64,000 bases of DNA from Candidatus Marinacidobacterium sp. (lineage in GTDB: Bacteria; Acidobacteriota; Vicinamibacteria; Marinacidobacterales; Marinacidobacteraceae). A model generated the notes under the pieces. That model was not told the origin of the DNA. It saw nothing but the letters and a program-made list of their open reading frames with translations, and did no database searches. Positions 1 to 64,000 of the stretch are shown here, piece by piece (position 1 is the first letter of the stretch; every line of letters starts with the position of its first letter). The stretch lies in assembly GCA_965262645.1 (NCBI GenBank), contig CBDHFO010000017.1, forward strand, positions 540,024 through 604,023, read 5' to 3'. Made by a program: the position numbers and the translations under genes.

Positions 1-282
1 AGCGCGAGTTCCGAGTCACGACCAGCGAGGAACGGCGGCACCTGGCCCGCTCCAGGGCGGAACGGGTTCCCGCTGGCTGCCGAATCGGCCATGATCGGAG
101 CCTACCGCACGCACCGGCGCGCAATGCCGGAAACTGGAGTCCTCCCAGCGGTCACCGGCCCCAGGTCGCGAGTTCCGCGCGGGTTGCCCGTCGGACGGAA
201 CCATCCACCCGAGCGCCATTCTCTTCGGGGCTCAACGGCATCCGGGTCCTTCCGGAATGGACGATCGCCGCCCCAACCCGTC

Positions 283-648
283 CTACAGCCTCCGTAGATA
301 GGCCGACACGACCGGATCCACCAACGTCCAGCGCCCGTCGTCCTCCTGTCGGATCAGGTCTTCCCGTTCCAACACCTCCCTGGCCTGGTTCCCGGTGGAG
401 GTGGGAAGGCGGAGGGCGGACAGGAAGCGGTGCGAACCGGGATGCTCCACCCCGCCGTCCAGGTGTGCAATCGCCCGCAGGACGGCGCGCTGGCTGGGTG
501 AGAGGCGGATCACCCGGCCGGCGGCGATGCGTCCTTCCTCTTCGACAGTCCGGAACCATTGCGCTTCCACCGACTGGGGCGTGGGGGGACGCCGCGCCCC
601 CCAGAGCCGGGCACAGAGCGCGTTGACGTACGCGCTGCGGTAGTCCAA
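283..648 (-). pseudogene. Probable remnant of an archaeal-type AAA ATPase (DUF234-like); only the C-terminal winged-helix portion is present
   Basis: 121-aa ORF matching only the C-terminal wHTH-like tail (LSPSQRAVLRAIA...GRWTLVDPVVSAYLRRL). No ATPase N-terminus upstream, where vapC lies instead. Confidence 0.3.
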
Positions 649-689
649 ACCGGAAGCGGCGCCGCCGCCCGGGATAACTTCCGGTGCCT

Positions 690-1103
690 TCAGGGCAGAA
701 CCCGAACTCCAGCATCCCGAGCGGCCGCCCCGAGTTCGCGGTCGAGCGTGGCGAGCGGGATTCGTCGGCGCATCGCGAGTTCGCGATACGCCGCGTCGTA
801 CACCGAAAGCCGCTGGTCGCGTGCTACGCGCAGCGAATCCGTGAACGCGCGCGTCCCGATCTCCGGGTCCGTCTCGATGGGCAGCGCCGCAAGCCGCTCA
901 AGAAGATCAGGCCAGATCTCCTCCTCGATCCGTCCGCGCCGAGTTGCCACCAACAACACATTGGCGACCTCGATGGGCCAAAGCCCCGGAACAACCGCCG
1001 TGTTCTCGACCAGCGAGTCCCGGAGCGCCACGGTGCCGGCCACGGCTTCGTCCGGGAGGATCCACGCCATTGTCACGGAGCAATCGAGAACGAACGGCAT
1101 CAA
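690..1103 (-). CDS. vapC: PIN-domain ribonuclease toxin VapC (type II TA)
   Basis: 137 aa with PIN-like N-terminus (FVLDCSVTMAWILPDE...). The start overlaps the upstream antitoxin stop by 4 nt. Confidence 0.75.
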   Translation of the reverse strand: MMPFVLDCSVTMAWILPDEAVAGTVALRDSLVENTAVVPGLWPIEVANVLLVATRRGRIEEEIWPDLLERLAALPIETDPEIGTRAFTDSLRVARDQRLSVYDAAYRELAMRRRIPLATLDRELGAAARDAGVRVLP

Positions 1104-1348
1104 GGTTTACGCTCCGAGCGCGCCTCTCGGATCAGTTCCTGGGCCGTCGGCGTACCCATCGTGTGCGCTGCCTGGAACTCAGCCAGCCAGTCAATGGCCG
1201 CTTGGATCGCGTCGCGCGAACGGGCGTGAACCGGACAGAGTTCGGCGACCGGCGTTCCGTGTTTCGTAATGGTGAACCACTCGCCCTGCCGAACGCGCTC
1301 CAAGAGCTTCGGCAAATGTGTCTTTGCTTCGTTTGCGCCAATCTCCAT
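1100..1348 (-). CDS. vapB: Phd/YefM-type antitoxin (VapB partner)
   Basis: Internal ATG in ORF 1100..1492 gives an 82-aa protein MEIGANEAKTHLPKLLERVRQGEWFTITKHGTPVAEL, typical of prevent-host-death antitoxins. A 4-nt overlap with vapC indicates translational coupling. Confidence 0.75.
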   Translation of the reverse strand: MEIGANEAKTHLPKLLERVRQGEWFTITKHGTPVAELCPVHARSRDAIQAAIDWLAEFQAAHTMGTPTAQELIREARSERKP

Positions 1349-1435
1349 GATTCTGCAGGTACCTCGGACGAGCCGAACACTAGTCTGAACCCTCAGCGCG
1401 TCAATACCGTATGACGGCGGGTGACGTGTCTTAGC

Positions 1436-1490
1436 CCGCCACCGAGATCGCGCGCCGCCACCGAGATCGCGCGCTGCCACCGCGAGCGCC
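1436..1490. repeat. 18-bp tandem direct repeat (GCCACCGAGATCGCGCGC, about 2.6 copies) upstream of vapB
   Basis: Seen directly: ccaccgagatcgcgcgccgccaccgagatcgcgcgctgccaccgcgagcgcc. Confidence 0.6.
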
Positions 1491-1528
1491 ATCAGCGCCC
1501 GGTGGTCCGCCGGATGGCGCAGGCGGCG

Positions 1529-2134
1529 CTATGACGTGGTTCGCACGGTCCGCCCGAGCGCCAGTACGGTGATCCACCCGTACACAGCTCCGAACAGTGC
1601 CCCGAACAACGGACTCTCCCCCTCGAACCCGCTGGCCGCGCCCACCGCCACGGTGACGACCGCGGCCAGGACGAAGCCGCCGGCGCTGGCGGCGGCCAAC
1701 AGGCCGGCTCCTGGGGCGTACCGCCGGAGGACGAGCCAGTGCGCGAGGACGAAGGCGGTGAGCCCCACCGCGGCGGGCACCGCCGGCGGCTCGGGGTAAC
1801 CGGCCAAGCCCAAGGCCTCGTCGGCTGCAAAGCCCGCGGCGGCAGCGGCCGCCCCGGCGGCGGCAAGGGCCGCGGGCCAGCGGGCCGCCCACGAGACCCG
1901 CCGGCGCAGCAGCAGCCACTGGGCGAGCGCGATCCCGCCGAGGACTCCGCCCCCCGCAACGGCCCCCACGACGGCTTCCCCGACCACGCTGCCGAGTGCC
2001 TCGTGCGCCGCGCCTCCGACCAGGTAGGAAAGCGGCCGCGCCACCGCCCCGGCCACCGCCATGCCGGCGGCGCTGGCGACCACCCAGCGAATCCGGAACC
2101 CGCGGCCGGTCAGCGCGTAGTCCGGTTCCGGCAT
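1529..2134 (-). CDS. Hypothetical Ala/Gly-rich integral membrane protein
   Basis: 201-aa ORF with several hydrophobic segments. No recognisable family. Confidence 0.4.
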   Translation of the reverse strand: MPEPDYALTGRGFRIRWVVASAAGMAVAGAVARPLSYLVGGAAHEALGSVVGEAVVGAVAGGGVLGGIALAQWLLLRRRVSWAARWPAALAAAGAAAAAAGFAADEALGLAGYPEPPAVPAAVGLTAFVLAHWLVLRRYAPGAGLLAAASAGGFVLAAVVTVAVGAASGFEGESPLFGALFGAVYGWITVLALGRTVRTTS

Positions 2135-2159
2135 GCTCGTTGACGACCCGTTTCCGCCC

Positions 2160-3596
2160 TCAGCGGACCTTTTCGGAGTAGTTCACGCCGACGTAGATGC
2201 GGGCGACCGCCCCGTCTTCGTTCATCTCGAAACGCACGAGTTCGCCGTGGGCGCCGAACCCGTCGCTCTCCAGGCGGAACACGTGGGATTCGTCGGTGGA
2301 ACGCAGAGTCCCCTTCGAGCGGTCGGGATTTTCCGAAAGCGACGAGAAGATCACCAGTTCATCCTCGAGGCGCAAAACGCTCGTGTCCCCCCATCGGTTC
2401 CGGTAGGTCCCGACGTAGATGTCCCAATCGGGGTCGTAGGTGACGGTCTCCGCTTCCTCCTTCGCGAGGGGCGTAGCGACCCACTCGAACGCCTTCTCCA
2501 GGAAGCGGCCGGGATTTCCGTCACCCGCGTTCGTGAACACCACGACGCCGACCTTCTCCTTGGGGCTCAACTGGGTCTGGGTGCGGTAGCCGGGGTAGGA
2601 GCCGCCGTGGCCGATGAGGTCGCGGTCCTCGGTATGGCGCACCGAAAAACCAAGCCCCCAGCCGCTGTCCCAGGAAGGCTGGACCCAGTGGACCCGCTGC
2701 ATTTCGAGCAGGGTGTTCGTCGCGAGGATCTCATCGCTCCGGCGGTCACGCACCCGCAACTGCCACTGGAGGAACTTCAGCATGTCCGGGACGGAGGAGG
2801 AGACTCCGGTCGCCGGATCGAAGGCCCGGGCGTCCACGAAGGGCATGCTCTGCCGGCTGCCGTCCGCCAGCCGCCGGCCGTATCCGGTAGCCAGGCGGCC
2901 CTGGTCGTCGGCCGGAATGGGACCCACGCTCGTCGAGTCCATCCCGAGCGGTTCCAGGACTGCCTGGTTCACGAGTTCGGCGAAGGGCGTTCCGGAGGCG
3001 GCCTCCGCCACCATCCCGGCGAGGGTGAAGCCCAGGTTCGAGTACTTCCACTTGGTCTCGGTGGGGTAGGTGGTTTCCTGATCCGAGATGGTGTCGCGCA
3101 CCGCCTCCGCCTCGGGAAACTCGAAATCGGTCCACGCCGGGTGGATGGACTCCCGCGGCAGGCCGGCAGTGTGGGTGAGGAGGTGCCGGAGGGTCACCGC
3201 GCGGGCCTGGGGGTGGCGGTTTTCGATGTTGAACCACGGAAGGTGGGTCGCGACCTCATCATCCAGGCGAAGCGCACCGGCGTCCCGGGCACGGAGCACG
3301 CTGATCGCGGTGAAGAGCTTCGAGTGCGAGGCGATGCGGAAGATGGAGTCCTCGGCCATCGGCGTCATCGGGTCCAGCGACGCGTGGCCGTAGGCCTTGA
3401 GCCAGACGATGTCCTGATCGTGGACGATTCCGATCACGAGTCCGACCCCCGTGTACTCAACGTGTGAGCGAATCCACTCGTCGAGCATGGTGAGTCCGGC
3501 CTGGACCTTCGGGTCGGGATGCTCCGCCGCGCGGGCGGGCGGGCCGAGCAGGAGTGCGGCGAGAACAGCGCCCGCCAGAGCGATTTGTCGGAACAT
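2160..3596 (-). CDS. Secreted serine hydrolase of the beta-lactamase (class C/PBP4-like) family with extra C-terminal domain
   Basis: SxxK motif (ASHSKLFTA) and YxN (YSNLGF). Signal peptide MFRQIALAGAVLAALLLGPPARA at the internal ATG (the ORF extends to 3800). Confidence 0.8.
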   Translation of the reverse strand: MFRQIALAGAVLAALLLGPPARAAEHPDPKVQAGLTMLDEWIRSHVEYTGVGLVIGIVHDQDIVWLKAYGHASLDPMTPMAEDSIFRIASHSKLFTAISVLRARDAGALRLDDEVATHLPWFNIENRHPQARAVTLRHLLTHTAGLPRESIHPAWTDFEFPEAEAVRDTISDQETTYPTETKWKYSNLGFTLAGMVAEAASGTPFAELVNQAVLEPLGMDSTSVGPIPADDQGRLATGYGRRLADGSRQSMPFVDARAFDPATGVSSSVPDMLKFLQWQLRVRDRRSDEILATNTLLEMQRVHWVQPSWDSGWGLGFSVRHTEDRDLIGHGGSYPGYRTQTQLSPKEKVGVVVFTNAGDGNPGRFLEKAFEWVATPLAKEEAETVTYDPDWDIYVGTYRNRWGDTSVLRLEDELVIFSSLSENPDRSKGTLRSTDESHVFRLESDGFGAHGELVRFEMNEDGAVARIYVGVNYSEKVR

Positions 3597-3599
3597 TCT

Positions 3600-3715
3600 C
3601 GTAGGGGCTATCAGCAGCCTGCGGCGCGAAGCGCCGGGGGAGGGGTGCGGGGAGGGGTTTCCCCTCCCCCGCGAAAAAAGGTGGCGCGAATCGCGCAGCG
3701 AATCGCGACAGCACC
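3600..3715. repeat. GC-rich hairpin repeat element (GGGGAGGGGTTTCCCCTCCCC core), copy 1
   Basis: gggtgcggggaggggtttcccctcccccgcgaaaaaaggtggcgcgaatcgc... An inverted copy lies at about 35935-36060. Confidence 0.6.
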
Positions 3716-3806
3716 CGCGGGAAAAGTGCCCCGCATCCGGAACACCGGCCGGATTCGGCACCCTTATGCGCCTGCGAACGGCGCGGGGTGCTTTTCCCAC
3801 GGGCCG

Positions 3807-5006
3807 CTAACGGCGGAAGACAACGGCGCCGTCCACCAGGACCACCGCGGTCTTGGCGTAGGTGCCGATGGGATGCGAATCCCAGATAACGACATCGGCA
3901 TCAAGGCCGGTGGCGAGGCTCCCGATCCGGTCGTCCACCCCCAGGATCGCCGCCGCGTCGGACGTGACCGCGGTGAGCGCCGCTTCCCGGGGAAGCCCGT
4001 GCGCCCAGGCGACGATCGCTTCCATCGCCACCGAACGGCCTCGGGAGCCGAAGGTAGAGAGCGCGATCTTCACGCCCGCGGCATGGAGGATTCCGGCCGT
4101 GGCGGGCGTGTGGCCCTTGAGTTCCATCGGGCCTCCGTCACCGATCCCGATGACCGAAGGGCCGACCACCACCGGGACTCCCGCCTCGGCGAGCCGCAAT
4201 GCCACGGTCGAGGCGCCGGCAGCCTGATCCAACACGAGGCGCACTTCGAACTCCGCGGCGACCCGGAGCGCCGTCTCGATGTCGTCGGGCTTGTTGGCGA
4301 GCATCCGGAGCGGGATTTCTCCAGAGAGCAGCCGGCCCAGCGTCCGCCCGGCTTCCCCTTCAAAGGCGTCCTCTCCCGCCCGGATCAAGGTGTTCCGGAG
4401 GTCGAAGATCATGCCCTGCCGGGTGGTGCGCCCGCGCGGCGCCTCGCGGCCCGGCGGAGAGTCCCCTACCGCCGATTCGCCGAAAGAGGCCGCTACCGCC
4501 ACCTCCTCGGCCAGCAGGGCGGTCTCCGCGGGCCCGGAGAGCTTCACGACCGCCCCCGTGCCGCCGATCAGCAGCCGCGGATCGGGAGCCAGATATGCCG
4601 ATGTGACTCCGGATTGAAGCCACAGCGGAGCCAGGTTCTCCGCGAACCGGTCCGCGGCGCGCATCTGGGGGACGATCGCTTCGTCGGTCTCGCCGCCCAG
4701 GCTGACGAGGCCCCCGCCCTCTCCCGGGGAGGTGCCGAGCAAGGTTTGCGAGTCAATGAAACCGGGGGTGACGACCATCCCCTCGGCCGAGATCACCTCG
4801 GCGCCCTCGGGAAGCTCGACTCCCGGGCCAATGGCGGTGATCTTCCCGTCCTCGATGAGGACGGTCGCCCCCGCCAGGACCTCGCCGGTTCCGGTGTGGA
4901 CTTCGCCGCCGACGATCGCTATCGGCTGCGCGGCGGCGAGCACCGGCAGCAGCCCCAGCGCGAGCGCGGCGGGAACCAGGCGGCGGAGCGGACCTGGCAT
5001 TACCAA
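3807..5006 (-). CDS. Secreted amidohydrolase-family protein (paralog lacking the HxH metal-ligand motif)
   Basis: 399 aa, signal peptide, amidohydrolase-like N-terminal beta-sandwich (LIEDGKITAIGPG...VVTPGFIDSQTLLG). The expected HxH is replaced by SQT. Overlaps the upstream paralog by 7 nt. Confidence 0.7.
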   Translation of the reverse strand: MVMPGPLRRLVPAALALGLLPVLAAAQPIAIVGGEVHTGTGEVLAGATVLIEDGKITAIGPGVELPEGAEVISAEGMVVTPGFIDSQTLLGTSPGEGGGLVSLGGETDEAIVPQMRAADRFAENLAPLWLQSGVTSAYLAPDPRLLIGGTGAVVKLSGPAETALLAEEVAVAASFGESAVGDSPPGREAPRGRTTRQGMIFDLRNTLIRAGEDAFEGEAGRTLGRLLSGEIPLRMLANKPDDIETALRVAAEFEVRLVLDQAAGASTVALRLAEAGVPVVVGPSVIGIGDGGPMELKGHTPATAGILHAAGVKIALSTFGSRGRSVAMEAIVAWAHGLPREAALTAVTSDAAAILGVDDRIGSLATGLDADVVIWDSHPIGTYAKTAVVLVDGAVVFRR

Positions 5007-6265
5007 CCCTCCGGCACCACGTTGCCGAAGACGTTGTACCCCGTCTCGCGGTTGAAGACCTCCACCCCATCCACGAAGACCCGCATCACCAGGCTCTCGT
5101 AGGCCAGCGGGTCCGCACCGCCGAGGATGGCGATGTCGGCGTCCATGCCGGCTTCCAGGCTGCCGATCCGGTCTTCCAGGTGAAAGATGCGGGCGCCGTT
5201 CAGCGTGAGGGCCTTGAGCGCCTCTTCCGGCGGCATGCCCTGCCGCACGAACATCGCGCCGGTGTGGCGCAGCCAGTAGGGGTGGCCGTCCGGAGGATCC
5301 TGATGGAAGGCGACCAGCCCGCCGAGTTCCACGAGCCGCACCGGACCGAGGAGATCCTCGCTCTCGCGGCTGTCACCCGGCAAGATGGGGCCGTAACTCA
5401 CCGGCATCCCGAGTTCGTGGAGTTCCTCCGCAAGCGCCAGCGTCGCCCCGCCGTGATGGATGTAGGCATCGAGGTCGAACCGGCGCTTGATTTCCATGGC
5501 GTGGCGCATTTGCTGCTCGCTGCTCGAATGGATGCCGAGGACCCACTCGCGGGTCAGCAGCCGGCCGAGCGCCTCCCGCGTGAGGTTCCGGGGCGGTCTG
5601 GCTTGCTCGGGATCCGCCTCGTGCGCGGCGATGGCGTCGAGGTACTCCTGAGCGGCCTCCAGTTCGCCGCTCAGCAGGTCGAAGACCTCCTGCTCGTTCT
5701 CGGGGAAGTTCGGATACGGCGTCGTTGCCCGGATCGCGAACTTGATCCCGCCGGGAGCCAAGTACATGTCCTCGACGGTTCCCCCCCGCATCTTGACGAG
5801 GGCCGACTGGCCGCTGTTGGGGCTCCGGCTGCCCGTGGTGACATTCTGGGTGGTGATGCCCGAGGCGACCGCCAGGGCGAACGCGGGATCTCCGGAGTCC
5901 AGCCCGTCGATCGCCCGCACGTGGGCATTGATCGGACTCGACAGTTCGTTGTTGTTGGATCCCGTCGCCGGCAGGTTGAGCACCTTGAAGCCGGTGTGGG
6001 AATGCGTCTCGACGATCCCCGGGATAACGCTCATTCCGGTGGCGTCCACCACCTGCGCTCCCGCCGGAACCGGGACATCGGCCCCCACCGCTTCGATCTT
6101 CCCGTCCCGGATCAGCACCGTGCCTCCCGGGATCGGCTCGGAACTCACCGGGTACACCAGCCCGCCGGTGATGGCGATCAGCCCTGATTCCGGCTCTCCC
6201 GGCCCGCAGGCGGCCGCCCCAAGCGCCGCCCCCAGCGCAAGAGTGAGGACCGATCTGCCCTTCAT
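5000..6265 (-). CDS. Amidohydrolase-family metallo-hydrolase, probable lipoprotein (cog1228 / Xaa-Arg dipeptidase-like)
   Basis: Internal ATG MKGRSVLTLALGAALGAAACG (the ORF extends to 6700). Canonical HxH (IVETHSHTGF), VLIRDGKIEAVG, C-terminal DADIAILGG. Confidence 0.8.
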   Translation of the reverse strand: MKGRSVLTLALGAALGAAACGPGEPESGLIAITGGLVYPVSSEPIPGGTVLIRDGKIEAVGADVPVPAGAQVVDATGMSVIPGIVETHSHTGFKVLNLPATGSNNNELSSPINAHVRAIDGLDSGDPAFALAVASGITTQNVTTGSRSPNSGQSALVKMRGGTVEDMYLAPGGIKFAIRATTPYPNFPENEQEVFDLLSGELEAAQEYLDAIAAHEADPEQARPPRNLTREALGRLLTREWVLGIHSSSEQQMRHAMEIKRRFDLDAYIHHGGATLALAEELHELGMPVSYGPILPGDSRESEDLLGPVRLVELGGLVAFHQDPPDGHPYWLRHTGAMFVRQGMPPEEALKALTLNGARIFHLEDRIGSLEAGMDADIAILGGADPLAYESLVMRVFVDGVEVFNRETGYNVFGNVVPEGW

Positions 6266-6599
6266 GGTTCCGATTCGCCACTCTATCAGGGACTGGGGAC
6301 GCCGGCCCTCCGAGGGGCGTTGCCTCAGGGAACTGGGCAAGAACCGCACCCTACCGACCCGTGTGCAGAGCGCGCAACCGTGGGATCGCCACCCATGGCA
6401 GTTGCGGATCAGTCGCTGGAATCGTTGCAAATGTGCTGCTGGAATCGTTGCAAAACCTCTGTTGGCCCGGAAGTTCCTCCGCGAAGGACGACCGGCTGAG
6501 CGACAGCACGGTTTCGTTCGCCTCCGGCGGACAGCGCCCGGCCCCAGCGGGAGAAACCCACATGTTCGGGTCCTCCTGCACATCCCGCCGGCTATGAAT

Positions 6600-6700
6600 G
6601 AGACGCGGCCCTCACCGCGAATTGGCGTAGCGTCGTCCCCACTGGTTTCGCGCTCCCGCGCGATGCCGGTGTGAACACCGGCGCTCCTGTCGCGCGCCAT
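6600..6700. repeat. Dispersed repeat, family GGTTTCGCGCTCCCGCGCGATGCCG (copy 1 of 4)
   Basis: The core hairpin TCGCGCtcccGCGCGA is shared with copies at about 24715, 30437 and 54716. Confidence 0.6.
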
Positions 6701-6776
6701 CCGGACGGTCTGGGTCCCCGCCGGGCTGCGTTTTCACAGCAACTGGCTGGCGTTCCATGCCCGGCGTGCTGCCCCG

Positions 6777-7691
6777 GTGGATGGGCGTTCCCGTTACAGT
6801 GGCGCCGGCATGATGGGCGCGTGGGCCAATGTGGACGGCTGGATAGGGCCGGCGCACGAGGCGCGGGTGAGTCCGGTGGACCGGGGATTCCTCTACGGGG
6901 AGGCCGTCTACGAGAACCTGCGGACGTATGGGCACGTCCCGTTCCTCTTCGCGCGGCACCTGACGCGGCTCCGGCACTCGGCGGAGTTCCTGGCGATTCC
7001 GCTCGCAGTCTCCGCTGCGGAGATCACCGCCCGCCTCCAGGCGACCCAGCGGGCCGCGGGAATACCCGGCGAACACTCGCTCCGGGTGATCCTGACGGCC
7101 GGACCCCAGGGCGGCGAACCTTCGCTCATCATCCTGGTGCGTCCGCTTCCGCCGCTACCGGTGGATCCGGAACGGGACGGGGTCGGGGTCCTGCTGTCGG
7201 ACTGGATACGCGCCGCTCCGGGGGGGCTTCCCGCCGACGTGAAGACCCACAGCACCCTGCTGGGAGCCCGGCTCGCCGTGCGCGAGGCGGAAGAAGCCGG
7301 GGCCCACGAGGCAGTCATTCGCGGAGCCGCGGGACATCTCGCCGAGGGAGCGACATCGAATCTCTTCCTCGTGGAGGACGGGGTGGTCCGCACCCCCCCA
7401 CTCGAGGACGGCCTGCTGCCGGGGATTACCCGCGCACTCGTCTTGGAGGTTCTCCAGGAACTGGACATCCCGTTCGAGGAGACCCCGCTCGCGCCTGACC
7501 GGATCGCCGGCGCCGGCGAAGCGTTCCTTACGAGCTCGTCCCGGGAGGTGCTGCCCGTGACCTGGACGGTGACCCCCGGAGAGGCGCGCAGAAGCATCGG
7601 AAGCGGGAAGCCCGGTCCTCTCACCCGGCGCGCGCTTGCCGGCTATCGGACCGCGGTCAACCGGTTGCTGGGCGAGTCCCTTCCCGCCTGA
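6777..7691 (+). CDS. Class IV aminotransferase (branched-chain/D-amino-acid aminotransferase or ADC-lyase family)
   Basis: 304 aa with FLYGEAVYENLRTY, EAFLTSSSREVLPV, typical of PLP fold-type IV. The real start may be the MMGAW at 6810. Confidence 0.75.
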   Translation: MDGRSRYSGAGMMGAWANVDGWIGPAHEARVSPVDRGFLYGEAVYENLRTYGHVPFLFARHLTRLRHSAEFLAIPLAVSAAEITARLQATQRAAGIPGEHSLRVILTAGPQGGEPSLIILVRPLPPLPVDPERDGVGVLLSDWIRAAPGGLPADVKTHSTLLGARLAVREAEEAGAHEAVIRGAAGHLAEGATSNLFLVEDGVVRTPPLEDGLLPGITRALVLEVLQELDIPFEETPLAPDRIAGAGEAFLTSSSREVLPVTWTVTPGEARRSIGSGKPGPLTRRALAGYRTAVNRLLGESLPA

Positions 7692-7739
7692 ATTCAGGGG
7701 ACGGGCGGGCTATCGGCGGTGGTACATTCGCGGGCGGAT

Positions 7740-10019
7740 ATGTTCGCGGCCCTGCCCCGCGGAAGGGCCCGAAGCCGTTTCCTTCTGCCAGGAATCGCGG
7801 CTGTCCTTTTCCCCTTCCTGACCCACCCGGTGGCTTCTTCCCAGGAACGGGTGGATTTCGAGACGGTGCGTTTCGACCGCCGGTTGCCGGCGGTTCGCGC
7901 CACCGGGCCCATCCGGATCGACGGCATCCTCGACGAGGACGAGTGGGAGGGGGCGCCAATCGCTTCCGGATTCACGCAGGGCAACCCGAACGAAGGGATG
8001 CCGGCGACCTTCGAGACCGAAGTGCGGGTGCTCTACGACGACGAGTTCCTCTACGTCGGCGCCTTCGCCCACGACAGCGCGCCCGACGGGATCATCGTGA
8101 ACGACCTGTCGCGCGATTTTTCGACCCGTGCCGGCGACATCTTCGGGGTGTTGCTGGACACGTTCCACGACCGCCGGAACGGCTACATGTTCGAGACGAA
8201 CCCCGCCGGCGCCAAGTTCGACGGGCAGATTTTCAACGAGGGACGGGAATTCAACCGCGACTGGGACGGCGTCTGGCACGTCAGCACCCAGCGGGCTTCC
8301 GACGGCTGGTACGTCGAGATGGCGATCCCGTTCAAGACGCTGCGGTTTCGTGAGAGCCCCGACCAGATCTGGGGCATCAACTTCCTGCGGCGCGTCCGCC
8401 GCCTGAACGAGGATGCCTTCTGGGCGCCGATCCCGCGGTTCTTCAACTTCGCCCGCGTCTCGTACTCGGGATCGCTTGAAGGGCTCAGCGGTCTGGAGGC
8501 GGGCGGCCGCTTCAAGGTCACGCCCTACGTCGGCGGTGACGTGAGCCAGGTCGCCGATGCGGACGCGACCACCTCGTTCGACGCCGGCCTCGACGCCAAG
8601 GTGCTGATCGGCACGGGGCTCAACCTGGACCTCACCGTGAACACCGACTTCTCGCAGGTCGAAGCCGATATCCAGCAGGTGAACCTGACCCGGTTCAGCC
8701 TGTTCTTCCCGGAGAAGCGCGATTTCTTCATCGAGAACTCGGGCATCTTCCGCTTCGGCGTGCCGACCGATTCGCGGGTACAGCAGTTTCGGGCCGACTT
8801 CGGCCAGGCCTTCAATCCGGCGGTATTGCGCGCGAGCCAGAGCCGCGGGGACGACCTGCACCTCTTCTTCAGCCGGCGCATCGGCCTGTCACCACAAGGG
8901 ACGCCGATTTCGGTGCTCGGCGGCGGCCGGCTCACCGGCAGGGCCGGCGCCTACGAACTTGGAGTGATGAGTATCCAGACCGGCGAACACGCCGAATCCC
9001 CCTTCACCGAGAACTTCTCCGCCACTCGGTTGCGGAGGAATCTCGGGGAAAACTCCGATGTGGGCGCGATCTTCCTGAATCGGGAAACCGGCGGCGGGAG
9101 CGACGACTACAACCGGGCGGTCGGCGCCGACGCGAACATCCGGGTTTCCCCGGAACTGGAGGTGAACTCCTACTACGCGCGCACCATGAGCCCGGGGGTC
9201 TCCGGCAACAACCAGGCCGGCCGCGTCGCGGCCAACTGGGACAGCCGGCTCTGGCAGGTCCGGGGGGCCTGGTCGGTCCTTCAGGACGAGTTCAACCCGG
9301 AGATGGGGTTCGCCCCCCGAATCGGCATCCGGCGGCTTCTCGGTTACCTCGGCTACCACTACCGCCCCGACTGGTGGAGCGATTTCCTGCGGGAGTTCAA
9401 TCCCCACTTCGAGTACAGCGGCTACACGGACTCGGATGGGGAACTTGTCAGCCGCTACGCGAACATGCACTTCTCGTTCCGGCACCAGGGCGGGGCGAAT
9501 TTCGAGTTCGGTTACAACAACAGCATCGAGAACACCTCCGAGGCATTCGCCATCCACCCGACGACGACCGTCCTGCCCGGCCGGCACGAGTACGACGAGT
9601 GGTTCGTGATGTTGTTTTCGAACCCCAGCCGCCCGCTGTCGTTGAACGGCCGTTTCGACACCGGCACCTTCTACTCCGGCACGCGGCGCGCACTCAACCT
9701 GAGCGCGGTGGCGCGGGCCGGCGGGAAGTTGACCGCCTATGTCGGTTGGAGCCGGAACGACATCGCGCTCGCGGAAGGCGAGTTCACGACCGACCTGCTC
9801 ACCGCGCGGATCGCCTACACCTTCACCACCAGCATCTTCCTCAACGCGTTGATCCAGTACAACAGCGTTACCGAGGACTGGAGTTCGAACATCCGGTTCA
9901 ACATCATCCACCGGCCGCTGTCCGACTTCTTTGTCGTGCTCAACGACCGGCGCGACCCGATGGGAAATCGGATCGACCGGGCGTTCATCGCCAAGTACAC
10001 CTACCTGCTCGATTTTTGA
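7740..10019 (+). CDS. DUF5916-family secreted/outer-membrane beta-barrel protein with N-terminal CBM9-like domain
   Basis: About 760 aa. Signal peptide, IDGILDEDEWEGAP (CBM9-like), long beta-rich C-terminus. Confidence 0.6.
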   Translation: MFAALPRGRARSRFLLPGIAAVLFPFLTHPVASSQERVDFETVRFDRRLPAVRATGPIRIDGILDEDEWEGAPIASGFTQGNPNEGMPATFETEVRVLYDDEFLYVGAFAHDSAPDGIIVNDLSRDFSTRAGDIFGVLLDTFHDRRNGYMFETNPAGAKFDGQIFNEGREFNRDWDGVWHVSTQRASDGWYVEMAIPFKTLRFRESPDQIWGINFLRRVRRLNEDAFWAPIPRFFNFARVSYSGSLEGLSGLEAGGRFKVTPYVGGDVSQVADADATTSFDAGLDAKVLIGTGLNLDLTVNTDFSQVEADIQQVNLTRFSLFFPEKRDFFIENSGIFRFGVPTDSRVQQFRADFGQAFNPAVLRASQSRGDDLHLFFSRRIGLSPQGTPISVLGGGRLTGRAGAYELGVMSIQTGEHAESPFTENFSATRLRRNLGENSDVGAIFLNRETGGGSDDYNRAVGADANIRVSPELEVNSYYARTMSPGVSGNNQAGRVAANWDSRLWQVRGAWSVLQDEFNPEMGFAPRIGIRRLLGYLGYHYRPDWWSDFLREFNPHFEYSGYTDSDGELVSRYANMHFSFRHQGGANFEFGYNNSIENTSEAFAIHPTTTVLPGRHEYDEWFVMLFSNPSRPLSLNGRFDTGTFYSGTRRALNLSAVARAGGKLTAYVGWSRNDIALAEGEFTTDLLTARIAYTFTTSIFLNALIQYNSVTEDWSSNIRFNIIHRPLSDFFVVLNDRRDPMGNRIDRAFIAKYTYLLDF

Positions 10020-10065
10020 TCGACATCCCCAACTCACCAGCCAGACTCACCAGGAGGAAGGGCAC

Positions 10066-10464
10066 ATGAAACAGCTATTCAGCCAACACCAGGACACCGC
10101 GTATGCGCTTATGCGCATCGTGGCCGGCTTCTTGTTCTTCTGTCACGGCGCCCAAAAGCTCTTCGGAGTCATGGGCGGGACGCAACATGAACTGATGTCC
10201 CTGCTCGGACTCGCGGGCGTAATCGAAACCGTCGCCGGCCTCGCGATCATGCTCGGCCTCATGACCGGCATCGCCGCCTTTATCAGCAGCGGCCAGATGG
10301 CGGTCGCTTACTTCATGGCGCATCAGTTCCGCACCGACGAAGCCGGAATGATGCTCGGCTGGTTCCCCATCGAGAACATGGGCGAACGGGCCGTGCTCTT
10401 CTGCTTCGTGTTCCTGTTCATCGCGATGACCGGCGCGGGGAAGTGGAGCGTGGACAACCGCTGA
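10066..10464 (+). CDS. DoxX-family membrane protein
   Basis: Internal ATG preceded by AGGAGGAAGG. MKQLFSQHQDTAYALMRIVAGFLFFCHGAQKLFG is the DoxX signature. Confidence 0.8.
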   Translation: MKQLFSQHQDTAYALMRIVAGFLFFCHGAQKLFGVMGGTQHELMSLLGLAGVIETVAGLAIMLGLMTGIAAFISSGQMAVAYFMAHQFRTDEAGMMLGWFPIENMGERAVLFCFVFLFIAMTGAGKWSVDNR

Positions 10465-10772
10465 CCCTCCTGACTCTGAACACCATCCCGGCCTGATTCC
10501 CGTCGGCCGGCCCGTCAGCCGGGATCTCCGGTGCGGAGAGGCGAAAACCTTTCCGTGCCGGTCGCGCCCGGCTTCAAGGTGCGACGCAACATCGGCCCGT
10601 CGGATCGCTCACCTGAGGCTTGGCAGGCTTCTGCCACCGGAGCGGCGGCAACCGCCTGGCGCGGTGCTTTCGCTCTCCCGAGCCGGGTTGCGGCCGGAGA
10701 CGGCGCCAGCCGCGCCGGGTTGGACGCGCCGCGTTGGGCGAACCGGGTTGGGCGAACGGGGTTCGGGCCGGG

Positions 10773-11177
10773 TCAGCGCCGGCGGCGGCGGCGGCGCTGC
10801 ACGACCTGCACCTGGTCCGGTTCGGTGACGCCGATGAAAAGCTGATCGTTCTCCTGCATGACCTCGCCGGTGATTTGCAGGTTCCGTCCCTCGTAGCGCT
10901 TCACCGGATCCAGTTCCTTCCACAGGTGCACATGGGTTTCGGGGATGAGGGCCAGGAAACCGGACGGGAAGGTGATCCGAACGCCGGTGCCGCGGATCAG
11001 CCGCACATCGAGGGCTCGACCCCCGACGGTGATCTCCTCGCCGACGTGATCGGGGCCCACCTCTCCGACCCCCACAACCTCCACCTCTTCCTCGGCCGGG
11101 GGATCCTGCGCGAACGCCGCGGGGGTGATCAGGACCGCAAACGCGGACGCAGCCGCGAGTTTGAAGCGGAATCTCAT
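10773..11177 (-). CDS. Secreted OB-fold-like (BOF/YgiW-like) small protein with C-terminal hepta-arginine tail
   Basis: 134 aa. Signal peptide MRFRFKLAAASAFAVLITPAAFAQDPP, then ...ITGEV...FIGVTEPDQVQVVQRRRRRRR. Paralog of 11460..11888. Confidence 0.55.
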   Translation of the reverse strand: MRFRFKLAAASAFAVLITPAAFAQDPPAEEEVEVVGVGEVGPDHVGEEITVGGRALDVRLIRGTGVRITFPSGFLALIPETHVHLWKELDPVKRYEGRNLQITGEVMQENDQLFIGVTEPDQVQVVQRRRRRRR

Positions 11178-11459
11178 GGCAGCCTCCTCGGTCGGCCCCT
11201 TCGTGGCGGCGGCCGGGAGAACCGCGCGAGCCAGCCGGGACCAGCGCCGTACCTCTTTTAGCGAGAAGCGGGCTCCCAAGTCAATAGGCGACTTGGAAAG
11301 GGGCCTCCTCGGCCCCCCGAGCAACCCATTTCCGGCCCGCCCGCGCCGGCACGGTGGAACCGTGCGGATGCGCTCAGTGCGGAGTCCCGGACCGCTGGCA
11401 GCGCTCAAACCGGGGACGGCGCCGGCCGCGCCGGTCGCCGGAACCAGGTTCGGATCGGG

Positions 11460-11888
11460 TCAGCGCCTCCGGCGGCGGCGTTGCCGGGGAATGATCTCGA
11501 TCTGACTGCGCTCAGTCACCTTGATGAACGGCAACTCGCTCTGCTCCTCGACCTCGCCGGTGATCTTGAGAATGCGCCCCCTGGCGTAGACCTTTACGGG
11601 GTCGGTTCCCTCCCAGTCGCCGAGATTCGCCCGCGGGATGTACACCCGGAAGGGGTACTCGATGTGGGTCCTGTCGAAGTGGATGGTGACGCCCTGAACG
11701 GGGTTGGCCTCGGTTCTCGCGATGCGTCCCCGGACGACCAGCGACTCGCCAACCTGCTCGAGCGTGATCTCATGCGGCGCCACGAACACCTCTTCCTCGG
11801 CAGGAGGATCTTGCGCGAACGCCGCAGGCGCGATCAGGAAAGCGAACCCGAACGCCACAGCGGCCGGGACGGTCAAGCGTGGTCTCAT
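11460..11888 (-). CDS. Secreted OB-fold-like small protein with C-terminal hexa-arginine tail (paralog)
   Basis: 142 aa. MRPRLTVPAAVAFGFAFLIAPAAFAQDPPAEEEV...KITGEVEEQSELPFIKVTERSQIEIIPRQRRRRRR. Same architecture and signal peptide as the neighbour. Confidence 0.55.
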   Translation of the reverse strand: MRPRLTVPAAVAFGFAFLIAPAAFAQDPPAEEEVFVAPHEITLEQVGESLVVRGRIARTEANPVQGVTIHFDRTHIEYPFRVYIPRANLGDWEGTDPVKVYARGRILKITGEVEEQSELPFIKVTERSQIEIIPRQRRRRRR

Positions 11889-12103
11889 AACAGCCTCCTC
11901 TGGCAACCCTTTCGTGGCGTGACGGACGAGACACCGTTTGAGCCAAACCGGGGCCGACGCTGTGTGTTTGTAACAAGATTTCGGCCCCTTAGTCAAAGGG
12001 CGGCCCGGAACCGGGCGTTCCGATCGCCCGGGGACCCCCCCGGAGATCCGGTTGCCGTGGCCCCAACCGGTTCCTGCGACCCTCCCGGAGAGCCGTCAGA
12101 GTG

Positions 12104-12820
12104 TCAGTGCAGCGTCTCGGAGCGGCGGCGCTGATCCCCGTCGTAGCGACCGAACCGAGCCCGCCGCCGCCGCCGCTTGAGATCGTTCCACAGGAGGCCC
12201 AGGCGGGACTGTCGCCGCGGAATCAGGCCGTCGCGCCGCAGCAGGACATACCCCACGACGAGTCCCCCGAGGTGAGCGATGTGGGAGACCCCATCGGATG
12301 TCGCCGAAAGGGAGCCCGCCAACGAAATAAAGCCGAACAGGATCACCATGTGGCGGGCGCTCATCGGCAGGATTCCGAGCAGATAGACCTGAGCCGACGG
12401 GAACAGGAGCCCGAAAGCCAGCAGCAGGCCGTACACCGCTCCCGAAGCGCCGATATGCAGCGCATCGAAGAACGCCGGCAGCGGCAGCAAGGCGAAGAGT
12501 CCCGCCCCGACCCCGCAGACCAGGTAGTAGCGGATGAAGCGGCGCCGGCCCCAGACCTGCTCGAGCTGCGACCCGAACATGTACAGCACGAACATGTTCA
12601 TCAGCAGGTGGAACAAACCCCCGTGCAGGAACATGTAGGTGAAGAGACGCCAGACCTCGAGCGAGAGGACCGCGGGCGGATAGAGGCCCAAAAACACGGT
12701 GACGGCCGGAAACACCAACTGCACCAGATAGACCCCGCCCGTAATCAGGATGAGTTGCTTCACGCCCGGCGGCATGGTGCCGGCCCCGAAGAGGGCACCG
12801 GTTCGGGAGCTGCGGTACAC
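12104..12820 (-). CDS. Rhomboid-family intramembrane serine protease
   Basis: GASGAVYG catalytic Ser motif, downstream HLGG His, 6-7 TM segments. Alternative start at the M16 MPPGVK. Confidence 0.8.
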   Translation of the reverse strand: MYRSSRTGALFGAGTMPPGVKQLILITGGVYLVQLVFPAVTVFLGLYPPAVLSLEVWRLFTYMFLHGGLFHLLMNMFVLYMFGSQLEQVWGRRRFIRYYLVCGVGAGLFALLPLPAFFDALHIGASGAVYGLLLAFGLLFPSAQVYLLGILPMSARHMVILFGFISLAGSLSATSDGVSHIAHLGGLVVGYVLLRRDGLIPRRQSRLGLLWNDLKRRRRRARFGRYDGDQRRRSETLH

Positions 12821-12825
12821 GCTCG

Positions 12826-15675
12826 CTAGGAAGCGCGCCGGGCCGCGGGCGCCGGCCTCAGAATCTCACGCAGATAACGCCCGGTCCAGGATTCGGTGTT
12901 CCGGGCCACCGCCTCCGGGGTCCCGCAGACGACGACCTCGCCGCCGCGACCCCCGCCGTCGGGGCCGAGATCCACGAGGTAGTCGGCCGTCTTGATCACG
13001 TCCAGGTTGTGTTCGATCACGACCACCGTGTTCCCGGCGTCCACCAGCCGGTCCAGGACCCGGAGCAGACGGGCGATGTCGTCGAAATGGAGCCCGGTGG
13101 TGGGCTCGTCGAGGATGTAGAGGGTGTCGCCGGTGGACCGCTTCGCAAGTTCGCGCGAGAGCTTGACCCGCTGCGCCTCCCCTCCCGAAAGGGTCGGGGA
13201 CGGTTGTCCCAGCCGGATGTAGCCGAGTCCCACATCCTGGAGCGTCTCGAGAATGTGCAGGATGCCGGGCTGGGACCGGAACACGGTGACGGCTTCGCTG
13301 ACCGTGAGGTCGAGCACCTCGGCGATGGACCGGCCCTGGTATCGAACCGTGAGCGTCTGGTCGTTGAAACGCCGTCCGCCGCACACCTGGCAGGACACGA
13401 AGACATCGGCCAGAAAATGCATTTCCACCCGGATCACCCCGTCTCCGTGGCAGTGCTCGCAACGCCCGCCCGGCACGTTGAAGGAGAAGCGCCCCGGGCG
13501 ATACCCCTGGGCGCGTGCCGCCGGCAGAGCGGCGAAGAGCGAGCGGATGCCGTCGAAAACCTTCGTGTAGGTGGCCGGGTTGGAACGCGGGGTGCGGCCG
13601 ATGGGGGACTGGTCGATGTCCACCACCCTTCCGACGCGTTCCATCCCCTCGATGCGGGAGTGCGGACCTACCGGACGCTCCGAGCGGTGGAGCGCGCGGG
13701 CGAGCGCCCGGTAGAGAACCTCGTACACGAGGGTGCTCTTGCCCGCGCCGGAGACTCCGGTCACGCAGGTGAAGGCTCCGAGCGGAATCCGGACATCCAC
13801 TTCCTTCAGGTTGTTCGCGCGAGCCCCGACGATCCGGACGGAATGCGGCGAAGCGCGCCGGCGGGGCGGGACGGGGATCTCGAGATCTCCCCGGAGATAG
13901 CGTCCGGTGAGGGATTTCGGATCGTTCCGGATCTGCTCCGGAGACCCCTCGGCCACCACTTCCCCGCCGTAAACCCCAGCCCCCGGGCCGAAGTCCAGCA
14001 CGTGGTCCGCGGACTCGATGGTCTCCCGGTCGTGCTCCACGACCACCACGGTGTTCCCGATGTCCCGCAGCCGATGCAGCGCTTTCAGGAGCTTCCCGTT
14101 GTCGCGTGGGTGCAGGCCGATGGACGGCTCGTCGAGGATGTAGATGACCCCCGTGAGCTCCGAGCCGATCTGGCTGGCCAGCCGGATGCGCTGGGACTCG
14201 CCGCCCGAGAGGCTGGGCGCCAGGCGATCGAGCGAGAGGTAGCCGAGCCCCACGTCGGCGAGAAAACGGAGTCGATTCCGGATTTCCTTGAGGAGTTCGG
14301 CGCCGATGACCAGCGCCGTGCCCTCGAGCGCCAGGCTCCCCATCAGGTCGAGAGCATCCTCGATGGCCATCGAGGAGATATCCGCGATGGTCCGGCCGTC
14401 CACCGTGACCGCGAGCGCCTCGGGACGCAAACGCGTGCCGCCACAGGCGCGGCAGGCGCGGCTCGAGAAGAAGCGCGTGTAATAGCGCCGCGCCCGGTCG
14501 GAGGAGGTTTCCCGCATCCGGCGGGTGAGCAGGTTGAGCACTCCCTCCCATTGCACCGGTCGGGAACTTCGCTGGTAATTGACGGGAATCCGCTCGCGGC
14601 CGGCGCCGGACAGCAGGATCTTCCGCTTGGCGGCGGCGAGACGCTCCCACGGGCGGTCGAGATCCACCTCGAACCGCTTCGCCACCCCCCGAATCACCGT
14701 CGCCTCCCAGCCGTCCTTCTCGGCGAACCGGCCCCAAAACGCCACCGCGCCCTCGTTGATGCTCAGGCGCGGATCGGGGACCACGAGGTCCTCGTCCACC
14801 TCGCCGCGGGCGCCGAGGCCGTTGCACTCCTTGCACATGCCCTGGGGGCTGTTGAAGGAGAAGAGCTGTGGAGAAAGCTCGGGGAATCCGATGCCGCAAC
14901 TCGGGCAGCCGTTCTTTTCGGAGAAGACCCGGTCCCGGGACTCCCCTTCGACCGCCGCGATCACGATGCCGTCCCCCTCGCGAAGCGCGGTCTCGACCGA
15001 ATCGGTGACCCGTCCCCGCCATTCCTCGCCGGCCGGCTCCTTGCGGCTCAGCCGGTCCACCACGATCTCCACGTTGTGCTTCTTTCGCTTCTCGAGGGCC
15101 TCGACTTCCTCGATGAGCTGGACCTCCCCGTCGATCCGCGCCCGGGAAAAGCCGCGGCGCAGGATGGTCTCCAGGGTGGAGCGGAACTCGCCCCGGCGGT
15201 TCTCGAGCACCGGCGCGAGGAGCAGGAACCGCGAGCCGGCCGGGAGATTCGCGAGTTCCTCGACGATCTCCTGGGCGGTCTGCGGGCTGACTGCCCGGCC
15301 GCAGCGAGGACAGTGGGCGACCCCGACCCGGGCGAAGAGCACCCGCAGGTAGTCGGAAATCTCCGTGATGGTCCCGACCGTGGAGCGGGGATTGTGGCTG
15401 GCCGACTTCTGATCGACCGAGATTGTCGGAGAGAGCCCCTGGATCGTGTCGTAGAGCGGCTTGTCCATCTGCCCGAGGAACTGCCGGGCGTAGCTGGACA
15501 GCGATTCGACGTAGCGACGCTGACCTTCGGCGTAGAGGGTGTCGAGCGCCAGCGACGACTTTCCCGACCCGGAGACCCCGCTCAGAACGACGAGGCGCTT
15601 CTTCGGAATACGAACGGTAATGTTCTTGAGATTGTGCTGCCTGGCGCCCCGCACCACGATGCGGTCGGGCTCCAT
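12826..15675 (-). CDS. uvrA: Excinuclease ABC subunit A
   Basis: 949 aa with duplicated ABC ATPase, [12 protein letters not shown] Walker A, zinc fingers. Unmistakable UvrA. Confidence 0.95.
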
Positions 15676-15689
15676 GGACTGTTCCGGGA

Positions 15690-16090
15690 GTCTAAAGGTT
15701 GGGAACGCCGGCCAGTCCTCCCGGTGGGGGCGCAGGAGCGCCGGTCTTCAGACCGGCATCGCTCCCCACAGGGGAGCGAAACTCCCGTCGCCAGTCCCCG
15801 CATGGCGCAGCCGGCAACGAGGACGGCGCAACGCAATCCCGCCCCGGAACGCCGGTCTTCAGGCCCCCTTGCATTCTCATGGAGAGTCCACCGGGAGAAC
15901 TGGCCAGCATCGCGGCCGCAGGCCGCGAAACTCCCGTCGCCAGTCCCCGCATGGCCTGGCAAAACCCCAGGAACGCTGGCGCGTTCTTCCGGTGGAGGTC
16001 GGCGCCGCGGCCCGACAGGGCCGCGAAACCGCGTACCGCCGCGCGCCTGCGTGGCGGCCCTCTGAATGACGTCGGCGACGCCAAAGCCCA
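15690..16090. repeat. Composite repeat-rich intergenic region (internal 30-bp direct repeat CGAAACTCCCGTCGCCAGTCCCCGCATGGC x2; shares the TTCAGACCGGCATCGCT family with 39510-39620)
   Basis: Seen directly. Shares the TCCTCCCGGTGGGGG motif with other dispersed repeats. Confidence 0.6.
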
Positions 16091-16136
16091 ATAAACTCTT
16101 GGCTCCGTCCAACTCCGAAAGGCCCTCCCCGCACCC

Positions 16137-17069
16137 ATGAACAACTCCTCCGCCATCGGCTACGACCAGCCGCTCTTCATCCAGCCCTTCGACCACCGGG
16201 GCAGCTTCACGAAGTCTTTTTTCGGCTTCCGCGGCACCCCGGAAATCTCTCCCGGCAGCGACCGATTCGCGCCGGTGGCGGCGGCGAAGAGCCTGATCTA
16301 TCGCGGCCTCCTCCAGGCGATCGAGGGCGGCGTTCCCAAGGAGCAGGTGGGGATCCTGGTGGACGCCCAGTTCGGCAGCCAGATCCTGGCCGACGCCGCC
16401 GCCCGGGGGATCCCGCGGGCGGTATGCATCGAAAAGAGCGGCCAGCCGGTATTCGACTTCGAGTACGGCGCGGGGTGGGTGAACCACATCCGCTTTCACC
16501 GGCCGGACATCGTGAAGGTGCTGGTCCGCCTCCACCCCGACGACCCCGCGGCCGATACCGCGCGGCAACTCACCCGGCTCAAGCTCGCGTCGGACTACCT
16601 GCACGGCCCGGAACGGCGCCTGTTCATGTTCGAGCTGCTGGTGCCGGCCACCACCGACGAGGACAAGGAAGCGGGTACGGCCTACGACCGTGACCTCCGC
16701 CCCGGCCACATGGTGCGCGCGATCCACCTGATTCAGGACTTCGGCATCGAACCGGACATCTGGAAGATCGAAGGAGTGGACCGCGGAGAGGACGCCGAGC
16801 GGGTCGCGGCGGCGGTTCGCAGCGGACCCGGCCGGGAGCGGGTCGGCTCCATCGTCCTGGGGCGCGGCTCCGATGCTGCACAGGTCCACGAGTGGCTGCG
16901 GGTAGCCGCCCCGGTGGACGGCTTCATCGGCTTCGCCGTCGGCCGCACCAACTTCCGCGAACCGCTGGGTTCGCACCTCTCCGGCCAGCTCGACGAGGCG
17001 GACGCCATCGCACAGATCGCCGCCAACTACCGAGCCTGCGTGGACACCTGGCGCGCCGCCCGCGGCTGA
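16137..17069 (+). CDS. DUF2090-family protein (aldolase-like domain found fused to IolC in inositol catabolism)
   Basis: 310 aa. N-terminus GYDQPLFIQPFDHRGSF recalls DUF2090. Confidence 0.5.
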   Translation: MNNSSAIGYDQPLFIQPFDHRGSFTKSFFGFRGTPEISPGSDRFAPVAAAKSLIYRGLLQAIEGGVPKEQVGILVDAQFGSQILADAAARGIPRAVCIEKSGQPVFDFEYGAGWVNHIRFHRPDIVKVLVRLHPDDPAADTARQLTRLKLASDYLHGPERRLFMFELLVPATTDEDKEAGTAYDRDLRPGHMVRAIHLIQDFGIEPDIWKIEGVDRGEDAERVAAAVRSGPGRERVGSIVLGRGSDAAQVHEWLRVAAPVDGFIGFAVGRTNFREPLGSHLSGQLDEADAIAQIAANYRACVDTWRAARG

Positions 17070-17354
17070 CACCAGCGCGGGCGGAAACACCCGCCGGATC
17101 GGGATGCCGGCCAACGCAGGAGATCCTGGTGGGCCGGCCGGTACGAGCTGAAACCCTGCGGAGCCAGCACCACTTCAGGATTGATCGGGCCGCGGACACT
17201 CTGGTAGGTTGCGCGATCCGCGCCCCGCGGGGACGGCGGGCCTTGGGAGGCTTCGGCCTCCGGTATCAACGTGCGTAAAGTACGTTTTGTCCCTTGAGGA
17301 CCGTGCCACCAAAGAGTGGCCAATGCCGCCCGTCGTCCCCTCGGGGGCGCCGGA

Positions 17355-18836
17355 TCAGCCAGCGCCCGGGCGTTCGCTGGCGGACCGGGCTGCTTCGACC
17401 AGCGCCGCCACCCGGCCCACGGTTTCCTCGAGGGTGAGATCGCTGGTGTCCAGCAGGTGCGCATCCCGGGCCCGGCGGAGCGGAGCCACCGCTCGGCCGG
17501 CATCCGTGTCGTCCCGGCGATGGAGTTCCGACTGGACCGCCCCTACGTCGCGGTCCCCCTCGTCGGAGGAGCGGCGGCGCGCTCGCACGTCGGGGCTCGC
17601 GTCCAGAAAGACCTTCACCGGCGCTTCGGGGAAGACCACGGTGCCGATATCCCGGCCTTCGACGACGCCCCCCACTGCTGCGGCCTGGCGCCAGCGCTCG
17701 ACCAGAACTTCGCGCAGCTCGGGATGGACGGCGACCCGGGAGGCCCCGGCGGATACCTCCGGCTCGCGGACCGCAAGGGACACGTCTTCCCCGTCGAGGA
17801 ACACGCGGCCCTCCCGATCGAGAATCACGCGATAGGCGAGAGTCCGCAGCGAGAGGCCGTCATCGAGCTCCAGGTCCTGCCGCATCGCGGCCAGCGCGAC
17901 CGCCCGCACCGACGCACCGGTGTTGAAGTAGGCAAAACCGAACCGCTCGGCAACCGCCCGGGCCACCGAGGTCTTGCCGGAGCCCGCCGGCCCGTCGATC
18001 GCGACGACGAAGGCCGCGGTCGGAATGGGGGTGGGGGGGCCGGGCGGTTCGGTACCCGACGACGTCCCGGCAGTCGCTGCTTCCCCCGAACACCGCTGGA
18101 TCAACTCCCGCAGTTCCTCCACCTCACCCGCATCCAGCTTGCGCCAGCTCCCCGGGGTGAGCCCGATGTCGGCAAGACAACCGATCCGCGTGCGGTGCAA
18201 TTCGAGGACCGGATGGCCCAGGACACTCAGCACCCGCCGGATCTCCCGGTTCCGGCCACCCAGCAGGGTGACCCGGAGCCGGGCGCGGCGCTTCGATTCA
18301 GCGCGGTGCGGGAAACGGGCGATGACCTCGATCGCATCGAGCTTCAGCCCCTGGCCATCCACCCGGACTCCGCGCTGCGCCCGATCGAGCACCTCTTCCT
18401 CGGGAAGCCCGCGGACGGTGACGTAGTAGGTCTTGGGCAACCGGTAGCGGGGATGGGTGACCCGCTGGGCGAGTTCCCCATCGTCGGTCAGCAACACCAG
18501 CCCCGAACTGTTGCCGTCGAGCCGGCCGACCGGAACGAGCGAGCGGAACGAATGGGGAAGAAGATCCATCACCGTGGGCCGGCGCGCGGGATCCGACCGG
18601 GTCGTGAGATGGCCGAGGGGTTTGTTGAGAACCACGTACCGCCGAGGCTTGGTGCGGCTGCGGAGCCGCGTCCCGTCCACCCGGATGTCACTGAGCGCCG
18701 GGTCCGCCCGCACCCCCGGAACCCGAACCACCTCACCGTCCACGGTGACCCGGCCTTCGGCGATCATCTGCTCCGCGCTGCGGCGCGAGGCGATCCCGGC
18801 GGCCGCAATCACTTTCTGGAGCCGCTCCGCCGTCAT
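17355..18836 (-). CDS. rluB-cmk: Fusion protein: 23S rRNA pseudouridine synthase RluB (S4 domain + RsuA-type catalytic domain) fused in frame to cytidylate kinase
   Basis: 493 aa from the internal ATG. MTAERLQKVIAAAGIASRRSAEQMI (S4), VGRLDGNSSGLVLLTDDG (catalytic Asp). A Pro/Thr linker runs straight into FVVAIDGPAGSGKTS...NTGASVRA (Cmk) with no stop or start between them. The 210-codon extension of the ORF to 19466 is spurious. Confidence 0.75.
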   Translation of the reverse strand: MTAERLQKVIAAAGIASRRSAEQMIAEGRVTVDGEVVRVPGVRADPALSDIRVDGTRLRSRTKPRRYVVLNKPLGHLTTRSDPARRPTVMDLLPHSFRSLVPVGRLDGNSSGLVLLTDDGELAQRVTHPRYRLPKTYYVTVRGLPEEEVLDRAQRGVRVDGQGLKLDAIEVIARFPHRAESKRRARLRVTLLGGRNREIRRVLSVLGHPVLELHRTRIGCLADIGLTPGSWRKLDAGEVEELRELIQRCSGEAATAGTSSGTEPPGPPTPIPTAAFVVAIDGPAGSGKTSVARAVAERFGFAYFNTGASVRAVALAAMRQDLELDDGLSLRTLAYRVILDREGRVFLDGEDVSLAVREPEVSAGASRVAVHPELREVLVERWRQAAAVGGVVEGRDIGTVVFPEAPVKVFLDASPDVRARRRSSDEGDRDVGAVQSELHRRDDTDAGRAVAPLRRARDAHLLDTSDLTLEETVGRVAALVEAARSASERPGAG

Positions 18837-19510
18837 TCCGAGCCGTCTCCGCTTCCGGTACCGGCGCCGCGCCCGGCAGCGGTCTCCGGCTCCGCCGCGC
18901 TGCCCCCCGGCGGCGCCGGAACGGCCGCCACCAGTGCATCCTCGAACTCGCGGAGTTTCGGAAGATCCTCCAGCCGATCCAGTTCGAACCGCTCCAGGAA
19001 CTCCTTTGTCGTCCCGTAGAGGAGCGGACGTCCCACCACCTGCTTGCGTCCCCGGGAGCGGATCAGGCGATGTTTCATGAGCGTGGCGATGACGCTTTGG
19101 GAGTTCACGCCGCGAATCGCGTTCAACTCGGGCACGGTGATCGGTTGCCGGTAAGCGATTACCGACAGCGCCTCGATCGCCGGCTCGGTGAGGGCCTGCT
19201 CCCGCTTCGGGGCCATGAGGCGCTCGATGGCCTCCCGCCATTCCATCCGGGTCGTGAGCTGGAAGCCCCCGGCAATCCGGGCCAGCCGAAGTCCGGAATC
19301 CGAGGCCGAATACCGAATCTCCAACTCGTCGAGGGCCGGCTGCACGGCCCCGGCGTCGGTGTCGAGCGCCTCCGCCAGCCGCTCGGCTGTCACCGGGGCG
19401 CCGTGAGAGAAGAGCAACGCCTCTAGCGCGGCCGCGAGATTCGGGGCGGCTTCGGTCGAAGCACACGCTCCCTCGGGAGCGTCATCGGGCTTTGGCGGGA
19501 CATCCGACAA
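18833..19510 (-). CDS. scpB: Segregation and condensation protein B
   Basis: ScpB tandem wHTH (LAAALEALLFSHGAPVTAERLAEAL...). Probable TTG start (LSDVPPKPDD) just inside the edge of a MITE. 4-nt overlap with rluB-cmk. Confidence 0.8.
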   Translation of the reverse strand: MSDVPPKPDDAPEGACASTEAAPNLAAALEALLFSHGAPVTAERLAEALDTDAGAVQPALDELEIRYSASDSGLRLARIAGGFQLTTRMEWREAIERLMAPKREQALTEPAIEALSVIAYRQPITVPELNAIRGVNSQSVIATLMKHRLIRSRGRKQVVGRPLLYGTTKEFLERFELDRLEDLPKLREFEDALVAAVPAPPGGSAAEPETAAGRGAGTGSGDGSE

Positions 19511-19515
19511 GGAAC

Positions 19516-19711
19516 TTAGCAGCCTGTGGACAAAGTGGCGTGAGCGCCGAGAGTGGCGAGGCGCCCGGCCGACAAGGCGCGATTCGGGCGGCATACCGGG
19601 TGCATTCCGACCGAATCGCAACGCCGAGCGTAGGGGCTCAGCCGGGATGGATCGCCGCTCGAGCCCCCACCGGGAGAACTGGGCCGCGTGACTGTGTTCA
19701 CCGGCTGCTAG
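19516..19711. mobile_element. MITE (TIR family CAGCCTGTGG/CCACAGGCTG, YTAR termini), copy between scpA and scpB
   Basis: ttagCAGCCTGTGGacaaagtggcgtgagcgccgag...caccggctgcTAG. The terminal TAG is the scpA stop codon. Confidence 0.7.
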
Positions 19712-20535
19712 GCGGCAAGCCCGGCGATGCGGATGGGGCCGAAGGTCTCGTCCTGACCCACCGAGATCCGGCGGCGGCGGGCCAGTTCCAGGACCGCGAG
19801 GAACGCGGCTACCAGGGTCCCGCGGTCCACGTTGCCTTCAATCACTTCAAAGAGCAGTTCCTCGAAGTCCTGCTCGAACCCGGGCGGCACCGCCGTCTCG
19901 ATGCGTCGGATCAGGACCGCCATGGAGATCCGGCGCTCGGGAAGCGGTACCCGGGGGCGCGACTTCGCCCGGACGACGACCCGCCGAAAAGCCTCGACCA
20001 CCGCGAAGAGGTCCACCTGCAGCAGACTTTCGATCTCGGAGCCTGCCGCATCGCCGTGGGCCGCGCCGTCCTCCACGAGTCCGAGGGTGGGCTGTCTGAC
20101 CCATACCGATCGGCGGGCTTCGAGGCTCTCCCGGAGCCGGCGGGCCGCGTCCCGATAGCGGGCGTAGTCCCGGAGGCGATCCTCCAGGTCGGCCAGCGGG
20201 TCCCCCTCCGCCCCCGTGGCGGCCGGGCTCGGCCGGGGGAGCAGGCGCCGCGCCTTGATGCGCAGCAGCGCGGTCGCCATCTTGAGGAATTCGGATCCCA
20301 CCCGGAGATCCAGCATCTCGAGGAGCTCGAGCGTCTCCAGGTACTGCCGGGTGATGGAAGCGATTTCGATCCGGAGCGGATCGGCCTGCCCCTCGCGCAC
20401 CATGCGGAGGAGCAGTTCGAGCGGACCGTCGAATCCGGCCTCGGCGGGCGAATCCTCGCCGCCGTCGAAGCGGAGGTGAAACCCCTGGCCGGGGGTCCCG
20501 AGTTCGGTCTCGGGTTGGTAGAGGACCGCTTTCAT
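19708..20535 (-). CDS. scpA: Segregation and condensation protein A
   Basis: 275 aa from the internal ATG (MKAVLYQPE...). Kleisin-like ScpA. 4-nt overlap with trpS upstream. Confidence 0.85.
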   Translation of the reverse strand: MKAVLYQPETELGTPGQGFHLRFDGGEDSPAEAGFDGPLELLLRMVREGQADPLRIEIASITRQYLETLELLEMLDLRVGSEFLKMATALLRIKARRLLPRPSPAATGAEGDPLADLEDRLRDYARYRDAARRLRESLEARRSVWVRQPTLGLVEDGAAHGDAAGSEIESLLQVDLFAVVEAFRRVVVRAKSRPRVPLPERRISMAVLIRRIETAVPPGFEQDFEELLFEVIEGNVDRGTLVAAFLAVLELARRRRISVGQDETFGPIRIAGLAA

Positions 20536-21551
20536 GCGACGGGCAAGCGAACCGCGGCGCGCACGCGTTCCATGGTGGCGCGGGCCACCTCCGACGCTTC
20601 CCGCCGGCCGGCGGCCAGCACGTCCCGCACGTCGTCGGGCCGCTTTTCGTATTCCTGCCGCCGCTCGCCGATCGGCGCGATCTCGGCGACCAGGTGGTCG
20701 GCCAGCGCGTTCTTGCACTGGATGCAACCGATCCCGGCCGAACGACAGCCCTCGGCCGCCCAACTCCGGGTCTTGTCGTCGGAGAAGATGCGGTGGAGAT
20801 CGAAAACGGGGCATTTCGCCGGGTCGCCGGGGTCGCGCAGCCGCTTCCTCGCCGGATCGGTCATCATCGTCCGCAGCTTCCCGCGGACGGCGGCCTCGTC
20901 CTCGGCGATCCCGATCACGTTCCCGTAGCTCTTGGACATCTTCCGCCCATCGGTACCCGGCAACCGCGGGGACGGAGTCAGGCGGACATCCGGCTCGGTG
21001 AGCACCGATCCGTAGATGGAGTTGAAGCGGCGGGCGATTTCCCGGGTCAACTCGACGTGGGGCTTCTGGTCCGCTCCCACGGGGACCACCGCGGCGTCGT
21101 ACATGAGAATGTCCGCCGCCTGCAGGACGGGATACCCCAGGAAGCCGTAGGTATGGAGGTCCTTTTCCTTCAGCTCCTTGATCAGCTCCTTGTAGGTGGG
21201 AACGCGCTCCAGCCAGCCGAGCGGGACGACCATCGACAGGAGCAGATGGAGTTCCGCGTGTTCGGGAACCTGCGACTGGATGAACAGGGTGCACCGTTTC
21301 GGATCGAGCCCCACCGCCAGCCAGTCCGTCGCGATCTCGAGCGTGCTCTTCCGGAGATCGCTGGTATCCCGGTAGTCGGTGGTCAGCGCGTGCCAGTCGA
21401 CGATGCAGTAGAAGGCGCTGAACTCGTCCTGCATCGCCACCCAGTTGCGGTAGGCCCCCACCAGGTGTCCCAGGTGGGAGGACCCGGTGGGCCTCATCCC
21501 GGAGAGGAGGCGCGGACGCCCGCTACGTGGTTTCGTATCCGTTTCTGTCAT
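20532..21551 (-). CDS. trpS: Tryptophan--tRNA ligase
   Basis: Class I aaRS. RPTGSSHLGHLVGA (HIGH-like), KMSKS motif present (GRKMSKSYGN). Confidence 0.9.
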   Translation of the reverse strand: MTETDTKPRSGRPRLLSGMRPTGSSHLGHLVGAYRNWVAMQDEFSAFYCIVDWHALTTDYRDTSDLRKSTLEIATDWLAVGLDPKRCTLFIQSQVPEHAELHLLLSMVVPLGWLERVPTYKELIKELKEKDLHTYGFLGYPVLQAADILMYDAAVVPVGADQKPHVELTREIARRFNSIYGSVLTEPDVRLTPSPRLPGTDGRKMSKSYGNVIGIAEDEAAVRGKLRTMMTDPARKRLRDPGDPAKCPVFDLHRIFSDDKTRSWAAEGCRSAGIGCIQCKNALADHLVAEIAPIGERRQEYEKRPDDVRDVLAAGRREASEVARATMERVRAAVRLPVA

Positions 21552-21747
21552 AAACAGCCTGTTCACGCGGTGTTCGACCGGCGATGCATCCCGCCTGAAC
21601 CGCGCCGCTTCGCGTCGCTCATCGTTGCGCTTCGGTCGAAATACACTCGGGCCAGTTCTCCCGGTGGGGGCTCCTCCCTCGCGCGCCTTGTCAGTCGGGC
21701 GCCTCACCGGTCTCGGCACTCGCGTCACTTTATCCACAGGCTGTTGA
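21551..21747. mobile_element. MITE (same TIR family), copy abutting the trpS start codon
   Basis: ataaACAGCCTGTTCAC...ttctcccggtgggggctcc...atCCACAGGCTGTTGA. Confidence 0.65.
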
Positions 21748-21758
21748 GCGTCGGCATT

Positions 21759-23591
21759 CTACGGGCCGCTCGGCACGCCGTCCGAACGAAGACGGGCGTG
21801 GAGCCGGGCCGCGAGCGCGGGGCCTACCGTTTCGGCGAGCTCCGCCTCGGAGGCCTCCTTGACCCGCCGGAGGCTGCCGAAGCGGCTCAGGAGCGCCTGA
21901 CGGCGCCGGGGGCCGATGCCGGGCACTCCGTCCAGGGCGGAGCGGAGCGTGGCGGCCCGGCGACTCTTGCGGTGGAAGGTGATCGCGAAACGGTGGGCCT
22001 CGTCGCGGGCTCTTTGGAGGAGCTGGAGCGCCGGGGAGTTCCGCGGAAGCCGGAGGGGTTCCGGAGCGCCGGGCAGAAAGATCTCCTCCTCGCGTTTGGC
22101 GAGGCCCGCGTGGGGAATGTGGGTGAGACCGAGGTCGTGGAGCGCGGAGGCGGCGGAACCGAGCTGGCCGCGCCCTCCGTCCACCAGGATCAAATCGGGA
22201 AGCTCCTGCCCCTCGGTGAGCACCCGCCGGTAGCGGCGGAGCACCACCTCGTGCATCGAGGCGTAGTCGTCGGGCTTTCCGGACACGCTGCGGATGCGGA
22301 ACCGCCGGTAGGCCGAAGGGAGCGGCTCTCCCCGCTCGAAAACCACCATGGACGCCACCACCTGACGTCCGCCCAGATTCGAAATGTCGAACGCTTCGAT
22401 GCGGCGGGGCTCGACGGAGAGTTGGAGCGCTTCCTGCAGGGCGCGGACCCGGGCGGCGGCCTTCCTGCCCGCTTCCCGGAAGTCGAGATCGAAGGCGAGA
22501 CGGGCGTTCCGGCAGACCAGATCCACCATCCGGCGGCGGGAGCCCTTCACGGGAACGTGGATCTCGACCCGGCCGCCGCGCTTTTCCGCGAGCCAGTCCG
22601 CGACCAGCTCGCGTTCGGGAAAATCGAGCGGCGATTCGATCCGCGGCGGAGGACGGCGCCCCAGCTCGTAGAACTGTTTCATCGACGCTTCCACGAGCCC
22701 GGCATCGTCCACCGGGGGCAGATCGGATAGCGAAAACGTATCCCGGTCCACCACTTTGCCGTTGCGGACCAGGAAAACCTGCAACTGGGCGCGATCGCCC
22801 TCCCGGTAGAGGCCGAACACGTCGCGGGTCTGCCCGTCGGCCGCGGCCATCTTCTGGCGGTCGTTCAGCTCGGCGAGGAGGCGCAGGCTGTCACGCAGGC
22901 GGCCGGCCTCTTCGAAGCGCTCCGCTTCGGCCTCCTCGCGCATCCGGCGGGTGAGCGAGGTGGAGAGTTCGGTCGTCCGTCCGAGCAGGAAGAGCCGGGC
23001 CGCTTCCGATGCCTCGCGGTACTTTTCGACCGAGCAGATGGAATCCACGCAAGGCGCGATGCAGCGGCGGATCTGGTGCTGAAGACAGGGGCGCGGACGC
23101 TTGCCGTTGAGTTGCTCGCGGCAGTTCCGGATGCCGAAGAGCCGGTGCACCAGACTCATGCTCCCGCGCGCGAGGCTCGCCGGGAAATACGGACCCGCGT
23201 AGGCGGCCCCGTCGGTGCCGGCGCCGCGCACGATGTGGACCCGCGGGTACTTCTCGTTCATGGTGAGCCGGACGAGCGGCGGGTTCTTGTCGTCCCGCAG
23301 CAGGATGTTGTAGCGGGGCCGGCGCGTCTTGATCAGGTTGTTCTCGAGCAGCAGGGCCTCGCGCGCGGAGTCGGTGAGCACCACCTCCACATCGGCAATC
23401 TGGGAGAGCAGGTTCCCCTTCCGGACGTCGGGTGGCGGAGTGCGGAGGTGCGACAGCACCCTGGCCCGCACCGAAGCGGCCTTGCCGACGTAGAGCGTCT
23501 TCCCCTCGGCGGAGCGAAAGAGATAGACCCCGGCGCTCTCCGGGAGGATGGCGATCTTGTTCTCAAGACCGGCAGGAAAACCGGCCGTCAT
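21759..23591 (-). CDS. uvrC: Excinuclease ABC subunit C
   Basis: 610 aa. GIY-YIG N-terminus (GVYLFRSAEGKTLYVGKA), UvrBC interaction region, C-terminal HhH. Confidence 0.95.
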   Translation of the reverse strand: MTAGFPAGLENKIAILPESAGVYLFRSAEGKTLYVGKAASVRARVLSHLRTPPPDVRKGNLLSQIADVEVVLTDSAREALLLENNLIKTRRPRYNILLRDDKNPPLVRLTMNEKYPRVHIVRGAGTDGAAYAGPYFPASLARGSMSLVHRLFGIRNCREQLNGKRPRPCLQHQIRRCIAPCVDSICSVEKYREASEAARLFLLGRTTELSTSLTRRMREEAEAERFEEAGRLRDSLRLLAELNDRQKMAAADGQTRDVFGLYREGDRAQLQVFLVRNGKVVDRDTFSLSDLPPVDDAGLVEASMKQFYELGRRPPPRIESPLDFPERELVADWLAEKRGGRVEIHVPVKGSRRRMVDLVCRNARLAFDLDFREAGRKAAARVRALQEALQLSVEPRRIEAFDISNLGGRQVVASMVVFERGEPLPSAYRRFRIRSVSGKPDDYASMHEVVLRRYRRVLTEGQELPDLILVDGGRGQLGSAASALHDLGLTHIPHAGLAKREEEIFLPGAPEPLRLPRNSPALQLLQRARDEAHRFAITFHRKSRRAATLRSALDGVPGIGPRRRQALLSRFGSLRRVKEASEAELAETVGPALAARLHARLRSDGVPSGP

Positions 23592-23629
23592 TCGGGGAAT
23601 TGTAGGATGCGCCGCCCAAAAGGATTTTC

Positions 23630-24601
23630 ATGCCCCGAGCCATCCGCATCCAGCAGCCCGGCGGACCCGAGGTGATGACCCTCGGCTCCGTCCCCGAGTC
23701 CGCGCCCGGTCCCGAAGACGCCCTCGTCCGGGTCGAAGCGGCCGGAGTCAATTTCATCGACACCTACCACCGCACCGGGCTCTACCCGGTCCCCACCCCG
23801 TTCACCCCCGGGGTGGAAGGCGCCGGCGTCGTGGAAGCCGTGGGGTCCGGCGTTTCGGACCTGTCGCCCGGGGACCGGGTCGGCTGGGTCATGCAATTGG
23901 GCAGCTACGCGGAGCAGGCCGTGCGGCCGGCGGCGAAGCTGGTCCGGCTTCCAGAGGGCGTGACGACCACGCAGGCCGCCGCCGCGCTCCTCCAGGGCAT
24001 GACCGCGCACTACCTCGTCCGCTCCACCTTCCGGGTGCAGTCGGGGATGCCGGTGCTGGTCCACGCTGCCGCTGGCGGAATGGGCCTGCTGCTCTGCCAG
24101 ATGTGCCGGGCGCTGGGAGCGCGGGTCTTCGGCACCGTCTCCACGGAAGCGAAGGCGCAGGCGGCGCGGGCCGCGGGCGCCGACCACGTGATCCGCTACA
24201 CCGAACAGGACTTCGCCGAGGCGATCCGCGAGGAACTCGGAGACGAGAAGCTCGCGGTCGCCTACGACTCGGTGGGGGAAACCACCTGGCGAAAGAGCCT
24301 CGGCCTCCTCCGGCCGCGGGGAATGCTCGTCCTCTACGGCCAGTCGTCCGGACCGGTCCCCCCGATCGACCCCCTGCTGCTTTCCCAAAACGGATCCCTC
24401 TTCATCACCCGGCCCACCCTGGGGGACTACGCCGCAACCCCGGACGAACTGAAGTGGCGCGCCGGGGAAGTCCTCGACAGCGTCGCCAGCGGCAAACTCA
24501 ACCTCACCATCGACCGGGAACTACCCCTAGCCCAAGCCGCCGAGGCCCACCGCCTCCTCGAGGGCCGCGCCACCACCGGCAAACTGATCCTCCGCCCGTA
24601 A
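23630..24601 (+). CDS. qor: NADPH:quinone oxidoreductase (zinc-binding MDR family)
   Basis: 323 aa. VEAAGVNFIDTYHRTGLY, AAGGMGLLLCQ Rossmann motif. Confidence 0.85.
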   Translation: MPRAIRIQQPGGPEVMTLGSVPESAPGPEDALVRVEAAGVNFIDTYHRTGLYPVPTPFTPGVEGAGVVEAVGSGVSDLSPGDRVGWVMQLGSYAEQAVRPAAKLVRLPEGVTTTQAAAALLQGMTAHYLVRSTFRVQSGMPVLVHAAAGGMGLLLCQMCRALGARVFGTVSTEAKAQAARAAGADHVIRYTEQDFAEAIREELGDEKLAVAYDSVGETTWRKSLGLLRPRGMLVLYGQSSGPVPPIDPLLLSQNGSLFITRPTLGDYAATPDELKWRAGEVLDSVASGKLNLTIDRELPLAQAAEAHRLLEGRATTGKLILRP

Positions 24602-24604
24602 GCG

Positions 24605-24880
24605 CGGACGGGAGAGACCGCCGGTCTTCGGACCGGTGAGGCGGCCCGCAGGCTGGGAAACCGCGGATCGCCAACCGCGAAGAAGCGCAGGAACGGCTTG
24701 GAACGCCGACCTCTGGTCGGCATCGCGCGGGAGCGCGAAACCAGCGCCGATGACACTGCGCTATGCCCACGTGAGTTACGGGCGGACCCGATCGAGAGGG
24801 TTTCTCCCGGTGGGGCCCGGCACCGTTGCCGGAGACGGACGAAACACCGACTGCCACTTACTGAGAGTTCAGAATAATGA
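24605..24880. repeat. Dispersed repeat (GGTCGGCATCGCGCGGGAGCGCGAAACC family, reverse orientation) plus AT-rich promoter/operator region of hipB-1
   Basis: Near-identical over about 110 bp to the reverse complement of 54660-54740. Contains the TTTCTCCCGGTGGGG motif. Confidence 0.6.
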
Positions 24881-24888
24881 ACTGAATC
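24866..24888. promoter_or_regulatory. Palindromic putative HipB operator (TTCAG-N9-CTGAA) in an AT-rich stretch upstream of hipB-1
   Basis: gagTTCAGaataatgaaCTGAAtcgg, immediately 5' of the hipB-like ORF in otherwise 70% GC DNA. Confidence 0.4.
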
Positions 24889-24916
24889 GGTTGTATTGTC
24901 CTATATTACATACCGT

Positions 24917-25258
24917 ATGCCATCAGACCGCGACGCCACGCTCCCCCTCCCCACCCTCCCCATGCTCCGTAAACTGGGCGCCGATCTCCGGGACGCCCGC
25001 CGGCGCCGCCGCATCCCAACGGCGCTGATGGCTGAACGCGCCATGTTCAGCCGCACAACTTTGCACCGAATCGAACGCGGCGACCCCGGGGTCGCGCTCG
25101 GCAACTACGCGCGCGTTCTCTTCGTGCTCGGCCTCCATCGGCGGCTCGGAGATCTGGCCGATCCGGGACAGGACGTCGTCGGGCTGGATCTGGAAGCAGA
25201 CCGGCTTCCCGAACGCATCCACCTGCGGGATCACCTGTTCGAGTCGGAGGGGTCCTGA
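24917..25258 (+). CDS. hipB: XRE-family HTH antitoxin (HipB-like), module 1
   Basis: HTH LRKLGADLRDARRRRRIPTALMAERAMFSRTTLHRIERGD. Stop overlaps the hipA-like start by 1 nt. The ORF could start at TTG 24896. Confidence 0.6.
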   Translation: MPSDRDATLPLPTLPMLRKLGADLRDARRRRRIPTALMAERAMFSRTTLHRIERGDPGVALGNYARVLFVLGLHRRLGDLADPGQDVVGLDLEADRLPERIHLRDHLFESEGS

Positions 25259-26523
25259 TGGACCGACGCGCGCTGGTGTATTCCGGCCGGAGCGACTTCA
25301 GCGGCTGGGTGGGACGGCTCTGGCTACGGGTGCGCGCAAATCGCGGAAGCGCTTCGTTCCAGTACGACCCGGGCTGGCTGCAACAGCCCGCCCGCTTTGC
25401 CCTGGATCCCACCCTGGAGCTGGGCGGCGGCGCCTATCACACGGAATCCGGAAGGCAGTTGTTCGGCGCCTTCGACGATTCCGCCCCCGACCGCTGGGGA
25501 CGCATGCTCCTGCGCCGCGCCGAACGGCGGGACGCACAAAGGGAAGGACGACTCCCGCGCGCCCTCTCCGAGGGCGATTTTCTGCTCGGGGTGGACGATG
25601 AAACGCGCCAAGGAGCCCTGCGCTTTCGGGAAACACCGGAAGGCCCCTTCCTCGCTCCCCCTTCCCCCACCCGCGTTCCGCCGCTCATGGAACTGCCCCG
25701 TCTGCTCGGCGCCGCCGACCGGGTCGCCGCCGAATCGGAAGACGATGACGATCTGCGACTGCTCCTCATGCCCGGTGCCTCGCTGGGCGGCGCACGGCCC
25801 AAGGCGTCGGTCCGGGACGGCGACGGGCGTCTTGCGTTCGCGAAATTCCCGAAGACCGATGACGAATGGAACGTCCCGCTATGGGAAGCGGTCGCGCTCA
25901 CGCTGGCCTCGCGGGCCGGGATCACCACTGCGAGCTGGCGTCTGGAGACCGTGAGCGGCCGCCGCGTGCTGGTCCTCCATCGGTTCGATCGCGAAGGCGG
26001 GCGCCGCATCCCGTTCCTCTCCGCCATGACGATGCTGGGAGCAACCGACCACGAGCCGCGCTCCTATCCCGAAATCGCCGAGGCCATTCGCCGTTTCGGC
26101 GCCGCTCCCGCCGCCGACCTGAAGGAACTCTGGCGGCGCATCGTGTTCACGGTGCTGATTTCGAACCGGGACGACCACCTGCGCAACCACGGATTCCTTC
26201 GCCCGGGAGACCGCGGCTGGCGCCTTTCCCCGGCCTACGACCTGAACGCCACCCCGGCGCATGCTGGCGGCCGGTTTCTCGCCACCGCCATCGTCGCAGA
26301 CGACACGCGCGCCTCGCTGGAACTCGCTTTCGAGACCGCTCGCTACTACGGGATTACACCTTCGGCAGCCCGCGAAATCGCCGCGGACGTCGCCGCGATG
26401 GTCAGCGGCTGGCGTAACGAGGCATCCCGGTTCGGCCTCCGCCGCAGCGAGCAGGAACTCATGGCTTCGGCCTTCGAGCACGAGGAGCTCGACCGCGCCC
26501 GGCGCTCTCCGACCCTTCTTTGA
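25258..26523 (+). CDS. hipA: HipA-family serine/threonine kinase toxin, module 1
   Basis: 421 aa. HipA N-terminal coupling domain, SLGGARPK (P-loop-like) and NRDDHLRNHG catalytic motif. Confidence 0.8.
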   Translation: MDRRALVYSGRSDFSGWVGRLWLRVRANRGSASFQYDPGWLQQPARFALDPTLELGGGAYHTESGRQLFGAFDDSAPDRWGRMLLRRAERRDAQREGRLPRALSEGDFLLGVDDETRQGALRFRETPEGPFLAPPSPTRVPPLMELPRLLGAADRVAAESEDDDDLRLLLMPGASLGGARPKASVRDGDGRLAFAKFPKTDDEWNVPLWEAVALTLASRAGITTASWRLETVSGRRVLVLHRFDREGGRRIPFLSAMTMLGATDHEPRSYPEIAEAIRRFGAAPAADLKELWRRIVFTVLISNRDDHLRNHGFLRPGDRGWRLSPAYDLNATPAHAGGRFLATAIVADDTRASLELAFETARYYGITPSAAREIAADVAAMVSGWRNEASRFGLRRSEQELMASAFEHEELDRARRSPTLL

Positions 26524-26620
26524 CCGGAGTTCGCTCCGGGATTGACCATGGCTCCGGCCGAATTGACCATGGCTTCGCCAAAACGGCCGCCGTCCGCCCG
26601 AGGGACGATCGGCGGCTTTG

Positions 26621-26690
26621 TCGTGGTTCGACGACAACACTAGAATGTCCATGACACGCGACAATTTAAAAATATCGTCGTTCGACGACA
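26621..26690. promoter_or_regulatory. Two 16-bp palindromic direct repeats (TCGTNGTTCGACGACA) in an AT-rich leader, putative HipB-2 operators
   Basis: TCGTGGTTCGACGACA and TCGTCGTTCGACGACA 54 bp apart, flanking tagaatgtccatgacacgcgacaatttaaaaata. Confidence 0.45.
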
Positions 26691-26708
26691 TACCAGAGGG
26701 GTTGATCC

Positions 26709-26975
26709 ATGTTCATTCGTTCCGCCCGCACCCTCGGGATGCTCCTGCGCGAGCAGCGACGGCGGCGAGGACTGACCCAGGCGCAGCTCGCCCACCGGGC
26801 GGGCGTCAGCCGCCAGTGGCTGAGTAGTCTCGAACGGGGCCGGGAAGGCGCTGAACTCGGCCGCGTGCTCCGAACGCTGGCGAGTGCCGGGATCGTCCTG
26901 AAGTTCGAGGAACAACCCAAGGCCGGTCTCGACCTGGACGCCATCATCGAGGCTCACCGGTCGGGGCCGGAATGA
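26709..26975 (+). CDS. hipB: XRE-family HTH antitoxin HipB, module 2
   Basis: 88 aa. LTQAQLAHRAGVSRQWLSSLERG. 4-nt overlap with hipA. Confidence 0.75.
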   Translation: MFIRSARTLGMLLREQRRRRGLTQAQLAHRAGVSRQWLSSLERGREGAELGRVLRTLASAGIVLKFEEQPKAGLDLDAIIEAHRSGPE

Positions 26976-28243
26976 CCGAACTCGCGGTGGTCGCGAACCG
27001 CCGGCTGCTGGGGACCGTGACCCGCTCTCCCGGCGGCGGCCTTTCCTTCGCCTACGAAGCGGCCTGGCGGCGAGATCCGGATGCCTTCCCGCTCTCGCTT
27101 TCGCTGCCGCTCAGGGCCGACCCGTTCCCCCGCGCCGCCGTCGAGCCGTGGCTCGCCGGCCTCCTCCCCGAAGACGAGGACGTGCTTCGCGCCTGGGGAG
27201 TCCGCTTTCAGGTCTCGCGGCGGAATGTATTCGGCCTGCTCGGCGAGGTGGGCGAGGACTGCGCGGGCGCCGTGCAGTTCGTGCGGCCGGAGCGGCTCGA
27301 CCGGGTGCTCGGCTCCGCCCCGCCGCCCGTCGAGTGGTTGACGACCGACGAGGTCGGGCTCCGGCTCGCCGACATCCGGTTCGACCCGGCGCTCAGCCGC
27401 CGCCCCGAAGACCCCGGACGGTTCTCCCTGCCGGGCGTCCAGCCGAAGACAGCGCTGCTCTTCGACGAGGGCCGGTGGGGACTCCCCGCCGGGGCGACCC
27501 CGACCACCCACATCCTGAAGCCGGAAAGCCGGCGGTTTCCCGGACTGGTCGAGAACGAGTGTCTCTGTCTGCGGCTCGCGCGCGCCGTTGGCCTCCCCGC
27601 CGCGACGAGCCGGACGGAGCGTTTCGGGGATCAGCTCGCGCTAGTGATAACCCGTTACGACCGCCGCAAACCCGGATCCGACTGGGTCCGCCTTCACCAG
27701 GAGGACTTCTGCCAGGCCCTCGGACTGCCACCGGAGCGGAAATACGAAAACGAAGGCGGCCCGACGGTGCGCGCGATGGTGGACCTCCTCCGCGCGGAGT
27801 CAACGAGGCCCGACGAGGATGTCCGCAACCTGACGCGCGCGGTGATGTTGAACTGGATACTCGGCGCCACGGATTCGCACGCGAAGAACTTCTCGCTGCT
27901 GATCGGCCGCGCCGGGCAGACCCGGCTGGCGCCGCTCTACGACATCGCGACTTTCCTTCCCTATGCAGAGGATCCGCGGAGGCTCAAACTCTCGAACCGG
28001 ATCGGCGGGGAGTACCGCGTCTACGGCATCGGCCGCCGCCAGTGGGAGCGCTTCCGCACCGAGAACGATCTCCCGTGGGACCCGGTGGCGACGTGCCGCG
28101 AGCTGGTTGGCCGGGTCCTGGACACTCTGCCCGCCGTGGTCTCCGACGCCCAGGCCGGTCCGGGCGACCGCCGGGTAATCGACGAACTCGCCGAGCGCTT
28201 GACGAACCGCGCCGAAGCCGCCCTCGTCCAGCTGCGGGATTGA
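26972..28243 (+). CDS. hipA: HipA kinase toxin, module 2
   Basis: 423 aa. FSLPGVQPK, GATDSHAKNFSLL. Canonical HipA N and C domains. Confidence 0.85.
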   Translation: MTELAVVANRRLLGTVTRSPGGGLSFAYEAAWRRDPDAFPLSLSLPLRADPFPRAAVEPWLAGLLPEDEDVLRAWGVRFQVSRRNVFGLLGEVGEDCAGAVQFVRPERLDRVLGSAPPPVEWLTTDEVGLRLADIRFDPALSRRPEDPGRFSLPGVQPKTALLFDEGRWGLPAGATPTTHILKPESRRFPGLVENECLCLRLARAVGLPAATSRTERFGDQLALVITRYDRRKPGSDWVRLHQEDFCQALGLPPERKYENEGGPTVRAMVDLLRAESTRPDEDVRNLTRAVMLNWILGATDSHAKNFSLLIGRAGQTRLAPLYDIATFLPYAEDPRRLKLSNRIGGEYRVYGIGRRQWERFRTENDLPWDPVATCRELVGRVLDTLPAVVSDAQAGPGDRRVIDELAERLTNRAEAALVQLRD

Positions 28244-28722
28244 CAAGGAGTTGACGGGAAGCCGGACAACGCCCGATACCAGGGACCGTGGAGCCACGCG
28301 CGGCTGGCGAATATCGGGGCATGATCCCGTGGGGATCGAGGCATGATGCGGCACCGGTCGACCCGTGATCCGCCTCGATATAGCCGCGTGATCGGATCGC
28401 GGCATCATCCGCTGACCATGCAATTACGCTACTGAGCAAGTTTGCTCAATGGGGTAATCAAGAGCTTGCGCATCCCGGCGCAGGGTGTAACTCTCCGAGC
28501 CGGTCTGTCTCCTGATCCGCCGTGTCGACGGCGGGCGATTGCAAGAGGGTGTCATGTTCGCGCGGACACCGGAGTAGCCATCGTCCCCCGAGCCAGTTCG
28601 CTGAACAGGGGTCTGACCGTCATCGTGGAGGACTTGTCCCATCTCGCGAAACCGAAGCATGAACCCACGACCGGACTTCGGGTCTGCCCGAATCGACAGT
28701 TGGCGGTAGGATCGGGGTTGCG

Positions 28723-28944
28723 ATGACCCGGCACTTGACCGCAATCGTCGAACGTGAGGGCGACGGCTACGTCGCCTTGTGCCCCGAAGTGGATGTCGCG
28801 AGCCAGGGAGACACCGTCGCCGAAGCCCGCGCCAATCTCAGGGAAGCGCTGACCCTGTTCTTCGAAACCGCCTCTGCGGAAGAACTCGACGGGCGCCTAC
28901 GCGGAGAGATCTACGTGACGCAGGTCGAGATCGCTGTTGGGTAG
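28723..28944 (+). CDS. hicB: HicB-family antitoxin (UPF0150)
   Basis: 73 aa. TAIVEREGDGYVALCPEVDVASQGDTVAEARANLREAL. Overlaps hicA by 8 nt. Confidence 0.75.
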   Translation: MTRHLTAIVEREGDGYVALCPEVDVASQGDTVAEARANLREALTLFFETASAEELDGRLRGEIYVTQVEIAVG

Positions 28945-29164
28945 GCTGCGCGTTCTTTCTGGCCGGGACGTCTGCCGCATCCTCGCCTCCCATGGTTTCG
29001 TGGAGGTGAGGAAGCGTGGCAGCCATGTGGTGGTCCAGAAGATCGAGGCCGGCAGCACAATCACGGTGCCGATTCCCGATCACCCGGAGTTACGCATCGG
29101 CACACTGCTGTCGATCATTCGGCAGTCCGGTGTCCCTCGGTCAGAGTTCGAACGCAGTTCCTAA
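28937..29164 (+). CDS. hicA: HicA mRNA-interferase toxin (YcfA-like)
   Basis: 75 aa. LASHGFVEVRKRGSHVVV...ITVPIPDHPELRIGTLLSIIRQSG. Confidence 0.8.
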   Translation: MGRLRVLSGRDVCRILASHGFVEVRKRGSHVVVQKIEAGSTITVPIPDHPELRIGTLLSIIRQSGVPRSEFERSS

Positions 29165-29282
29165 ACGACCGCCGCGACCAGGGCCCTGACGGCGCCCCAC
29201 TGCACAGGCCGATCCATCCAGACGCCAAGCTGCGCGGCCATTCCTAGAGTGTCCATTTCCTGAACCGTCTCGGTCTGGGCAG

Positions 29283-29545
29283 GAACATGTCGCACCGGCC
29301 CGATCCGCCGGGCGAACATGTCGCTCCAGCGGAGTCGGCTGGCCGGGTGAACATGTCGCAGTGGGGGCCGGCTGGGCCGCTACATGTCGCAATAGCCGGA
29401 ATTCCGGGCCCACATGTCGCTGTAGAGCAGCCGGCTGGACGGGAACATGTCGCACTAGCCCGATCCGCCGGGCGAACATGTCGCATTAGCGGAGCCGGCG
29501 GGACGTCAACATGTCGCAGTAGCCAAATCCGGGAACCGGTAAATT
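29283..29545. repeat. Array of 8 tandem ~32-bp units: conserved GAACATGTCGCA followed by a variable CCGG-centred palindrome (iteron/centromere/operator-like; not CRISPR)
   Basis: ACATGTCGC at about 29285, 29316, 29349, 29382, 29412, 29445, 29476, 29508. Spacings are 30-33 bp. Units 1 and 6 are nearly identical. Confidence 0.8.
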
Positions 29546-29597
29546 CCACCTTCGCGGCAGACCGCCGGCTGGGTGCGGGGCTGTGAGAGGAGGCGAG

Positions 29598-30356
29598 ATG
29601 TTCAAGCGGAACGCGGTGGTGATCATGGGAGCGGCAGGCGCCGGGGCGCTATTGCTCGGCGCGGGAGCGCGCCCCCAGACACACTGGGGATACGAGGGGA
29701 CGCACGGTCCGGAGCACTGGGGCTCGCTTGACCCCGGGTTCGCCGTCTGCAGCAACGGGCGGGAGCAGTCGCCGACCGATCTCACGGGCGCCGAACCGCA
29801 GGACCTGTCCGAGATCGTCTTCGACTACGCGCCGAGCCCGATTTCCATCCTGAACAACGGCCACACGATCCAAGTCGACTACCAGCCGAGGAGCGGCATC
29901 GTCCTCGACGGGACGCGCTACGAACTGGTCCAGTTTCATTTCCACCACCGGAGCGAGCACACCGTGGACGGCGCCGGCTTTCCCCTGGAGATGCATCTGG
30001 TTCACGCCGGCGCGGACGGAGCGCTCGCCGTAGTCGGCGTCTTCCTCGAGGAAGGCGGAGCTAACGAAGCCCTCGCGCCGGTCTGGCGGCACCTGCCGCG
30101 GGAGTCCGGCCCCGCCGCAGTCGTCGAAGGGACGGTGGACGCCGCCGCGCTGCTCCCCGAGCAACGCAGGACGTGGCGCTATGCGGGTTCGCTCACCACC
30201 CCGCCCTGTACGGAGGGCGTCTCGTGGCTGGTGATGACGGAGCCCGTGACGGCTTCGAGGGAACAGATCGAGGCGTTCAGCGCGATCTTCCCCGTCAATA
30301 ACCGCCCGGTGCAGCCGCGGCACAGACGCCGGCTGGTCACCGATCGCGCGGGCTGA
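29598..30356 (+). CDS. Alpha-class carbonic anhydrase, periplasmic
   Basis: GGAGG RBS. Signal peptide. QFHFHHRSEHTVDGAGFPLEMHLVH alpha-CA signature. Confidence 0.85.
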   Translation: MFKRNAVVIMGAAGAGALLLGAGARPQTHWGYEGTHGPEHWGSLDPGFAVCSNGREQSPTDLTGAEPQDLSEIVFDYAPSPISILNNGHTIQVDYQPRSGIVLDGTRYELVQFHFHHRSEHTVDGAGFPLEMHLVHAGADGALAVVGVFLEEGGANEALAPVWRHLPRESGPAAVVEGTVDAAALLPEQRRTWRYAGSLTTPPCTEGVSWLVMTEPVTASREQIEAFSAIFPVNNRPVQPRHRRRLVTDRAG

Positions 30357-30369
30357 GCGGTCGCGCTAC

Positions 30370-30500
30370 CCGGGATCAGGCGGAGGTGCGGCCCTTACGC
30401 TGGCAGAGCGCAGCGTCACGGGTGCGGGTTTCGCGCTCCCGCGCGATGCCGGCCGGAGACCGGCGCTCCCGCCGTCCCCGCGCTTCTTCCCGATTGGCGT
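30370..30500. repeat. Dispersed repeat (GGTTTCGCGCTCCCGCGCGATGCCG family), copy 3
   Basis: ...gggtgcgggtttcgcgctcccgcgcgatgccggccgg... between the carbonic anhydrase and katG 3' ends. Confidence 0.6.
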
Positions 30501-30535
30501 TGCGCGGGTTCCCGGCCCGGTCGGGCCGCGATGTG

Positions 30536-32734
<2,199 letters not shown>

Positions 32735-32914
32735 TCACGCTCGCTAGCAGGGAGTCCCTCGATCCACGGTAGGGACGGCAGCGAACGGATCGCGTGGAAA
32801 CGGTCGGTGATTTTAACAACTGGGGGGCCGATCAGGCGCCGAACCGACGAACGCGCGCCAAGTACGCTCTCCGGGCCGTGGGGCTTCCGATGGCTCCGCC
32901 GATTGGAGAAGAGC

Positions 32915-34483
32915 ATGAGACACCTCCCCAACCAGGCCCTGATCGCCGGGAGCTGCGCGCTATTGGTCGCCGCCGCCGTCGCGGCCCAGACGCCTTATCC
33001 CGTGGACCGGGAGATGGTGGCGAAGATCCGCGAGGAGGGGCTCCACCGGTCCCGGCTTCCCGACACCCTCTCCTTTATGACCGATGTGCTCGGGGGCCGG
33101 CTGACCAACTCGGCGGCGATGGATCGGGCGCAGCGGTGGGCGCTCGAGGAGATGGCCGAGATCGGTCTCGAGAACACGGTCCGCGAGCCCTTCATGAACT
33201 ACGGGGCGAGCTGGGACAACGAGTACTTCTTGCTGCATATGACGGCGCCGGTGTACCAAACGCTCGTGGGCTATCCCATCGCCCACACCCCGGGAACGGA
33301 CGGAAGACGGGAGTTGGAAGTCGTCATCGCCGATGTGCGTTCCCGGGGCGACCTCGAAGCCCTGCGGGGCAAGCTCCGAGGGATGGCGGTCCTCTCGACG
33401 CCGCCCGCGACGGTGGACCGAACCCGTTTCGCTACCGGAACCCCGTCCCGGACCGACGAGGAGATGGAGCAGCTCGCTGAGAGCGTCCTCCCCAGGTCGG
33501 CCCCGGACCCCCTCTTCACCAGCGAGTACGCCGACCTGCCGCCCCATCCTGACGTGCTGACCCCGGTCGAACGTCTGGAGTTCTACGTCGAGGAGGGCGC
33601 CGCCGCGGTGCTCGAATCCCGGAGCGGCTGGCCGGGAGCGGTGCGCGGATTCGCTCGCCCCGGCGCGAAGGTGGACAGGTGGGACCGCGACGCGACCCTC
33701 GCTTCGCTGCCGATCATCGCGATCACCCCGGAGCACTACAACCGGATGTACCGCGTCCGGCGGCGCGGTCTGCCAGTGACCATCGACCTAGAAGTCCGCA
33801 ATCGGCACGGAGAGGGAGCGAGCGAGGCGAAAAACGTCCTGGGAGAGATCCCGGGGTCGGACCGCGCGGCCGAAATCGTCATGCTCGGCGCCCATCTCGA
33901 CAGTTGGCACGCGAGTCCGAACGCGAGCGACAACACCTCGGGGGTGGCGGTCATGCTGGAGGCGATGCGCATCCTGAAGGCGGTCGGCGCTCAGCCGCGC
34001 CGGACGATCCGAATCGCGCTCTGGTCAGGCGAGGAACAGGGCATTTTCGGGTCGCGGGCCTACGTGAAGAGGCACTTCGGCGATCCCGGCGATCCGGAGG
34101 TGGGGATGAAACCCGACTACGACAACTTCTCCGTGTACTTCAATCAGGACTACGGCCCCGGCCGCTACCGGGGCGTCTGGCTCCAGGAGAACGAGCACGT
34201 CCGGCCGATCTTCGAGGCCTGGATGGCCCCGTTCCACGACTTCGGGATGACTACCCTGGCCCCGGGAAGCGTGGGGAGCACCGACCACGTGCCGTTCGAC
34301 GACGCGGGGCTGCCAGGTTTCCAGTTCCTGCAGGCGCGGGTGGGCGGCACCGGGGGCCACACAAACCTCGACTTCTACGACACCCTGCCGATCGACGACC
34401 TGAAAAAGAACGCCGTGGTGGTGGCGGCGTTCGTGTACCACGCGGCAATGGCGGACCAGAAGCTGCCGCGCAAGGGGCGGTAG
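32915..34483 (+). CDS. M28-family metallopeptidase (aminopeptidase), secreted
   Basis: 522 aa from an internal ATG with GGAGAAGAGC RBS. AHLDSWH, DNTSGVAVMLE, GEEQG. The 1365-aa ORF containing it is otherwise antisense to katG. Confidence 0.8.
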   Translation: MRHLPNQALIAGSCALLVAAAVAAQTPYPVDREMVAKIREEGLHRSRLPDTLSFMTDVLGGRLTNSAAMDRAQRWALEEMAEIGLENTVREPFMNYGASWDNEYFLLHMTAPVYQTLVGYPIAHTPGTDGRRELEVVIADVRSRGDLEALRGKLRGMAVLSTPPATVDRTRFATGTPSRTDEEMEQLAESVLPRSAPDPLFTSEYADLPPHPDVLTPVERLEFYVEEGAAAVLESRSGWPGAVRGFARPGAKVDRWDRDATLASLPIIAITPEHYNRMYRVRRRGLPVTIDLEVRNRHGEGASEAKNVLGEIPGSDRAAEIVMLGAHLDSWHASPNASDNTSGVAVMLEAMRILKAVGAQPRRTIRIALWSGEEQGIFGSRAYVKRHFGDPGDPEVGMKPDYDNFSVYFNQDYGPGRYRGVWLQENEHVRPIFEAWMAPFHDFGMTTLAPGSVGSTDHVPFDDAGLPGFQFLQARVGGTGGHTNLDFYDTLPIDDLKKNAVVVAAFVYHAAMADQKLPRKGR

Positions 34484-34493
34484 TGGTGAGTTT

Positions 34494-34510
34494 CGCGGCC
34501 TTCGGCCGCG
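34494..34510. terminator. Perfect GC hairpin (CGCGGCCttcGGCCGCG) between the convergent M28 peptidase and glcF genes; possible bidirectional terminator
   Basis: 7-bp stem, 3-nt loop, seen directly. No T-run, as is usual in high-GC genomes. Confidence 0.35.
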
Positions 34511-34578
34511 ATGCCGGTCGGAGGCCCCCACCGGGAGGACTGGCCGGCGCTCCATTGCGCGCCTTCAGGCCGGTGGGC

Positions 34579-35856
34579 TCAGACCTCTCCCTCCCGGCGG
34601 TAGGCGTCGGCGAGGAGTTCCACCGGATGGGCGACCTCGGCTTCCAGTCCCGCGCGGCGGACGCCTTCGGCGAGCTGGAGCTGACAGCCGATGTTCCCGG
34701 TGGCGATGAGGTCGGGGCGCGCCGGAGCGATGTTCGCCATCTTGCGGTCGAGGACCGCCATCGAGGTGTCGTGCCGGGTCACGTTGTAGATCCCGGCGGA
34801 ACCGCAGCACCGTTCGGGGTCCCGGACCGTCAGTAGTTCCACGCCGGGCAGGCTGCGGAGGATCCCGAGCGGCTCCTCCCGGACCTTCTGGGCGTGGAAC
34901 AGGTGGCAGGGGGCGTCGTACACGACCCGGAGAGGGTTAGCCCGCGGCCCGGCGCCAGGTGGCTCGAAGCCGTTTTGCGCGAGGAAAGCCGAAACGTCGG
35001 TGACCCGTTCCGAAAAATCCTCACCGCGCTCTTTGTTTCCGAGCAGCTCGCCGTACTCGGATAGCGCCGCGCCGCACCCGGCGGCAGTCGTCACCACCGG
35101 CAAATCGTTCGGAAACGCGCTCATGTTTCGCCGAGCCAGCGGGCGCGCCAGATCCGGAAGCCCGGCGTGAATATGGAGCGCCCCACAACACCCCTGCCCC
35201 TCCGGAATCACCACTTCCCAGCCGTTCCTCGAGAGCGCCTCCAGCGCCGCCCGGCTCGTCTCCGGACGAAGGTGCGGCGCGACACATCCCAGGAAAAGGG
35301 CCACTGTCCCGCGTGTGTCCCCCATCGAAGGGGTCCGCCGCGGCAGACGATCCCGGGCTGGAACATCCGGCAGCAGCCGCTCGCGCGCCGCGAGCTTCGG
35401 GAGCACCCGCGCCAGCACCGGACGGACAAGGCGGCGAAGACCGAGCCTCCCCGCCAGGCGCAACAGCGACATCGCCGCTTTCAACACCGCTGGCCGGCCC
35501 ACCACCATCCCGAGCGCAAACTGTTTCAACACCCGCACCCGGAGCGGTTCGACCCGCTCCTCGCTGAGCAAGCCGCGCACTCCCTCGACGATGGCGCCGA
35601 CTTCCACCCCCGCCGGACAGACGGTCTCGCAGCCGCGGCAGGCCAGACACTCGTAGAGGTCTTCCGCCAGACCGTCGCTCGCCGGAAGCCGTCCTTCGAG
35701 CAGAGCGCGGGCGTTGAATACCTGCCCACGGGGCGCGAGGGATTCGCGCGGAGCGTTCTCGTAGGCCGGGCAGGCCGGAAGGCAGAGACCGCAGTGGACG
35801 CACGCGAGCGTCTTCTCGTAGATCCGGAGAGCCTCGCCACCAGTCGGTTGGATCAC
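34579..35856 (-). CDS. glcF: Glycolate oxidase iron-sulfur subunit
   Basis: 425 aa. 4Fe-4S CxxCxxCxxxCP motif (CVHCGLCLPACP), second Cys cluster, CCG domains. Confidence 0.8.
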   Translation of the reverse strand: MIQPTGGEALRIYEKTLACVHCGLCLPACPAYENAPRESLAPRGQVFNARALLEGRLPASDGLAEDLYECLACRGCETVCPAGVEVGAIVEGVRGLLSEERVEPLRVRVLKQFALGMVVGRPAVLKAAMSLLRLAGRLGLRRLVRPVLARVLPKLAARERLLPDVPARDRLPRRTPSMGDTRGTVALFLGCVAPHLRPETSRAALEALSRNGWEVVIPEGQGCCGALHIHAGLPDLARPLARRNMSAFPNDLPVVTTAAGCGAALSEYGELLGNKERGEDFSERVTDVSAFLAQNGFEPPGAGPRANPLRVVYDAPCHLFHAQKVREEPLGILRSLPGVELLTVRDPERCCGSAGIYNVTRHDTSMAVLDRKMANIAPARPDLIATGNIGCQLQLAEGVRRAGLEAEVAHPVELLADAYRREGEV

Positions 35857-35934
35857 AGGGCGAATCTAACAGCCCGTGGAAAGAGCACCCCGCACGGTTT
35901 CCACGACGACACCCCAACCGCATCGGACCGGTTC

Positions 35935-36060
35935 TCTCCGTCCGGGGCGCTCTTCCCACGGGGTGATGGCGGGGATCGCTGAGCGATTCCCGCCATCGTC
36001 TTTCGCGGGGAGGGGAAACCCCTCCCCGCACCCGACCCCCGCGGCGCTCCGCGCCGCGGA
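35935..36060. repeat. GC-rich hairpin repeat element (GGGGAGGGGAAACCCCTCCCC), copy 2, inverted relative to copy 1
   Basis: cgattcccgccatcgtctttcgcggggaggggaaacccctccccgcacccgacccc is the reverse complement of the 3610-3710 element. Lies between glcE and glcF. Confidence 0.6.
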
Positions 36061-36105
36061 CAAGACCGCTCTTCGCCACCGCCGGCGAAGCTCAACGGCG
36101 CCCCC

Positions 36106-37308
36106 TCAGAAGGGCATCCGGCCGGGAGCCAGAACCCCGTCGGGATCGAAGGCCGCCTTGATGCGGCGCGCGAGCGCTCCGACCGGCGCGGGCGGCGGCG
36201 GGTAGTAGGCGGGATGGTCCCGCTTCCAGCCAGCCGGGGCGGTTTCGACAACCGCGGAGACTCCCGGTTCGCTGCGTAGAGCTTCGAGGGCCGCCTCGAA
36301 GTCGGTCGTCGGGACGGACGCAATGGCGCGCCGCTGGTCGGGGAAGGCGACGGGCGGACCGAAGGCGGCGAGTCCCCACACCGTGCGCAGCAGGGCCTCC
36401 CGGGGACCGCGAAGCGAAAGACCCAGCGTTTTCTGCCGATGGGGAACCACCGCGGCGAAGTCCCGGACCCCTGCCCAAACCTCCTCCTCGTCGGAGCCCT
36501 CGAGGATTCTCCCGGTCCCTCCCGCGGCCTTCACCACGCCGTCCGGGGACGCCGCCGCCTCCTCCCTGAGTCCCTCGAAACGTATTGCCAGGCGAAAGCC
36601 TCCTTCTTCGGGAAGCCCGGGGAGGCCCGTTCCCGGAGGTACCACCGCGACCGCCGCCGGAGCGGGCGCCGCGGCAGCCGCCGCCAGCACCCGGTCCGCG
36701 AACTGCTCGACCGGGTCGGAAACCGGGAGGCACGCGACCACCGTGCGCGAGGCTTCGGGAAACGCCCGGAGCCGCACGGTGACCCGCGTGATGGCGCCCA
36801 GGGTCCCGAGCGAGCCGGTGAAGAGCTTGGTCAACTCGTAACCCGTCACGTTCTTCACGACCCGCCCGCCGGATCGGATGCGGGTCCCGGCGGCCAGCAC
36901 CGCCGACAGGCCGAGCAGGAGATCCCGGGGACGAGACCCGGGGACCACCCGGAACCCGGGGTCGCCCGCGGCGATCACGCCTCCGAGGGTCGCCCGTTCC
37001 GGTAGGGGAGGGTCGAGAGGAAGGAACTGCCGGTGGGGCGCCAGCGCGCGGTTCAACGCCCCGACGGTCGTACCCGCCCAGGCCTCGACGGTCAGATCCC
37101 GGACGTGGTGCTCGATCACCCCCGACAGGCCACCGATGTCGAGCACCCGATCGGCACGCACCGGGGCGCCCAACTCCAGGCGAGTGCCGCCTCCCCGGAA
37201 AACCACGGACTCTCCGGCCCCGGAAGCGGCGGCGAGGGCGGTTGCCACTCCCTCCTCGCTCCCGGGCGCCAAGGTCCGGCGGACCGGTAGCCCGTCGAGC
37301 GCGTCCAC
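36106..37308 (-). CDS. glcE: Glycolate oxidase FAD-binding subunit
   Basis: FAD-binding PCMH domain (VVFRGGGTRLELG). Probable GTG start 4 nt after the glcD stop. The ORF extends to 37395. Confidence 0.7.
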   Translation of the reverse strand: MDALDGLPVRRTLAPGSEEGVATALAAASGAGESVVFRGGGTRLELGAPVRADRVLDIGGLSGVIEHHVRDLTVEAWAGTTVGALNRALAPHRQFLPLDPPLPERATLGGVIAAGDPGFRVVPGSRPRDLLLGLSAVLAAGTRIRSGGRVVKNVTGYELTKLFTGSLGTLGAITRVTVRLRAFPEASRTVVACLPVSDPVEQFADRVLAAAAAAPAPAAVAVVPPGTGLPGLPEEGGFRLAIRFEGLREEAAASPDGVVKAAGGTGRILEGSDEEEVWAGVRDFAAVVPHRQKTLGLSLRGPREALLRTVWGLAAFGPPVAFPDQRRAIASVPTTDFEAALEALRSEPGVSAVVETAPAGWKRDHPAYYPPPPAPVGALARRIKAAFDPDGVLAPGRMPF

Positions 37309-37312
37309 CGGA

Positions 37313-38797
37313 TCAGATCCAGGCGCCGGGGATCGCGGCGACCCGACCCGGCAATCCACTTTCGGGGCCACTCTCGGGGCCACTCCCGGGGCCACTTTCG
37401 GGAAGGGCTGCCCGCGACTCGCCGCAGCCGGCTCGCACCGGAAAAATCTTGCCGGGGTTCAGCAGCCCTTGCCGGTTCCAGGAGTCCCGGACCCGGCGCA
37501 TCGCCTCGATGTCATCCTCTCCAAAGAGCAGATGAAGGGAATCGCGCTTCTCGATCCCCACCCCGTGCTCGCCGGACAGCACCCCACCGAGCCGGACGCA
37601 CATCACGAGCAAGTCATGGCTCGCGGCGAGCACCCGGGCCTTTTCATCCGGATTCCGCCCGTCGTAGGAAATGCAGGGATGGAGGTTCCCGTCCCCCGCG
37701 TGAAACACGTTCGCGATCCGGAGGCCGTGGCGTTTGCCGATCCGCTCGACTTCCGCGATGGCCTCGGGGAGCGCGGAACGGGGAACCACCCCGTCCTGCA
37801 CGTAGAGATCGGTCGAGATACGGCCCATGGCGCCGAAGGCGAATTTGCGGCCGCGCCAGAGCAGTTCCCGCTCCGCCGCGTCACTCGCGACCCGAATATC
37901 GAGGGCTCCGCAGTCCTGGAGGATGCGGTCCACCTCGGTTCGCTGCCGGGCGACCGCCGCGCCTGCGCCATCAAGCTCGAGAAGAAGTACCGCCCCGGCA
38001 TCCTTCGGGTAACCCGCTCCGATGCCGGCCTCGACCACCTCGATCGTGGCCGCGTCGAGCATCTCCATCGCCACCGGAACAATGCCGGCGGCGACGATCA
38101 GGGAGACGGCTTCGCAGGCCGGGACCAGACCGGCGAAGGGCGCCAGCAGGGTCTCGACGGTCTCCGGAACGGGGAGCAACCGCACCGTGGCTTCGGTGGC
38201 GATCCCGAGGGTGCCCTCGGAACCGATGAAGAGGCCGAGCAGGTCATAGCCGGCGTCATCCTCCGAGAGCACCACCACCTCGCCGTCGTCGAGGACCACG
38301 GTCGCCGACAGGATGTGCGAAGTGGTCGCCCCCAGCTTGAAACAGTGCGGGCCTCCCGAGTTCTCGGCGATGTTGCCTCCGAGCGTGCAGGCGGACTGGC
38401 TCGAAGGGTCGGGAGCGAAGAAGAGTCCGAAGGGAGCGGCGGCTCGCGATATCTCGAGGTTGACCACCCCCGTCTGACAGCGGGCGATCCGCTCCCGGGC
38501 GTCGATCTCGAGGACCTTGTTCATCCCCGCCAGCGAAATCACCACCCCGCCCTCGATCGGGGTCGCGCCTCCGGAAAGACCGGTACCGGCCCCGCGCGCG
38601 GTGAAGGGGACGCCGGCGGCGGAGCAAGCCCGCACGACCGCGGACACTTCGGCGGTGGTGCGGGGGAGCGCCACGGCTTGGGGCGCACTGCGGTAGGCGG
38701 TGCTCCCGTCACATTCGTAGGGAAGCGTGTGCTCCGGACGGACGAGAAAACCGTGTCGCCCGAGGAGAGGTCGGAGTGCGGCGGCAAGCGCTTCCAT
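37313..38797 (-). CDS. glcD: Glycolate oxidase subunit GlcD (FAD-linked oxidase)
   Basis: FAD_binding_4 plus FAD-oxidase C domain. C-terminal low-complexity SGPGSGPESGPESG tail encoded by a GGGGCCACTC tandem repeat. Confidence 0.85.
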   Translation of the reverse strand: MEALAAALRPLLGRHGFLVRPEHTLPYECDGSTAYRSAPQAVALPRTTAEVSAVVRACSAAGVPFTARGAGTGLSGGATPIEGGVVISLAGMNKVLEIDARERIARCQTGVVNLEISRAAAPFGLFFAPDPSSQSACTLGGNIAENSGGPHCFKLGATTSHILSATVVLDDGEVVVLSEDDAGYDLLGLFIGSEGTLGIATEATVRLLPVPETVETLLAPFAGLVPACEAVSLIVAAGIVPVAMEMLDAATIEVVEAGIGAGYPKDAGAVLLLELDGAGAAVARQRTEVDRILQDCGALDIRVASDAAERELLWRGRKFAFGAMGRISTDLYVQDGVVPRSALPEAIAEVERIGKRHGLRIANVFHAGDGNLHPCISYDGRNPDEKARVLAASHDLLVMCVRLGGVLSGEHGVGIEKRDSLHLLFGEDDIEAMRRVRDSWNRQGLLNPGKIFPVRAGCGESRAALPESGPGSGPESGPESGLPGRVAAIPGAWI

Positions 38798-39004
38798 CAG
38801 CGAAATCCCGGAAATGGGTTGAAGGGCAACCACTACCCGTCGGCGCGGTCAGACTCCGAAGTATCCCAGCCCCGGCGTCGATCCGGGTGTTTAAGGACTC
38901 ACTGGCCAGCCAATCTCATGCTGGTCGCGCTTGTTATACTGGCTTTCTGTTTGCTCGCTCCGGCCCCGCGCCGACAGCGGGTGGGCCGGGTCAAGGAGTC
39001 CCAG

Positions 39005-39508
39005 ATGGAAAGCGTATTGACGCAACCGACGGTCAAGGCCGCCCAGCCGGAGTCCGGCCAGGACGTGTTCCGCGGCCAGATGAAGGTCATGCATCGGACG
39101 CTGAAAGTGGTCACGGATTCGCGCGTGGAACTGCACAACATCAGCGACCGCGTACGCGACCAGGTGCGGGATTCGGGCATCAAGGCCGGTTTCCTCATCC
39201 TCTCGACGCTTCACACCACGACCGCGCTTTTCCTGAACGAATTCCAGGCGGCCCTGATGGCCGACCTCACCGAGTGCCTCGAGCGGCTCGTGGACACCGA
39301 GGACGGTTACCTCCACAACTGCGAAGACTGTTCCGATTGCGAGCGGAAGAATGCTGACGCGCACCTCCGCGCGACGCTGCTCGGTCACAACGTGACCGTT
39401 CCGATCCTCGAGGGAGAGATCAGCCTCGGACAGTGGCAGAGCATCCTCTTCGCGGAACTCGACGGGCCGCGCCAGCGCACGGTCACCGCTCACCTGATCG
39501 GAGTCTAG
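39005..39508 (+). CDS. yjbQ: YjbQ/UPF0047 family protein (secondary thiamine-phosphate synthase-like)
   Basis: AAGGAG RBS 6 nt upstream of the ATG. ...TTALFLNEFQ...CERKNADAHLRATLLGHNVTVPILEGEISLGQWQSILFAELDGPR. Confidence 0.8.
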   Translation: MESVLTQPTVKAAQPESGQDVFRGQMKVMHRTLKVVTDSRVELHNISDRVRDQVRDSGIKAGFLILSTLHTTTALFLNEFQAALMADLTECLERLVDTEDGYLHNCEDCSDCERKNADAHLRATLLGHNVTVPILEGEISLGQWQSILFAELDGPRQRTVTAHLIGV

Positions 39509-39509
39509 G

Positions 39510-39620
39510 AACGCCCGGAGCGCCGGTCAGTTCTCCCGGTGGGGGCCTTCAGACTGGCATCGCTGCCCGGAGGGCGGCGAAATCCCCGGCGTCAACCTCA
39601 CCGATAGCTCCTGACCCCGC
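39510..39620. repeat. Dispersed repeat (TTCAGACYGGCATCGCT family; shares TCTCCCGGTGGGGG with the MITEs)
   Basis: Similar to 15700-15790. Confidence 0.5.
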
Positions 39621-39659
39621 TGCGGGGAACACGGGCTCGGACAACGCCGGATAAAGCCT

Positions 39660-40367
39660 GTGCCCTCGCCATCAGCAGGACCCCCGGTAGCCATCGTCAC
39701 CGGCGCCAGTCAGGGAATCGGCGCCGCAACCGCCCTGAAGCTCGCCGAGCGTGGTTTCGCCGTCGCGCTGGCGGCGCGCCGCCCGATGGGTCTGGTCTCG
39801 ATCGAGAATCGGATCCGGGAAGCGGGCGGGTTCGCCTTTGTTGCCCCGACCGACATCACGGAACCGGGTCAGGTACGCGAGTTGGTCGCGGAAACCGAGA
39901 GGCGTTTTGGTCCCGTGGGATTGCTGGTGAACGCCGCGGGCGCGGCCTTTCGCGCTCCCCTTACCGCCACCTCCGAGGCGGATTTCGACCGGGTCCTGGG
40001 AGTGAATCTGAAGGGCGTGTTCCTCGCTACCAAGGCCGTTCTGCCAGCGATGATCGAACGGAGAAGCGGCCGCATCGTGAACCTGGCGGCGGTGGCGGCT
40101 CGGATCGGCGCTCCCCGGTTGACCGTCTATGGCGCCTCGAAGTGGGGTGTCGTGGGGTTCACCAAGGCATGCGCGGAGGAACTGCGGCCCGCCGGAATCT
40201 CGGTGTTCGCGGTTTGCCCCGGCTCCGTGGATACCGAGTCCTACCGAACGGTGATCCCCGGCGCGAAGCCGAGGTCCAGCCCCGAAGCGGTAGCGGATGT
40301 CATTGTCTGGCTCGGCAGCGAAGCTCCCGCAGCCATGTCCGGCAGCGTGGTGGATGCGCCCGGGTAG
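39660..40367 (+). CDS. SDR-family oxidoreductase
   Basis: 235 aa. TGASQGIGAA glycine motif, YGASK catalytic YxxxK. GTG start. Its TAG stop is the first triplet of the downstream MITE. Confidence 0.8.
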   Translation: MPSPSAGPPVAIVTGASQGIGAATALKLAERGFAVALAARRPMGLVSIENRIREAGGFAFVAPTDITEPGQVRELVAETERRFGPVGLLVNAAGAAFRAPLTATSEADFDRVLGVNLKGVFLATKAVLPAMIERRSGRIVNLAAVAARIGAPRLTVYGASKWGVVGFTKACAEELRPAGISVFAVCPGSVDTESYRTVIPGAKPRSSPEAVADVIVWLGSEAPAAMSGSVVDAPG

Positions 40368-40524
40368 CAGCCTGTGGTGAAACCCAGGCGGCCCAGTTCT
40401 CCCGGTGGGGGCTCCTCCCTCACGCGCCTTGTCAGCCGGGCCCCCACCGGGAGAACTGGCCCCACCGGGAGAACTGGGCCTCGCCGCTCTCGGCGCCCAC
40501 CCGGGTTCCACCACAGGCTGCTAA
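40365..40524. mobile_element. MITE (TIR CAGCCTGTGG...CCACAGGCTG), short copy
   Basis: TAGCAGCCTGTGGtgaaaccc...ccaccgggagaactgg x2...gggttCCACCACAGGCTGCTAA. Confidence 0.7.
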
Positions 40525-40535
40525 AGGTGAAGATC

Positions 40536-42314
40536 ATGAAGAGACTCCTTGTTTTCCTGGCCGTCGCGGGCGTCGCCCCGACGGGCCTCGCGTGCGGCCC
40601 CTCCGGGCCCGCCGCCGACGCGATCTACCGCAATGCGAACGTGGTAACCGCCGACGACGACTTCAACATCGCCGAGGCTTTTGCGGTGGTGGATGGACGG
40701 TTCGCGGCGGTGGGCTCGGAGGAGGCGGTCGAGGAAGCCTTTCCCGGCGGCGCCGCGGAGGTGGTGGATCTCCAGGGGAAGACGGTCCTCCCGGGGTTCA
40801 ACGACAACCACATCCACCTCGGCCCCGGCCGGGGCCTGCAGCGCTGGGAAGACGGGCTGGTACCCGGACTGCCGGAGTGGTCGGCGGCGGCCACCGAGCC
40901 GGACGAGCTCTTCGCCGCGCTGGAGGCGGAGGCAGCTATGAGGTCGCCGGGCGAGTGGATTCGCGGCGGGCTCACCCGGATGGACTGGCCGAACAGCCGG
41001 ATCCCGGACCGCTGGCTCCTGGACGAAGCCGCCCCCGACAACCCGGTGATGCTCACCCGCGGGCCCCACACCTACTTGCTGAACTCACCGGCGCTGCAAC
41101 TCGCGGGAATCGACCGCAACACGCCCGACCCGGAGGGGGGCTGGATCTTCCGCGACGCGAGCGGCGAGCCGACCGGCCGCGTCCTCGAGGCGGCACGGCG
41201 GGTGGTGGACAGAGTTCTCCCCCCGATGCCGGAAGTTCCCTACGAGAGGGGCCTCGAAACCATGCGCGCCTCGCTGGGCAAGCTGGCCGCCATGGGGATC
41301 ACCAGCGTGAACATCGCGGGAGTCCGGCCCCCGGGAATCCCGGCAGTACAGGACCTCTACTCCCGCTACAGCGAGGAGCTACCCCGGGCGACAATGCAGG
41401 TGCGCCTCAGCCCCGGCCACGACACCTACGACCACGGCGAGGAAGGGATACGGACCGAGATCGAGGCCCTCGAGGAACTCGGCTTCACCACCGGGGAAGG
41501 TGACTCCCGATTCCGGATCGGCGCCGTCAAGATGAGCATCGATGGCGGGCTGAGCGCCCCGGTGTTCTGGTCCCTCGAACCCTACGAAGGGCGTCCCGAC
41601 TTCTTCGGCGCGATCCGCATTCCGGCCGAGGTCTTCCATCCGGTGGCTCGGCGAGCGCACGAACTGGGCTGGCAACTCGGCATTCACGCCATGGGTGACG
41701 GGGCCGTGAAGATGGTCGCGGAACAAATGGCCCGCATCCTCGACGAGATTCCCCGGGAGGATCACCGGCACTACATGCACCACGTGGCGGTGAAGCCGCC
41801 CGAGGAGACCATGAAGCTGATGGCCGAACACGGCATCATGGTGGCGAGCCAGCCGTCCTTCACCGTGGGGCTCGGAGCCTATGCCGAAGAGGCGCTCGTC
41901 GCCGAGCGGGAGGAAACGCAGAATCCGACCCGTTCCCTGCTGGACGCCGGAGTCCGCGTCTCCCACGGCTCCGATTCGGCCCCTTACGGACCGCTGATCA
42001 CGATCTGGACCGCGGTCACCCGGCGGGGTTTCGACGGCGAGGTGCACGCGTTAGTACTAGCGGGACTGAGACAGCGAACCGCAGCATCGCTCGCCGGTTG
42101 TCATGGGTCAACAAACAGTTGGGCCAGCAAGCTCGTCGCGTCGTCATATACTTCTGGGCCGCTCAACTTCTGCCGTCCGCAAGCATACTCGCTTCGACTT
42201 CATCGTGCGGGCTCTCGATGGTTGTCGAATGCCTATCTGTCACGGTCACCAATGCTCATGACCACATGGCACAGGCCGTGCGGCTGCACCCGCCCCGGTA
42301 GAGAAGCGACTTAG
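40536..42314 (+). CDS. Amidohydrolase-3 family metallo-hydrolase, lipoprotein; C-terminus aberrant (probably truncated/replaced from about 42050)
   Basis: MKRLLVFLAVAGVAPTGLACG, HxH (FNDNHIHLG), amidohydrolase_3 body through ...TRRGFDGEVH. The last 85 codons or so are low-complexity and run into low-GC DNA. Confidence 0.6.
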   Translation: MKRLLVFLAVAGVAPTGLACGPSGPAADAIYRNANVVTADDDFNIAEAFAVVDGRFAAVGSEEAVEEAFPGGAAEVVDLQGKTVLPGFNDNHIHLGPGRGLQRWEDGLVPGLPEWSAAATEPDELFAALEAEAAMRSPGEWIRGGLTRMDWPNSRIPDRWLLDEAAPDNPVMLTRGPHTYLLNSPALQLAGIDRNTPDPEGGWIFRDASGEPTGRVLEAARRVVDRVLPPMPEVPYERGLETMRASLGKLAAMGITSVNIAGVRPPGIPAVQDLYSRYSEELPRATMQVRLSPGHDTYDHGEEGIRTEIEALEELGFTTGEGDSRFRIGAVKMSIDGGLSAPVFWSLEPYEGRPDFFGAIRIPAEVFHPVARRAHELGWQLGIHAMGDGAVKMVAEQMARILDEIPREDHRHYMHHVAVKPPEETMKLMAEHGIMVASQPSFTVGLGAYAEEALVAEREETQNPTRSLLDAGVRVSHGSDSAPYGPLITIWTAVTRRGFDGEVHALVLAGLRQRTAASLAGCHGSTNSWASKLVASSYTSGPLNFCRPQAYSLRLHRAGSRWLSNAYLSRSPMLMTTWHRPCGCTRPGREAT

Positions 42315-42553
42315 CTATCTTCAAACGGCAATCTCGCGTCGGGTTCCCCATGGCAGCTTCGATCGATGCTTGAAGAGGCCAATGCGATAGGTGCATCTCC
42401 TATCTTCGGTGCCAGCGGGGGATGATTTGTCGCGGCGCTTCTACCAGGTGCCTCCGTCGGCACGATCAGCGACCCGTTGTTCAACGCAGAAGGCATCAAC
42501 TGGCGGCTGGTCCACTGGACGGGAATACGTCATCCAGCCATCTACACGGCGCC

Positions 42554-43033
42554 CTAGCGAGGTGCTACCAATCCGTAGGCGGCAACGCATCGCCTCCGTG
42601 CGCTTCGAATAGGGTTGGGAATGCCGGTCACCGAAGAATCGCTACTGTTTCTGGCTGGATAAAATATGACGACCCGCACTTCGCCGGGGCGGCGCCACTC
42701 GTAGCGATCGGTCCCGATGTACTTCCGGGCGAGGCGGTCGATCCCCTCTTCGGCGCCTTCCTCGGCAACTTTCACCACCCGGCCCCGGATCATCAGTGCC
42801 TTAAAGGGGTTGTCCGGATGGGTGGCGGAGAGCGCCACCCGCGCATCGCGCCGAATGTTGAGGTCCTTGACCCTCCCCGCCGCGGAGTTCACGACGATCA
42901 GATCGCCGTCGGTCTCCGCCCACACCGGGGAAACCTGGGGGCTGCCGTCGGCCATCAGGGTGGCCAGGTGGACATAGACCCGGGTCGCCAGGAATTCCTG
43001 GGCTTCCGGGGAGAGGGTGTTCGTTCTGGGCAT
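42554..43033 (-). CDS. Pyridoxamine 5'-phosphate oxidase-like (PNPOx/FMN-binding split-barrel) family protein
   Basis: MPRTNTLSPEAQEFLATRVYVHLATLMADGSPQVSPVW... The C-terminal 25 residues or so extend atypically into the low-GC region. Confidence 0.7.
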   Translation of the reverse strand: MPRTNTLSPEAQEFLATRVYVHLATLMADGSPQVSPVWAETDGDLIVVNSAAGRVKDLNIRRDARVALSATHPDNPFKALMIRGRVVKVAEEGAEEGIDRLARKYIGTDRYEWRRPGEVRVVIFYPARNSSDSSVTGIPNPIRSARRRCVAAYGLVAPR

Positions 43034-43055
43034 AGCTGAGCGCGCGGTCACCGGG

Positions 43056-44138
43056 TCACTCTGACTCGTCGAGTTCGCGATCCACCTCGGCCTTCAGTTG
43101 TTGGAAGGGCACCGCGCCCCCAACATAGCGTCCGTTCACGAATACTGCCGGGGTCCCGCCCTGTCCGAGCGCCATTGCCGCCTCGAAATCCGTCTGCACT
43201 CTCTCGTAGTGGCGGCCGGAGTTCACGCACTCCGCGAACACCTCGGTGTCGAGTCCGAGGAGCACGGCATGCTGCTCGAGGTTGTCGGGAGAGAGGTTTT
43301 CGTCCGTCCAGAGCGCGTCATGAAACTCCCAGAACATCCCCTGGTCCTCGGCACAGATCGAAGCCTCGGCGGCCTTCTGCGCCAGCGGATGGATGCTGCG
43401 GAGGGGATAGTGCCGGTAAACGAGGCGAATTTTTCCCTCGTATTCCTCGGCTTCCCGGAGTTCGTCCACCGCACTGTTGAACCGGCGGCAGTAGGGGCAC
43501 TCGAAGTCGGAGAAGATCACGACGTCCACCGGCGCGTCTTCGGGACCCATCGCTGAATGGCCGTCCGTCTCGATCGCCACCCGGTAGGCGGGTACGGCCA
43601 GATTCCATTCGGCCTCGCCCAACAAGCGGTTGCCGGCCATTTCGATGTTCCGCGCCATCTTCTGGTTCGCGATTTGCCGCCGGAGGCTGGTCGCGATCTC
43701 TTCGAGTGACCGTCCCCCGAACTGCTGGCGGTTCTGGTCGTACACGGACTGGAGCTCTTCGTCGCTGACTTCCGGAAGGCCGATCTCGTTCGTGTAGTAC
43801 TGGTTCAGGGTCATCCCCTTCTCCGCGGCCGCGGCCATGAGCAGTTGCTCCCGCGCCGCCCGCACCACGCTCTCCTCCAGCAACTCGTGGCTCTTCGTGT
43901 AGTAGTCGCTCCGGAGCTGCGCGAGTTGGAACCGATCCCGCTCCGCGAGATCGTCGAGAGTGATCTCCTCACCGTTCAGGATCCCGAGCACCTCGGAGTC
44001 CACACTGTCCGGAAGAAGCGAGTCAGAGCCGCGGGCCTGGCCCCCGGAACCGGCGGCGGCGCCGCCCTCGCAGCCTACGAAGGCGACGAGAGCGACGATG
44101 GCCGCGATCGGAGCGGCCGTCCGGAAGAACATGCGCAT
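43056..44138 (-). CDS. DsbA-family thiol:disulfide oxidoreductase lipoprotein
   Basis: Lipobox LVAFVGC, long N-terminal linker, CPYC active site (FSDFECPYCRRF). Confidence 0.8.
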   Translation of the reverse strand: MRMFFRTAAPIAAIVALVAFVGCEGGAAAGSGGQARGSDSLLPDSVDSEVLGILNGEEITLDDLAERDRFQLAQLRSDYYTKSHELLEESVVRAAREQLLMAAAAEKGMTLNQYYTNEIGLPEVSDEELQSVYDQNRQQFGGRSLEEIATSLRRQIANQKMARNIEMAGNRLLGEAEWNLAVPAYRVAIETDGHSAMGPEDAPVDVVIFSDFECPYCRRFNSAVDELREAEEYEGKIRLVYRHYPLRSIHPLAQKAAEASICAEDQGMFWEFHDALWTDENLSPDNLEQHAVLLGLDTEVFAECVNSGRHYERVQTDFEAAMALGQGGTPAVFVNGRYVGGAVPFQQLKAEVDRELDESE

Positions 44139-44205
44139 GGGGGGATACCTCGTTCTCGAGCGAAAGCGGATCCGGCGGCGCGCAGCGCCGACAGGCCCGG
44201 CCCGG

Positions 44206-44688
44206 CTATTCGCGAGAACCCTGAAGGATACCCCGCCGCGAGGATTCGCTAGGGCTCTCCACCAGCAGCGTGTAAGGCCCGTCGTTCAGCAGAGATACCT
44301 CCATCATCGCGCCGAAGCGGCCGGTGCCCACCGGAACCCCGAGTTCCCGGAGCCGGGCGCAGAACTCCTCGTAGAGCGCTTCGGCCTCCGGCCCCGGGGC
44401 TGCCCGGGTAAAGGAGGGACGCCGCCCCTTGCGGCAGTTCCCGAGCAGGGTGAACTGCGAGACGGCGAGCACCTCGCCGCCCGTCTCGAGGACGCTTCTC
44501 TCCGGTTGTCCCTCGGGGGCTCGAAACATCCGGAGCCCGGCGATCTTCTTCGCCAGCCAGACGGCGTCCTCCGGGGTATCGGACACCGAAACCCCAAGCA
44601 GGACCAGGAGTCCCGGTCCGATTTCGGAGACGAGTTCACCGCCCACCGAAACCGAGGCGCGGGAGACCCGCTGAACGACCGCGATCAC
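44206..44688 (-). CDS. dtd: D-aminoacyl-tRNA deacylase
   Basis: IAVVQRVSRASV N-terminus (GTG start), SQFTLLG, NDGPYTLL motifs. The ORF extends upstream to 44862. Confidence 0.8.
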   Translation of the reverse strand: MIAVVQRVSRASVSVGGELVSEIGPGLLVLLGVSVSDTPEDAVWLAKKIAGLRMFRAPEGQPERSVLETGGEVLAVSQFTLLGNCRKGRRPSFTRAAPGPEAEALYEEFCARLRELGVPVGTGRFGAMMEVSLLNDGPYTLLVESPSESSRRGILQGSRE

Positions 44689-44707
44689 CGTTCCGTCCGA
44701 AAGCGCC

Positions 44708-45952
44708 TCATCCGCCCTCCGGGAAGATGCACCGCAGTTTGTCCACGTCGGTCCACTCCGCGTAGTAGGTGAGGGATCCCGTCTCCGGAGCATGCAACCC
44801 GCCGAGGGACATGCGGACACCGAACGGGAAGTCGTCGTCGGCGTGGATGAATCCGAGCACATGGAACACCTCGTGCACGATCACTTGGCCCTCGCGGGGA
44901 TACTGGTTTGCGTCGCCCTGACAGCACGGATCGTCGCCGGTCCACATCGGCCCCAGACTGCGCCTGTTGTAGCTGACGCTCCCGCACCCAACATGGGCAC
45001 TCAGCGGCGATGCCCCGAAAGATCCCCACCAATCGTTGTCGTCGTTCAGGTAGAGCGCGAGGATCTGACCTGGCTCGCGCGGCAGCGAGCAGTTCCAGTA
45101 ATAGTTGTCGAAATCCTGGTCCCATCCTTCGGGCGCACCCTTGGGAACCTCGATGAAATCGCCGGCCTCAAGAATCCGGTATCCGAGCTGTGCTTCGATT
45201 TGGTCTGCGAGTCTTCCGATCGGATCCAGCAGTTGTTGGAGATCTGCATCGGTGACGAAATCGGGGAAGTTCCGAACGATGTCCACTCGAAACGGGGTTC
45301 CGTCCCATTCGGCGACCACGACGGGAGCACCACCTCGTGGAGTGGGGTGGGCGAGAGCGAACTCCAGCGCCAAAGACCTCGCCTCACCGCACGCTCGCTC
45401 GGGCGGGGCGCCCAGTACAAGATGGTCACGGTCGTCTGGGATGGCGGATGGACCTATGTTCAGGTCGGCTTCCACACCATTCCTGTTTCGAACCTCCCCG
45501 TCATCGACGTGGAGGGCATCGGCGCCAACGCTGATTCCATCGTCGTCCCGATCCTCAAGCTTCACGCCGTAACGAAACGCGACGCTCCCGCCGACGCTCG
45601 CCTCCTCATCCCACAGGGCGTGGCGGATGTTCTCACCGATCTCGAGAGCCAGGCGTGGCGAGCCGGAAACGGCCACCTCTTCGCTGAAAGTAATCTGGAC
45701 CCCGATGGTCTCGCCCACCGCGTAGCCTCGCGGGTCGAACGGCGCCGTGGTGATCACGAGGCTCCGAACGCTCGGCGGCGGCGCGGGTGGTGGACTGCTG
45801 GCCGGCGGAGACGCTGGCGCCGTCGGTCCCGAAGTCGAATCACCCCCACACCCGAGAGCGACGGCAAACACAAGGATCAGCGCCGCGCCAAGAGCGAGGT
45901 TCCGGCAGCACAATAAAACGAGCGGCAGATTCACAAAGCCAGTAGAACACAT
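44708..45952 (-). CDS. Metzincin-like zinc metalloprotease lipoprotein
   Basis: HEVFHVLGFIH (HExxHxxGxxH), N-terminal signal/lipobox AVALGCGG, Pro-rich linker. Only the last 414 codons or so of the 992-aa ORF are credible. Confidence 0.6.
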   Translation of the reverse strand: MCSTGFVNLPLVLLCCRNLALGAALILVFAVALGCGGDSTSGPTAPASPPASSPPPAPPPSVRSLVITTAPFDPRGYAVGETIGVQITFSEEVAVSGSPRLALEIGENIRHALWDEEASVGGSVAFRYGVKLEDRDDDGISVGADALHVDDGEVRNRNGVEADLNIGPSAIPDDRDHLVLGAPPERACGEARSLALEFALAHPTPRGGAPVVVAEWDGTPFRVDIVRNFPDFVTDADLQQLLDPIGRLADQIEAQLGYRILEAGDFIEVPKGAPEGWDQDFDNYYWNCSLPREPGQILALYLNDDNDWWGSFGASPLSAHVGCGSVSYNRRSLGPMWTGDDPCCQGDANQYPREGQVIVHEVFHVLGFIHADDDFPFGVRMSLGGLHAPETGSLTYYAEWTDVDKLRCIFPEGG

Positions 45953-46092
45953 GGAGATTTGGCGCGCGTTGCAGGCAATGCGGGAACCGCCAAGCAAAAG
46001 GTTGGCGCCAGTCCCGAACCGATTCTTCAAGGAGGCTGGCAGAACCAGCAGCGTGCGATTCGCTCTTGAACGTGGGGTGAGTGTCCACTCGC

Positions 46093-47838
46093 TCATCCCG
46101 GGATGCCGCGCGGCGGGCCGTTTCCCGCACCGGGAGCGATCCCGTACGCCCGAAGGAGATCCGAGACGGTAACCACCGCCTCGAGCTGGTGGACGTCCAC
46201 CCGGCTCACGACTGGCAAGGTGTCCATCCGGATCCGGCCCATCGTTGCCAGGACGTGATCTATGGGTTGGTCGGCGTGCACGTGGGGAAACTTCCGGCCT
46301 CTCACCAGGTCGCCGAGTCGGTCCTGATCCTGTCCCCAGGCGTGGAATCGCTCCAACTCGGCGAGCGTGATCAGCCCGGAGATCCGGTTCCCCTCGGCCA
46401 CCGGCCACGTTCGCTTGCCGCTGAGCGCCACCCGTTCGATGGCGTCCTCGACGGTCAGGTCCGGAGGAAGCAACTCCCGCGGCGGGCGCATTGCGGCCCG
46501 CACCACCGGATGGGGCTCCTCGTCCTCCGTGGAGGGAAGCTGGATCCCGTCCTGCGCCGCGAGGGCCTCGTACACCGATACGCGCTGGAGCCGCCGGGAC
46601 ACGAAGAACGAGGTCAGGTTCGCAATCATCAACGGCACGATGACCGCGTAGCTCTGGGTGATCTCGAAGATCATGAAGACCGACGCCATCGGGACCCGGA
46701 GGATCCCGGCGAACGCCGCCCCCATACCCACCAGGGCGTAGGGGCCGGGTCCGGATGCGAAGTCGAACCAGAGGTTGGCCACGCTGCCCACCACCCCGCC
46801 CAGCATGGCGCCGAGGAAGATGCTGGGGCCGAAGATCCCTCCGGCGTTGCCGGAGGCGTAGGCGACGACCACCAGGACGAGGTGCAGAGCGAGGAGAACC
46901 GCCATCGTTCCCATCGGAAGCTCGCCAGCCAGCGCTTGACCCACGGGGCCATAGCCGACGCTGAAAAACCCGGGAAGGAGAATCCACGCTGCGGCCACCG
47001 CCACCCCGCCGAGTGCCGGCTGGAACCAGCGGCTCGCCATCGGAAGCCGGCGGATTTGAGCACGCAGCCAGAGCAGGGTGCGCACGAACCCAACCGACAT
47101 CAGCCCCCCGAGCACCCCGAGCACGGCATAGATGAGGAGTTCCGCAGGATGCCCGAGCTCGTAGGCGGGAACCGAGAAGAGCGGTTCGTCGCCAAGCGAA
47201 AGCCTGAGCACCAGCCAGCTCGCCACCGCGCTCAGAACCACCGAGCCGAGCACCCGCGCGTGGAGGTTTCCGACGATTTCCTCCAGCGAGAACAGGATCG
47301 CGGCGATCGGGGTGTTGAAGGCCGCGGCGATCGCCGCCGCCGTCCCGACCGGTATCAGTTGCCGCCGCTGCTCGGTGTCGAGCCCGAGGGCTTCTCCCAC
47401 GGAGGAAGCGATCCCGGCCCCGATCTGCGCGGACGGGCCCTCGCGCCCCAGCGGGATGCCGGCGCCCAGGGTGAGCACCCCGCAGATGTACTTCCCAAAG
47501 GCTGTGCGGAACGGAATCCGACCGTCGTTCGCGACCAGCGCCGCCTTGGTCTGCGGAATCCCGCTTCCCCGCGCTTCGCCGAACCAGCGGTGCATCAGGA
47601 AGCCGGCAGCCAGTGCTCCCAGGACCGGCGCGGCAAAGCGGACCGCTCCGAGCGCCTGCCCGTGAATCATCACTTCGGTGAGCCATTCGGTCACCACGAT
47701 GAAGGACACGATGACCGCACCCACCAGCGCTCCGATCCCCAGGTTGAGACCGGTGAAGAAGCCGGAAGAGCGAAGGAACTCCCGCGAAGACAGGGCCTCG
47801 GCAATCCGGGAGACCATGTGGACACGGACCCGGCTCAT
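46093..47838 (-). CDS. ClC-family chloride channel/H+-Cl- antiporter with C-terminal CBS pair
   Basis: GREGP, GIPLG, GIFGPS selectivity motifs. Two CBS domains. Start at the internal ATG MSRVRVHMVS. Confidence 0.85.
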   Translation of the reverse strand: MSRVRVHMVSRIAEALSSREFLRSSGFFTGLNLGIGALVGAVIVSFIVVTEWLTEVMIHGQALGAVRFAAPVLGALAAGFLMHRWFGEARGSGIPQTKAALVANDGRIPFRTAFGKYICGVLTLGAGIPLGREGPSAQIGAGIASSVGEALGLDTEQRRQLIPVGTAAAIAAAFNTPIAAILFSLEEIVGNLHARVLGSVVLSAVASWLVLRLSLGDEPLFSVPAYELGHPAELLIYAVLGVLGGLMSVGFVRTLLWLRAQIRRLPMASRWFQPALGGVAVAAAWILLPGFFSVGYGPVGQALAGELPMGTMAVLLALHLVLVVVAYASGNAGGIFGPSIFLGAMLGGVVGSVANLWFDFASGPGPYALVGMGAAFAGILRVPMASVFMIFEITQSYAVIVPLMIANLTSFFVSRRLQRVSVYEALAAQDGIQLPSTEDEEPHPVVRAAMRPPRELLPPDLTVEDAIERVALSGKRTWPVAEGNRISGLITLAELERFHAWGQDQDRLGDLVRGRKFPHVHADQPIDHVLATMGRIRMDTLPVVSRVDVHQLEAVVTVSDLLRAYGIAPGAGNGPPRGIPG

Positions 47839-49553
47839 CGGCTTTCCTGCTCGCGCGGAACGCGGGTCGCGCGACCCAGCACGAGACCGACGATCACCGT
47901 CACCGCCGTCCCGATCAGGTTGTAGTAGAGGTAGGAAATTCCGGTAACCCCGAGCCACCGGGGCAGGAGGTCAGCGACCCACACGGCGGCGATCCCACAA
48001 AGAACCGCGGGGAAGGCCCGGCGGGCGCCCCGGTTCGGGAAGATAGCGGCGAGGACAAACGCTCCGAGGATGGGACCGTAGAAGAAGGATCCCACGCGGT
48101 TTACCGCTTCTACCGCCGACCCCAACCGCCCCATGTAAAAGGCAGCCCCGGTCGCGACCGTTCCCCAGAACACGATCCCCACCCGGCCGGCAATCAGGTC
48201 GTGCCGATCGGAAGTCGGACCGCGGAGGAAGCGGTTTCGAAAGCGGCGGTAGAAGTCCACCACGCTGGCGGTCGAGAGCGCCGATAGTTCCGACTCCACG
48301 GTGGACATCGCCGCGGCCAGCACCGCGATGAGGATCAGGCCGACGATTCCGGGGGGTAATTGGGTGAACACGAAGGTCGGGAATACGTGGTTCGTATCGC
48401 TCCATGGCTCGCCTTTCACCTCGGACGCAGTGCGCACCGCCTCGGCGCGCGTCTCCTGAAACGCGAGGTCGGCAGCGACGAACCGCTCCCTGAGCGCCGC
48501 CTCCGAGGAGCCGGCACCGGCCTCGGCGAAATCGAGCGCGGCCGTCCGGCGCTCGGCGAAGGCGGTTTCGTAGCGCGCCTCCATCGCCTCCATCTCCTCG
48601 GGTTGCGCCGCCCGCGTTTCGGCGAGAGTCACCGGATCGAAGAGCACGGGCGGCTTCTCGAACTGGTAGAAGACGAAGAGAAGCGCCCCGGTGAGCAGAA
48701 TCACGAACTGCACCGGCAGCTTGGCGAAAGCGTTGAAGATCAGCGAAAAGCGGCTCTCGCGAAGCGAACGGCCGGTGAGGTAACGCTGGACCTGACTCTG
48801 GTCGCAGCCGAAATAGGAGAGCATCAGGAAGAGCCCGCCCAGGAGCCCCGTCCAGACGGTGTAGGTCTGGCGCGGGTCGGGGTCGAACGACAGCGTTTCC
48901 AGGCGGCCCGTTGACCCGGCAAGCCGCAGCGCCTCCCCGAGGCTCACCTCGTCGGGCAGTCCCCAGATCACCGATCCGAGGCAGAAGAGAATGCCGAGCA
49001 TGATGATCAGCATTTGCCACGTCTCGACCCACATCACGGCGCGCATCCCGCCCAGCGCGGTGTAGATCGTGGCGAACCCGCCGATCAGCAGGATCGTGAG
49101 GGTCTCGTCGAGCGAGAAGACGACCGAAAGGACCACCGACGGCGCGTAGATCACCACGGCTCCGGACAGCGCCCTCCCAAACAGGAAGAGAAGGCTCGTG
49201 AGGGAGCGGGTGTGCGGACCGCAACGCTGCTCCAGATACTCGTAGGCCGTGAACACCCGGGCGCGGTAGAACAGCGGTACCAGGGTGAAACACAGGATCA
49301 CCATGGCGATGGGCAGGGCGAAGTAGATCTGGATGAATCGCATCCCGTCCACGTAGGCCTGGCCGGTCGTTCCGACCAGCGTGATCGCGCTCGCCTGGGT
49401 GGCCATCACCGAAAGGCCCATGGCGTACCAGGGCATGGACCGGCGGGCGAGGAAGTAGTCCTCAAGCCCCCGGTTGCCGCGTCCGGTCCGGTAGCCGACG
49501 GCGATGATCAGGCCGAAGTAGGCGGCGACGACGATCCAGTCGAGGAGCTGCAA
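47835..49553 (-). CDS. Sodium:solute symporter (SSS) family transporter
   Basis: 572 aa, 13-14 TM. TTG start with GAGGG RBS. The stop overlaps the ClC start by 4 nt. Confidence 0.85.
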   Translation of the reverse strand: MQLLDWIVVAAYFGLIIAVGYRTGRGNRGLEDYFLARRSMPWYAMGLSVMATQASAITLVGTTGQAYVDGMRFIQIYFALPIAMVILCFTLVPLFYRARVFTAYEYLEQRCGPHTRSLTSLLFLFGRALSGAVVIYAPSVVLSVVFSLDETLTILLIGGFATIYTALGGMRAVMWVETWQMLIIMLGILFCLGSVIWGLPDEVSLGEALRLAGSTGRLETLSFDPDPRQTYTVWTGLLGGLFLMLSYFGCDQSQVQRYLTGRSLRESRFSLIFNAFAKLPVQFVILLTGALLFVFYQFEKPPVLFDPVTLAETRAAQPEEMEAMEARYETAFAERRTAALDFAEAGAGSSEAALRERFVAADLAFQETRAEAVRTASEVKGEPWSDTNHVFPTFVFTQLPPGIVGLILIAVLAAAMSTVESELSALSTASVVDFYRRFRNRFLRGPTSDRHDLIAGRVGIVFWGTVATGAAFYMGRLGSAVEAVNRVGSFFYGPILGAFVLAAIFPNRGARRAFPAVLCGIAAVWVADLLPRWLGVTGISYLYYNLIGTAVTVIVGLVLGRATRVPREQESR

Positions 49554-49562
49554 GGATCGCCC

Positions 49563-49700
49563 TCAGGGTGCAAAGACGCGGGAGAACACGAAGAGCAGGA
49601 CGTAGACCGAGAGAGTGGTCAGCAGCACGGCCGCATAAAGCCGCCGCCAGGAGCGGAAGAACCCCCGCCGAGAGGGGGGTTGATCGGTTTGGTTCTCCAT
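49563..49700 (-). CDS. Small (45-aa) membrane protein immediately upstream of the SSS transporter (DUF4212/DUF485-like symporter-associated subunit?)
   Basis: Not in the ORF track. Read by hand: MENQTDQPPSRRGFFRSWRRLYAAVLLTTLSVYVLLFVFSRVFAP, one TM helix. Its stop lies about 7 nt before the transporter start. Confidence 0.45.
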   Translation of the reverse strand: MENQTDQPPSRRGFFRSWRRLYAAVLLTTLSVYVLLFVFSRVFAP

Positions 49701-49878
49701 TAACAGTCTGAGGATCAAGTGGCGTGAGCGCCGAGACCGGTGAGGCGCCCGGCTGGCAAGGCGCGATTTGAGAGAAACACCGGGCGTATTTCGACCGAAT
49801 CGGAACGCAGAGCGTAGCGATTCAGCCGGGATGCATCGCCGGTCGAACGCCGCGTGACTTTATGCAAAGGCTGTTCAG
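49700..49878. mobile_element. MITE (TIR family, degenerate: TTAACAGTCTGAGG...CAAAGGCTGTTCAG)
   Basis: Internal sequence caagtggcgtgagcgccgagaccggtgaggcgcccgg is nearly identical to the 19516 and 63740 copies. Confidence 0.65.
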
Positions 49879-49978
49879 CTCCCGGCTAGACTCACCGGCC
49901 GGGCCGGACGCTTATCGGCCCGCGCCGGGAGATTCTAGGAGGCGGGGCCTCCTCCTCCCTGGCAAAGGGAGCGCAGTA

Positions 49979-52735
49979 ATGACTACTCCACGACGGATGC
50001 AGTGGGTCAGGCCTCTGACTCTCGCGCTGTCGGTGGCGGCCATCGTCGCTACCGGGGCCTCGTCCGCCTCGGCCCAACTTCGCCCCCTCGCCGAAGACCG
50101 GGGAGCCACGGGGCTCGGTCTCGCGCTCCGAAAGATCGAGAGCGGGGTCTCGGTGCTCACCATCACCGCGCACCCCGACGACGAGAACAATGCCCTGCAC
50201 GCCTTGCTGAGCCGCGGCCTGGGCGCCAGGGTCTCGCTTCTGACGCTTACCCGCGGCGGCGGCGGGCAGAACGAGATCGGCCCCGAACTTTTCGATGGAC
50301 TGCGGTTGCTCCGCACGGAAGAACTCCGGACGTCCCATCGGCTCGACGGGGTGGAGCAGTACTTCGGGATGGTCTCCGACTTCGGATACTCGTTCAGCGT
50401 CGAGGAGACTTTCGACAAATGGGGCCACGAGCAGACGCTCGGCGAGGTGGTGCGGATGCTCCGGACCCTTCGGCCAGACGTGGTCATCACCCTGCCGCCT
50501 GCCGGGACCGGCGGCGGCCAACACCATCAAGCGGCGGGCCGCCTCGCCCACGAGGCCTTCGACGCGGCCGGAGATCCGGACCGCTTCCCGGAGCACGCGG
50601 AACTGGGCCTGATGCCCTGGCGGCCGCTGCGCCTGCTGGTGGGAGGCGTCGGCGGCGGGTCGGCGGCCGGCGAGGCGCGGACCGTCCGCATCGAGACCGC
50701 GGTCTGGGATCCGCTTCTCGGCCGCACCTATGCGGACCTCGGACAGGAAGCGCGTTCGGCCCACCGCTGCCAGGGGATGGGCCAGGTGCGTGGCGGCCCG
50801 ACCGGATTTCCCTCAGTGCTGGTGGAAACGCGCGGAGCGCAGGACGGGGCCGCGCCCGGGCCGGAAGGGGCCGACGGCCTTTTCGCGGGGATTCCGACCG
50901 GACTCGAACGGCTCGAAGCGTTCGTCGCCGGGACTCCGGAGGCGACCGTCGTGACGCGCAGGAAACTGGCTTCCTTTGGAAAGGCCGTCGCCCAGGCCGC
51001 CGAGGCGTTCTCCGCGGTCTCCCCCAGCGACTCGCTTCCCGGCCTGCGAAGGGCGCTGATCGCGGGTAGGGGGCTGCGCCGGGACACCCTCCCGGAAGGG
51101 CTCACCGCGGAGAGCCGTACGGAAATCGAACACCGCATGGCGTTTCGGTACATCCAGATTCAGGAAGCCATTGCGCTCGCCCACGGACTCGTGGTGGATG
51201 CGGTGGCGGAGTCCGGGGTGGTTGTCCCGGGCAGCAGTTTCGGGGCGCAGATCTCGGTCCTTGGCGGCCCCACCGCGGCCACGATTACCGGAATCGGAAT
51301 CGAGGTACCCGACGGCTGGAAGGTCAGCCAATCGCCGGCGTCCCCGGGAACGCCTCCAGGTCCGGGGCCGCGCCGGCGCCCCCTGCCTCCTCCGCTCGGC
51401 CCTGACGATCTCCCCCTCGAATCGAGCCCTGCCAGCCCGCTCCGCGCGGAGTTCGGAGTCTCGGTGGGGAACGCCACCGCCCTGAGCCGCCAGCCCTGGG
51501 AAGATGTCCCCGGGATGGACCGCTTCGAGGCGGTATCCACGGATGTGTTCGGCCTCCCCGCGCGGCCCCCTCAGGTGGTGGCGCGCGTCGCCTTCGAGTC
51601 CGCGGGTGTTCCCGTCGAGATCCGCAGCCCGGTCGAGTATCGCTACGACGGTCCCTGGGTCGGGACGGAAAAACAAAAGGAAGTCTCGATCCTGCCGCTC
51701 GCTTCGGCGGCGGTCTCACCGGAGATTGTGGTCTTCCCCAGGGGGCAGAACCCTCGCCGACTGACCGTCTCCGTGGTGTATCGAGGCGTTGAAGCCGCGG
51801 ACTTCGAGGCTTCGCTCGAGGCGCCGGCGGGGTGGACCGTCCTCCCGCAGAGCAGGCCGGTCTCCTTTGCCGGACCCGGTGAGACGCGGGTCGAGTTCGA
51901 AGTGAGCGCCCCGGACGGCGCGGCGGACGGCAGTTACCGGCTGGGCGCCGCGGTACGGCCCACCGGGGGCGGTGACCCCTTCACCGAAACCGTCCAGGAG
52001 GTCGCCTACCACCACATCGAGACCCGCTACCTCTTCCGGCCCGCCGAGGCTTCGGCACGGGTGCTGGATGCAACCGTGGCGCCGGTCCGCGTCGGATACG
52101 TCGAAGGGGTTGGGGACGAAGTCGCCGAGGCCATCGCCCAGCTTGGATTGCCCCTGACCTTCCTCGACGAACAGGCGCTGGCCGAGGGAGATCTCTCGGT
52201 GTTCGACACCATCGTCCTCGGAGTGCGGGCCTACCTGGCCCGGCCGGACCTCAGGACCCACAACCAGCGCCTGCTCGATTTCGTGGCCGGCGGCGGCACG
52301 CTGCTCGTCCAGTACAACAAGTTCGAGTTCAACGCGGGGCCCTGGGGGCCTTACCCGGTGTCCGTCGGCCGGGGGCGGATCACCGCGGAAGACGCCCCGA
52401 TGCAGGTGCTGATTCCGGATCATCCGGTCTTCGCCGGGCCGAACCGGATCGACGAGACCGATTGGGACGGCTGGGTGCAGGAGCGCGGGCTCTATTTCCT
52501 GGCGCCGGGGGGCGATCCCGCCTATCGGGATCTGCTCGCCTCGGAGGATCCCTTCGAATACAACGCGGGAGAAAAGCGCGGCATCCTGGTGGAGGCACGG
52601 CACGGCGAGGGACGGTGGCTCTACCTCGGTCTGGGACTCTGGCGGCAGCTTCCTGCCGGCACCCCGGGCGCCTATCGACTGCTCGCGAATCTCCTGAGCC
52701 TCGGATACCAACCGGACACGACCGACGAACCCTGA
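49979..52735 (+). CDS. PIG-L/LmbE-family N-acetylglucosaminyl deacetylase with large C-terminal beta-rich domains, secreted
   Basis: 918 aa from an internal ATG. Signal peptide. LTITAHPDDENNAL (HPDDE zinc motif). Confidence 0.7.
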   Translation: MTTPRRMQWVRPLTLALSVAAIVATGASSASAQLRPLAEDRGATGLGLALRKIESGVSVLTITAHPDDENNALHALLSRGLGARVSLLTLTRGGGGQNEIGPELFDGLRLLRTEELRTSHRLDGVEQYFGMVSDFGYSFSVEETFDKWGHEQTLGEVVRMLRTLRPDVVITLPPAGTGGGQHHQAAGRLAHEAFDAAGDPDRFPEHAELGLMPWRPLRLLVGGVGGGSAAGEARTVRIETAVWDPLLGRTYADLGQEARSAHRCQGMGQVRGGPTGFPSVLVETRGAQDGAAPGPEGADGLFAGIPTGLERLEAFVAGTPEATVVTRRKLASFGKAVAQAAEAFSAVSPSDSLPGLRRALIAGRGLRRDTLPEGLTAESRTEIEHRMAFRYIQIQEAIALAHGLVVDAVAESGVVVPGSSFGAQISVLGGPTAATITGIGIEVPDGWKVSQSPASPGTPPGPGPRRRPLPPPLGPDDLPLESSPASPLRAEFGVSVGNATALSRQPWEDVPGMDRFEAVSTDVFGLPARPPQVVARVAFESAGVPVEIRSPVEYRYDGPWVGTEKQKEVSILPLASAAVSPEIVVFPRGQNPRRLTVSVVYRGVEAADFEASLEAPAGWTVLPQSRPVSFAGPGETRVEFEVSAPDGAADGSYRLGAAVRPTGGGDPFTETVQEVAYHHIETRYLFRPAEASARVLDATVAPVRVGYVEGVGDEVAEAIAQLGLPLTFLDEQALAEGDLSVFDTIVLGVRAYLARPDLRTHNQRLLDFVAGGGTLLVQYNKFEFNAGPWGPYPVSVGRGRITAEDAPMQVLIPDHPVFAGPNRIDETDWDGWVQERGLYFLAPGGDPAYRDLLASEDPFEYNAGEKRGILVEARHGEGRWLYLGLGLWRQLPAGTPGAYRLLANLLSLGYQPDTTDEP

Positions 52736-52777
52736 AACGGATTCCGTTCGCAAACGCCAGCAAGCGGCCGTCCGATG

Positions 52778-52970
52778 AAATTTAGTGTTCTTTAGTCAGA
52801 CTTCTAAATTTCGAGACGTTCCTTGTCCTCTGTCAGCGAAATCAGCGCGAACGGACATCAGGGGGATCCCTTACGGTGAGAGCGAAGCCGCTGTTCGGGC
52901 AGTTCATCCGCAGGGAACTCGCCAGCGCAACCGCCTGAAGTTTAGAGTCGTTTAGCCTGGATCCTAAATT
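52778..52970. promoter_or_regulatory. Pair of 34-bp AT-rich palindromic motifs (TTTAG-N5-TTTAG-N9/10-CTAAATT) 159 bp apart in the leader of the DASS transporter gene
   Basis: aaatTTAGtgttcTTTAGtcagacttCTAAATTt (52778-52811) and gaagTTTAGagtcgTTTAGcctggatcCTAAATTc (52937-52970) in 70% GC DNA. Confidence 0.5.
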
Positions 52971-53237
52971 CGGGCCAACATCGAGAGGACCGATCCGGTT
53001 GCGGGGCTCACCGCCCGCCCATACCGGAGGGGTGGGGATACCCCGCGGAAACCCGGACGCCGGATCGCGTACTCTCTCGCGGCCTTGTCCCGCCATCTTC
53101 GGTACCCGCGCACCGGTTCCCAATGGGGTCCCGAAACCGGATGACACGCGAGCGGATCGGACTGGTCCTCGGGCTGGACCCTGCTGGTCGGGATCGCCGT
53201 CTTCCCGATTCCCGGAATCCCCGACGAGGCGCGCCGG

Positions 53238-54590
53238 ATGCTGGCGGTGGCCGCGATCATGGCCACCTGGTGGGTTACCGAGGCGGCGCCGCTGGCGGTG
53301 ACGTCGCTGCTGCCGCTGGTGCTGCTCCCGGTGCTCGGGATCACGAACGCGGCGGGAGCGGCCGCTCCCTACGCGAACCACCTCGTCTACCTCTTCCTCG
53401 GGGGATTCATGATCGCCCAGGCGATGCAGCGCTGGGACCTGCACCGCCGGTTCGCTCTCCGGATCGTGATGGCGATGGGCAGCTCCCCGCCCCGCCTGGT
53501 GCTCGGGTTCATGGTGGCGTCCGCCTTCCTCTCCATGTGGGTCTCGAACACGGCCACCACGGCGATGATGATGCCCATCGGAGTGGCGGTGGTCGCGGAG
53601 ATCTCGCGCGCGGTACACGGAGAGCGGCGCCCCGCGCCCGGGGAGTTCCCCTTCGCGGTGTGCCTGATGCTCGGCTGCGCCTACGGCGCGTCCATTGGGG
53701 GATTCGCAACCCTGATCGGGACCCCTCCCAACGTGTTCCTCGCCGGCTTCCTCGAGGAAGAGATGGGCATCCAGATCACCTTCGTGCGTTGGCTCGCTTT
53801 CGCGATGCCGCTGACCATCATCTTCCTGCCGGCGACCTGGCTGTGGCTGACCAAGTTCGCATTTCCGATCCGCATCCGGGATATCCCCGGCGGGGTGGCG
53901 CCCGTGCGCGCCGCCTACGCGGCGCTCGGGCCGATCTCGACCCCGGAAAAGAGACTCACCGCCTTGTTCGGCGGGACTGCTCTCCTTTGGGTGCTGCGTC
54001 CGGTCTGGACCCAGTTTCTGCCAACCGGGAGCTTCATCACCGACTCCACGATCGCCATGGCGGCGACGGTGCTGTGCTTCCTCGTTCCCGCCGGGAACGG
54101 CGGCTCCGGGGAGCGCATCCTGAACTGGGAGTGGGGAGTGCGGATCCCCTGGGATGTCCTCATCCTGATCGGTGGGGGGTTTTCGCTCGCGAACGGGTTG
54201 GAGGTGAGCGGCCTCTCGCAAGTCCTCGGTGACCGCCTTGCCGGGGCCTCGGCGCTCCCCACGGCCCTGTTCGTGGTGCTGGTGGTGGTCTTCATCATTC
54301 TGCTGACCGAACTTGCCTCGAACCTGGCCTCGACCGCGATGATGGTTCCCATCCTCGCCGCGGTGGCCGTCGGCGCCGCCATCCCGCCTCTGATGCTGCT
54401 GGTGCCGGTCACCGTCGCCGCCTCCTGCGCCTTCATGCTGCCGGCGGCCACTCCTCCGAACGCCATCGTGTTCGGGACCGGCCACTTCACCATCCCCCAG
54501 ATGGTGCGCGCCGGAATCGGCGTGAACATCATTGGCGCCATCCTCACCTGCCTGTTCGCCGTCTTCTGGCTGCCGGTGGTGTTTGGATGA
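53238..54590 (+). CDS. DASS/SLC13-family divalent anion:Na+ symporter (N-terminus apparently displaced into another frame starting at 53123)
   Basis: 450 aa. 53123 frame gives MTRERIGLVLGL and the +1 frame gives LLVGIAVFPIPGIPDEARRMLAVAAIMATWW. Together these form a canonical DASS N-terminus. Confidence 0.8.
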   Translation: MLAVAAIMATWWVTEAAPLAVTSLLPLVLLPVLGITNAAGAAAPYANHLVYLFLGGFMIAQAMQRWDLHRRFALRIVMAMGSSPPRLVLGFMVASAFLSMWVSNTATTAMMMPIGVAVVAEISRAVHGERRPAPGEFPFAVCLMLGCAYGASIGGFATLIGTPPNVFLAGFLEEEMGIQITFVRWLAFAMPLTIIFLPATWLWLTKFAFPIRIRDIPGGVAPVRAAYAALGPISTPEKRLTALFGGTALLWVLRPVWTQFLPTGSFITDSTIAMAATVLCFLVPAGNGGSGERILNWEWGVRIPWDVLILIGGGFSLANGLEVSGLSQVLGDRLAGASALPTALFVVLVVVFIILLTELASNLASTAMMVPILAAVAVGAAIPPLMLLVPVTVAASCAFMLPAATPPNAIVFGTGHFTIPQMVRAGIGVNIIGAILTCLFAVFWLPVVFG

Positions 54591-54763
54591 TGGGGTGGAG
54601 GGCGGTGGTGTTTGGATGATGGGGCGGAGGGCGGTCGCACGGTGAGCGTCGTCCCATCCGGGACCGGGAGAAAGTGCGGAACTCACATCGGCACTACGCA
54701 GCATCATCGACGCTGGTTTCGCGCTCCCGCGCGATGCCGACCTGGAGGTCCGCGTTCCCGCAC
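54591..54763. repeat. Repeat element (GGTTTCGCGCTCCCGCGCGATGCCG family, copy 4) flanked by a 47-bp duplication of the DASS gene 3' end
   Basis: 54544-54590 and 54764-54815 are about 94% identical (tcctcacctgcctgttcgccgtcttctgg...). Internal tandem duplication of ggtggtgtttggatgatgggg. Confidence 0.65.
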
Positions 54764-54853
54764 GTCCTCACCTGCCTGTTCGCCGTCTTCTGGTTGCCGG
54801 TGGTCTTCGGCTGATCACTTCGACTGATCACGGGTCATTAGCATTCCGGTGCC

Positions 54854-55537
54854 ATGAGATTCGCCGCCAAGGACCGCTTCACCACCCGCCTGTGGGCCGG
54901 GATCGAACCCATCTATGCGGAGATCCTGCGCCACCCCTTCCTCGACGGCCTCGCCGACGGCACCCTCGACCGGCAGGTATTCCGCTTCTACGTGATCGAG
55001 GATGCGCTCTACCTCCACGAATTCGCGCGGGCCGTGGCCATCCTCGGCGGCAAGGCTCCGCACCCGGACATCACCGAGGCGCTCTGCGGTGACGCGGTAG
55101 CCACGATTCAGGGAGAGCGCGAACAACTGGGGCAGTTCCTGACCGAGCTCGGCAGCTCCCGCGAGGAACTCTTCACCCGCCCGCCAGCTCCCACAAACCG
55201 CGCCTACACCAGTTATTTCCTGTCGCAGGTCCATTCGCGGCCCTTCCACGAAGGACTCGCCGCCGTCCTTCCCTGCTACTGGATCTACGCCGAAGTGGGC
55301 AAGGAACTGCTGAAGCGTCCTCCCTCGCCGGATCCGCTCTACCGCCGCTGGATCGAAAGCTACGGCAGCGAGGAGTACGACGCGGTCGTGCAGCGCGTCG
55401 TGCGGCTGACGGATGAAGTCTCCGAAGAACTCGGCGACGGCGCCCGCCGGGCGATGGCCCGCCACTTCGCCATGAGTTCACGCTATGAGTGGATGTTTTG
55501 GGACATGGCCTGGCGGCAGGAAGCCTGGCCGTTGTAG
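54854..55537 (+). CDS. tenA: Thiaminase II / aminopyrimidine aminohydrolase
   Basis: 227 aa. TenA/PqqC fold motifs (FRFYVIEDALYLHEFARA, LPCYWIYAEVG with catalytic Cys). Confidence 0.85.
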   Translation: MRFAAKDRFTTRLWAGIEPIYAEILRHPFLDGLADGTLDRQVFRFYVIEDALYLHEFARAVAILGGKAPHPDITEALCGDAVATIQGEREQLGQFLTELGSSREELFTRPPAPTNRAYTSYFLSQVHSRPFHEGLAAVLPCYWIYAEVGKELLKRPPSPDPLYRRWIESYGSEEYDAVVQRVVRLTDEVSEELGDGARRAMARHFAMSSRYEWMFWDMAWRQEAWPL

Positions 55538-55600
55538 CCGCCTTCCGCGGAAGCTTCCGCGGCGCTGCTGCTCAGGATCCCCGGCGGAGCCGCTCCGGTC

Positions 55601-55787
55601 TTAACAGCCTGTGGCAAAACCCACGCGGCGTTCGGCCGGCGATCCATCCCGCCCGAACCACTCCGCTTCGCTCCGTTCTTCGTTGCGTTTCGGTCGAAAT
55701 ACACCCGGTATTCCTCCCTCACGCGCCTCGTCGGACGGGCGCCTCACCGACCTCGGCGCTCACGTGAGTTTCACCACAGGCTGTTAA
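55601..55787. mobile_element. MITE with perfect 14-bp TIR and TTAA ends (TTAACAGCCTGTGG...CCACAGGCTGTTAA)
   Basis: Seen directly. The right-end TTAA supplies the TAA stop of the aldehyde dehydrogenase gene. Confidence 0.75.
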
Positions 55788-57145
55788 CGAATCCAGACCG
55801 TCTTCTTGTTCGTGAACTCGATGAGCCCGTCCGGGCCCAGTTCACGGCCGAAACCGCTGTCCTTCGTCCCACCGAAGGGGACGCGGGGATCCGATTTGGT
55901 GATGCCGTTCACGAAGACGGCCCCGGATTCGATTTCCGGCACGAGCCGTTCCGCCCGCTTCGGGTCGGATGTCCAGAGCGAAGACCCCAGCCCATAGTTC
56001 GTCCGGTTGGCGATCTCCACCGCCTCCGCCTCGTCGCCAAAGGGGACCACCGTAGCGACCGGCCCGAAGAGTTCCTCGTCGGCGGCCGGGGCTCCCGCGG
56101 GTGGCCCCGCCAGAATCCCGGTGGCGGAAAAGAACCCGCGTTCCGGCGCGGTCCCCCGGTAGAGGAGTTCCGTGCCGGCGCGAACCGAGTGCGCGACCTG
56201 CTCCTCGAGACGGTCGCGGAGATCTTGCCGGGCCAAGGGTCCCACTGCGGTCTCCGGCGCCAGCGGGTCCCCCACCGTCGTTTCGCGAAACCGCGTCTCA
56301 AAGACCGAAAGGAACGCATCGAGCACCGTTCGCTGCACGAGAAAGCGTTTGGCGGCGATGCAGCTCTGCCCGGAATTGATGAGCCGCGCCCCGGCGCCCG
56401 CTGAAGCCGCCTCCTCCACATCGCAGTCCTCGAACACGATGAAGGGATCGCTCCCGCCGAGCTCGGCGACCATCGGCTTGAGACTGCGCCCCGCGACCGC
56501 GGCGACCTCGCTGCCGGCGCGCGAACTCCCGGTGAGCGTCACTCCCCGAATCCGCCGGTCGGCGATGCAGGTGGCCGCCTGCTCGTTTGTCAGGAACAGA
56601 TTCTGGAGAAGCCCCTCCGGCGCGCCCGCCTCGCGATACAACTCGACGATCCGGAGCGCGCACTGGGGCACCGAGGGCGCGTGCTTGAGCACCATCGGGT
56701 TCCCGGTGAGGAAGTTGGGCGCCGATACCCGGATGACCTGCCAGAGCGGGAAGTTCCAGGGCATGACCGCAAGGATCGGCCCGCTGGGATCGAAGCGCAC
56801 GAAGGCGTCGCTCCCGTCGGATTCGTAGTGCCGAGGGCGGAGCGACTCCTCCGCGGTCTCGGCGTAGTGCCGCGCCACCCAGGCGCACTTTTGGGCCTCG
56901 GCGACTCCCTGGGCGAGCGGCTTTCCCATCTCGAGAGCCATGAGCTCCGCCAGTTCATCCGCCTGCGCACACAACAGATCCGCCAGGCGCTCGTTCACGG
57001 CGCGCCGCTCGGCAAAGGGAGACCGGCGCCAGGAGCGGAACGCGGCATCGGCGCGGGAGAGGGCTGCTTCGACCTCGCGGCCGGTAGCCGTCGGAAACTC
57101 GGCCACCAGTTCCTCGGTGGCGGGGTTCAGGGAGCGGTAGAGCAT
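55784..57145 (-). CDS. NAD(P)+-dependent aldehyde dehydrogenase (succinate-semialdehyde dehydrogenase-like)
   Basis: 453 aa from the internal ATG MLYRSLNPATEEL. ELGGSDP (Glu), SGQSCIAAKRF (Cys) catalytic motifs. The 80-codon N-terminal extension is spurious. Confidence 0.9.
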   Translation of the reverse strand: MLYRSLNPATEELVAEFPTATGREVEAALSRADAAFRSWRRSPFAERRAVNERLADLLCAQADELAELMALEMGKPLAQGVAEAQKCAWVARHYAETAEESLRPRHYESDGSDAFVRFDPSGPILAVMPWNFPLWQVIRVSAPNFLTGNPMVLKHAPSVPQCALRIVELYREAGAPEGLLQNLFLTNEQAATCIADRRIRGVTLTGSSRAGSEVAAVAGRSLKPMVAELGGSDPFIVFEDCDVEEAASAGAGARLINSGQSCIAAKRFLVQRTVLDAFLSVFETRFRETTVGDPLAPETAVGPLARQDLRDRLEEQVAHSVRAGTELLYRGTAPERGFFSATGILAGPPAGAPAADEELFGPVATVVPFGDEAEAVEIANRTNYGLGSSLWTSDPKRAERLVPEIESGAVFVNGITKSDPRVPFGGTKDSGFGRELGPDGLIEFTNKKTVWIR

Positions 57146-57182
57146 GGGGTCCGGAGCCCGCGGCGGGTACGACGGGCCGATG

Positions 57183-58385
57183 TCACGGGCGGGCGCCCGG
57201 AGGGTGTAAGCGGTTGTACTTTCGGCCGACCTCCAGCAGGTCTTCGATCGAAATCGCCTCCCGGGTGTTTCCGTTCCGGCCGGTAACGGTGGTGGCCTTG
57301 AGCATCGAGTTATAGACCGCCTCCTCGGTGGCCTCGATCGCGGCCTGGAAGAGCGGCGACAACCGGTCGCCTCGCAGGACGCCACCGTCCTCCGTCGGGG
57401 AGTCGCTGCCGAACGAACTCCGGAGAGACTCGGCCGACGAGAACGCGATCACGAAATCGCCGCTTCCGTGGGACGAGGTGGCGCCGGTGCGGGCGAGACC
57501 GAGCATGACCCGGCGAGCCAACCGGGTGAGACCCAGCGAGCGAATCGGGGCATCGGTGGCGACCACCATCATGATGGAGCCGTCGGGATTGTCCTGGGAG
57601 TCCCCTCCCGCGGCGTCATCCGCGCCGCGCAGTTGGTCGCGGAGGTAGTAGCGGTCCAATTCCTCGCCGACGGGGATCCCGTCCATGATGAGTACTCCTC
57701 CGTAGTTGCTCTGAACGAGCGTCCCTACGGTGTATCCGCCGAGGCTCTCGGGGAGACGCCGCGAGGAAGTGCCGATCCCGCCCTTCCAGCCAAAGACGGA
57801 AGTTCCGGTTCCGGCCCCCACCGCACCCTCGGCTACCAGTCCCGAGGAAGCGCTCCGGATCGCCTCGAGCACGTGGCTTTCCTTCACATGGAGTCCCCGG
57901 ATGTCGTTGAGGTATCCGTCGTTCGTCTCCCCGACGACCGGATTCACCGAACCGACGTTTTCGTTGCCGGGAAGTCCGAGAACGTGGGTCACGACGGCGC
58001 GCGCGGCATCCCACACGGAGAGCGTGTTGGTCAGCACGATCGGGGTCTCAATGGTCCCGAGTTCCACCACCTGGGTGGATCCGACCAGTTTGCCGAAGGC
58101 GTTGCCGATATGGATCGCACCCGGAACCTTGTCCTGAAAGATGTTTCCGGCGTGGGGCAGAATCGCGGTGACCCCGGTTCGGATGTGATCCCCCTCCGTG
58201 ATGGTCACCTGCCCGACCTGGACCCCGGGTACGTCGGTGATCGCGTTTTGCGGTCCGGGGTCGAGAACTCCGGGCGCCAGACCGATGTCCCGTGCCCGGG
58301 GCCGGGCATCCCCTTGCCCGAGGGCCAGCGGAGCTGCGAGCAGACCAGCGGCGAGCGCGGCCAGAATGCGGTGCACGTTTTTCAT
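57183..58385 (-). CDS. DmpA/S58-family (P1) aminopeptidase, secreted
   Basis: 400 aa. Signal peptide. DmpA/OAT fold motifs (GxGTGTSVFGWKGGIGTSSR). Confidence 0.75.
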   Translation of the reverse strand: MKNVHRILAALAAGLLAAPLALGQGDARPRARDIGLAPGVLDPGPQNAITDVPGVQVGQVTITEGDHIRTGVTAILPHAGNIFQDKVPGAIHIGNAFGKLVGSTQVVELGTIETPIVLTNTLSVWDAARAVVTHVLGLPGNENVGSVNPVVGETNDGYLNDIRGLHVKESHVLEAIRSASSGLVAEGAVGAGTGTSVFGWKGGIGTSSRRLPESLGGYTVGTLVQSNYGGVLIMDGIPVGEELDRYYLRDQLRGADDAAGGDSQDNPDGSIMMVVATDAPIRSLGLTRLARRVMLGLARTGATSSHGSGDFVIAFSSAESLRSSFGSDSPTEDGGVLRGDRLSPLFQAAIEATEEAVYNSMLKATTVTGRNGNTREAISIEDLLEVGRKYNRLHPPGARP

Positions 58386-58498
58386 CAGAACCTCCGGAAT
58401 CGGCAGCCGGAACTACCAACCCCGGAGAATACGGGAACCGTGTCGCCGCCGGACCAAACGGAACATTCTTGACACAAGATTCGTAGCGTCCACCGGTC

Positions 58499-59305
58499 AT
58501 GGTTCACGGGAAAGCGCGCGGCGCGGGGCTTGGCGGACGCCCTCTCGCTCTGGTCCTCGGGGTGTCGGCGCTGGCGGGCACTGCGAATTGCGGCGTCCCG
58601 TTCCAGCAGGAGCCGAACGTTGAAGAAACGGTCAGCTTTACCGAGCCGTTTCGGGCAGGCGAGCTTCTCGATCTGAGGAACATCGACGGCCGCGTCGCGG
58701 TCGCCCCCTGGGACCGGGAAGAAGCGGAGATCGTCGCACGCAAGGTCGGACCGAGCAGCGCGGCGCTCGAAGAAATCCGGGTGGAGGTCAACCGCTCGTC
58801 GCGGGGACTCCAGGTTCGCACCCGATATCCGAAAAAGAGCCGGATGTGGGGACAGCGATACGGCACCGTGCACTATTCCATCCGGCTGCCGCAGACGGCC
58901 GATCTCAGGATCTCCACGGTCCACGGGCCCATCGAAGTGGATGGGATCTCGGGGGAGGTCGAAGCACAGACGGTGAGCGGCTCCCTCCGGCTGACCGGAC
59001 AACGGGGGAGCGTGAACGCCAAGACGGTCAACGGGCGCATCGAGTGTGAGCTCGACAGCTTCGGCGAGGGAGAAAAACACTCCCTCCGCACGGTGAACGG
59101 CGGGGTCCAGGTGACGCTCGGCCCCGAAGCCAGCGGCCAGGTGGACGCGAGGGCCATCAATGGGCGGGTCATCATCGAGCTGGCCGGCCTGGAGCATCTC
59201 GACACTCCCAGCCGGCGCCACAAGAACGTGCGGGTCGGCGACGGTGGCGGCGAATGCCGGGTACGTACCGTAAACGGGACCATCCACATCCTCAATAGTC
59301 AGTAG
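58499..59305 (+). CDS. DUF4097-family putative adhesin/beta-helix lipoprotein
   Basis: 268 aa. Lipobox near TANCG. Repeated V(N/D)G.I.(V/I) beta-strand units (TVNGRIECEL, TVNGGVQVTL, AINGRVIIEL, TVNGTIHIL). Confidence 0.6.
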   Translation: MVHGKARGAGLGGRPLALVLGVSALAGTANCGVPFQQEPNVEETVSFTEPFRAGELLDLRNIDGRVAVAPWDREEAEIVARKVGPSSAALEEIRVEVNRSSRGLQVRTRYPKKSRMWGQRYGTVHYSIRLPQTADLRISTVHGPIEVDGISGEVEAQTVSGSLRLTGQRGSVNAKTVNGRIECELDSFGEGEKHSLRTVNGGVQVTLGPEASGQVDARAINGRVIIELAGLEHLDTPSRRHKNVRVGDGGGECRVRTVNGTIHILNSQ

Positions 59306-59440
59306 ACCGGATCCCGCACCGTCCGGTGCTGCTGGTCCGGACACCTTTACGCTGGCGAGCCATCCTCCGGTCGCCTGGGCGGGTGGCGCCAGCGAATCCG
59401 CAAGCTTCGGGCAGAATCACCCGGATCGCGAGGATTTCCG

Positions 59441-59929
59441 ATGATTCAGCAGTTGACGTATCTCTATGGTTTCAACCTGGGCGTCGCCCGGACGCTGGTG
59501 GACGACCTGACCCCCGAACAGATGGTCGAACAGCCGCACGGCGTGGTCAATCATCCGGCTTGGTCGCTCGGCCACCTGGTGATGACGGCCGATGGACTTG
59601 CCCGGCTACTCGGGCTCGAGTCGGAGGTCCGCGAGGGTTGGGGGGAGGTGTTCGCGACCGGGGGAATTCCTTCGAATGACCCGTCCCGCTACCCCTCGAA
59701 AGACGAACTGCTCGACGCGCTCGAGGCACAGCACCGGCGCAACGCTGCCGCGGTGGAACGGGTCGAGCCTGCGTGGTTTGACGCGCCGAACCCGAATGAG
59801 AGGCGGCGGAAGCGCTTTCCGACGGTCGGGGACGTGGCCATCTTTCTCATGACCTCGCACGAGATGCTCCACCTCGGCCAGGTGGCGGCCTGGCGGCGGG
59901 CGATGGAGCTGGCGCCAGCCCGCAGGTAA
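59441..59929 (+). CDS. DinB/YfiT-like metal-dependent four-helix-bundle protein
   Basis: 162 aa. His ligands in HPAWSLGHLV and HEMLHLGQ. Confidence 0.7.
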   Translation: MIQQLTYLYGFNLGVARTLVDDLTPEQMVEQPHGVVNHPAWSLGHLVMTADGLARLLGLESEVREGWGEVFATGGIPSNDPSRYPSKDELLDALEAQHRRNAAAVERVEPAWFDAPNPNERRRKRFPTVGDVAIFLMTSHEMLHLGQVAAWRRAMELAPARR

Positions 59930-59999
59930 CACCCGCGAGCAGCGCCCACGGAAGGGGCGGCTGTTCTCCATTCCGCTCACCGGATATAAACCCCGGTCC

Positions 60000-61022
60000 A
60001 TGTACCAGTTTGTGCGTTTCGGAATCCTTCCTCTCCTCCTCGCGGCCGCTTCTCAGGGAGCGGCACAGCCGCTTCCGGAGGTCCACCTCATCGGCACCGG
60101 AGGCACGATTTCCGGGGGCGCGGGAGGACCGCTGAACGCCGGCGACCTCCGCGCAGCGCTGCCCGCCCTTTCTTCGGTGGCTTCGGTCACCACGGAGGAC
60201 TTCGTTCGGATCGGAAGTTCCCGGATGCACCCGGAACTCCAGTTCCAGCTCGCCGAGCGCATCGCCGCGGTCTTCACCGAGCGCCCGGGACTCGCCGGGA
60301 TCGTGGTAACGCATGGCACGGACTCGCTCGAGGAAACGGCCTTCCTCCTGGACCTGGTGCTTCCGTCCGGTCGGCCGGTCGTCTTCGCCGCCGCACAGCG
60401 TCCACCGAGTTACGAGGACTCCGACGGACCCCGCAACCTGCTGAATGCGATCCGCGTCGCCGGCTCCGGCAGAACCCGCGATCTTGGAGTTCTCGTCGTC
60501 CTGAACGGTCAGATCCACGCCGCGCGTGAGGTCAAGAAGACCCATTCGATCGCTCTCCACGCCTTCGTCTCACCGGACACCGGGCCGGTGGGCATGGTCG
60601 ACGACGGAGAGGTCTTGCTCTTCAGCAGCCCCGAGCGCCGCATCCATCTTCCCTCCGCGAGTGTGGAGCCGCGGGTGGAACTCGTCCGTCTGACCGCCGG
60701 CGGTGGCGCCACCGCTATCCGCGGAGCGGTGGAGGCCGGCGCCCCGGGCATCGTCGTCGAGGTTTTCGGGCGAGGCAACGCGCCTCCACCCGTCACCGAA
60801 GCGGTTTCCGCCGCCATCGAAGCGGGCGCGCTCGTGGTTTACACCACCCGCACCGGAGCCGGACGGGTGGTGCTCTCCGCTGCCCAGCGCGATGCCGGAG
60901 TGATCTCAGGGGGAGACCTGGACGGTCTCAAAGCGCGGATCCTGCTGGCTGTCGCGCTCGGAGCGGGCCGGACCGGCGAAGAGATTGCCGCCGCGTTTCG
61001 AACCCTGGCCGGGGCCGGGTAG
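60000..61022 (+). CDS. L-asparaginase (type II-like), periplasmic
   Basis: LIGTGGTISGG (TGGTIAG-like Thr nucleophile motif), VVTHGTDSLEETAFLL. Confidence 0.85.
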   Translation: MYQFVRFGILPLLLAAASQGAAQPLPEVHLIGTGGTISGGAGGPLNAGDLRAALPALSSVASVTTEDFVRIGSSRMHPELQFQLAERIAAVFTERPGLAGIVVTHGTDSLEETAFLLDLVLPSGRPVVFAAAQRPPSYEDSDGPRNLLNAIRVAGSGRTRDLGVLVVLNGQIHAAREVKKTHSIALHAFVSPDTGPVGMVDDGEVLLFSSPERRIHLPSASVEPRVELVRLTAGGGATAIRGAVEAGAPGIVVEVFGRGNAPPPVTEAVSAAIEAGALVVYTTRTGAGRVVLSAAQRDAGVISGGDLDGLKARILLAVALGAGRTGEEIAAAFRTLAGAG

Positions 61023-61099
61023 CCCGTCGAGCGGTCCCCGGGCGGAGCCACCGGTGCCGTCGAGTTGGCACCCGTGGCCTTTGGTTGCGTTCGGCGTCG

Positions 61100-62020
61100 T
61101 CAGCGAAGTACGAGGCGGAGCGGCGGCCCTTCCCCCCGAGAGAGAACGACCGCCTCCACCGGTTCGAGGGTGACCACGATGTATTCCCCGACGCGGTCAC
61201 CGACTGCCACGAGCGTTGTCTCGCCGCGATAGAAGAGCGCCGCCCGGACCGGAGTTCCGGAGCCGACATCGACGAAGCCGTGGAGTTCGGGGGTCTCGGA
61301 AGCAGGCGTCGCGACGGGAACCGCCGTTTCCGGGGGCTTCTCGGATGGCTCGTCCAGAATGGGGGCCGCAGGCGGGGCCGGCTCCACCTCGTCCGGTCGC
61401 TTCGTGGAGGCGGAAGCCGTCCGTTCGAGCGCGGGCACTGACTCCAGCCAGGCGAACAACGTTTCCATTCGCGGATCGTCGGCGAAACGAACCGCATCCA
61501 CCGCAGCGAACGAGACCGCCGGGTCCGGCCAGAGGGCGAAGACCGTAGCCGTGAGCGTTCCGAGGCCGCCACGGACCGCGAGGGTCGCCCGCTCGGTGCG
61601 AAGCGGCCACCCTCTTCCTTCGACCGCGGACAGGAAACGGGACAGTGCGGCGGGATCACCCAGCAGCGTGACCCGGGCCTCGGCGCCGACTGTCCCTTCC
61701 GGCGGACGAACGAGCGGCTGGAGCCGGGATGCCGAGAGTTCCACGCCGTGGTCCCCGGCCACCTGCAGGAAAAACGCGCGAACGGCCGCGGCCCCGGCGG
61801 GAGGGGGGGCGCGCTCGGCGAGCCTCTCCGCCACCCGGAGAAAGTGCTTGCGCCGCTCCCGCTCCCGCTCGGTGGCGGTGTCTTCGAGTGCCGACCGAGC
61901 CTGCTCCTCGAGTGCCGCAGCAAGTTCATCGGCAGCGTGGCGCTGCTCGGCCCAGACGAACCAGGCGAGCAACCCGGACAGCAGAGCCAGCAGGAACCGG
62001 AGCCGAAGGCGTTCCTTCAT
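61100..62020 (-). CDS. Hypothetical bitopic periplasmic protein, possibly a PilO/PilP-like pilus-assembly component
   Basis: 306 aa. N-terminal TM helix, coiled-coil (ELAAALEEQARSALEDTATERERERRKH), C-terminal beta domain resembling PilP (LVAVGDRVGEYIVVTLEPVEAVVL). Confidence 0.4.
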   Translation of the reverse strand: MKERLRLRFLLALLSGLLAWFVWAEQRHAADELAAALEEQARSALEDTATERERERRKHFLRVAERLAERAPPPAGAAAVRAFFLQVAGDHGVELSASRLQPLVRPPEGTVGAEARVTLLGDPAALSRFLSAVEGRGWPLRTERATLAVRGGLGTLTATVFALWPDPAVSFAAVDAVRFADDPRMETLFAWLESVPALERTASASTKRPDEVEPAPPAAPILDEPSEKPPETAVPVATPASETPELHGFVDVGSGTPVRAALFYRGETTLVAVGDRVGEYIVVTLEPVEAVVLSRGEGPPLRLVLR

Positions 62021-62024
62021 ACGG

Positions 62025-62567
62025 CTAGGGACGCCCCACCTCGAGTTGAGCGGTAATCCGTACGAGCACCGCGCCGTCCGTCTGACGCGTCTCGCTGATC
62101 ACTTCCGTGGAGAGCACCGAATCGTGATTCGCCAGTCCCGACAGGAAGCGGGCAACGGCAGCGGCAGAAGTCGCGTCAGCCGCAATGACTGCCTCCACTC
62201 GGCCGGAGCCCGTCGCGGGGCGGACCTCGAGCCCGGCGATCCGGATATCCGAAGGGGCGATCCCCATCACGGTGTCCAGTGCAGCACTGATGTCGGGGGC
62301 ATTGACCACCCCGGCGAGGAGCAGGACCGCCGCCTCCCGGGCGCGCTCGGGTTCGACGAGTGGCGCCGCGGCGCCTCCCGGACCGGATGACGGCAGCCCG
62401 CTCGAAGCTGAGAGCCCGGGCGCCGCCAGTTCCGCTCGCACTCCCCAGAGCGATGCGGCGCCCCACAAGACACTCACGAACATCCCGGCGACCAGCACGT
62501 CCAGCCCCCGGAGAACACCAGGGTGGACGCCCTTCCCGAGCTGAACGCCAAGGGGTATTCGAGCCAT
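62025..62567 (-). CDS. PilN-like bitopic membrane protein
   Basis: Internal ATG MARIPLGVQLGKG, TM helix VLVAGMFVSVLWGAASLWGV, periplasmic domain. The ORF's N-terminal 40 codons lie inside a MITE. Confidence 0.4.
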   Translation of the reverse strand: MARIPLGVQLGKGVHPGVLRGLDVLVAGMFVSVLWGAASLWGVRAELAAPGLSASSGLPSSGPGGAAAPLVEPERAREAAVLLLAGVVNAPDISAALDTVMGIAPSDIRIAGLEVRPATGSGRVEAVIAADATSAAAVARFLSGLANHDSVLSTEVISETRQTDGAVLVRITAQLEVGRP

Positions 62568-62568
62568 C

Positions 62569-62786
62569 GTTAAGCGCCTGTGGTGAAGCCCGCGTGAGCG
62601 CCGAGAGCGGGGAGGCCCAATTCTCCCGGTGGGAGGCGGTTCAGGCGGGATGGATCGCCGCTCGTTTCCGGAGCGGGGCGCAAGCACCGCGTAGACCCCG
62701 GAGCGGAAAGGACGGGGGGCGGGTTCACCCGACCCCCATCCCTTCTGGCTCGGGAACGCCGCGTGGGTTTTGCCACAGGCTGTTAA
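62569..62786. mobile_element. MITE (GTTAAGCGCCTGTGG...CCACAGGCTGTTAA) between the pilM-like and pilN-like genes
   Basis: TIR seen directly. The right-end TTAA gives the TAA stop of the upstream pilM-like ORF. Internal TCTCCCGGTGGG motif. Confidence 0.7.
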
Positions 62787-63718
62787 CTATCCGTAGTCGC
62801 GACGGGAGTCGATCGGAGCGGCGCCGGCCTTTCGCCGACCCGTCGCAGGAGCGCGGCAAGCGCTCCCTCGGTCACTGGAGACACTGCGGAAGATTCGGGG
62901 CCCTCGCCGGTGTCGCGGACCTCGGCGAGCGTATGACCAGCCGAACGCAGGACGTCCGCGACCACCGTCGCGCCATCCCCCCAGACCACGACGGGATGCC
63001 TCCCGCTTTGGGTCGCACGACGAACCGCGAGCGCCGGCGGTTCCGGATCCAGCGCAGCGCGGAGTTTCATTCGGAAACCCGTAAGGCGCCGGCCCGAAGC
63101 GGCGGCGAAAACAAAGTGGCGGCGGTGCAGCAGTAGCAGCAGCCGCCGGCCCGCATCGCTCGAGAAGCGCGCCAGCCACTCCGGAAGTACCGCGAGGCTG
63201 GTGGCGTCCACCCACCGGACCCGGAGACCGGCCGCCTCGACGGCCGCCTCATACTGCTGGACAACCGGGGATCCCGTCACCGCCCCCAGCACGGAGCGGC
63301 GTCCGAGGGAACCCGAAGTCAGCGTTCCGAAACGGAACCGCCCGTCGAGTCTGTGGAGTTCGGGACCTGAACTTGCGGTCAAACCACGGACCAATTCGCC
63401 GCGCAGCTTGCGTACGGCTCGCGATCCGGCGACCTCAGACAGTGCGGCATGGGCAGCGCGATCGGGTAACGCGATCACGACGTCAGCGAATCTGCTGCCC
63501 GGTGAAGCAAGAGTGCCGAGAGCGGACCGCACCGCCCGGGCCGCCTCCACCGACGAGCCCAGGTTCGGCTCGGTTGGCGAGGGAGTCAGTAAGTCCGCGG
63601 GTAGGCGCCAGGTGACCCAGCGACCATCACTGGTTCGAACGAGAACGTGATCTCGCCGAAATGCCATCGCCACGGCCTGACGTCGAGGACCGAGGCGAGG
63701 AAAGGAGAGCGGGGACAA
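62783..63718 (-). CDS. PilM-like (actin-fold) pilus-assembly protein, divergent
   Basis: 311 aa. N-terminal VVIALPDRAAHAALSEV and central QQYEAAVEAAGLRVRWVDATSLAVL resemble PilM. Nucleotide-binding motifs are not recognisable. The real start may be the M18 at 63667. Confidence 0.4.
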   Translation of the reverse strand: MSPLSFPRLGPRRQAVAMAFRRDHVLVRTSDGRWVTWRLPADLLTPSPTEPNLGSSVEAARAVRSALGTLASPGSRFADVVIALPDRAAHAALSEVAGSRAVRKLRGELVRGLTASSGPELHRLDGRFRFGTLTSGSLGRRSVLGAVTGSPVVQQYEAAVEAAGLRVRWVDATSLAVLPEWLARFSSDAGRRLLLLLHRRHFVFAAASGRRLTGFRMKLRAALDPEPPALAVRRATQSGRHPVVVWGDGATVVADVLRSAGHTLAEVRDTGEGPESSAVSPVTEGALAALLRRVGERPAPLRSTPVATTDS

Positions 63719-63734
63719 GACTCGGCCCGTTGGG

Positions 63735-63900
63735 ACGGATTTAGCCTAGCAGCCAGTGGACAAAGCGACGTGAGCGCCGAGACCGGCCAGGGCCGCGCGA
63801 CTTTGTCTACCGGCGGCTGGCGCCAGCGACGGTGCAGGCCGCAGAGGGCGCGCGATACGGCATCTCGTCGACGCGGCAACAACGGGATGGACGGTCTCGA
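63735..63900. mobile_element. MITE copy (left end CTAGCAGCCAGTGGacaaagcgacgtgagcgccgagaccgg) near the window end
   Basis: Left TIR and internal sequence match the 19516 and 49700 copies. The right end is not clearly identifiable in the window. Confidence 0.5.
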
Positions 63901-64000
63901 CGCACGTCCCACCGACTGTCGAAACCCGTTGGTTTTCAACGCCCCACAGTAGAAGAGATCGCCAATTCCGGACTTGGTATCCGGTGGTAGGATGAGTGAT

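Follow-up and report, generated by a model that had tools for sequence, protein, structure and literature searches.

The A and B genes and their surroundings

In an uncultured marine acidobacterium, two adjoining genes on the minus strand, A and B, have as products small proteins with consecutive arginines at the end. The genes lie in the window, by which we mean the whole stretch of 64,000 nucleotides that was analysed, together with the following elements.

12104–12820, minus strand: gene of a rhomboid-family intramembrane protease (PF01694, E = 1.5e-31), directly upstream of B
11967–11996, minus strand: promoter-like element of B, with TTGACT, a spacer of 17–18 nt and TTACAA/TACAAA, about 75 nt 5′ of the ATG
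11460–11888, minus strand: gene B, 142 aa, from the ATG at 11888 to the TGA at 11462–11460 (open reading frame and sequence)
11255–11284, minus strand: promoter-like element of A, with TTGACT, a spacer of 17–18 nt and CTAAAA/TAAAAG
10773–11177, minus strand: gene A, 134 aa, from the ATG at 11177 to the TGA at 10775–10773 (open reading frame and sequence)

A sequence-only reading of this DNA had described two adjacent minus-strand paralogues of 134 and 142 residues, and both open reading frames are present. BLASTP comparison of the two proteins gave 44% identity (E = 3e-25), and PAAFAQDPPAEEEV is common to their N-termini. Genes A and B are tandem paralogues. The GAGGAGG ribosome-binding site of gene B is located 5 nt 5′ of the ATG, and the same motif is found with the same spacing in gene A. 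The long similar leaders mentioned in the earlier reading were also recovered, as about 180 nt of the upstream regions can be aligned; the first ~100 nt past the stop codons are alignable as well. This similarity of both the 5′ and the 3′ flanks indicates that the duplicated unit took in its flanking regions.

The upstream elements common to A and B are a TTGACT box, an A-rich hexamer 17–18 nt 3′ of the box and the stretch CCACGAA.GGG....GAGGAGGCTG..ATG. The element of A is kept upstream of A in L001, L005, L006, L010 and L017 and is alignable with that of B; both TTGACT-type elements are candidate promoters. The B element fails a strict sigma-70 scan, and strict sigma-70 and terminator scans around the two genes found nothing. 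The sole match of an Rfam scan of the same region at E ≤ 1 was a chance miRNA. B and A share one frame, with a single TGA and a stop-free spacer of 282 nt between them. A read-through fusion of B and A was considered and rejected, because the shared frame is not kept in L006, L017 and L018.

The order of a rhomboid gene followed by an OB gene was observed in L001–L004, L035 and the distant L026, and is absent in other relatives, where the neighbour is a LexA, patatin, TPR/RelA, EAL or PD-(D/E)XK gene. The variation of the neighbours among distant relatives indicates that the OB genes are stand-alone. The rhomboid was dismissed as an operon partner, since the order is not general and the proteins have no hydrophobic C-terminal segment for a rhomboid or rhombosortase. 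In the window uvrA is located upstream, and lexA stands beside the gene of P0037; a link to DNA repair from these neighbours was too sparse to count.

The family comprises about 80 protein clusters, all from Vicinamibacteria/Acidobacteriota and many apparently of sponge origin, with orthologues in about 20 genomes. Orthologues of gene B show 60–94% identity. As judged from the homologues, gene B is the ancestral-type copy, the only one that outgroup genomes carry, and gene A is the derived, faster-evolving paralogue, which is absent from L007, L020, L021 and L022. The dN/dS values were 0.13–0.22 for B and 0.34–0.84 for A, and both genes are under purifying selection.

Predicted export signals

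Both N-termini resemble signal peptides.

11814–11888, minus strand: signal-peptide-like segment of B, aa 1–25, MRPRLTVPAAVAFGFAFLIAPAAFA, with predicted cleavage at AFA/QD
11109–11177, minus strand: signal-peptide-like segment of A, aa 1–23, MRFRFKLAAASAFAVLITPAAFA, from the sequence

Inspection of both segments revealed the features of Sec and SPase I substrates, namely a basic n-region, a hydrophobic core of ~17 residues and an A-x-A motif. The layout is MRPR / LTVPAAVAFGFAFLIAP / AAFA in B and MRFRFK / LAAASAFAVLITP / AAFA in A, followed in each case by QD. In the family, Q-D at the cleavage site is invariant and Ala at −1 nearly invariant. The near-identical Sec-type signal peptides claimed for the pair are signal-peptide-like segments by inspection, with the A-x-A conserved before Q-D. 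In the AlphaFold models, pLDDT is below 50 for residues 4–29 of B and over most of residues 1–31 of A. Taken together, export of both proteins through Sec with cleavage after AFA is predicted. A search for a Tat signal found no S/T-R-R-x-F-L-K motif, and the n-regions MRPRL and MRFRFK are without adjacent RR.

It had also been suggested that the arginine run might act as a sorting tag. No LPXTG, PEP-CTERM or GlyGly-CTERM (rhombosortase) motif was found, and no hydrophobic segment precedes the run, unlike in those signals; the residues before it, SQIEIIPRQ in B and DQVQVVQ in A, form a polar β-strand of the OB barrel. The suggestion found no support. The Arg-rich signal of type IV secretion consists of dispersed C-terminal arginines on a cytoplasmic substrate that has no Sec signal. 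In A and B the run is contiguous and the N-terminus is signal-peptide-like.

The OB-fold core and its relatives

The central part of each protein is occupied by a single domain.

11487–11753, minus strand: OB-fold core of B, aa 46–134, net charge about −1 (AlphaFold/DSSP, Foldseek)
10797–11048, minus strand: OB-fold core of A, aa 44–127, net charge about −4 (AlphaFold, Foldseek)

Structure prediction, which the sequence-only reading had proposed as a check, gave confident cores with pLDDT ~90 in both proteins (model m7182306913f3 for B; model m01253537b126, 90–95, for A). The order of the secondary structure elements by DSSP is the same in both models: strands 1–3, helices (two short ones in B) and strands 4–5. 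At E ≤ 1e-3, Foldseek returned 66 PDB matches for B and 19 for A, and the best 50 listed are all OB-folds. Within these best 50, AspRS, AsnRS and LysRS supply the nearest structures with their anticodon-binding domains; OBodies, Stn1/Ten1 and Cdc13 are also in the list. On the strength of these models, A and B are each assigned an OB-fold of ~90 aa, within the structural superfamily.

The earlier reading had likened this domain to the BOF/YgiW proteins. The OB-fold stood, with its confident core and Foldseek matches, but the BOF part did not. The BOF family PF04076 gave no match for A or B even at E ≤ 10, and none of the ten relatives scanned matched it at E ≤ 0.1. Moreover, none of the best 50 Foldseek PDB matches per model is described as YgiW or BOF, and the BOF/YgiW identity was rejected on these scans and structural matches. 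Neither protein gave a significant match in Pfam or NCBIfam scans, PF01336 included, for which no match appeared even at E ≤ 10. A profile search against PDB sequences found nothing at E ≤ 10, and precomputed Pfam domains were found in 0 of 29 close homologues.

The relationship of the domain emerged from a profile of the mature domain (A2), which matched 95 proteins at E ≤ 1e-3, with best E values down to 1e-22 to extracytoplasmic OB repeats. Many of the matches are multi-copy OB proteins with a signal peptide or a lipobox. The stretches matched in P0042, P0043, P0050, P0069, P0085 and others score 43–97 bits against PF01336, above the Pfam cut-off. The partner domains of these PF01336-type relatives are PLDc_2 (P0042, P0056, P0069), an EEP nuclease/phosphatase (P0051) and a Ser/Thr protein kinase (P0034). 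By this profile evidence, the homology of A and B to PF01336 is a transitive one, through the intermediate profile only. A and B are most closely related to PF01336-type OB domains and not to BOF/YgiW. As far as the profiles indicate, the OB domain of A and B is a Vicinamibacteria-specific branch of extracytoplasmic PF01336-like OB modules.

With the tandem PF01336 repeats of secreted PLD- and EEP-type phosphodiesterases and of sensor kinases, A and B share the fold, the profile homology and, as predicted for A and B, the location outside the cytoplasm. They differ from these repeats in having no direct PF01336 match, a single domain and a neutral-to-acidic core, and the acidic N-terminal segment and oligo-arginine tail are found in A and B only, not in the multi-domain relatives. 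A few relatives match DUF4131 (PF13567), P0065 above the Pfam cut-off (E = 3.6e-8) and P0033 and P0040 weakly; A and B themselves gave no direct match. The DUF4131 OB-fold of ComEC is predicted to bind DNA inside this DNA-uptake protein (PMC5031224). The fold belongs to a large membrane protein that has transmembrane helices, and it is without charged tails.

The arginine tail

Both proteins terminate in a basic run directly before the stop codon.

11463–11486, minus strand: basic tail of B, RQRRRRRR, encoded by CGG CAA CGC CGC CGC CGG AGG CGC, followed by the TGA at 11460–11462
10776–10796, minus strand: oligo-arginine tail of A, RRRRRRR, encoded by five CGC codons, CGG and CGC, followed by the TGA at 10773–10775

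B ends in ...IIPRQRRRRRR, with six arginines after Gln, and A in ...VVQRRRRRRR, with seven, in agreement with the QRRRRRR(R) ends reported before. Runs of at least five arginines are common in the window (25 in its six-frame translation, with DNA of 68% G+C), so that a run alone means little. The tail, of four to eight arginines, nevertheless stays in frame in A, in B and in each intact homologue of full length, even where identity falls to ~30–45%; the only tail-less homologues are truncated or frameshifted entries (P0024, P0036). By this comparison, which had been recommended as a check of the tail, the tail is real and conserved. It is also an unusual feature; the sequence-only reading had called a C-terminal oligo-arginine on an exported protein highly unusual. 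The literature was searched for poly-arginine tails on secreted proteins of bacteria, without a relevant result. Nearer single-domain relatives carry shorter basic C-terminal patches, for example PRKRKRPT, PRGRRRSRD and PPKRKVT.

The sequence-only reading had considered that the run might reflect recoding or slippage at a (CGG/CGC)n tract. The tract is there in A, where GCCGGCGGCGGCGGCGGCG is the plus-strand complement of the codons CGC CGC CGC CGC CGC CGG CGC; the run of B is less repetitive and is broken by CGG and AGG. Neither recoding nor slippage found support. In six genomes that are 93–97% identical in DNA, the run length is constant at six in B and seven in A while the codons vary, and across the clade the length changes, between four and eight, in frame only. 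The arginine codons vary synonymously across the orthologues (CGC, CGG, CGT, CGA, AGG and AGA). These synonymous changes indicate that selection acts on the protein and not on a DNA repeat.

In one subclade an Ala-rich extension of 25–27 aa follows the arginine run of B, which indicates that the run need not strictly lie at a free C-terminus. That the extension is the ancestral state was rejected, since in the outgroups and in every A copy a stop codon (TGA, TAG or TAA) follows the run immediately, and the extension evolves about fourfold faster than the core (dN/dS 0.44 against 0.10). By this comparison the extension is a tolerated stop-loss that reads into what had been the 3′ region.

The acidic segment and the distribution of charge

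The arginine tail has an acidic counterpart at the start of the mature protein.

11754–11813, minus strand: acidic N-terminal segment of B, mature aa 26–45, QDPPAEEEVFVAPHEITLEQ, net charge about −6
11049–11108, minus strand: acidic N-terminal segment of A, aa 24–43, QDPPAEEEVEVVGVGEVGPD, net charge −7

In this segment P-A-E-E-E is nearly invariant. A charge tally gave −5 to −9 for the N-terminal segment, −5 to +1 for the core and +5 to +8 for the tail in this clade, against +5 to +9 for the core and +1 to +5 for the tail in distant single-domain relatives. From this difference, positive charge seems to have shifted out of the barrel into the tail, with a matching acidic segment arising alongside. 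In part, the acidic stretch may be due to a general tendency of Sec substrates to avoid positive charge early in the mature region.

The OB cores are acidic, with a pI of 4.5–5.1 without the tail, which makes it less likely that the barrel itself binds nucleic acid in the classical manner. The closest PDB matches of the cores by Foldseek are nucleic-acid-binding OB domains, and the tail could bind nucleic acid even if the barrel does not.

Possible function

It is quite possible, and it is the reading we prefer, that A and B are exported OB modules held on polyanions by the arginine tail and counterbalanced by the acidic segment. The proteins would be exported via Sec and cleaved after AFA, and the mature form would be a single OB domain between two oppositely charged tails, the N-terminal oligo-Glu segment (QDPPAEEE...) being opposed to the C-terminal run of six or seven arginines. 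The run would serve as a non-specific electrostatic anchor of a neutral-to-acidic protein on an envelope or extracellular polyanion. Candidates are extracellular DNA or RNA, LPS or anionic lipids, acidic exopolysaccharide, polyphosphate and sulfated host matrix. The acidic segment, of roughly equal and opposite charge, might mask or balance the tail until a stronger polyanion is met, and might in addition help the first part of the mature protein to remain exportable. Of the roles considered for the tail, binding of an anionic polymer is the most plausible; the masking by the acidic segment and the choice among the candidate ligands are likewise proposals.

Two kinds of system have features in common with A and B. 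Synthetic oligo-arginine tags (R6–R9) bind heparan sulfate, nucleic acids and anionic lipids. The terminal run of at least six consecutive arginines, by which a polyanion tag may be recognized, is present in B (R6) and A (R7), with R4–R8 in the orthologues, and the chemistry of six to eight terminal arginines is the same. The tags are engineered, whereas the run in A and B is natural; it occurs on a predicted Sec substrate of a bacterium, together with an acidic segment as its counterpart. In charge-neutralized precursors of cationic peptides, such as defensins with their anionic propieces, an anionic segment of comparable size offsets a polycationic one within a single chain. Unlike in such precursors, the cationic part of A and B is a homopolymer tail and not a folded peptide, and we found no evidence for a proteolytic release of the tail.

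The charge data could also be accounted for by a zipper, in which the oligo-Glu segment binds the oligo-Arg tail rather than an external polyanion. This might produce an intramolecular, closed and auto-inhibited form, head-to-tail chains of A-A, B-B or A-B type, or a coacervate-like envelope or biofilm matrix. Near-equal opposite charges are found in the paralogues and outgroups (−7/+7, −6/+7, −9/+5 and −5/+5), both tails are nearly invariant, and the two paralogues with identical tails are co-located. In addition, the pLDDT of the tails is intermediate (about 60–80) and not very low, and AlphaFold models a short strand in the acidic segment of A (residues 34–36). However, Glu and Arg counts show no fine-scale correlation within the clade, and acidic early mature regions are common among exported proteins. 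We regard such self-association as unlikely, although it is the alternative to be taken most seriously.

A periplasmic cation binder of the BOF kind, with an acidic barrel that binds metal ions or cationic antimicrobial peptides and an arginine tail that acts as competitor or lid, seems improbable. The proteins share with YgiW, YdeI and SipA the layout of a signal peptide and one OB domain of ~110 aa, within the ~100–130 aa of that layout; this is a likeness of layout only. The core is acidic as well. Nevertheless, the PF04076 match is missing, BOF structures are not among the best Foldseek matches listed and are not the nearest structural neighbours, and the cores of distant relatives are basic instead of acidic. 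BOF proteins are not known to carry an oligo-arginine tail. They are periplasmic and are thought to bind positively charged ligands (PMC6370654).

It is more doubtful still that the tail of six to eight arginines is a polycation directed at a host or competitor, a cell-penetrating or glycan-binding tag that attaches the protein to sulfated glycans of the sponge matrix or carries it into host or neighbouring cells. Synthetic cell-penetrating peptides use runs of at least six arginines, and the tails of A and B fall within this length range. The longest tails and the duplication occur in the marine MAG clade, several members of which are named from sponge samples (SB0661, SB0668); these samples also yielded sponge-type Poribacteria (PMC7883664). 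On the other hand, basic tails are also found in relatives from habitats not known as sponge, no outer-membrane route was identified, a eukaryote-like domain is absent, and the sponge origin of most of the MAGs is a presumption from their names. With the same small probability, the pair may be a natural counterpart of the synthetic R8 tag, whose Glu mask is released at the target as in an "activatable" cell-penetrating peptide; through the duplication, the cargo domain would then have diversified to interact with the host.

Finally, that the tail merely reflects the DNA or its translation, be it a slippage-prone (CGC)n, recoding or read-through, or an annotation or assembly artefact, is hardly credible: the five consecutive CGC codons of A, the four to eight arginines among species, the C after TGA in both genes, the common frame of B and A and the read-through subclade would fit it, but it is opposed by the constant run length with synonymous codon changes in the near-identical genomes, the six different codons and in-frame length changes, the loss of the common frame in three relatives, the stops directly after the run in the outgroups and all A copies, the fast-evolving extension expected of a tolerated stop-loss, and the frameshifted or truncated nature of the tail-less homologues.

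Meaning for the family

The family is unannotated, every member being "hypothetical" and none having a Pfam domain, and it forms a link between OB proteins that stand alone in Vicinamibacteria and the OB repeats found in secreted phosphodiesterases. As long as no ligand is identified, the practical impact will remain modest. A and B offer a small, easily expressed pair to test how charged tails govern the position of proteins in the envelope or matrix of marine symbionts that have not been cultured. If the polyanion-anchor reading is true, bacteria can export proteins ending in six to eight arginines through Sec, and electrostatic-anchor tails, a principle so far known mainly from engineered tags and cell-penetrating peptides, are natural. 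It would also represent a simple natural design, in which a folded exported domain is held between charge-matched oligo-Glu and oligo-Arg segments.

The Tandem Pair and Its Expression Unit

The two paralogues, termed B and A, lie in tandem behind a rhomboid protease gene:

12104-12820, minus strand: rhomboid protease gene, directly upstream of B
11888 (ATG) to 11462-11460 (TGA), minus strand: gene B, ORF of 142 aa
11177 (ATG) to 10775-10773 (TGA), minus strand: gene A, ORF of 134 aa

B and A share 44% identity (E 3e-25) and the string PAAFAQDPPAEEEV, and they end in IIPRQRRRRRR (B) and VVQRRRRRRR (A). The arginine runs are encoded by CGC CGC CGC CGG AGG CGC in B and by five CGC codons, CGG and CGC in A. 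An RRRRR run is also present in the C-terminal tail of the rhomboid protease (12161-12175).

In both genes GAGGAGG stands 5 nt before the ATG. The similar leaders described in the sequence-only reading were borne out, as the upstream regions are mutually alignable over ~180 nt, with a TTGACT box, an A-rich hexamer that follows the box 17–18 nt downstream and the ribosome-binding-site segment in common. The ~100 nt directly 3′ of the two stop codons can be aligned too, so the duplication copied the entire expression unit with its flanks. The TTGACT box 5′ of A is kept in several related genomes; a strict sigma-70 scan, a terminator scan and Rfam returned nothing in the B/A region.

B and A share a reading frame and are separated by one TGA (followed by C) and a stop-free spacer of 282 nt (11178-11462, minus strand). 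In DNA so rich in G+C the arrangement is probably due to chance, because the frame relation is not kept in the related loci L006, L017 and L018.

Conservation of the Arginine Tail

The window is 68% G+C and its six-frame translation holds 25 runs of at least five arginines. Hence such a run by itself proves nothing, and the case is built on comparison across genomes. Word-indexed search gave 29 homologous clusters and profile search 77, all named 'hypothetical' or unnamed and none with a Pfam domain. Within the window clade, all intact full-length members carry 4–8 C-terminal arginines, in two of them followed by one extra serine. Across at least 20 genomic loci the arginines are encoded by CGC, CGG, CGT, CGA, AGG and AGA with the amino acid unchanged. 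Six genomes with 93–97% DNA identity to the window keep the run at a constant length (6 in B, 7 in A) while the codons vary. The dN/dS values against the window are 0.13–0.22 for B and 0.34–0.84 for A. Judged by these comparisons, B and A are real genes, the arginine tail is selected as a peptide and A is the faster-evolving copy.

Only two clade members are tail-less, P0024 (113 aa) and P0036 (189 aa); they are database entries, truncated or frameshifted, that lost the tail only through mid-gene frameshifts. Gene A translated in the +1 frame (alternative-frame ORF 10609-10923, minus strand) matches the aberrant C-terminal part of P0036. Both are likely assembly indels or pseudogenes.

In one subclade (L009-L019, e.g., L018 4887-5384), B orthologues have no stop codon after the arginine run and extend 25–27 Ala-rich residues past it (PRGPDPAEAIRAAAAVS..AGR). 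The extension is a tolerated stop-loss, because it is homologous to the 3′ untranslated sequence of the window, has a higher dN/dS than the core (0.44 vs 0.10) and is absent from outgroups. In the pair compared, L012 and L018, its indels come in multiples of three. The extension shows that the run need not occupy the extreme C-terminus.

Fold and Kinship

The OB-fold assignment was upheld by AlphaFold2, as the order of secondary structure in both models is that of an OB-fold. Mean pLDDT was 74.6 for B (core ~90, residues 4–29 below 50) and 80.5 for A (core 90–95). Foldseek against PDB at E ≤ 1e-3 yielded 66 matches for B and 19 for A, with the anticodon-binding N-terminal domains of AspRS, AsnRS and LysRS at the head of the list, then engineered OBodies, Stn1/Ten1 and Cdc13. 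Membership of the BOF/YgiW family was not supported: no YgiW/BOF structure was among the top 50 Foldseek PDB matches of either protein, and the kin are PF01336-like modules. Pfam and NCBIfam scans of B and A gave no significant match, and the family profile found nothing among PDB sequences.

The mature-domain profile, searched against 1.8 billion representative proteins, retrieved 95 at E ≤ 1e-3 in two groups. The first consists of exported-type single-domain proteins of 120–140 aa. In proteins of the second, a signal peptide or lipobox precedes a tandem array of two to six copies of the domain; these copies are above the Pfam cut-off for PF01336 and often for tRNA_anti_2 and tRNA_anti-like. 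The partner domains are PLDc_2 (n = 3), endonuclease/exonuclease/phosphatase (n = 1) and Ser/Thr kinase (n = 1). B and A are thus a divergent, lineage-specific offshoot of extracytoplasmic PF01336-like OB modules.

Charge Distribution

Charges were counted after each protein had been split in two places, at the conserved HVGE motif and where the last strand ends.

Charges of the mature N-terminal segment, OB core and C-terminal tail
Window clade and nearest outgroups (P0030, P0032, P0037): N-segment −5 to −9; core −5 to +1; tail +5 to +8
Distant single-domain relatives (P0039, P0045, P0048, P0055, P0060, P0062, P0071, P0078): N-segment −1 to −3; core +5 to +9; tail +1 to +5

Taken whole, mature proteins of the window clade are near neutral; without the tail, the pI is 5.1 for B and 4.5 for A. 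Distant relatives have short basic C-terminal patches such as PRKRKRPT and PPKRKVT, and a basic tail is mostly absent in still more distant members. On the simplest reading, the older form of the family was basic and hence polyanion-binding, and the window clade gathered its positive charge in a homopolymer at the C-terminus and gained an acidic segment of comparable size at the N-terminal end.

Predicted Export and Proposed Role of the Tail

The proposed Sec signal peptide agrees with the N-termini of both proteins, which leave little doubt, by sequence, of a Sec-type signal-peptide-like segment followed by a single OB domain; Tat motif, lipobox and cysteine are absent. As to a sorting tag, another earlier suggestion, signals of the LPXTG, PEP-CTERM or GlyGly-CTERM type are excluded despite the rhomboid neighbour, because neither B nor A has a hydrophobic segment before the basic run.

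Our leading, still tentative, reading is that the run anchors the exported protein electrostatically to an envelope or extracellular polyanion and would be balanced or masked by the acidic N-segment. A phosphodiester polymer, e.g., extracellular DNA, would be the favoured ligand because relatives of the domain are fused to secreted phosphodiesterases. Nucleic-acid binding by the OB core itself is unlikely because the barrel is acidic.

It is rather unlikely that the tails instead pair with each other in a closed form or head-to-tail assembly. A BOF-like cation binder with a built-in cationic lid seems improbable; binding of cationic peptides was reported for BOF proteins (PMC6370654). Slightly less probable again is a tail directed at a host or competitor, like an oligo-arginine cell-penetrating tag. 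The recoding or slippage once considered, or any DNA-level phenomenon, is very improbable and was set aside, since run length is fixed in the six near relatives and the amino acid is kept while codons turn over.

Distribution and Genomic Context

The genome scan matched only Acidobacteriota MAGs (Vicinamibacteria, 'Candidatus Marinacidobacterium'), several of them named SB0661 or SB0668. The SB0661 and SB0668 samples also yielded sponge-type Poribacteria (PMC7883664). Beyond that, a sponge association is presumed from the sampling projects. The usual order is uvrA, rhomboid, B, A, then DoxX and DUF5916 on the opposite strand. Five loci (L007, L020, L021, L022, L035) have a B-type gene only, so B is the ancestral type and A arose by tandem duplication inside the window clade.

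The neighbourhood is not conserved in distant relatives. The rhomboid-then-OB order recurs in distant locus L026, with a HEAT-like gene upstream in place of uvrA. In L025 (117-1334) the single-copy relative P0037 is directly upstream of lexA, and the B/A pair is two genes downstream of uvrA (12826-15675); a DNA-damage-response link is possible, as a very thin hint. In JGI sample 3300050232, two different basic-core members, P0045 and P0186, are carried on large contigs (Ga0506513_0000064, L029; Ga0506513_0000039, L031). One adjoins TonB/ExbBD, TPR and RelA genes, and the other has genes for a Na+/H+ exchanger and for an EAL protein as neighbours, which suggests independent paralogues in non-sponge relatives.

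At least six places in the window have a copy of a dispersed repeat, ~130–190 bp long and containing an internal inverted repeat:

~19539-19690, 21564-21771, 40359-40520: dispersed repeat copies
49722-49875, 55603-55794, 62576-62660: dispersed repeat copies

In the closely related L001-L003, copies of the repeat clustered in tandem make up an insertion of 0.9 kb that separates uvrA from the rhomboid gene (L001 4235-5138). Gene callers report this insertion as a 279- or 296-aa 'protein', and the L001 translation is Pro/Arg/Gly/Ser-rich. The window is without this insertion (uvrA ORF end 12826, rhomboid ORF start 12820).

Taken together, the original observation is confirmed and its interpretation partly supported. 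Phylogenetically the family is narrowly spread, and so far no question of long standing hangs on the pair. B and A define an unannotated, predicted-exported OB-fold family in which an oligo-arginine C-terminus is conserved and matched by an acidic N-segment, a real and unusual feature whose function we infer and which is easy to test.

Follow-up and report, generated by a model that had tools for sequence, protein, structure and literature searches.

A family of short non-autonomous inverted-repeat elements with YTAR flanks in sponge-associated Vicinamibacteria

The dispersed repeats found in the window (the whole 64-kb stretch of DNA analysed here) are probably copies of a non-autonomous DNA transposon (MITE), which inserts at YTAR with duplication of four bases and depends on a transposase supplied from elsewhere. 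The class of element is an ordinary one, the family itself had not been described before, and its elements have been recently mobile. A high-copy, recently active MITE family is documented in uncultured sponge-associated Vicinamibacteria; no account of such elements for these bacteria was found in the literature searched. The initial annotation, which had described a non-autonomous inverted-repeat element with YTAR flanks and no transposase nearby, is upheld in this respect.

Copies, ends and hosts

Copy limits, set by alignment and repeat finding, include the 4-bp flanks; gene calls were made by a GC3 heuristic rather than by a gene finder. L029 denotes a genome that shares 95-98% identity with the window. 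The features are as follows:

3612-3811: second copy of the second family (see 35867), in inverted orientation
19508-19510, minus: candidate scpB start TTG, 6 nt past the left flank of the 19516-19711 copy, in frame with the ScpB Pfam match
19516-19711, plus: MITE copy between scpA and scpB; core 19520-19707; flanks TTAG / CTAG
19708-19710, minus: scpA stop TAG, within the right 4-bp flank of the 19516-19711 copy; TGA in L029
20532-20535, minus: ATGA, in which the trpS stop and the scpA start overlap; empty in the window, with a 384-bp composite copy in L029
21549-21551, minus: trpS start ATG, its A being the first flank base of the 21551-21747 copy
21551-21747, minus: MITE copy between uvrC and trpS; core 21555-21743; degenerate flanks TAAA / TTGA
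35867 to about 36062: member of a second MITE-like family with the same terminal repeat (TAACAGCCCGTGGAAAGAGCACCCCGCA...)
40364-40524, minus: MITE copy; core 40368-40520; flanks GTAG / CTAA
40365-40367: SDR stop TAG, in the flank of the 40364-40524 copy
40536-40538: amidohydrolase ATG, 11 nt downstream of the 40364-40524 copy
49700-49877, plus: MITE copy in a divergent intergenic region; core 49704-49873; flanks TTAA / TTCA
55601-55787, minus: canonical 183-nt MITE copy; core 55605-55783; flanks TTAA / TTAA
55784-55786, minus: aldehyde dehydrogenase stop TAA, at the end of the 55601-55787 copy
62565-62567: in-frame ATG of the next ORF, 2 nt after the flank at 62570
62570-62786, plus: MITE copy with an internal insertion; flanks TTAA / TTAA
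62783-62785: stop TAA of ORF 62783-63718, at the end of the 62570-62786 copy
63747-63921, plus: diverged family member with a good end (TAGCAGCCAGTGGACAAAG...) and a weak end (...CCCACCGACTGTCG), below the nhmmer threshold

Six of the "at least seven" copies counted initially are clear and lie where they had been placed. The seventh is diverged, with only one end well conserved, and sits at about 63747-63921 instead of 63735-63900. The supposed fragment at about 35860 is a full member of the second family. The copy at 55601-55787, described as perfect, does carry TTAA on both sides. Among the other copies, that at 21551-21747 lacks 8 nt of the left terminal repeat and carries one 18-nt module, that at 40364-40524 has lost its centre and contains three such modules, and that at 49700-49877 involves no genuine gene stop.

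The element core reads CAGCCTGTGG...CCACAGGCTG. These terminal inverted repeats are present at the two ends, and the end-to-end likeness reaches about 25 nt, where at least 10-15 bp are expected of a MITE. With up to one mismatch, CAGCCTGTGG occurs 13 times in the window, as compared with 4.6 +/- 2.0 times (maximum 10) in shuffled sequences. The canonical copy is 183 nt long (about 185 bp for the family), longer copies grow in 18-nt steps, and the overall range is 183-291 nt at about 65% G+C. Small size, lack of a transposase gene and numerous dispersed copies, the three further features by which MITEs are recognised, are all found. The build is mosaic and modular: the 18-nt module is common to other repeat families, and both tandem and nested arrays occur, with 18 nested copies showing the odd junctions CAAA/TTCA.

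Within the window the density is about one copy per 10 kb. Searching the window and 105 genome loci with nhmmer gave 221 matches, 136 of which are full-length unique copies, and metagenome loci contributed 48 additional full-length ones; these copy counts (136 and 48) were drawn from 1.8 Mb of selected loci. The hosts of the more than 180 full-length copies beyond the window are almost all Vicinamibacteria/Acidobacteriota MAGs and Mediterranean sponge metagenomes. MKWU01 and LXNJ01 are sponge metagenomes and MPMW01 is an Aplysina aerophoba bin (PMC5099237, PMC5649159). Assemblies and bins of sponge symbionts are affected by the copies.

Filled and empty sites

Mobility is observed directly in the comparison of the window with L029, which does not contain the scpA/scpB copy and carries another one at the trpS/scpA ATGA overlap, a site that is empty in the window. 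The empty scpA/scpB site is a single T(C/T)AG, and the filled site reads TTAG...CTAG. The same relation is seen between loci L008 and L089 (one CTAG when empty, TTAG...CTAG when filled), and three further empty sites were found. At the ATGA overlap TG/TG replaces TA, and the junction is not cleanly reducible to the empty site. The uvrC/trpS insertion (21551-21747) is common to the window and L029, where it contains three more modules, and tandem copies have one flank 4-mer in common. The filled/empty comparison gives the target-site duplication expected of a MITE, with a length of 4 or possibly 2 bp. The proposal that an insertion had split a normally overlapping scpA/scpB pair holds in that a copy has recently entered this closely spaced junction; the overlap itself was not found, the stop and start in L029 lying 4 nt apart. 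Presence or absence of a copy could be used as a strain marker.

Stop codons and start codons

The coordinates confirm that the element end provides the stop codon of four genes (scpA, SDR, aldehyde dehydrogenase and ORF 62783-63718), as initially claimed, and that copies lie near the starts of trpS (overlap) and scpB (6 nt from the candidate TTG). Two gene names from the same account, 'pilM-like' and 'pilN-like', have no Pfam match at E <= 0.001, and its '45-aa membrane ORF' is apparently a pseudo-ORF, formed by a 51-nt duplication of the 3' end of a transporter gene beside a different repeat.

In the genome set, the stop falls exactly at the element end (offset 0) for 36 of 109 ends facing an incoming gene, and no other stop offset is seen more than three times; the independent metagenome set gives 19 of 41. 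Supply or retention of stop codons by the element is real. A stop codon survives the insertion because YTAR contains TAR on both strands. Start codons show a broad proximity of 0-15 nt with no fixed register.

Dedicated targeting of stop codons, which had been suggested from this placement, is a needless assumption. Unoccupied YTAR sites comprise 83 stop codons, 234 intergenic and 93 coding positions, and stop codons account for about 26% of the elements and about 26% of the unoccupied non-coding YTAR sites. Since the share of elements on stops matches site availability, the enrichment is passive. In the proposed mechanism, a transposase supplied from elsewhere would insert the element at 5'-YTAR-3', duplicating those four bases. 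In a genome of 68% G+C such sites are rare and lie mostly outside coding sequence, and of those that can be hit without harm a quarter to a third are TAA or TAG stop codons. As YTAR reads TAR on both strands, the duplicated flank would preserve the stop of a gene entering from either direction, and in tight operons the ribosome site and start of the next gene would consequently fall a few bases past the other flank. This gives a quantitative account of an apparent stop-codon 'choice' in a G+C-rich genome, where YTAR is scarce and many of its occurrences are stop codons. The copies also bear on annotation, as false ORF starts and C-terminal extensions reach into them.

Flanks, foldback and related systems

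IS5-group (and IS701-type) insertion sequences duplicate 4-bp YTAR targets (ISfinder families), and non-palindromic direct repeats such as CTAA...CTAA are common for IS5. The family resembles IS5 and IS701 in its YTAR flank consensus with an apparent 4-bp duplication, and an IS5/IS427 parentage, as put forward initially, would be one possibility. TA flanks 82 of 136 copies on each side; 44 of these 82 have perfect direct-repeat 4-mers, 39 being palindromes, so that most flanks are uninformative on duplication length because they are palindromic. Unlike IS5, the family rarely shows non-palindromic direct repeats (5/82), and its element-proximal flank bases are usually complementary (A..T or G..C in 71/82), a pattern not expected from a simple 4-bp duplication. 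The related loci searched contained neither an IS5- or IS701-family transposase nor a matching terminal repeat, and about 1.8 Mb of related DNA, a plasmid collection and viral contigs yielded no autonomous element with matching ends.

The complementarity of the proximal bases would follow if the element were an IS630/Tc1-mariner-type MITE with duplication of TA alone, R as its first and Y as its last base, and YTAR as no more than the favoured target context. RUP (derived from IS630-Spn1) and other IS630/Tc1-mariner MITEs have TA at both ends, a symmetric NTAN preference and mutual insertion (PMC2229807, PMC2170065), and the present family shares these three features. Among informative non-palindromic cases, an initial count gave 32 that fit TA-only duplication versus 5 for a 4-bp direct repeat, the empty site shared by the window and L029 requires one substitution versus two under the 4-bp model, and three metagenome copies with TTAG/CTAA also fit TA-only better. 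The poor fit of TA-only duplication with fixed termini, which sets the family apart from RUP and its relatives, becomes evident when near-identical copies are compared. Cores that are 100% or 99.4% identical carry TTAA/TTAC, CTAG/CTAG or TTAA/TTAA, with direct CTAT/CTAT and CTAA/CTAA among their near-identical relatives, so the proximal bases (A..T or G..C) differ between internally identical copies, and nearest-neighbour copies have the same proximal pair at the chance level (32 observed, 32.4 expected). Of 58 isolated copies, direct flanks are palindromic in 23 and non-palindromic in 4; in 24 the two flanks differ at one position, and 7 fall into none of the classes. The flanks match in one or both outer positions in 51. 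Only 3 keep the proximal pair with neither outer position agreeing, where TA-only duplication predicts about 13; the proximal pair thus depends on the outer bases. The four bases are set at each insertion, as shown by their variation among copies with identical interiors, and this favours a 4-bp YTAR duplication over one of TA only. TA-only duplication with invariant termini is rejected by these flank tests, and an IS630/Tc1-mariner-type origin is rather unlikely. The 4-bp duplication assumed at the outset withstands the tests better; four base pairs would be its length, and a secondary conversion could make the two element-proximal flank bases complementary.

The element is predicted to form a rod-like hairpin by near-perfect foldback, with very stable folds (z-scores -6.1 and -8.3) and a local hairpin with C(GNA)G-type loops within the covarying rod. 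The consensus contains 64 pairs, 23 with changes on both sides. Paired cells amount to 98.2% versus 92.2% in shuffles and double-change cells to 167 versus 43.5, neither value being reached in any of 500 shuffles. There is a strong strand asymmetry (305 G·T cells versus 16 A·C cells), and the more stable strand is identical in 52 of 52 copies; in the 19516-19711 copy it is the plus strand of the window. The two arms co-evolve, and it is on one particular strand that pairing is maintained.

Such compensatory covariation along the whole rod, together with wobble pairs tolerated on one strand only and the stability of the folds, could indicate functional structured RNAs or DNA hairpins (3'-end stabilisers, RNase targets, attenuators, small RNAs) kept for host benefit, with mobility being secondary. 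Covariation of the arms could also come from symmetric protein binding or palindrome correction, and the orientation relative to genes is only weakly biased, towards the weaker-folding transcript (19 versus 9 in co-directional gene contexts; 24:12), whereas a selected RNA terminator would predict the reverse. There is no Rfam match in the window at the gathering threshold, and no hairpin-plus-T-run terminator or sigma-70-like site in any copy. None of 10 terminator-like sites in 49000-64000 lies within a copy and no T-run follows the elements; a terminator role, as initially envisaged, therefore finds no support in either signature or orientation. Presence or absence at essential operon junctions of near-identical genomes looks like insertion, not conserved function, and maintenance for host benefit is accordingly an improbable reading, though the element may have an effect on expression. 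Host-generated palindromic units of the REP/BIME kind (e.g., RAYT-mobilised), with no target duplication and with TTAA-like ends belonging to the palindrome, would agree with the mosaic build, the 18-nt module in other repeat families, the tandem and nested arrays, the foldback of the entire element and the lack of a transposase. This candidate was rejected: the 183-nt unit is far larger than REP (20-40 nt), true terminal inverted repeats stand at both ends, the flank 4-mers differ among identical copies, there is one TA/CTAG at empty sites and two at filled ones, and no RAYT gene was seen in the scanned loci. It is highly improbable.

For the MITE family itself, one tentative possibility, of low probability, is that the foldback is more than what two transposon ends have left behind and forms in vivo on one strand (single-stranded DNA or RNA) and is kept perfect by conversion (template switching or mismatch correction in the hairpin), which would also rewrite the proximal flank bases and copy the 18-nt modules from arm to arm. 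If so, these genomes would be a natural record of quasi-palindrome correction at hundreds of loci, and would also bring to light an 18-nt unit that spreads among several repeat families.

Correia elements (CREE/NEMIS) of Neisseria occur in hundreds of copies per small genome and are transcribed together with their neighbours into long hairpins; a partner transposase is not known for them (PMC2229807, PMC10969869). The two families are alike as short non-autonomous inverted repeats with TA-containing ends, mostly at gene boundaries, whose partner transposase is not known. Correia elements are A+T-rich, 100-155 bp long, with 26-bp repeats, an IHF site and duplication of TA only, whereas the sponge family has about 65% G+C, 183 bp, 18-nt growth steps and YTAR flanks and belongs to Acidobacteriota. 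ERIC/IRU and YPAL/RU-2 of enterobacteria and yersiniae are likewise whole-length imperfect palindromes at gene 3' ends. Element orientation reportedly decides transcript folding (De Gregorio et al. 2005), a G·U on one strand being an A·C mismatch on the other. The effect of ERIC/YPAL-type elements on mRNA decay has been summarised (PMC10969869). The present family differs from them in having no sequence similarity, in its phylum and in its weak orientation bias, which favours the less stable transcript.

The repeat family and its distribution

The 10-mer CAGCCTGTGG, with at most one mismatch allowed, occurs 13 times in the window (4.6 +/- 2.0 times in shuffled sequences), and repeat finding and alignment place these matches at the termini of a dispersed repeat about 185 bp long. 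The family search used a profile made from four of the window copies. The following members were located in the window, whose G+C content is 68%:

19516, 21551, 49700 and 55601: copies of the MITE, full-length profile matches
62570: MITE copy split by an internal insertion
40364: MITE copy with its centre lost
about 63747-63921: diverged family member
35867-36062: complete member of a second family, terminal repeat common with the MITE
3612-3811: other copy of the second family

Terminal-repeat counts, repeat finding, alignment and profile matches thus bear out the repeat family described in the initial annotation. Its copy "63735" is a family member, diverged and with a true span of about 63747-63921, while its "fragment" at 35860 is the complete second-family element. 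Members of this second family are about 195 nt long, have a terminal repeat of the same kind (TAACAGCCCGTGGAAAGAGCACCCCGCA), contain the hairpin GGGGAGGGG-AAA-CCCCTCCCC, and are also found in five of the compared loci (L010, L035, L075, L091 and L093). Scans of the window revealed no tRNA and no Rfam match.

A pattern scan of species-representative genomes returned at least 105 loci. Among the matches listed, all but one belong to Acidobacteriota, mostly to Vicinamibacteria MAGs including 'Ca. Marinacidobacterium'. In metagenomes, a scan with an internal motif gave 120 loci, 98 of which carry the element; many of these records are MKWU01, LXNJ01 and MPMW01, which represent metagenomes of Mediterranean sponges and a bin from Aplysina aerophoba (PMC5099237, PMC5649159). 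Distinct full-length copies number at least 136 in the genome loci listed together with the window, plus 48 in the metagenome loci. BLAST against plasmids gave nothing beyond a 34-nt chance match, and the scan of viral contigs gave 0 matches. Searched as a literature string, the terminal repeat matched just enterovirus 5' ends, by chance.

In behaviour the family is like the Correia, ERIC and RUP-type bacterial MITEs (PMC2229807, PMC10969869), but stands apart from them through its high G+C content, its YTAR flanks, its growth in 18-nt modules and its host lineage. The initial observation is confirmed, and the interpretation attached to it is partly supported.

Mobility and the target duplication

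Filled and empty sites were obtained by comparison with the near-identical genome L029 (contig CAXXLQ010000004.1), which is 95-98% identical to the window over 16.7-23.1 kb. The copy between scpA and scpB is absent from L029, where 4 nt separate the scpA stop (TGA) from the scpB TTG. At the trpS/scpA junction L029 carries a 384-bp composite copy (4995-5379), whereas the window has an intact ATGA overlap; trpS of L029 is extended by three codons (Ser-Ser-Pro) into the element and ends at a TGA in the terminal repeat. This composite copy has TG...TG flanks instead of TA, with two bases added relative to the empty ATGA site of the window. The uvrC/trpS copy is common to both genomes, which differ there by three 18-nt modules. 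The loci yielded three further pairs of a filled and an empty site, and tandem copies share one flank 4-mer. Together with the terminal repeats and the flank tabulation, the filled and empty sites uphold the identification as a MITE with YTAR flanks.

TA is present in both flanks of 82 of the 136 copies among the matches listed and in the window. The left flank has Y as its outer base and R as its proximal base, which adjoins the core, and the right flank has an outer R and a proximal Y; among the matches listed, the two proximal bases complement each other in 71 of the 82 copies with TA on both sides. Because of this complementarity, duplication of TA only, with R...Y as the element termini, served as the initial working model. 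Copies internally 100% or 99.4% identical differ in their flanks (TTAA/TTAC, CTAG/CTAG, TTAA/TTAA), and their near-identical relatives have the direct flanks CTAT/CTAT and CTAA/CTAA. The proximal pair is shared between nearest-neighbour copies at chance level and no more, and is not associated with sub-family markers (chi-square p=0.24). Among the 58 isolated copies, 23 have palindromic direct repeats, 24 have a difference at exactly one position and 4 have non-palindromic direct repeats. Only 3 retain the proximal pair although the flanks match at neither outer position, a class for which about 13 would be expected if the terminal pair were independent, and 7 others fit no class; the proximal pair is thus linked to the outer bases. 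Since flanks vary among identical cores, neighbours share the proximal pair at chance level and this pair is tied to the outer bases, the TA-only reading was dropped. A 3-bp duplication, in either register, fits 77 of the 82 copies but needs an asymmetric element with an inherited extra base; it was rejected because internally identical or near-identical copies carry different flanks, which contradicts such inheritance.

The best-fitting account is a 4-bp YTAR duplication, as originally proposed, followed by an inferred change that would make both proximal bases pair. Exactly this pattern is shown by the two sites with an inferable target: at the window/L029 site the target TTAG became TTAG...CTAG, and at the tandem of locus L025 the same target now reads TTAA...TTAG. 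No excess of palindromy was detected past the 4-bp flank. The proximal bases could be changed by template switching, by carry-over of donor overhangs or by mismatch correction in the hairpin; a mismatch enclosed by the stem would be correctable in this way, one at the stem end would not.

The partner transposase was not found in the loci, plasmids or viral contigs searched. Assignment to IS5, IS701, IS630 or another superfamily is therefore unsupported, and the IS5 parentage suggested earlier is at most a candidate. In the genome and metagenome loci no left-end/right-end pairs lie more than 450 nt apart besides nested MITEs, and no transposase domain was detected in ten ORFs of low GC3. The sole repeated block of 1.5 kb consists of two paralogous genes for M20 peptidases. 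Orphan terminal repeats pointed to the second family and a third one, about 410 nt long, and to no IS.

Gene boundaries and the hairpin

The four cases in the window in which the element had been said to supply the stop codon proved correct, as did its proximity to the starts of trpS, scpB and the amidohydrolase and to the start at 62567; the pilM and pilN gene labels have no Pfam support. Across loci, coding flanks were judged by a GC3-based test, and incoming genes were counted within 200 nt of the element end. Among the genome loci in the matches listed, the stop lies exactly at the flank in 36 of 109 ends facing an incoming gene (TAA 18, TAG 16). At 8 further ends the gene reads into the terminal repeat and stops at +13, +19 or +24, and each remaining offset occurs at most three times. 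The metagenome set replicated this, with 19 of 41 ends.

Targeting of stop codons was weighed against the sites available. By the same test and among the same matches, 36 of 137 elements (26%) have a stop at the flank. Of the YTAR sites left free in this DNA, 83 are stop codons, 234 are intergenic and 93 are coding, so that stop codons make up 26% of the sites where insertion would spare genes. The excess is therefore the expectation for a YTAR-specific element under purifying selection. YTAR includes TAR whichever strand is read, and the duplicated flank therefore retains the stop codon of an incoming gene at either end. Retention of stops thus stands and follows passively from the choice of target, with no need to invoke dedicated targeting. 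Starts have no comparable register: the first candidates are scattered over 0-15 nt from the element, often with a Shine-Dalgarno sequence immediately past the flank.

For the 55601 copy the folding energy is -79 kcal/mol (z = -6.1) for one strand and -106 kcal/mol (z = -8.3) for the other. A consensus from 52 canonical 183-nt copies is a rod of 64 pairs, 23 of which show two-sided changes. Pairing extends to 98.2% of the cells in this alignment (92.2% after shuffling), and 167 cells are double changes (43.5 after shuffling), values matched by 0 of 500 shuffles; in slid registers pairing falls to 33-41%. Wobble pairs number 305 against 16 A·C mismatches, and ten columns have at least five G·T cells while none has as many A·C cells. 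It is always one and the same strand, termed X, that folds more stably, in each of the 52 copies and under RNA and DNA parameters alike.

A local hairpin with compensating stems occupies columns 111-127 of alignment A2 (window 55659-55675, minus strand), with loops C(GAA)G, C(GCA)G, C(GTA)G and C(AAA)G. DNA mini-hairpins with the motif GCGAAGC are unusually stable. The stems alternate between CGCCGC/GCGGCG, CGCCTC/GAGGCG and CCCCGC/GCGGGG.

The copies contain neither a hairpin-plus-T-run nor a sigma-70-like site. Orientation is weakly biased, toward the weaker transcript: by 19 to 9 in co-directional gene contexts (p=0.09), by 24 to 12 at stop-bearing ends and, in a GC-skew test, by 98 to 79 in favour of the C-rich strand for X. 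These trends do not support selection for an RNA terminator. Possibly the strongest hairpins have been purged from operons. Neither the terminator nor the translational-coupling role suggested earlier gains support.

Modules, nested copies and other repeats

Copies are 183, 201, 219, 237, 255, 273 or 291 nt long, in steps of exactly 18 nt because the 18-nt module CCAGTTCTCCCGGTGGGG sits in the MITE. In the first locus set as listed and the window it occurs 296 times, 226 inside copies and 70 elsewhere: within other repeat families, in tandem arrays, or alone just past genes. The window holds ten occurrences (0.26 expected):

15712-15729, 15886-15903, 34526-34543 and 39527-39544: standalone modules
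19665, 21652, 40393, 40442, 40460 and 62617: modules inside copies

Eighteen copies among the matches listed are nested in another copy at the fixed profile position 55/56 (CATCCCGGC^TGAACCGCG), which results in L-L-L-R-R-R arrays. Their junctions are uniformly CAAA and TTCA, non-TA, and are left unexplained by the target rule of the other copies. The family of about 410 nt has MITE ends, with the left 30 nt and right 90 nt the same, and an unrelated 300-nt interior containing modules of the D1 repeat type, without coding capacity. Positions within the compared loci are:

L004 34-690; L002 2293-2928 and 5220-6073; L100 6415-7410; L090 708-1197: nested copies
L070 3034-3445; L077 from 7138; L082 from 5461; L195 from 9668: elements of about 410 nt

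The D1 repeat itself (about 95-170 nt, end GGTTTCGCGCTCCCGCGCGATGCCG) is inserted 3' of a Na/sulfate-symporter-like gene at 54591-54815. A 51-nt duplication of the 3' end of this gene (54541-54591 and 54765-54815) brackets the insertion, and the duplicated tail created the small "membrane ORF" at 54620-54814. The orthologous site in locus L103 (4560-4625) is empty of D1. Other copies in the window are:

6577-6671: D1 copy
24700-24826: D1 copy, inverted
30360-30469: D1 copy

Two 71-nt direct repeats (29275-29345 and 29435-29505), 160 nt apart and 86% identical, each contain two GAACATGTCGC motifs; they are intergenic, upstream of the gene at 29583, and may be a regulatory repeat. The adjacent minus-strand ORFs 10773-11459 and 11460-12095 share stretches of 76 nt and 40 nt with 82-85% identity (repeats D9 and D20), a resemblance that suggests a tandem gene duplication.

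Follow-up and report, generated by a model that had tools for sequence, protein, structure and literature searches.

In an uncultured Acidobacteriota lineage (Candidatus Marinacidobacterium sp.), the core genes qor and carbonic anhydrase/katG enclose approximately five kilobases, and the question arises whether this interval represents a mobile island, an ancestral gene block or a site of variable gene content. A preliminary description of the window (the whole stretch of 64,000 nucleotides that was analysed) had favored an integrated accessory or mobile island with purely addiction modules as cargo. According to our analysis, the approximately 4.9 kb at this position (24637-29534, approximate ends) are probably the strain-specific content of an accessory/defence hotspot and comprise three autonomous type II toxin-antitoxin (TA) operons arranged head to tail. 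This reading is based on the identity of the genes, on their catalytic motifs and pairwise coupling, on the purifying selection acting on them, on their presence or absence in related genomes and on uneven divergence along the region.

Gene content and organization of the locus

All three operons are encoded on the plus strand: hipB1/hipA1 at 24917-26523, hipB2/hipA2 at 26709-28243 and hicB/hicA at 28723-29164. The six genes are intact, with open reading frames where the preliminary description had placed them, and are under purifying selection (dN/dS 0.05-0.23 in comparison with the relatives L085 and L082); within the three pairs the reading frames overlap by 1, 4 and 8 nt, i.e. the pairs are translationally coupled. 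The HMM searches that had been proposed for the six proteins detected HTH, HipA_C, Couple_hipA and HicA_toxin domains, with HicB as the only protein below the family thresholds. Pfam matches and gene layout bear out the earlier count of three type II modules at this site and four in the window, if the vapBC-type module on the minus strand (690-1348) is included; the latter is separate from the cluster and comprises, as had been described, a PIN toxin (690-1103) and a Phd/YefM antitoxin (1100-1348). The left flank is formed by qor (23630-24601) and the right flank by the alpha-carbonic anhydrase gene (29598-30356, plus strand; Carb_anhydrase 6.8e-42), for which ATG 29598 is a likelier start codon than GTG 29583.

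The two hipBA modules

The two HipA proteins are indeed different paralogues in tandem: they share 22% identity, restricted to the kinase core, and each pair possesses its own HTH partner (HipB1 and HipB2 are 40% identical over the HTH) and a different operator-like dyad. Both kinases keep the serine of the Gly-rich loop, the ATP-binding lysine, the catalytic Asp..Asn and the Mg-binding aspartate, and score 166.6 and 178.8 bits against HipA_C (Pfam cutoff 30.5 bits); the PADLOC search returned only weak PDC-M03A matches for them.

The first module starts with hipB1 (24917-25258, plus strand), an XRE/HTH_31 antitoxin gene of 113 codons from ATG 24917 (alternative start TTG 24896; Pfam HTH_31 2.4e-6 on 24896/24917-25258; dN/dS 0.05-0.10). 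It is followed by hipA1 (25258-26523, plus strand; dN/dS 0.17), which encodes a HipA-family Ser/Thr kinase toxin of 421 aa from a subfamily other than that of E. coli HipA (HipA_C 8e-49, Couple_hipA 2e-6). The kinase motifs of HipA1 (S175-LGGARPK182, K196, D305/N310 and D328) show no variation among 25 homologues. Its sole match in a PDB sequence search was the distant HipT (1.7e-8), and no characterised close relative was found; the homologues number more than 8000, plasmid-borne copies among them, and an HTH_31 gene of 112-113 aa occupies the equivalent position beside distant ones. The dyad GTTC-N8-GAAC (24867-24882) upstream of hipB1 overlaps a -10-like AATAAT and a promoter-like site predicted at 24851-24878 by the promoter scan; it is kept with differing spacers in L232, L082 and L212 and has one other occurrence in the 64-kb window; it is a candidate operator. 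The kinase of this widespread, uncharacterised subfamily would be restrained by the 113-aa HTH protein, which probably represses its own promoter at this dyad.

With regard to known systems, hipB1A1 shares the bicistronic HTH-then-kinase layout and the HipA_C core with the uncharacterised hipBA clades that have an upstream HTH gene (II and IV-VIII in PMC8262856). Genes for a "HipA domain-containing protein" on Acidiphilium and Agrobacterium plasmids are examples of this layout, and the relatives of the module form a very large family that bears the annotation HipA family toxin. HipA1 differs from E. coli HipA (22% identity, kinase core only) and is peculiar in its catalytic motif RDDHLRNHG and in an N-terminal domain that barely matches Couple_hipA (28.4 bits versus 87.2 bits for HipA2; cutoff 22.5 bits).

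The second module consists of hipB2 (26709-26975, plus strand), encoding an 88-aa HipB-type HTH antitoxin (HTH_31 1.9e-10, HTH_3 1.6e-8; couple_hipB TIGR03070 7.5e-18; E. coli HipB model 2.8e-4), and hipA2 (26972-28243, plus strand; dN/dS 0.20-0.23), encoding an E. coli-type HipA kinase toxin of 423 aa (Couple_hipA 1e-24, HipA_C 1.5e-52). Residues 4-331 of HipA2 align with E. coli HipA structures (6e-48) and retain S152-LPGVQPK, K183, D301/N306 and D324. The spacer between hipA1 and hipB2 contains a tandem repeat of 21 nt in 2.2 copies (26533-26574), which is the stretch most divergent from L085 (identity 68-78%; L085 is one 22-nt unit short), and the promoter-like region of hipB2 (26618-26691, plus strand), in which two dyads, TTGTCG-N8-CGACAA at 26618-26637 and ATATCG-N8-CGACAT at 26672-26691, flank the predicted promoter TTGTCG-17-TAGAAT. 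Both dyads are the top two PWM matches in the window and are conserved in L232, L085 and L082 (the hipBA2 homology block of L082 begins at 26610); they are probably bound by HipB2.

The operator consensus of E. coli hipBA is TATCC-N8-GGATA. The predicted hipB2 operators resemble it as dyads with N8 spacing, but differ in half-site (TTGTCG versus TATCC) and in number (two dyads versus four). Likewise, hipB2A2 corresponds to E. coli K-12 hipBA (HipA clade I; Gerdes et al. 2021, PMC8262856) in the XRE-HTH gene overlapping the kinase gene and in the Gly-rich loop serine, catalytic Asp/Asn and Mg-binding Asp of HipA2, whereas the C-terminal 90 residues of HipA2 do not align with E. coli HipA. By analogy with the HipA kinases that have been studied, free HipA would phosphorylate an aminoacyl-tRNA synthetase, with the result of a translation stop and a stringent response.

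The hicBA module

The third module comprises hicB (28723-28944, plus strand), encoding a small HicB/UPF0150-type antitoxin of 73 aa that lacks a DNA-binding domain, and hicA (28937-29164, plus strand), which starts with TTG and encodes a 75-aa HicA mRNA-interferase toxin. HicB remains below the Pfam thresholds (HicB_lk_antitox 16.6 versus 27 bits, 0.009; DUF7387 20.1 versus 27.9 bits, 8e-4), and its assignment is supported indirectly, by sequence relatives and by structure. Its homologues form 3705 clusters, with family members that match UPF0150, HicB_lk and DUF7387. The AlphaFold model of HicB (pLDDT 93) predicts three strands and two helices, neither HTH nor RHH, and its best PDB match is T. 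thermophilus TTHA1756 (2yzt; profile E 3.8e-5, Foldseek probability 1.0), with the antitoxin 3k6q also listed. HicA matches HicA_toxin (3.5e-17; 62.7 bits versus a cutoff of 27) and aligns to 5yrz and to T. thermophilus TTHA1913 (1whz), its best match; G-S-H30 corresponds to G-G-H of 1whz, i.e. the catalytic histidine is kept. The hicB gene is under purifying selection (dN/dS 0.09 versus L082); hicA is intact in L085 and interrupted by a premature TAG in L082. HicA would cleave RNA by means of its conserved histidine, and the 73-aa HicB would bind HicA directly and thereby block it.

The order hicB-hicA had been regarded as unusual, a view that does not hold: hicB with a small product (63-103 codons, no DNA-binding domain) upstream of and close to or overlapping hicA defines Class 2 hicBA, the commonest bicistronic hicA arrangement (Gerdes 2024, PMC10865869). 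The present module agrees with Class 2 in the 73-aa HicB without DNA-binding domain, its upstream position, the 8-nt overlap, and the HicA_toxin domain with its histidine. It differs from Class 2 as described (PMC10865869) in the HicB scores below the Pfam thresholds and in a tandem repeat array that adjoins hicBA in three genomes.

Variability of the locus among relatives

In all relatives, homology to the window stops at ~24600-24636, directly behind qor; in those in which the anhydrase follows (L081, L082), it resumes at ~29535-29555. The comparison of this interval that had been suggested confirmed its accessory nature: the trio is absent from the close relatives L081, L086 and L087, and the window, L232, L085, L082 and L212 have it at this site with an identical gene order (HipA1 70-95% and HipA2 80-96% identical). 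Neither a loss of catalytic residues nor a conserved interval, both named beforehand as evidence that would speak against a TA island, was observed. The modules vary in their fate: L082 contains a decayed trio in which hipA1 is lost and hicA has the nonsense codon, an IS21 insertion separates hipA2 from hicB in L212, and L085 and L232 have additional cassettes between qor and hipB1. In L083 and L084, qor is immediately succeeded by restriction-modification genes of types II and III and by PDC-S01 and PDC-S20, which are candidate defence genes; these two loci were read to 10 kb, and the trio may be situated further downstream, as stacking of that kind was seen. PADLOC detected Vsr, type II and III methyltransferases, PDC-S01 and PDC-S20 among the hotspot cargo. 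The description of the cargo as purely addiction modules therefore applies to this genome but not to the site as such, since relatives carry restriction-modification, PDC-S01/DUF8371, KAP NTPase and Beta_protein/HTH genes beside or instead of the trio.

Divergence along the region and mode of transfer

The divergence from L085 is uneven, with a peak where the modules adjoin: qor and hipBA1 have dS values of 0.28-0.33, the genes from hipB2 up to and including the carbonic anhydrase gene values of 0-0.11, and identity remains at 94-98% up to about position 30500 before it drops. The carbonic anhydrase is 97% identical at the amino acid level to that of L085 and 81% to that of L081, although L081 is the closer relative in core genes; the anhydrase gene lies outside the indel and inside the recently exchanged tract. 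This pattern points to exchange by homologous recombination, and we infer that the cargo moves by way of its conserved flanks and not with a recombinase encoded by an element.

At least five lineages have the trio at this locus, with HipA1 identities as low as 70%, a pattern that could in part reflect old vertical inheritance with losses. That the entire block hipBA1-hipBA2-hicBA is an old resident, inherited vertically, with a patchy distribution caused by repeated deletion or replacement instead of acquisition, would agree with the identical order and locus in the five genomes, the existence of decay intermediates and the native composition. We consider this unlikely, because the trio is missing from L081, the nearest relative by core genes (UvrC 97%, qor 99%), but present in more distant ones, and the toxins of L212 are far more divergent (70-80%) than its core genes (90-96%). 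Moreover, the tract from hipB2 to the anhydrase gene is far nearer to L085 than are the core genes beside it (dS 0-0.11 versus 0.32), which requires recent lateral exchange.

The interpretation as a mobile island stands only with respect to its accessory character. A discrete element inserted, now or until recently, into the qor-anhydrase interval, with the array behind hicA as replication or partition iterons, could account for the absence of the block from close relatives, a 135-nt inverted repeat on both sides, the HipA1-type genes on conjugative plasmids, the IS21 and IS66 elements near homologues and the slightly lower GC3 (0.74-0.79 in the TA genes, with hipA2 at 0.87, versus 0.86-0.88). 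However, no integrase, recombinase or transposase ORF or domain was found in 24600-29600, nor a rep/par gene; there was no tRNA in the 64-kb window and no flanking direct repeat or island-specific end around the trio. The codon usage is near native (RSCU r = 0.97 with core genes), the bracketing repeat is found again at other positions of the window and in relatives, the modules vary independently of each other, and the array changes its position relative to hicBA. A self-mobile origin is therefore very improbable, and a hotspot with exchange through its flanks is the preferred reading.

Repeat elements of the locus

The bracketing repeat consists of a REP-like element with two GC-rich hairpins just past the qor stop codon (24641-24776, plus strand), at the left edge of the variable interval, and a second, inverted copy (30394-30529, minus strand) flanked by the carbonic anhydrase gene and katG. 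Additional copies occupy 54632-54770 and 6511-6696 and are also present in relatives; hairpin 1 shows compensatory changes, and a search of Rfam gave no match. The 135-nt inverted repeat is accordingly a dispersed REP-like element and not an island end.

The non-coding gap between hipA2 and hicB (28244-28722) has the lower GC content described before (0.62 versus 0.68 in the window), and the palindrome TGAGCAAgtTTGCTCA was found in it at 28433-28448. It forms part of an imperfect palindrome of 38 bp (28421-28459; core TGAGCAA-gt-TTGCTCA), whose right arm is unique in the window. The 38-bp palindrome recurs in L082 (two copies), L083, L084, L085, L212 and L232, at cassette junctions where it precedes unrelated cargo; L081, L086 and L087 lack it.

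Beyond hicA, the predicted eight-unit tandem array was located at 29270-29531 (plus strand): its units of 30-35 nt belong to two alternating types with the core (G)AACATGTCGC and are 65-85% identical. The core ACATGTCGC occurs eight times in the window, in each case within 29285-29517 (expected 0.59). L085 has seven matches to the core and L082 has 18, the array of L082 being placed upstream of hicBA; none is present in the trio-less L081, L086 and L087 or in L212. The period of the array is no multiple of 3, and ORFs spanning it gave no family match. Its designation as iteron-like is not supported, and it is a strain-variable minisatellite: plasmid iterons or partition repeats were rejected in view of the lack of a nearby rep/par gene, the copy number and position varying between strains, and the period of 30-35 nt.

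Type III TA systems (ToxIN-like) contain near-identical repeats of ~36 nt directly upstream of a ToxN/AbiQ-type toxin gene, and ToxI repeats are not heterogeneous in the way of the array units. The array does not agree with such an RNA repeat in unit identity or in its location downstream of hicA, and a ToxN-type gene is missing. A function tied to the TA modules, either as half-site decoy or extended operator of HipB2 or as a ToxI-like repeat transcript directed at the neighbouring RNase toxin, might nevertheless be considered, since the array is present only where the TA cluster occurs and always beside hicBA, no terminator was predicted between hicA and the array, and the core includes WTGTCGY, the half-site motif of the putative hipB2 operators, which clusters in the 64 kb at only two places, the hipB2 promoter and the array. 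The Class 2 HicB without DNA-binding domain also leaves the regulation of its operon open (PMC10865869). Such a function is nonetheless doubtful: the full-operator PWM fits no unit (3 bits versus 30), the unit heterogeneity is unlike ToxI, L212 carries hicBA and lacks the array, the position relative to hicBA changes between L082 and the window, the plus-strand RNA folding is unexceptional (z = -1.05), and core copy numbers of 7, 8 and 18 are as expected of a neutral minisatellite.

Comparison with known hotspots and implications

Earlier work (PMC10250203, PMC10121019) has described defence hotspots that have core genes as boundaries and no visible mobilisation, and whose transfer may proceed by homologous recombination in the flanks. 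With the cDHS of P. aeruginosa (PMC10250203) and the E. coli hotspots (PMC10121019), the present locus shares conserved core flanks, cargo that differs between strains and includes defence genes, the lack of visible mobilisation genes and the evidence of exchange through the flanks. Unlike them, its cargo in this genome consists of TA modules alone, its junctions are marked by the recurrent 38-bp palindrome and REP-like elements, and it belongs to an uncultured lineage. TA genes are known to cluster and to occur in defence islands (PMC10865869); three ordinary TA pairs at a variable site are a familiar arrangement and no new kind of system. For the lineage itself, the location of the trio suggests that it may take part in phage defence or stabilisation.

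Gene content of the qor-anhydrase interval

All six open reading frames that a preliminary description had placed between qor and the alpha-carbonic anhydrase gene were found on the forward strand, arranged as three toxin-antitoxin (TA) operons: hipB1 (start most likely ATG 24917, in agreement with the gene call of the related locus L085; end 25258; 113 aa) overlaps the ATG of hipA1 (25258-26523) by 1 nt, hipB2 (26709-26975) shares 4 nt with hipA2 (26972-28243), and hicB (28723-28944) shares 8 nt with the TTG-initiated hicA (28937-29164). The profile search bore out this assignment for five of the six proteins by Pfam (HipB1 and HipB2: HTH_31; HipA1 and HipA2: HipA_C at 8e-49 and 1.5e-52, Couple_hipA at 2e-6 and 1e-24, respectively; HicA: HicA_toxin at 3.5e-17), with an additional NCBIfam couple_hipB match for HipB2; HicB stayed under the threshold of every Pfam model. 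The vapBC module described at 690-1348 on the reverse strand was likewise recovered by Pfam as a PIN (VapC) toxin with a Phd/YefM-type antitoxin. Wherever substitutions sufficed for a measurement, dN/dS against the L085 and L082 orthologues was 0.05-0.23; the TA genes are being maintained. For the neighboring carbonic anhydrase gene, ATG 29598 (preceded by GAGGAGG) is a more likely start than GTG 29583; the gene calls of the relatives give 252 aa.

A strain-variable hotspot between core genes

A search with the qor protein yielded many close relatives on Mb-scale contigs; eleven loci were read, and the ScpB-ScpA-TrpS-UvrC-qor flank was common to nine of them (all but L213 and L214, see below). 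The named relatives of UvrC share 58-62% identity and come without exception from Acidobacteriota or Vicinamibacteria MAGs. Homology to the window stops at 24600-24636 in all relatives and resumes at approximately 29535-29555, some 45-60 nt before the anhydrase gene begins, so that the limits of the variable segment were closely anticipated in the preliminary description. Three relatives without the TA genes confirm its accessory nature: L081 (qor 99% aa identity) has a DUF4389 gene and a katG fragment followed by anhydrase-katG, L086 (91%) an ERG4/24-family gene followed by anhydrase-katG, and L087 (83%) glmS. The complete trio, together with the array and the anhydrase gene, is present in L085 (qor 95%; 93% nt identity), where it follows a Beta_protein/HTH_3 pair, and the trio also occurs in L212 (96%), interrupted by an IS21 element between hipA2 and hicB. 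L082 (96%) retains hipB1 and hipBA2, has lost hipA1 by deletion and carries a premature TAG in hicA. In L232 (approximately 100%), a PDC-S01-type ATPase gene, a DUF8371 gene and an anhydrase 5' fragment precede hipBA1-hipBA2 (95% nt identity). At the same position, L083 (98%) contains Vsr/Dcm type II and type III restriction-modification genes, and L084 (98%) PDC-S01, DUF8371 and PDC-S20/KAP NTPase genes; as cargo is stacked ahead of the trio in L232, L083 and L084 may have the trio further downstream. What this locus presents is a stack of type II TA operons at a strain-variable, core-gene-bounded hotspot.

The DUF8371 protein (1334-1342 aa) is encoded directly after the PDC-S01-type AAA_14/DUF4143 ATPase in both genomes concerned (L084 12707-16711; L232 12495-16523; only approximately 63-70% nt identity to each other); a PADLOC search gave no match for DUF8371, and the two genes may represent a candidate defence pair.

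Absence of mobile island features

The same description had interpreted the segment as an integrated mobile island. This view is unsupported: the window is free of tRNA genes, and the variable segment contains neither an integrase nor a transposase gene. The six TA genes have native codon usage (RSCU r = 0.97), and in five of them GC3 is reduced by approximately 0.09. A 135-nt inverted repeat, whose copies are 80-83% complementary (24641-24776, forward; 30394-30529, reverse), brackets the TA genes and the anhydrase gene. It was considered as the island ends and rejected, since further copies occur elsewhere in the window (54632-54770 and 6511-6696, both reverse). Indeed, 13 strong copies were counted in about 250 kb of the window and its relatives (L082, L083, L085, L212 and others). 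The repeat is a REP-like intergenic element of approximately 90-135 nt, built of two adjacent GC-rich hairpins with the invariant core GGCATCGCGCGGGAGCGCGAAACC and with compensatory changes in hairpin 1. It had no Rfam match; the Rfam search came back empty both for the whole window at gathering threshold and for 24550-30600 at E <= 1.

Mosaic divergence and probable homologous exchange

The divergence between the window and L085 is distributed unevenly: qor (dS 0.32) and hipBA1 (0.28-0.33) stand apart from hipB2 (0.014), hipA2 (0.087), hicB (0), hicA (0.106) and the anhydrase gene (0.064). Nowhere in the shared block is divergence greater than at the hipA1/hipB2 junction, where nucleotide identity falls to 68-78%; from approximately 26700 to 30500 it is mostly 94-100% (about 90% at 28100-28500), and inside katG it drops to 80-87%. 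L081 is closer to the window than L085 in UvrC, qor and KatG, and the anhydrase of the window shares 97% aa identity with L085 and 81% with L081. Given the uneven dS and identity values and the L085-like anhydrase allele, the hipB2-to-anhydrase tract is best explained by recent homologous exchange between lineages. Such exchange has been proposed as the way in which core-gene-bounded defence hotspots move (PMC10250203; PMC10121019). The site has been rearranged repeatedly, as shown by duplications of a katG 3' fragment in L081 (11994-12476) and of an anhydrase 5' fragment in L232 (16766-16961) and by a tandem katG pair in L086 (13215-17607). The hipA1-hipB2 spacer also contains a 21-nt tandem repeat of 2.2 copies (26533-26574), with one unit fewer in L085.

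Two divergent HipA proteins

HipA1 and HipA2 are 22% identical, in the kinase core only. HipA2, an E. coli-type HipA, aligns over residues 4-331 to the solved E. coli protein (6e-48) and keeps Ser152 in SLPGVQPK, Lys183, Asp301/Asn306 and Asp324. The hipBA modules with an upstream HTH gene comprise clades I, II and IV-VIII, with experiments on clade I only (PMC8262856), and HipA2 would be expected to behave like clade I. The best solved relative of HipA1 is the distant HipT of Legionella (1.7e-8). Its family comprises more than 8000 candidates, which carry the annotation HipA family toxin in Acidobacteria and Pseudomonadota; members also reside on plasmids of Alphaproteobacteria. No variation was seen among 25 HipA1 homologues (59-81% identity) in S175-LGGARPK182 of the Gly-rich loop, K196, the catalytic RDDHLRN motif (D305, N310) or YD328. 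Since distant HipA1 homologues in other genomes have a matching HTH_31 gene of 112-113 aa directly upstream, hipB1-hipA1 is a conserved bicistronic module. Determination of the HipA1 target would be worthwhile, as this very large subfamily is without a characterised member.

HipA1 homologues were found at unrelated sites in L213 and L214. In four unrelated contexts, an IS21, IS66 or ISAs1 element was located no more than a few kb from a HipA1-type gene (L212 10073-12171; L213 9879-12168; L214 12489-13260; L215, Acidiphilium plasmid pACMV1, 1280-2413); on pACMV1, a hipA gene is split by an IS.

The two modules had been credited with distinct operator architectures. The region ahead of hipB1 contains a GTTC-N8-GAAC dyad (24867-24882) that overlaps a -10-like AATAAT; L232, L082 and L212 retain the dyad with differing spacers, and the pattern recurs at a single further site in the 64-kb window. 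The promoter-like TTGTCG-17-TAGAAT of hipB2 is flanked by TTGTCG-N8-CGACAA (26618-26637) and ATATCG-N8-CGACAT (26672-26691), two dyads whose conservation extends to L232, L085 and L082; no other site in the window comes near them in score against the matrix derived from them. In both modules the dyads have the same N8 spacing as the E. coli hipBA operators. The distinct operator architectures are therefore plausible.

The hicBA operon

The G-S-H30 motif of HicA aligns to the G-G-H of 1whz. HicB has 3705 homologue clusters, and members of its family match DUF7387, UPF0150 and HicB_lk_antitox. Its structural model (pLDDT 93) consists of three strands and two helices, without a DNA-binding domain, and is best matched by TTHA1756 (2yzt, probability 1.0); the annotated antitoxin 3k6q was also matched. 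Pentatricopeptide-repeat matches of the HicB family in a PDB profile search were discarded as spurious, no single stretch being over threshold. With its small HicB devoid of a DNA-binding domain and encoded 5' of hicA, the operon matches the Class 2 hicBA of Gerdes 2024 (PMC10865869), which has these features. The position of hicB before hicA had been regarded as unusual; this was wrong, because Class 2 is described as the commonest bicistronic arrangement (PMC10865869).

The tandem array downstream of hicA

The array (29270-29531) consists of eight units of 30-35 nt of two alternating types that share the core ACATGTCGC; this core has eight matches in the window versus 0.59 expected, all of them within 29285-29517. 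The array is not coding: its period is not divisible by three, and the open reading frames crossing it have no family match; those across the 28244-28722 spacer have none either. In the relatives, the core is matched seven times in L085 and 18 times in L082. The L082 array has a different position, upstream of hicBA in the hipA2-hicB interval, and a single degenerate unit remains between hicA and the anhydrase gene. L212 has hicBA and lacks the array, and no core match was found in L081 and L086. Scans of metagenome and viral sequences with AACATGTCGC-N19-26-ACATGTCGC returned only unrelated arrays, mostly of low GC and of many differing periods and units; these were judged chance matches because conservation did not extend beyond the imposed core and no TA genes were nearby. 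A phage search with the array found nothing.

The core contains WTGTCGY, the half-site of the inferred hipB2 operators, and WTGTCGY clusters in the window only in the hipB2 promoter and the array. Array units as HipB2 operators were rejected: only the half-site is shared, and no unit matches the full operator. Nothing supports the iterons of the preliminary description, and the array is regarded as a hypervariable minisatellite. Taken as a whole, the earlier interpretation holds for gene identity and accessory nature; it erred on the hicBA order, and mobility and iterons are unsupported.

The junction palindrome

The previously noted palindrome TGAGCAAgtTTGCTCA is real and forms the core of a 38-bp imperfect palindrome (28421-28459) in the hipA2-hicB spacer; in L084 (11186-11224) the arms are perfect over 17 nt. 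Its right arm, TTGCTCAATGGRGTAATC, is unique in the window and recurs upstream of unrelated cargo in seven related genomes. The palindrome follows the qor REP-like element, upstream of unrelated cargo, in L082, L083 (11265-11300), L084 and L232; it is also located at the hipA1 deletion point in L082, and it occupies the hipA2-hicB spacer of the window, L085 (around 18165), L232 and L212 (9429-9468). The copies of L082 are at 11250-11288 and 12280-12311, those of L232 at about 11150-11190 and 20894. It is absent from L081, L086 and L087, the three locus versions without the TA trio and defence genes. A viral scan with the arm gave 16 matches, approximately the number we estimate for chance, none with the partner arm, and a plasmid collection yielded no copy.

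The palindrome may serve as a site of recombination or of regulation, or it may be what is left of a mobile element. A bolder proposal, which we consider improbable, would make it a recombination or insertion site at which cassettes are stacked without a local recombinase, with the ACATGTCGC array as a second functional non-coding part linked to hicBA or HipB2. If true, this would mean that a defence/TA hotspot of Acidobacteriota is assembled in an integron-like manner. Of the elements at this locus, only the junction palindrome could lead to something new, as it bears on cassette acquisition by integrase-less hotspots.

Implications

TA genes are often clustered, and often reside in defence islands (PMC10865869). 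To this established picture of TA module clustering the qor locus adds a case from a poorly studied, uncultured phylum, and likewise to that of accessory and defence genes piling up at core-gene-bounded hotspots, where they are exchangeable without visible mobility genes. The relatives also provide a compact natural series for the study of hotspot turnover, in which the modules are found intact, with the toxin deleted, with a nonsense mutation in the toxin, split by an IS, or replaced.
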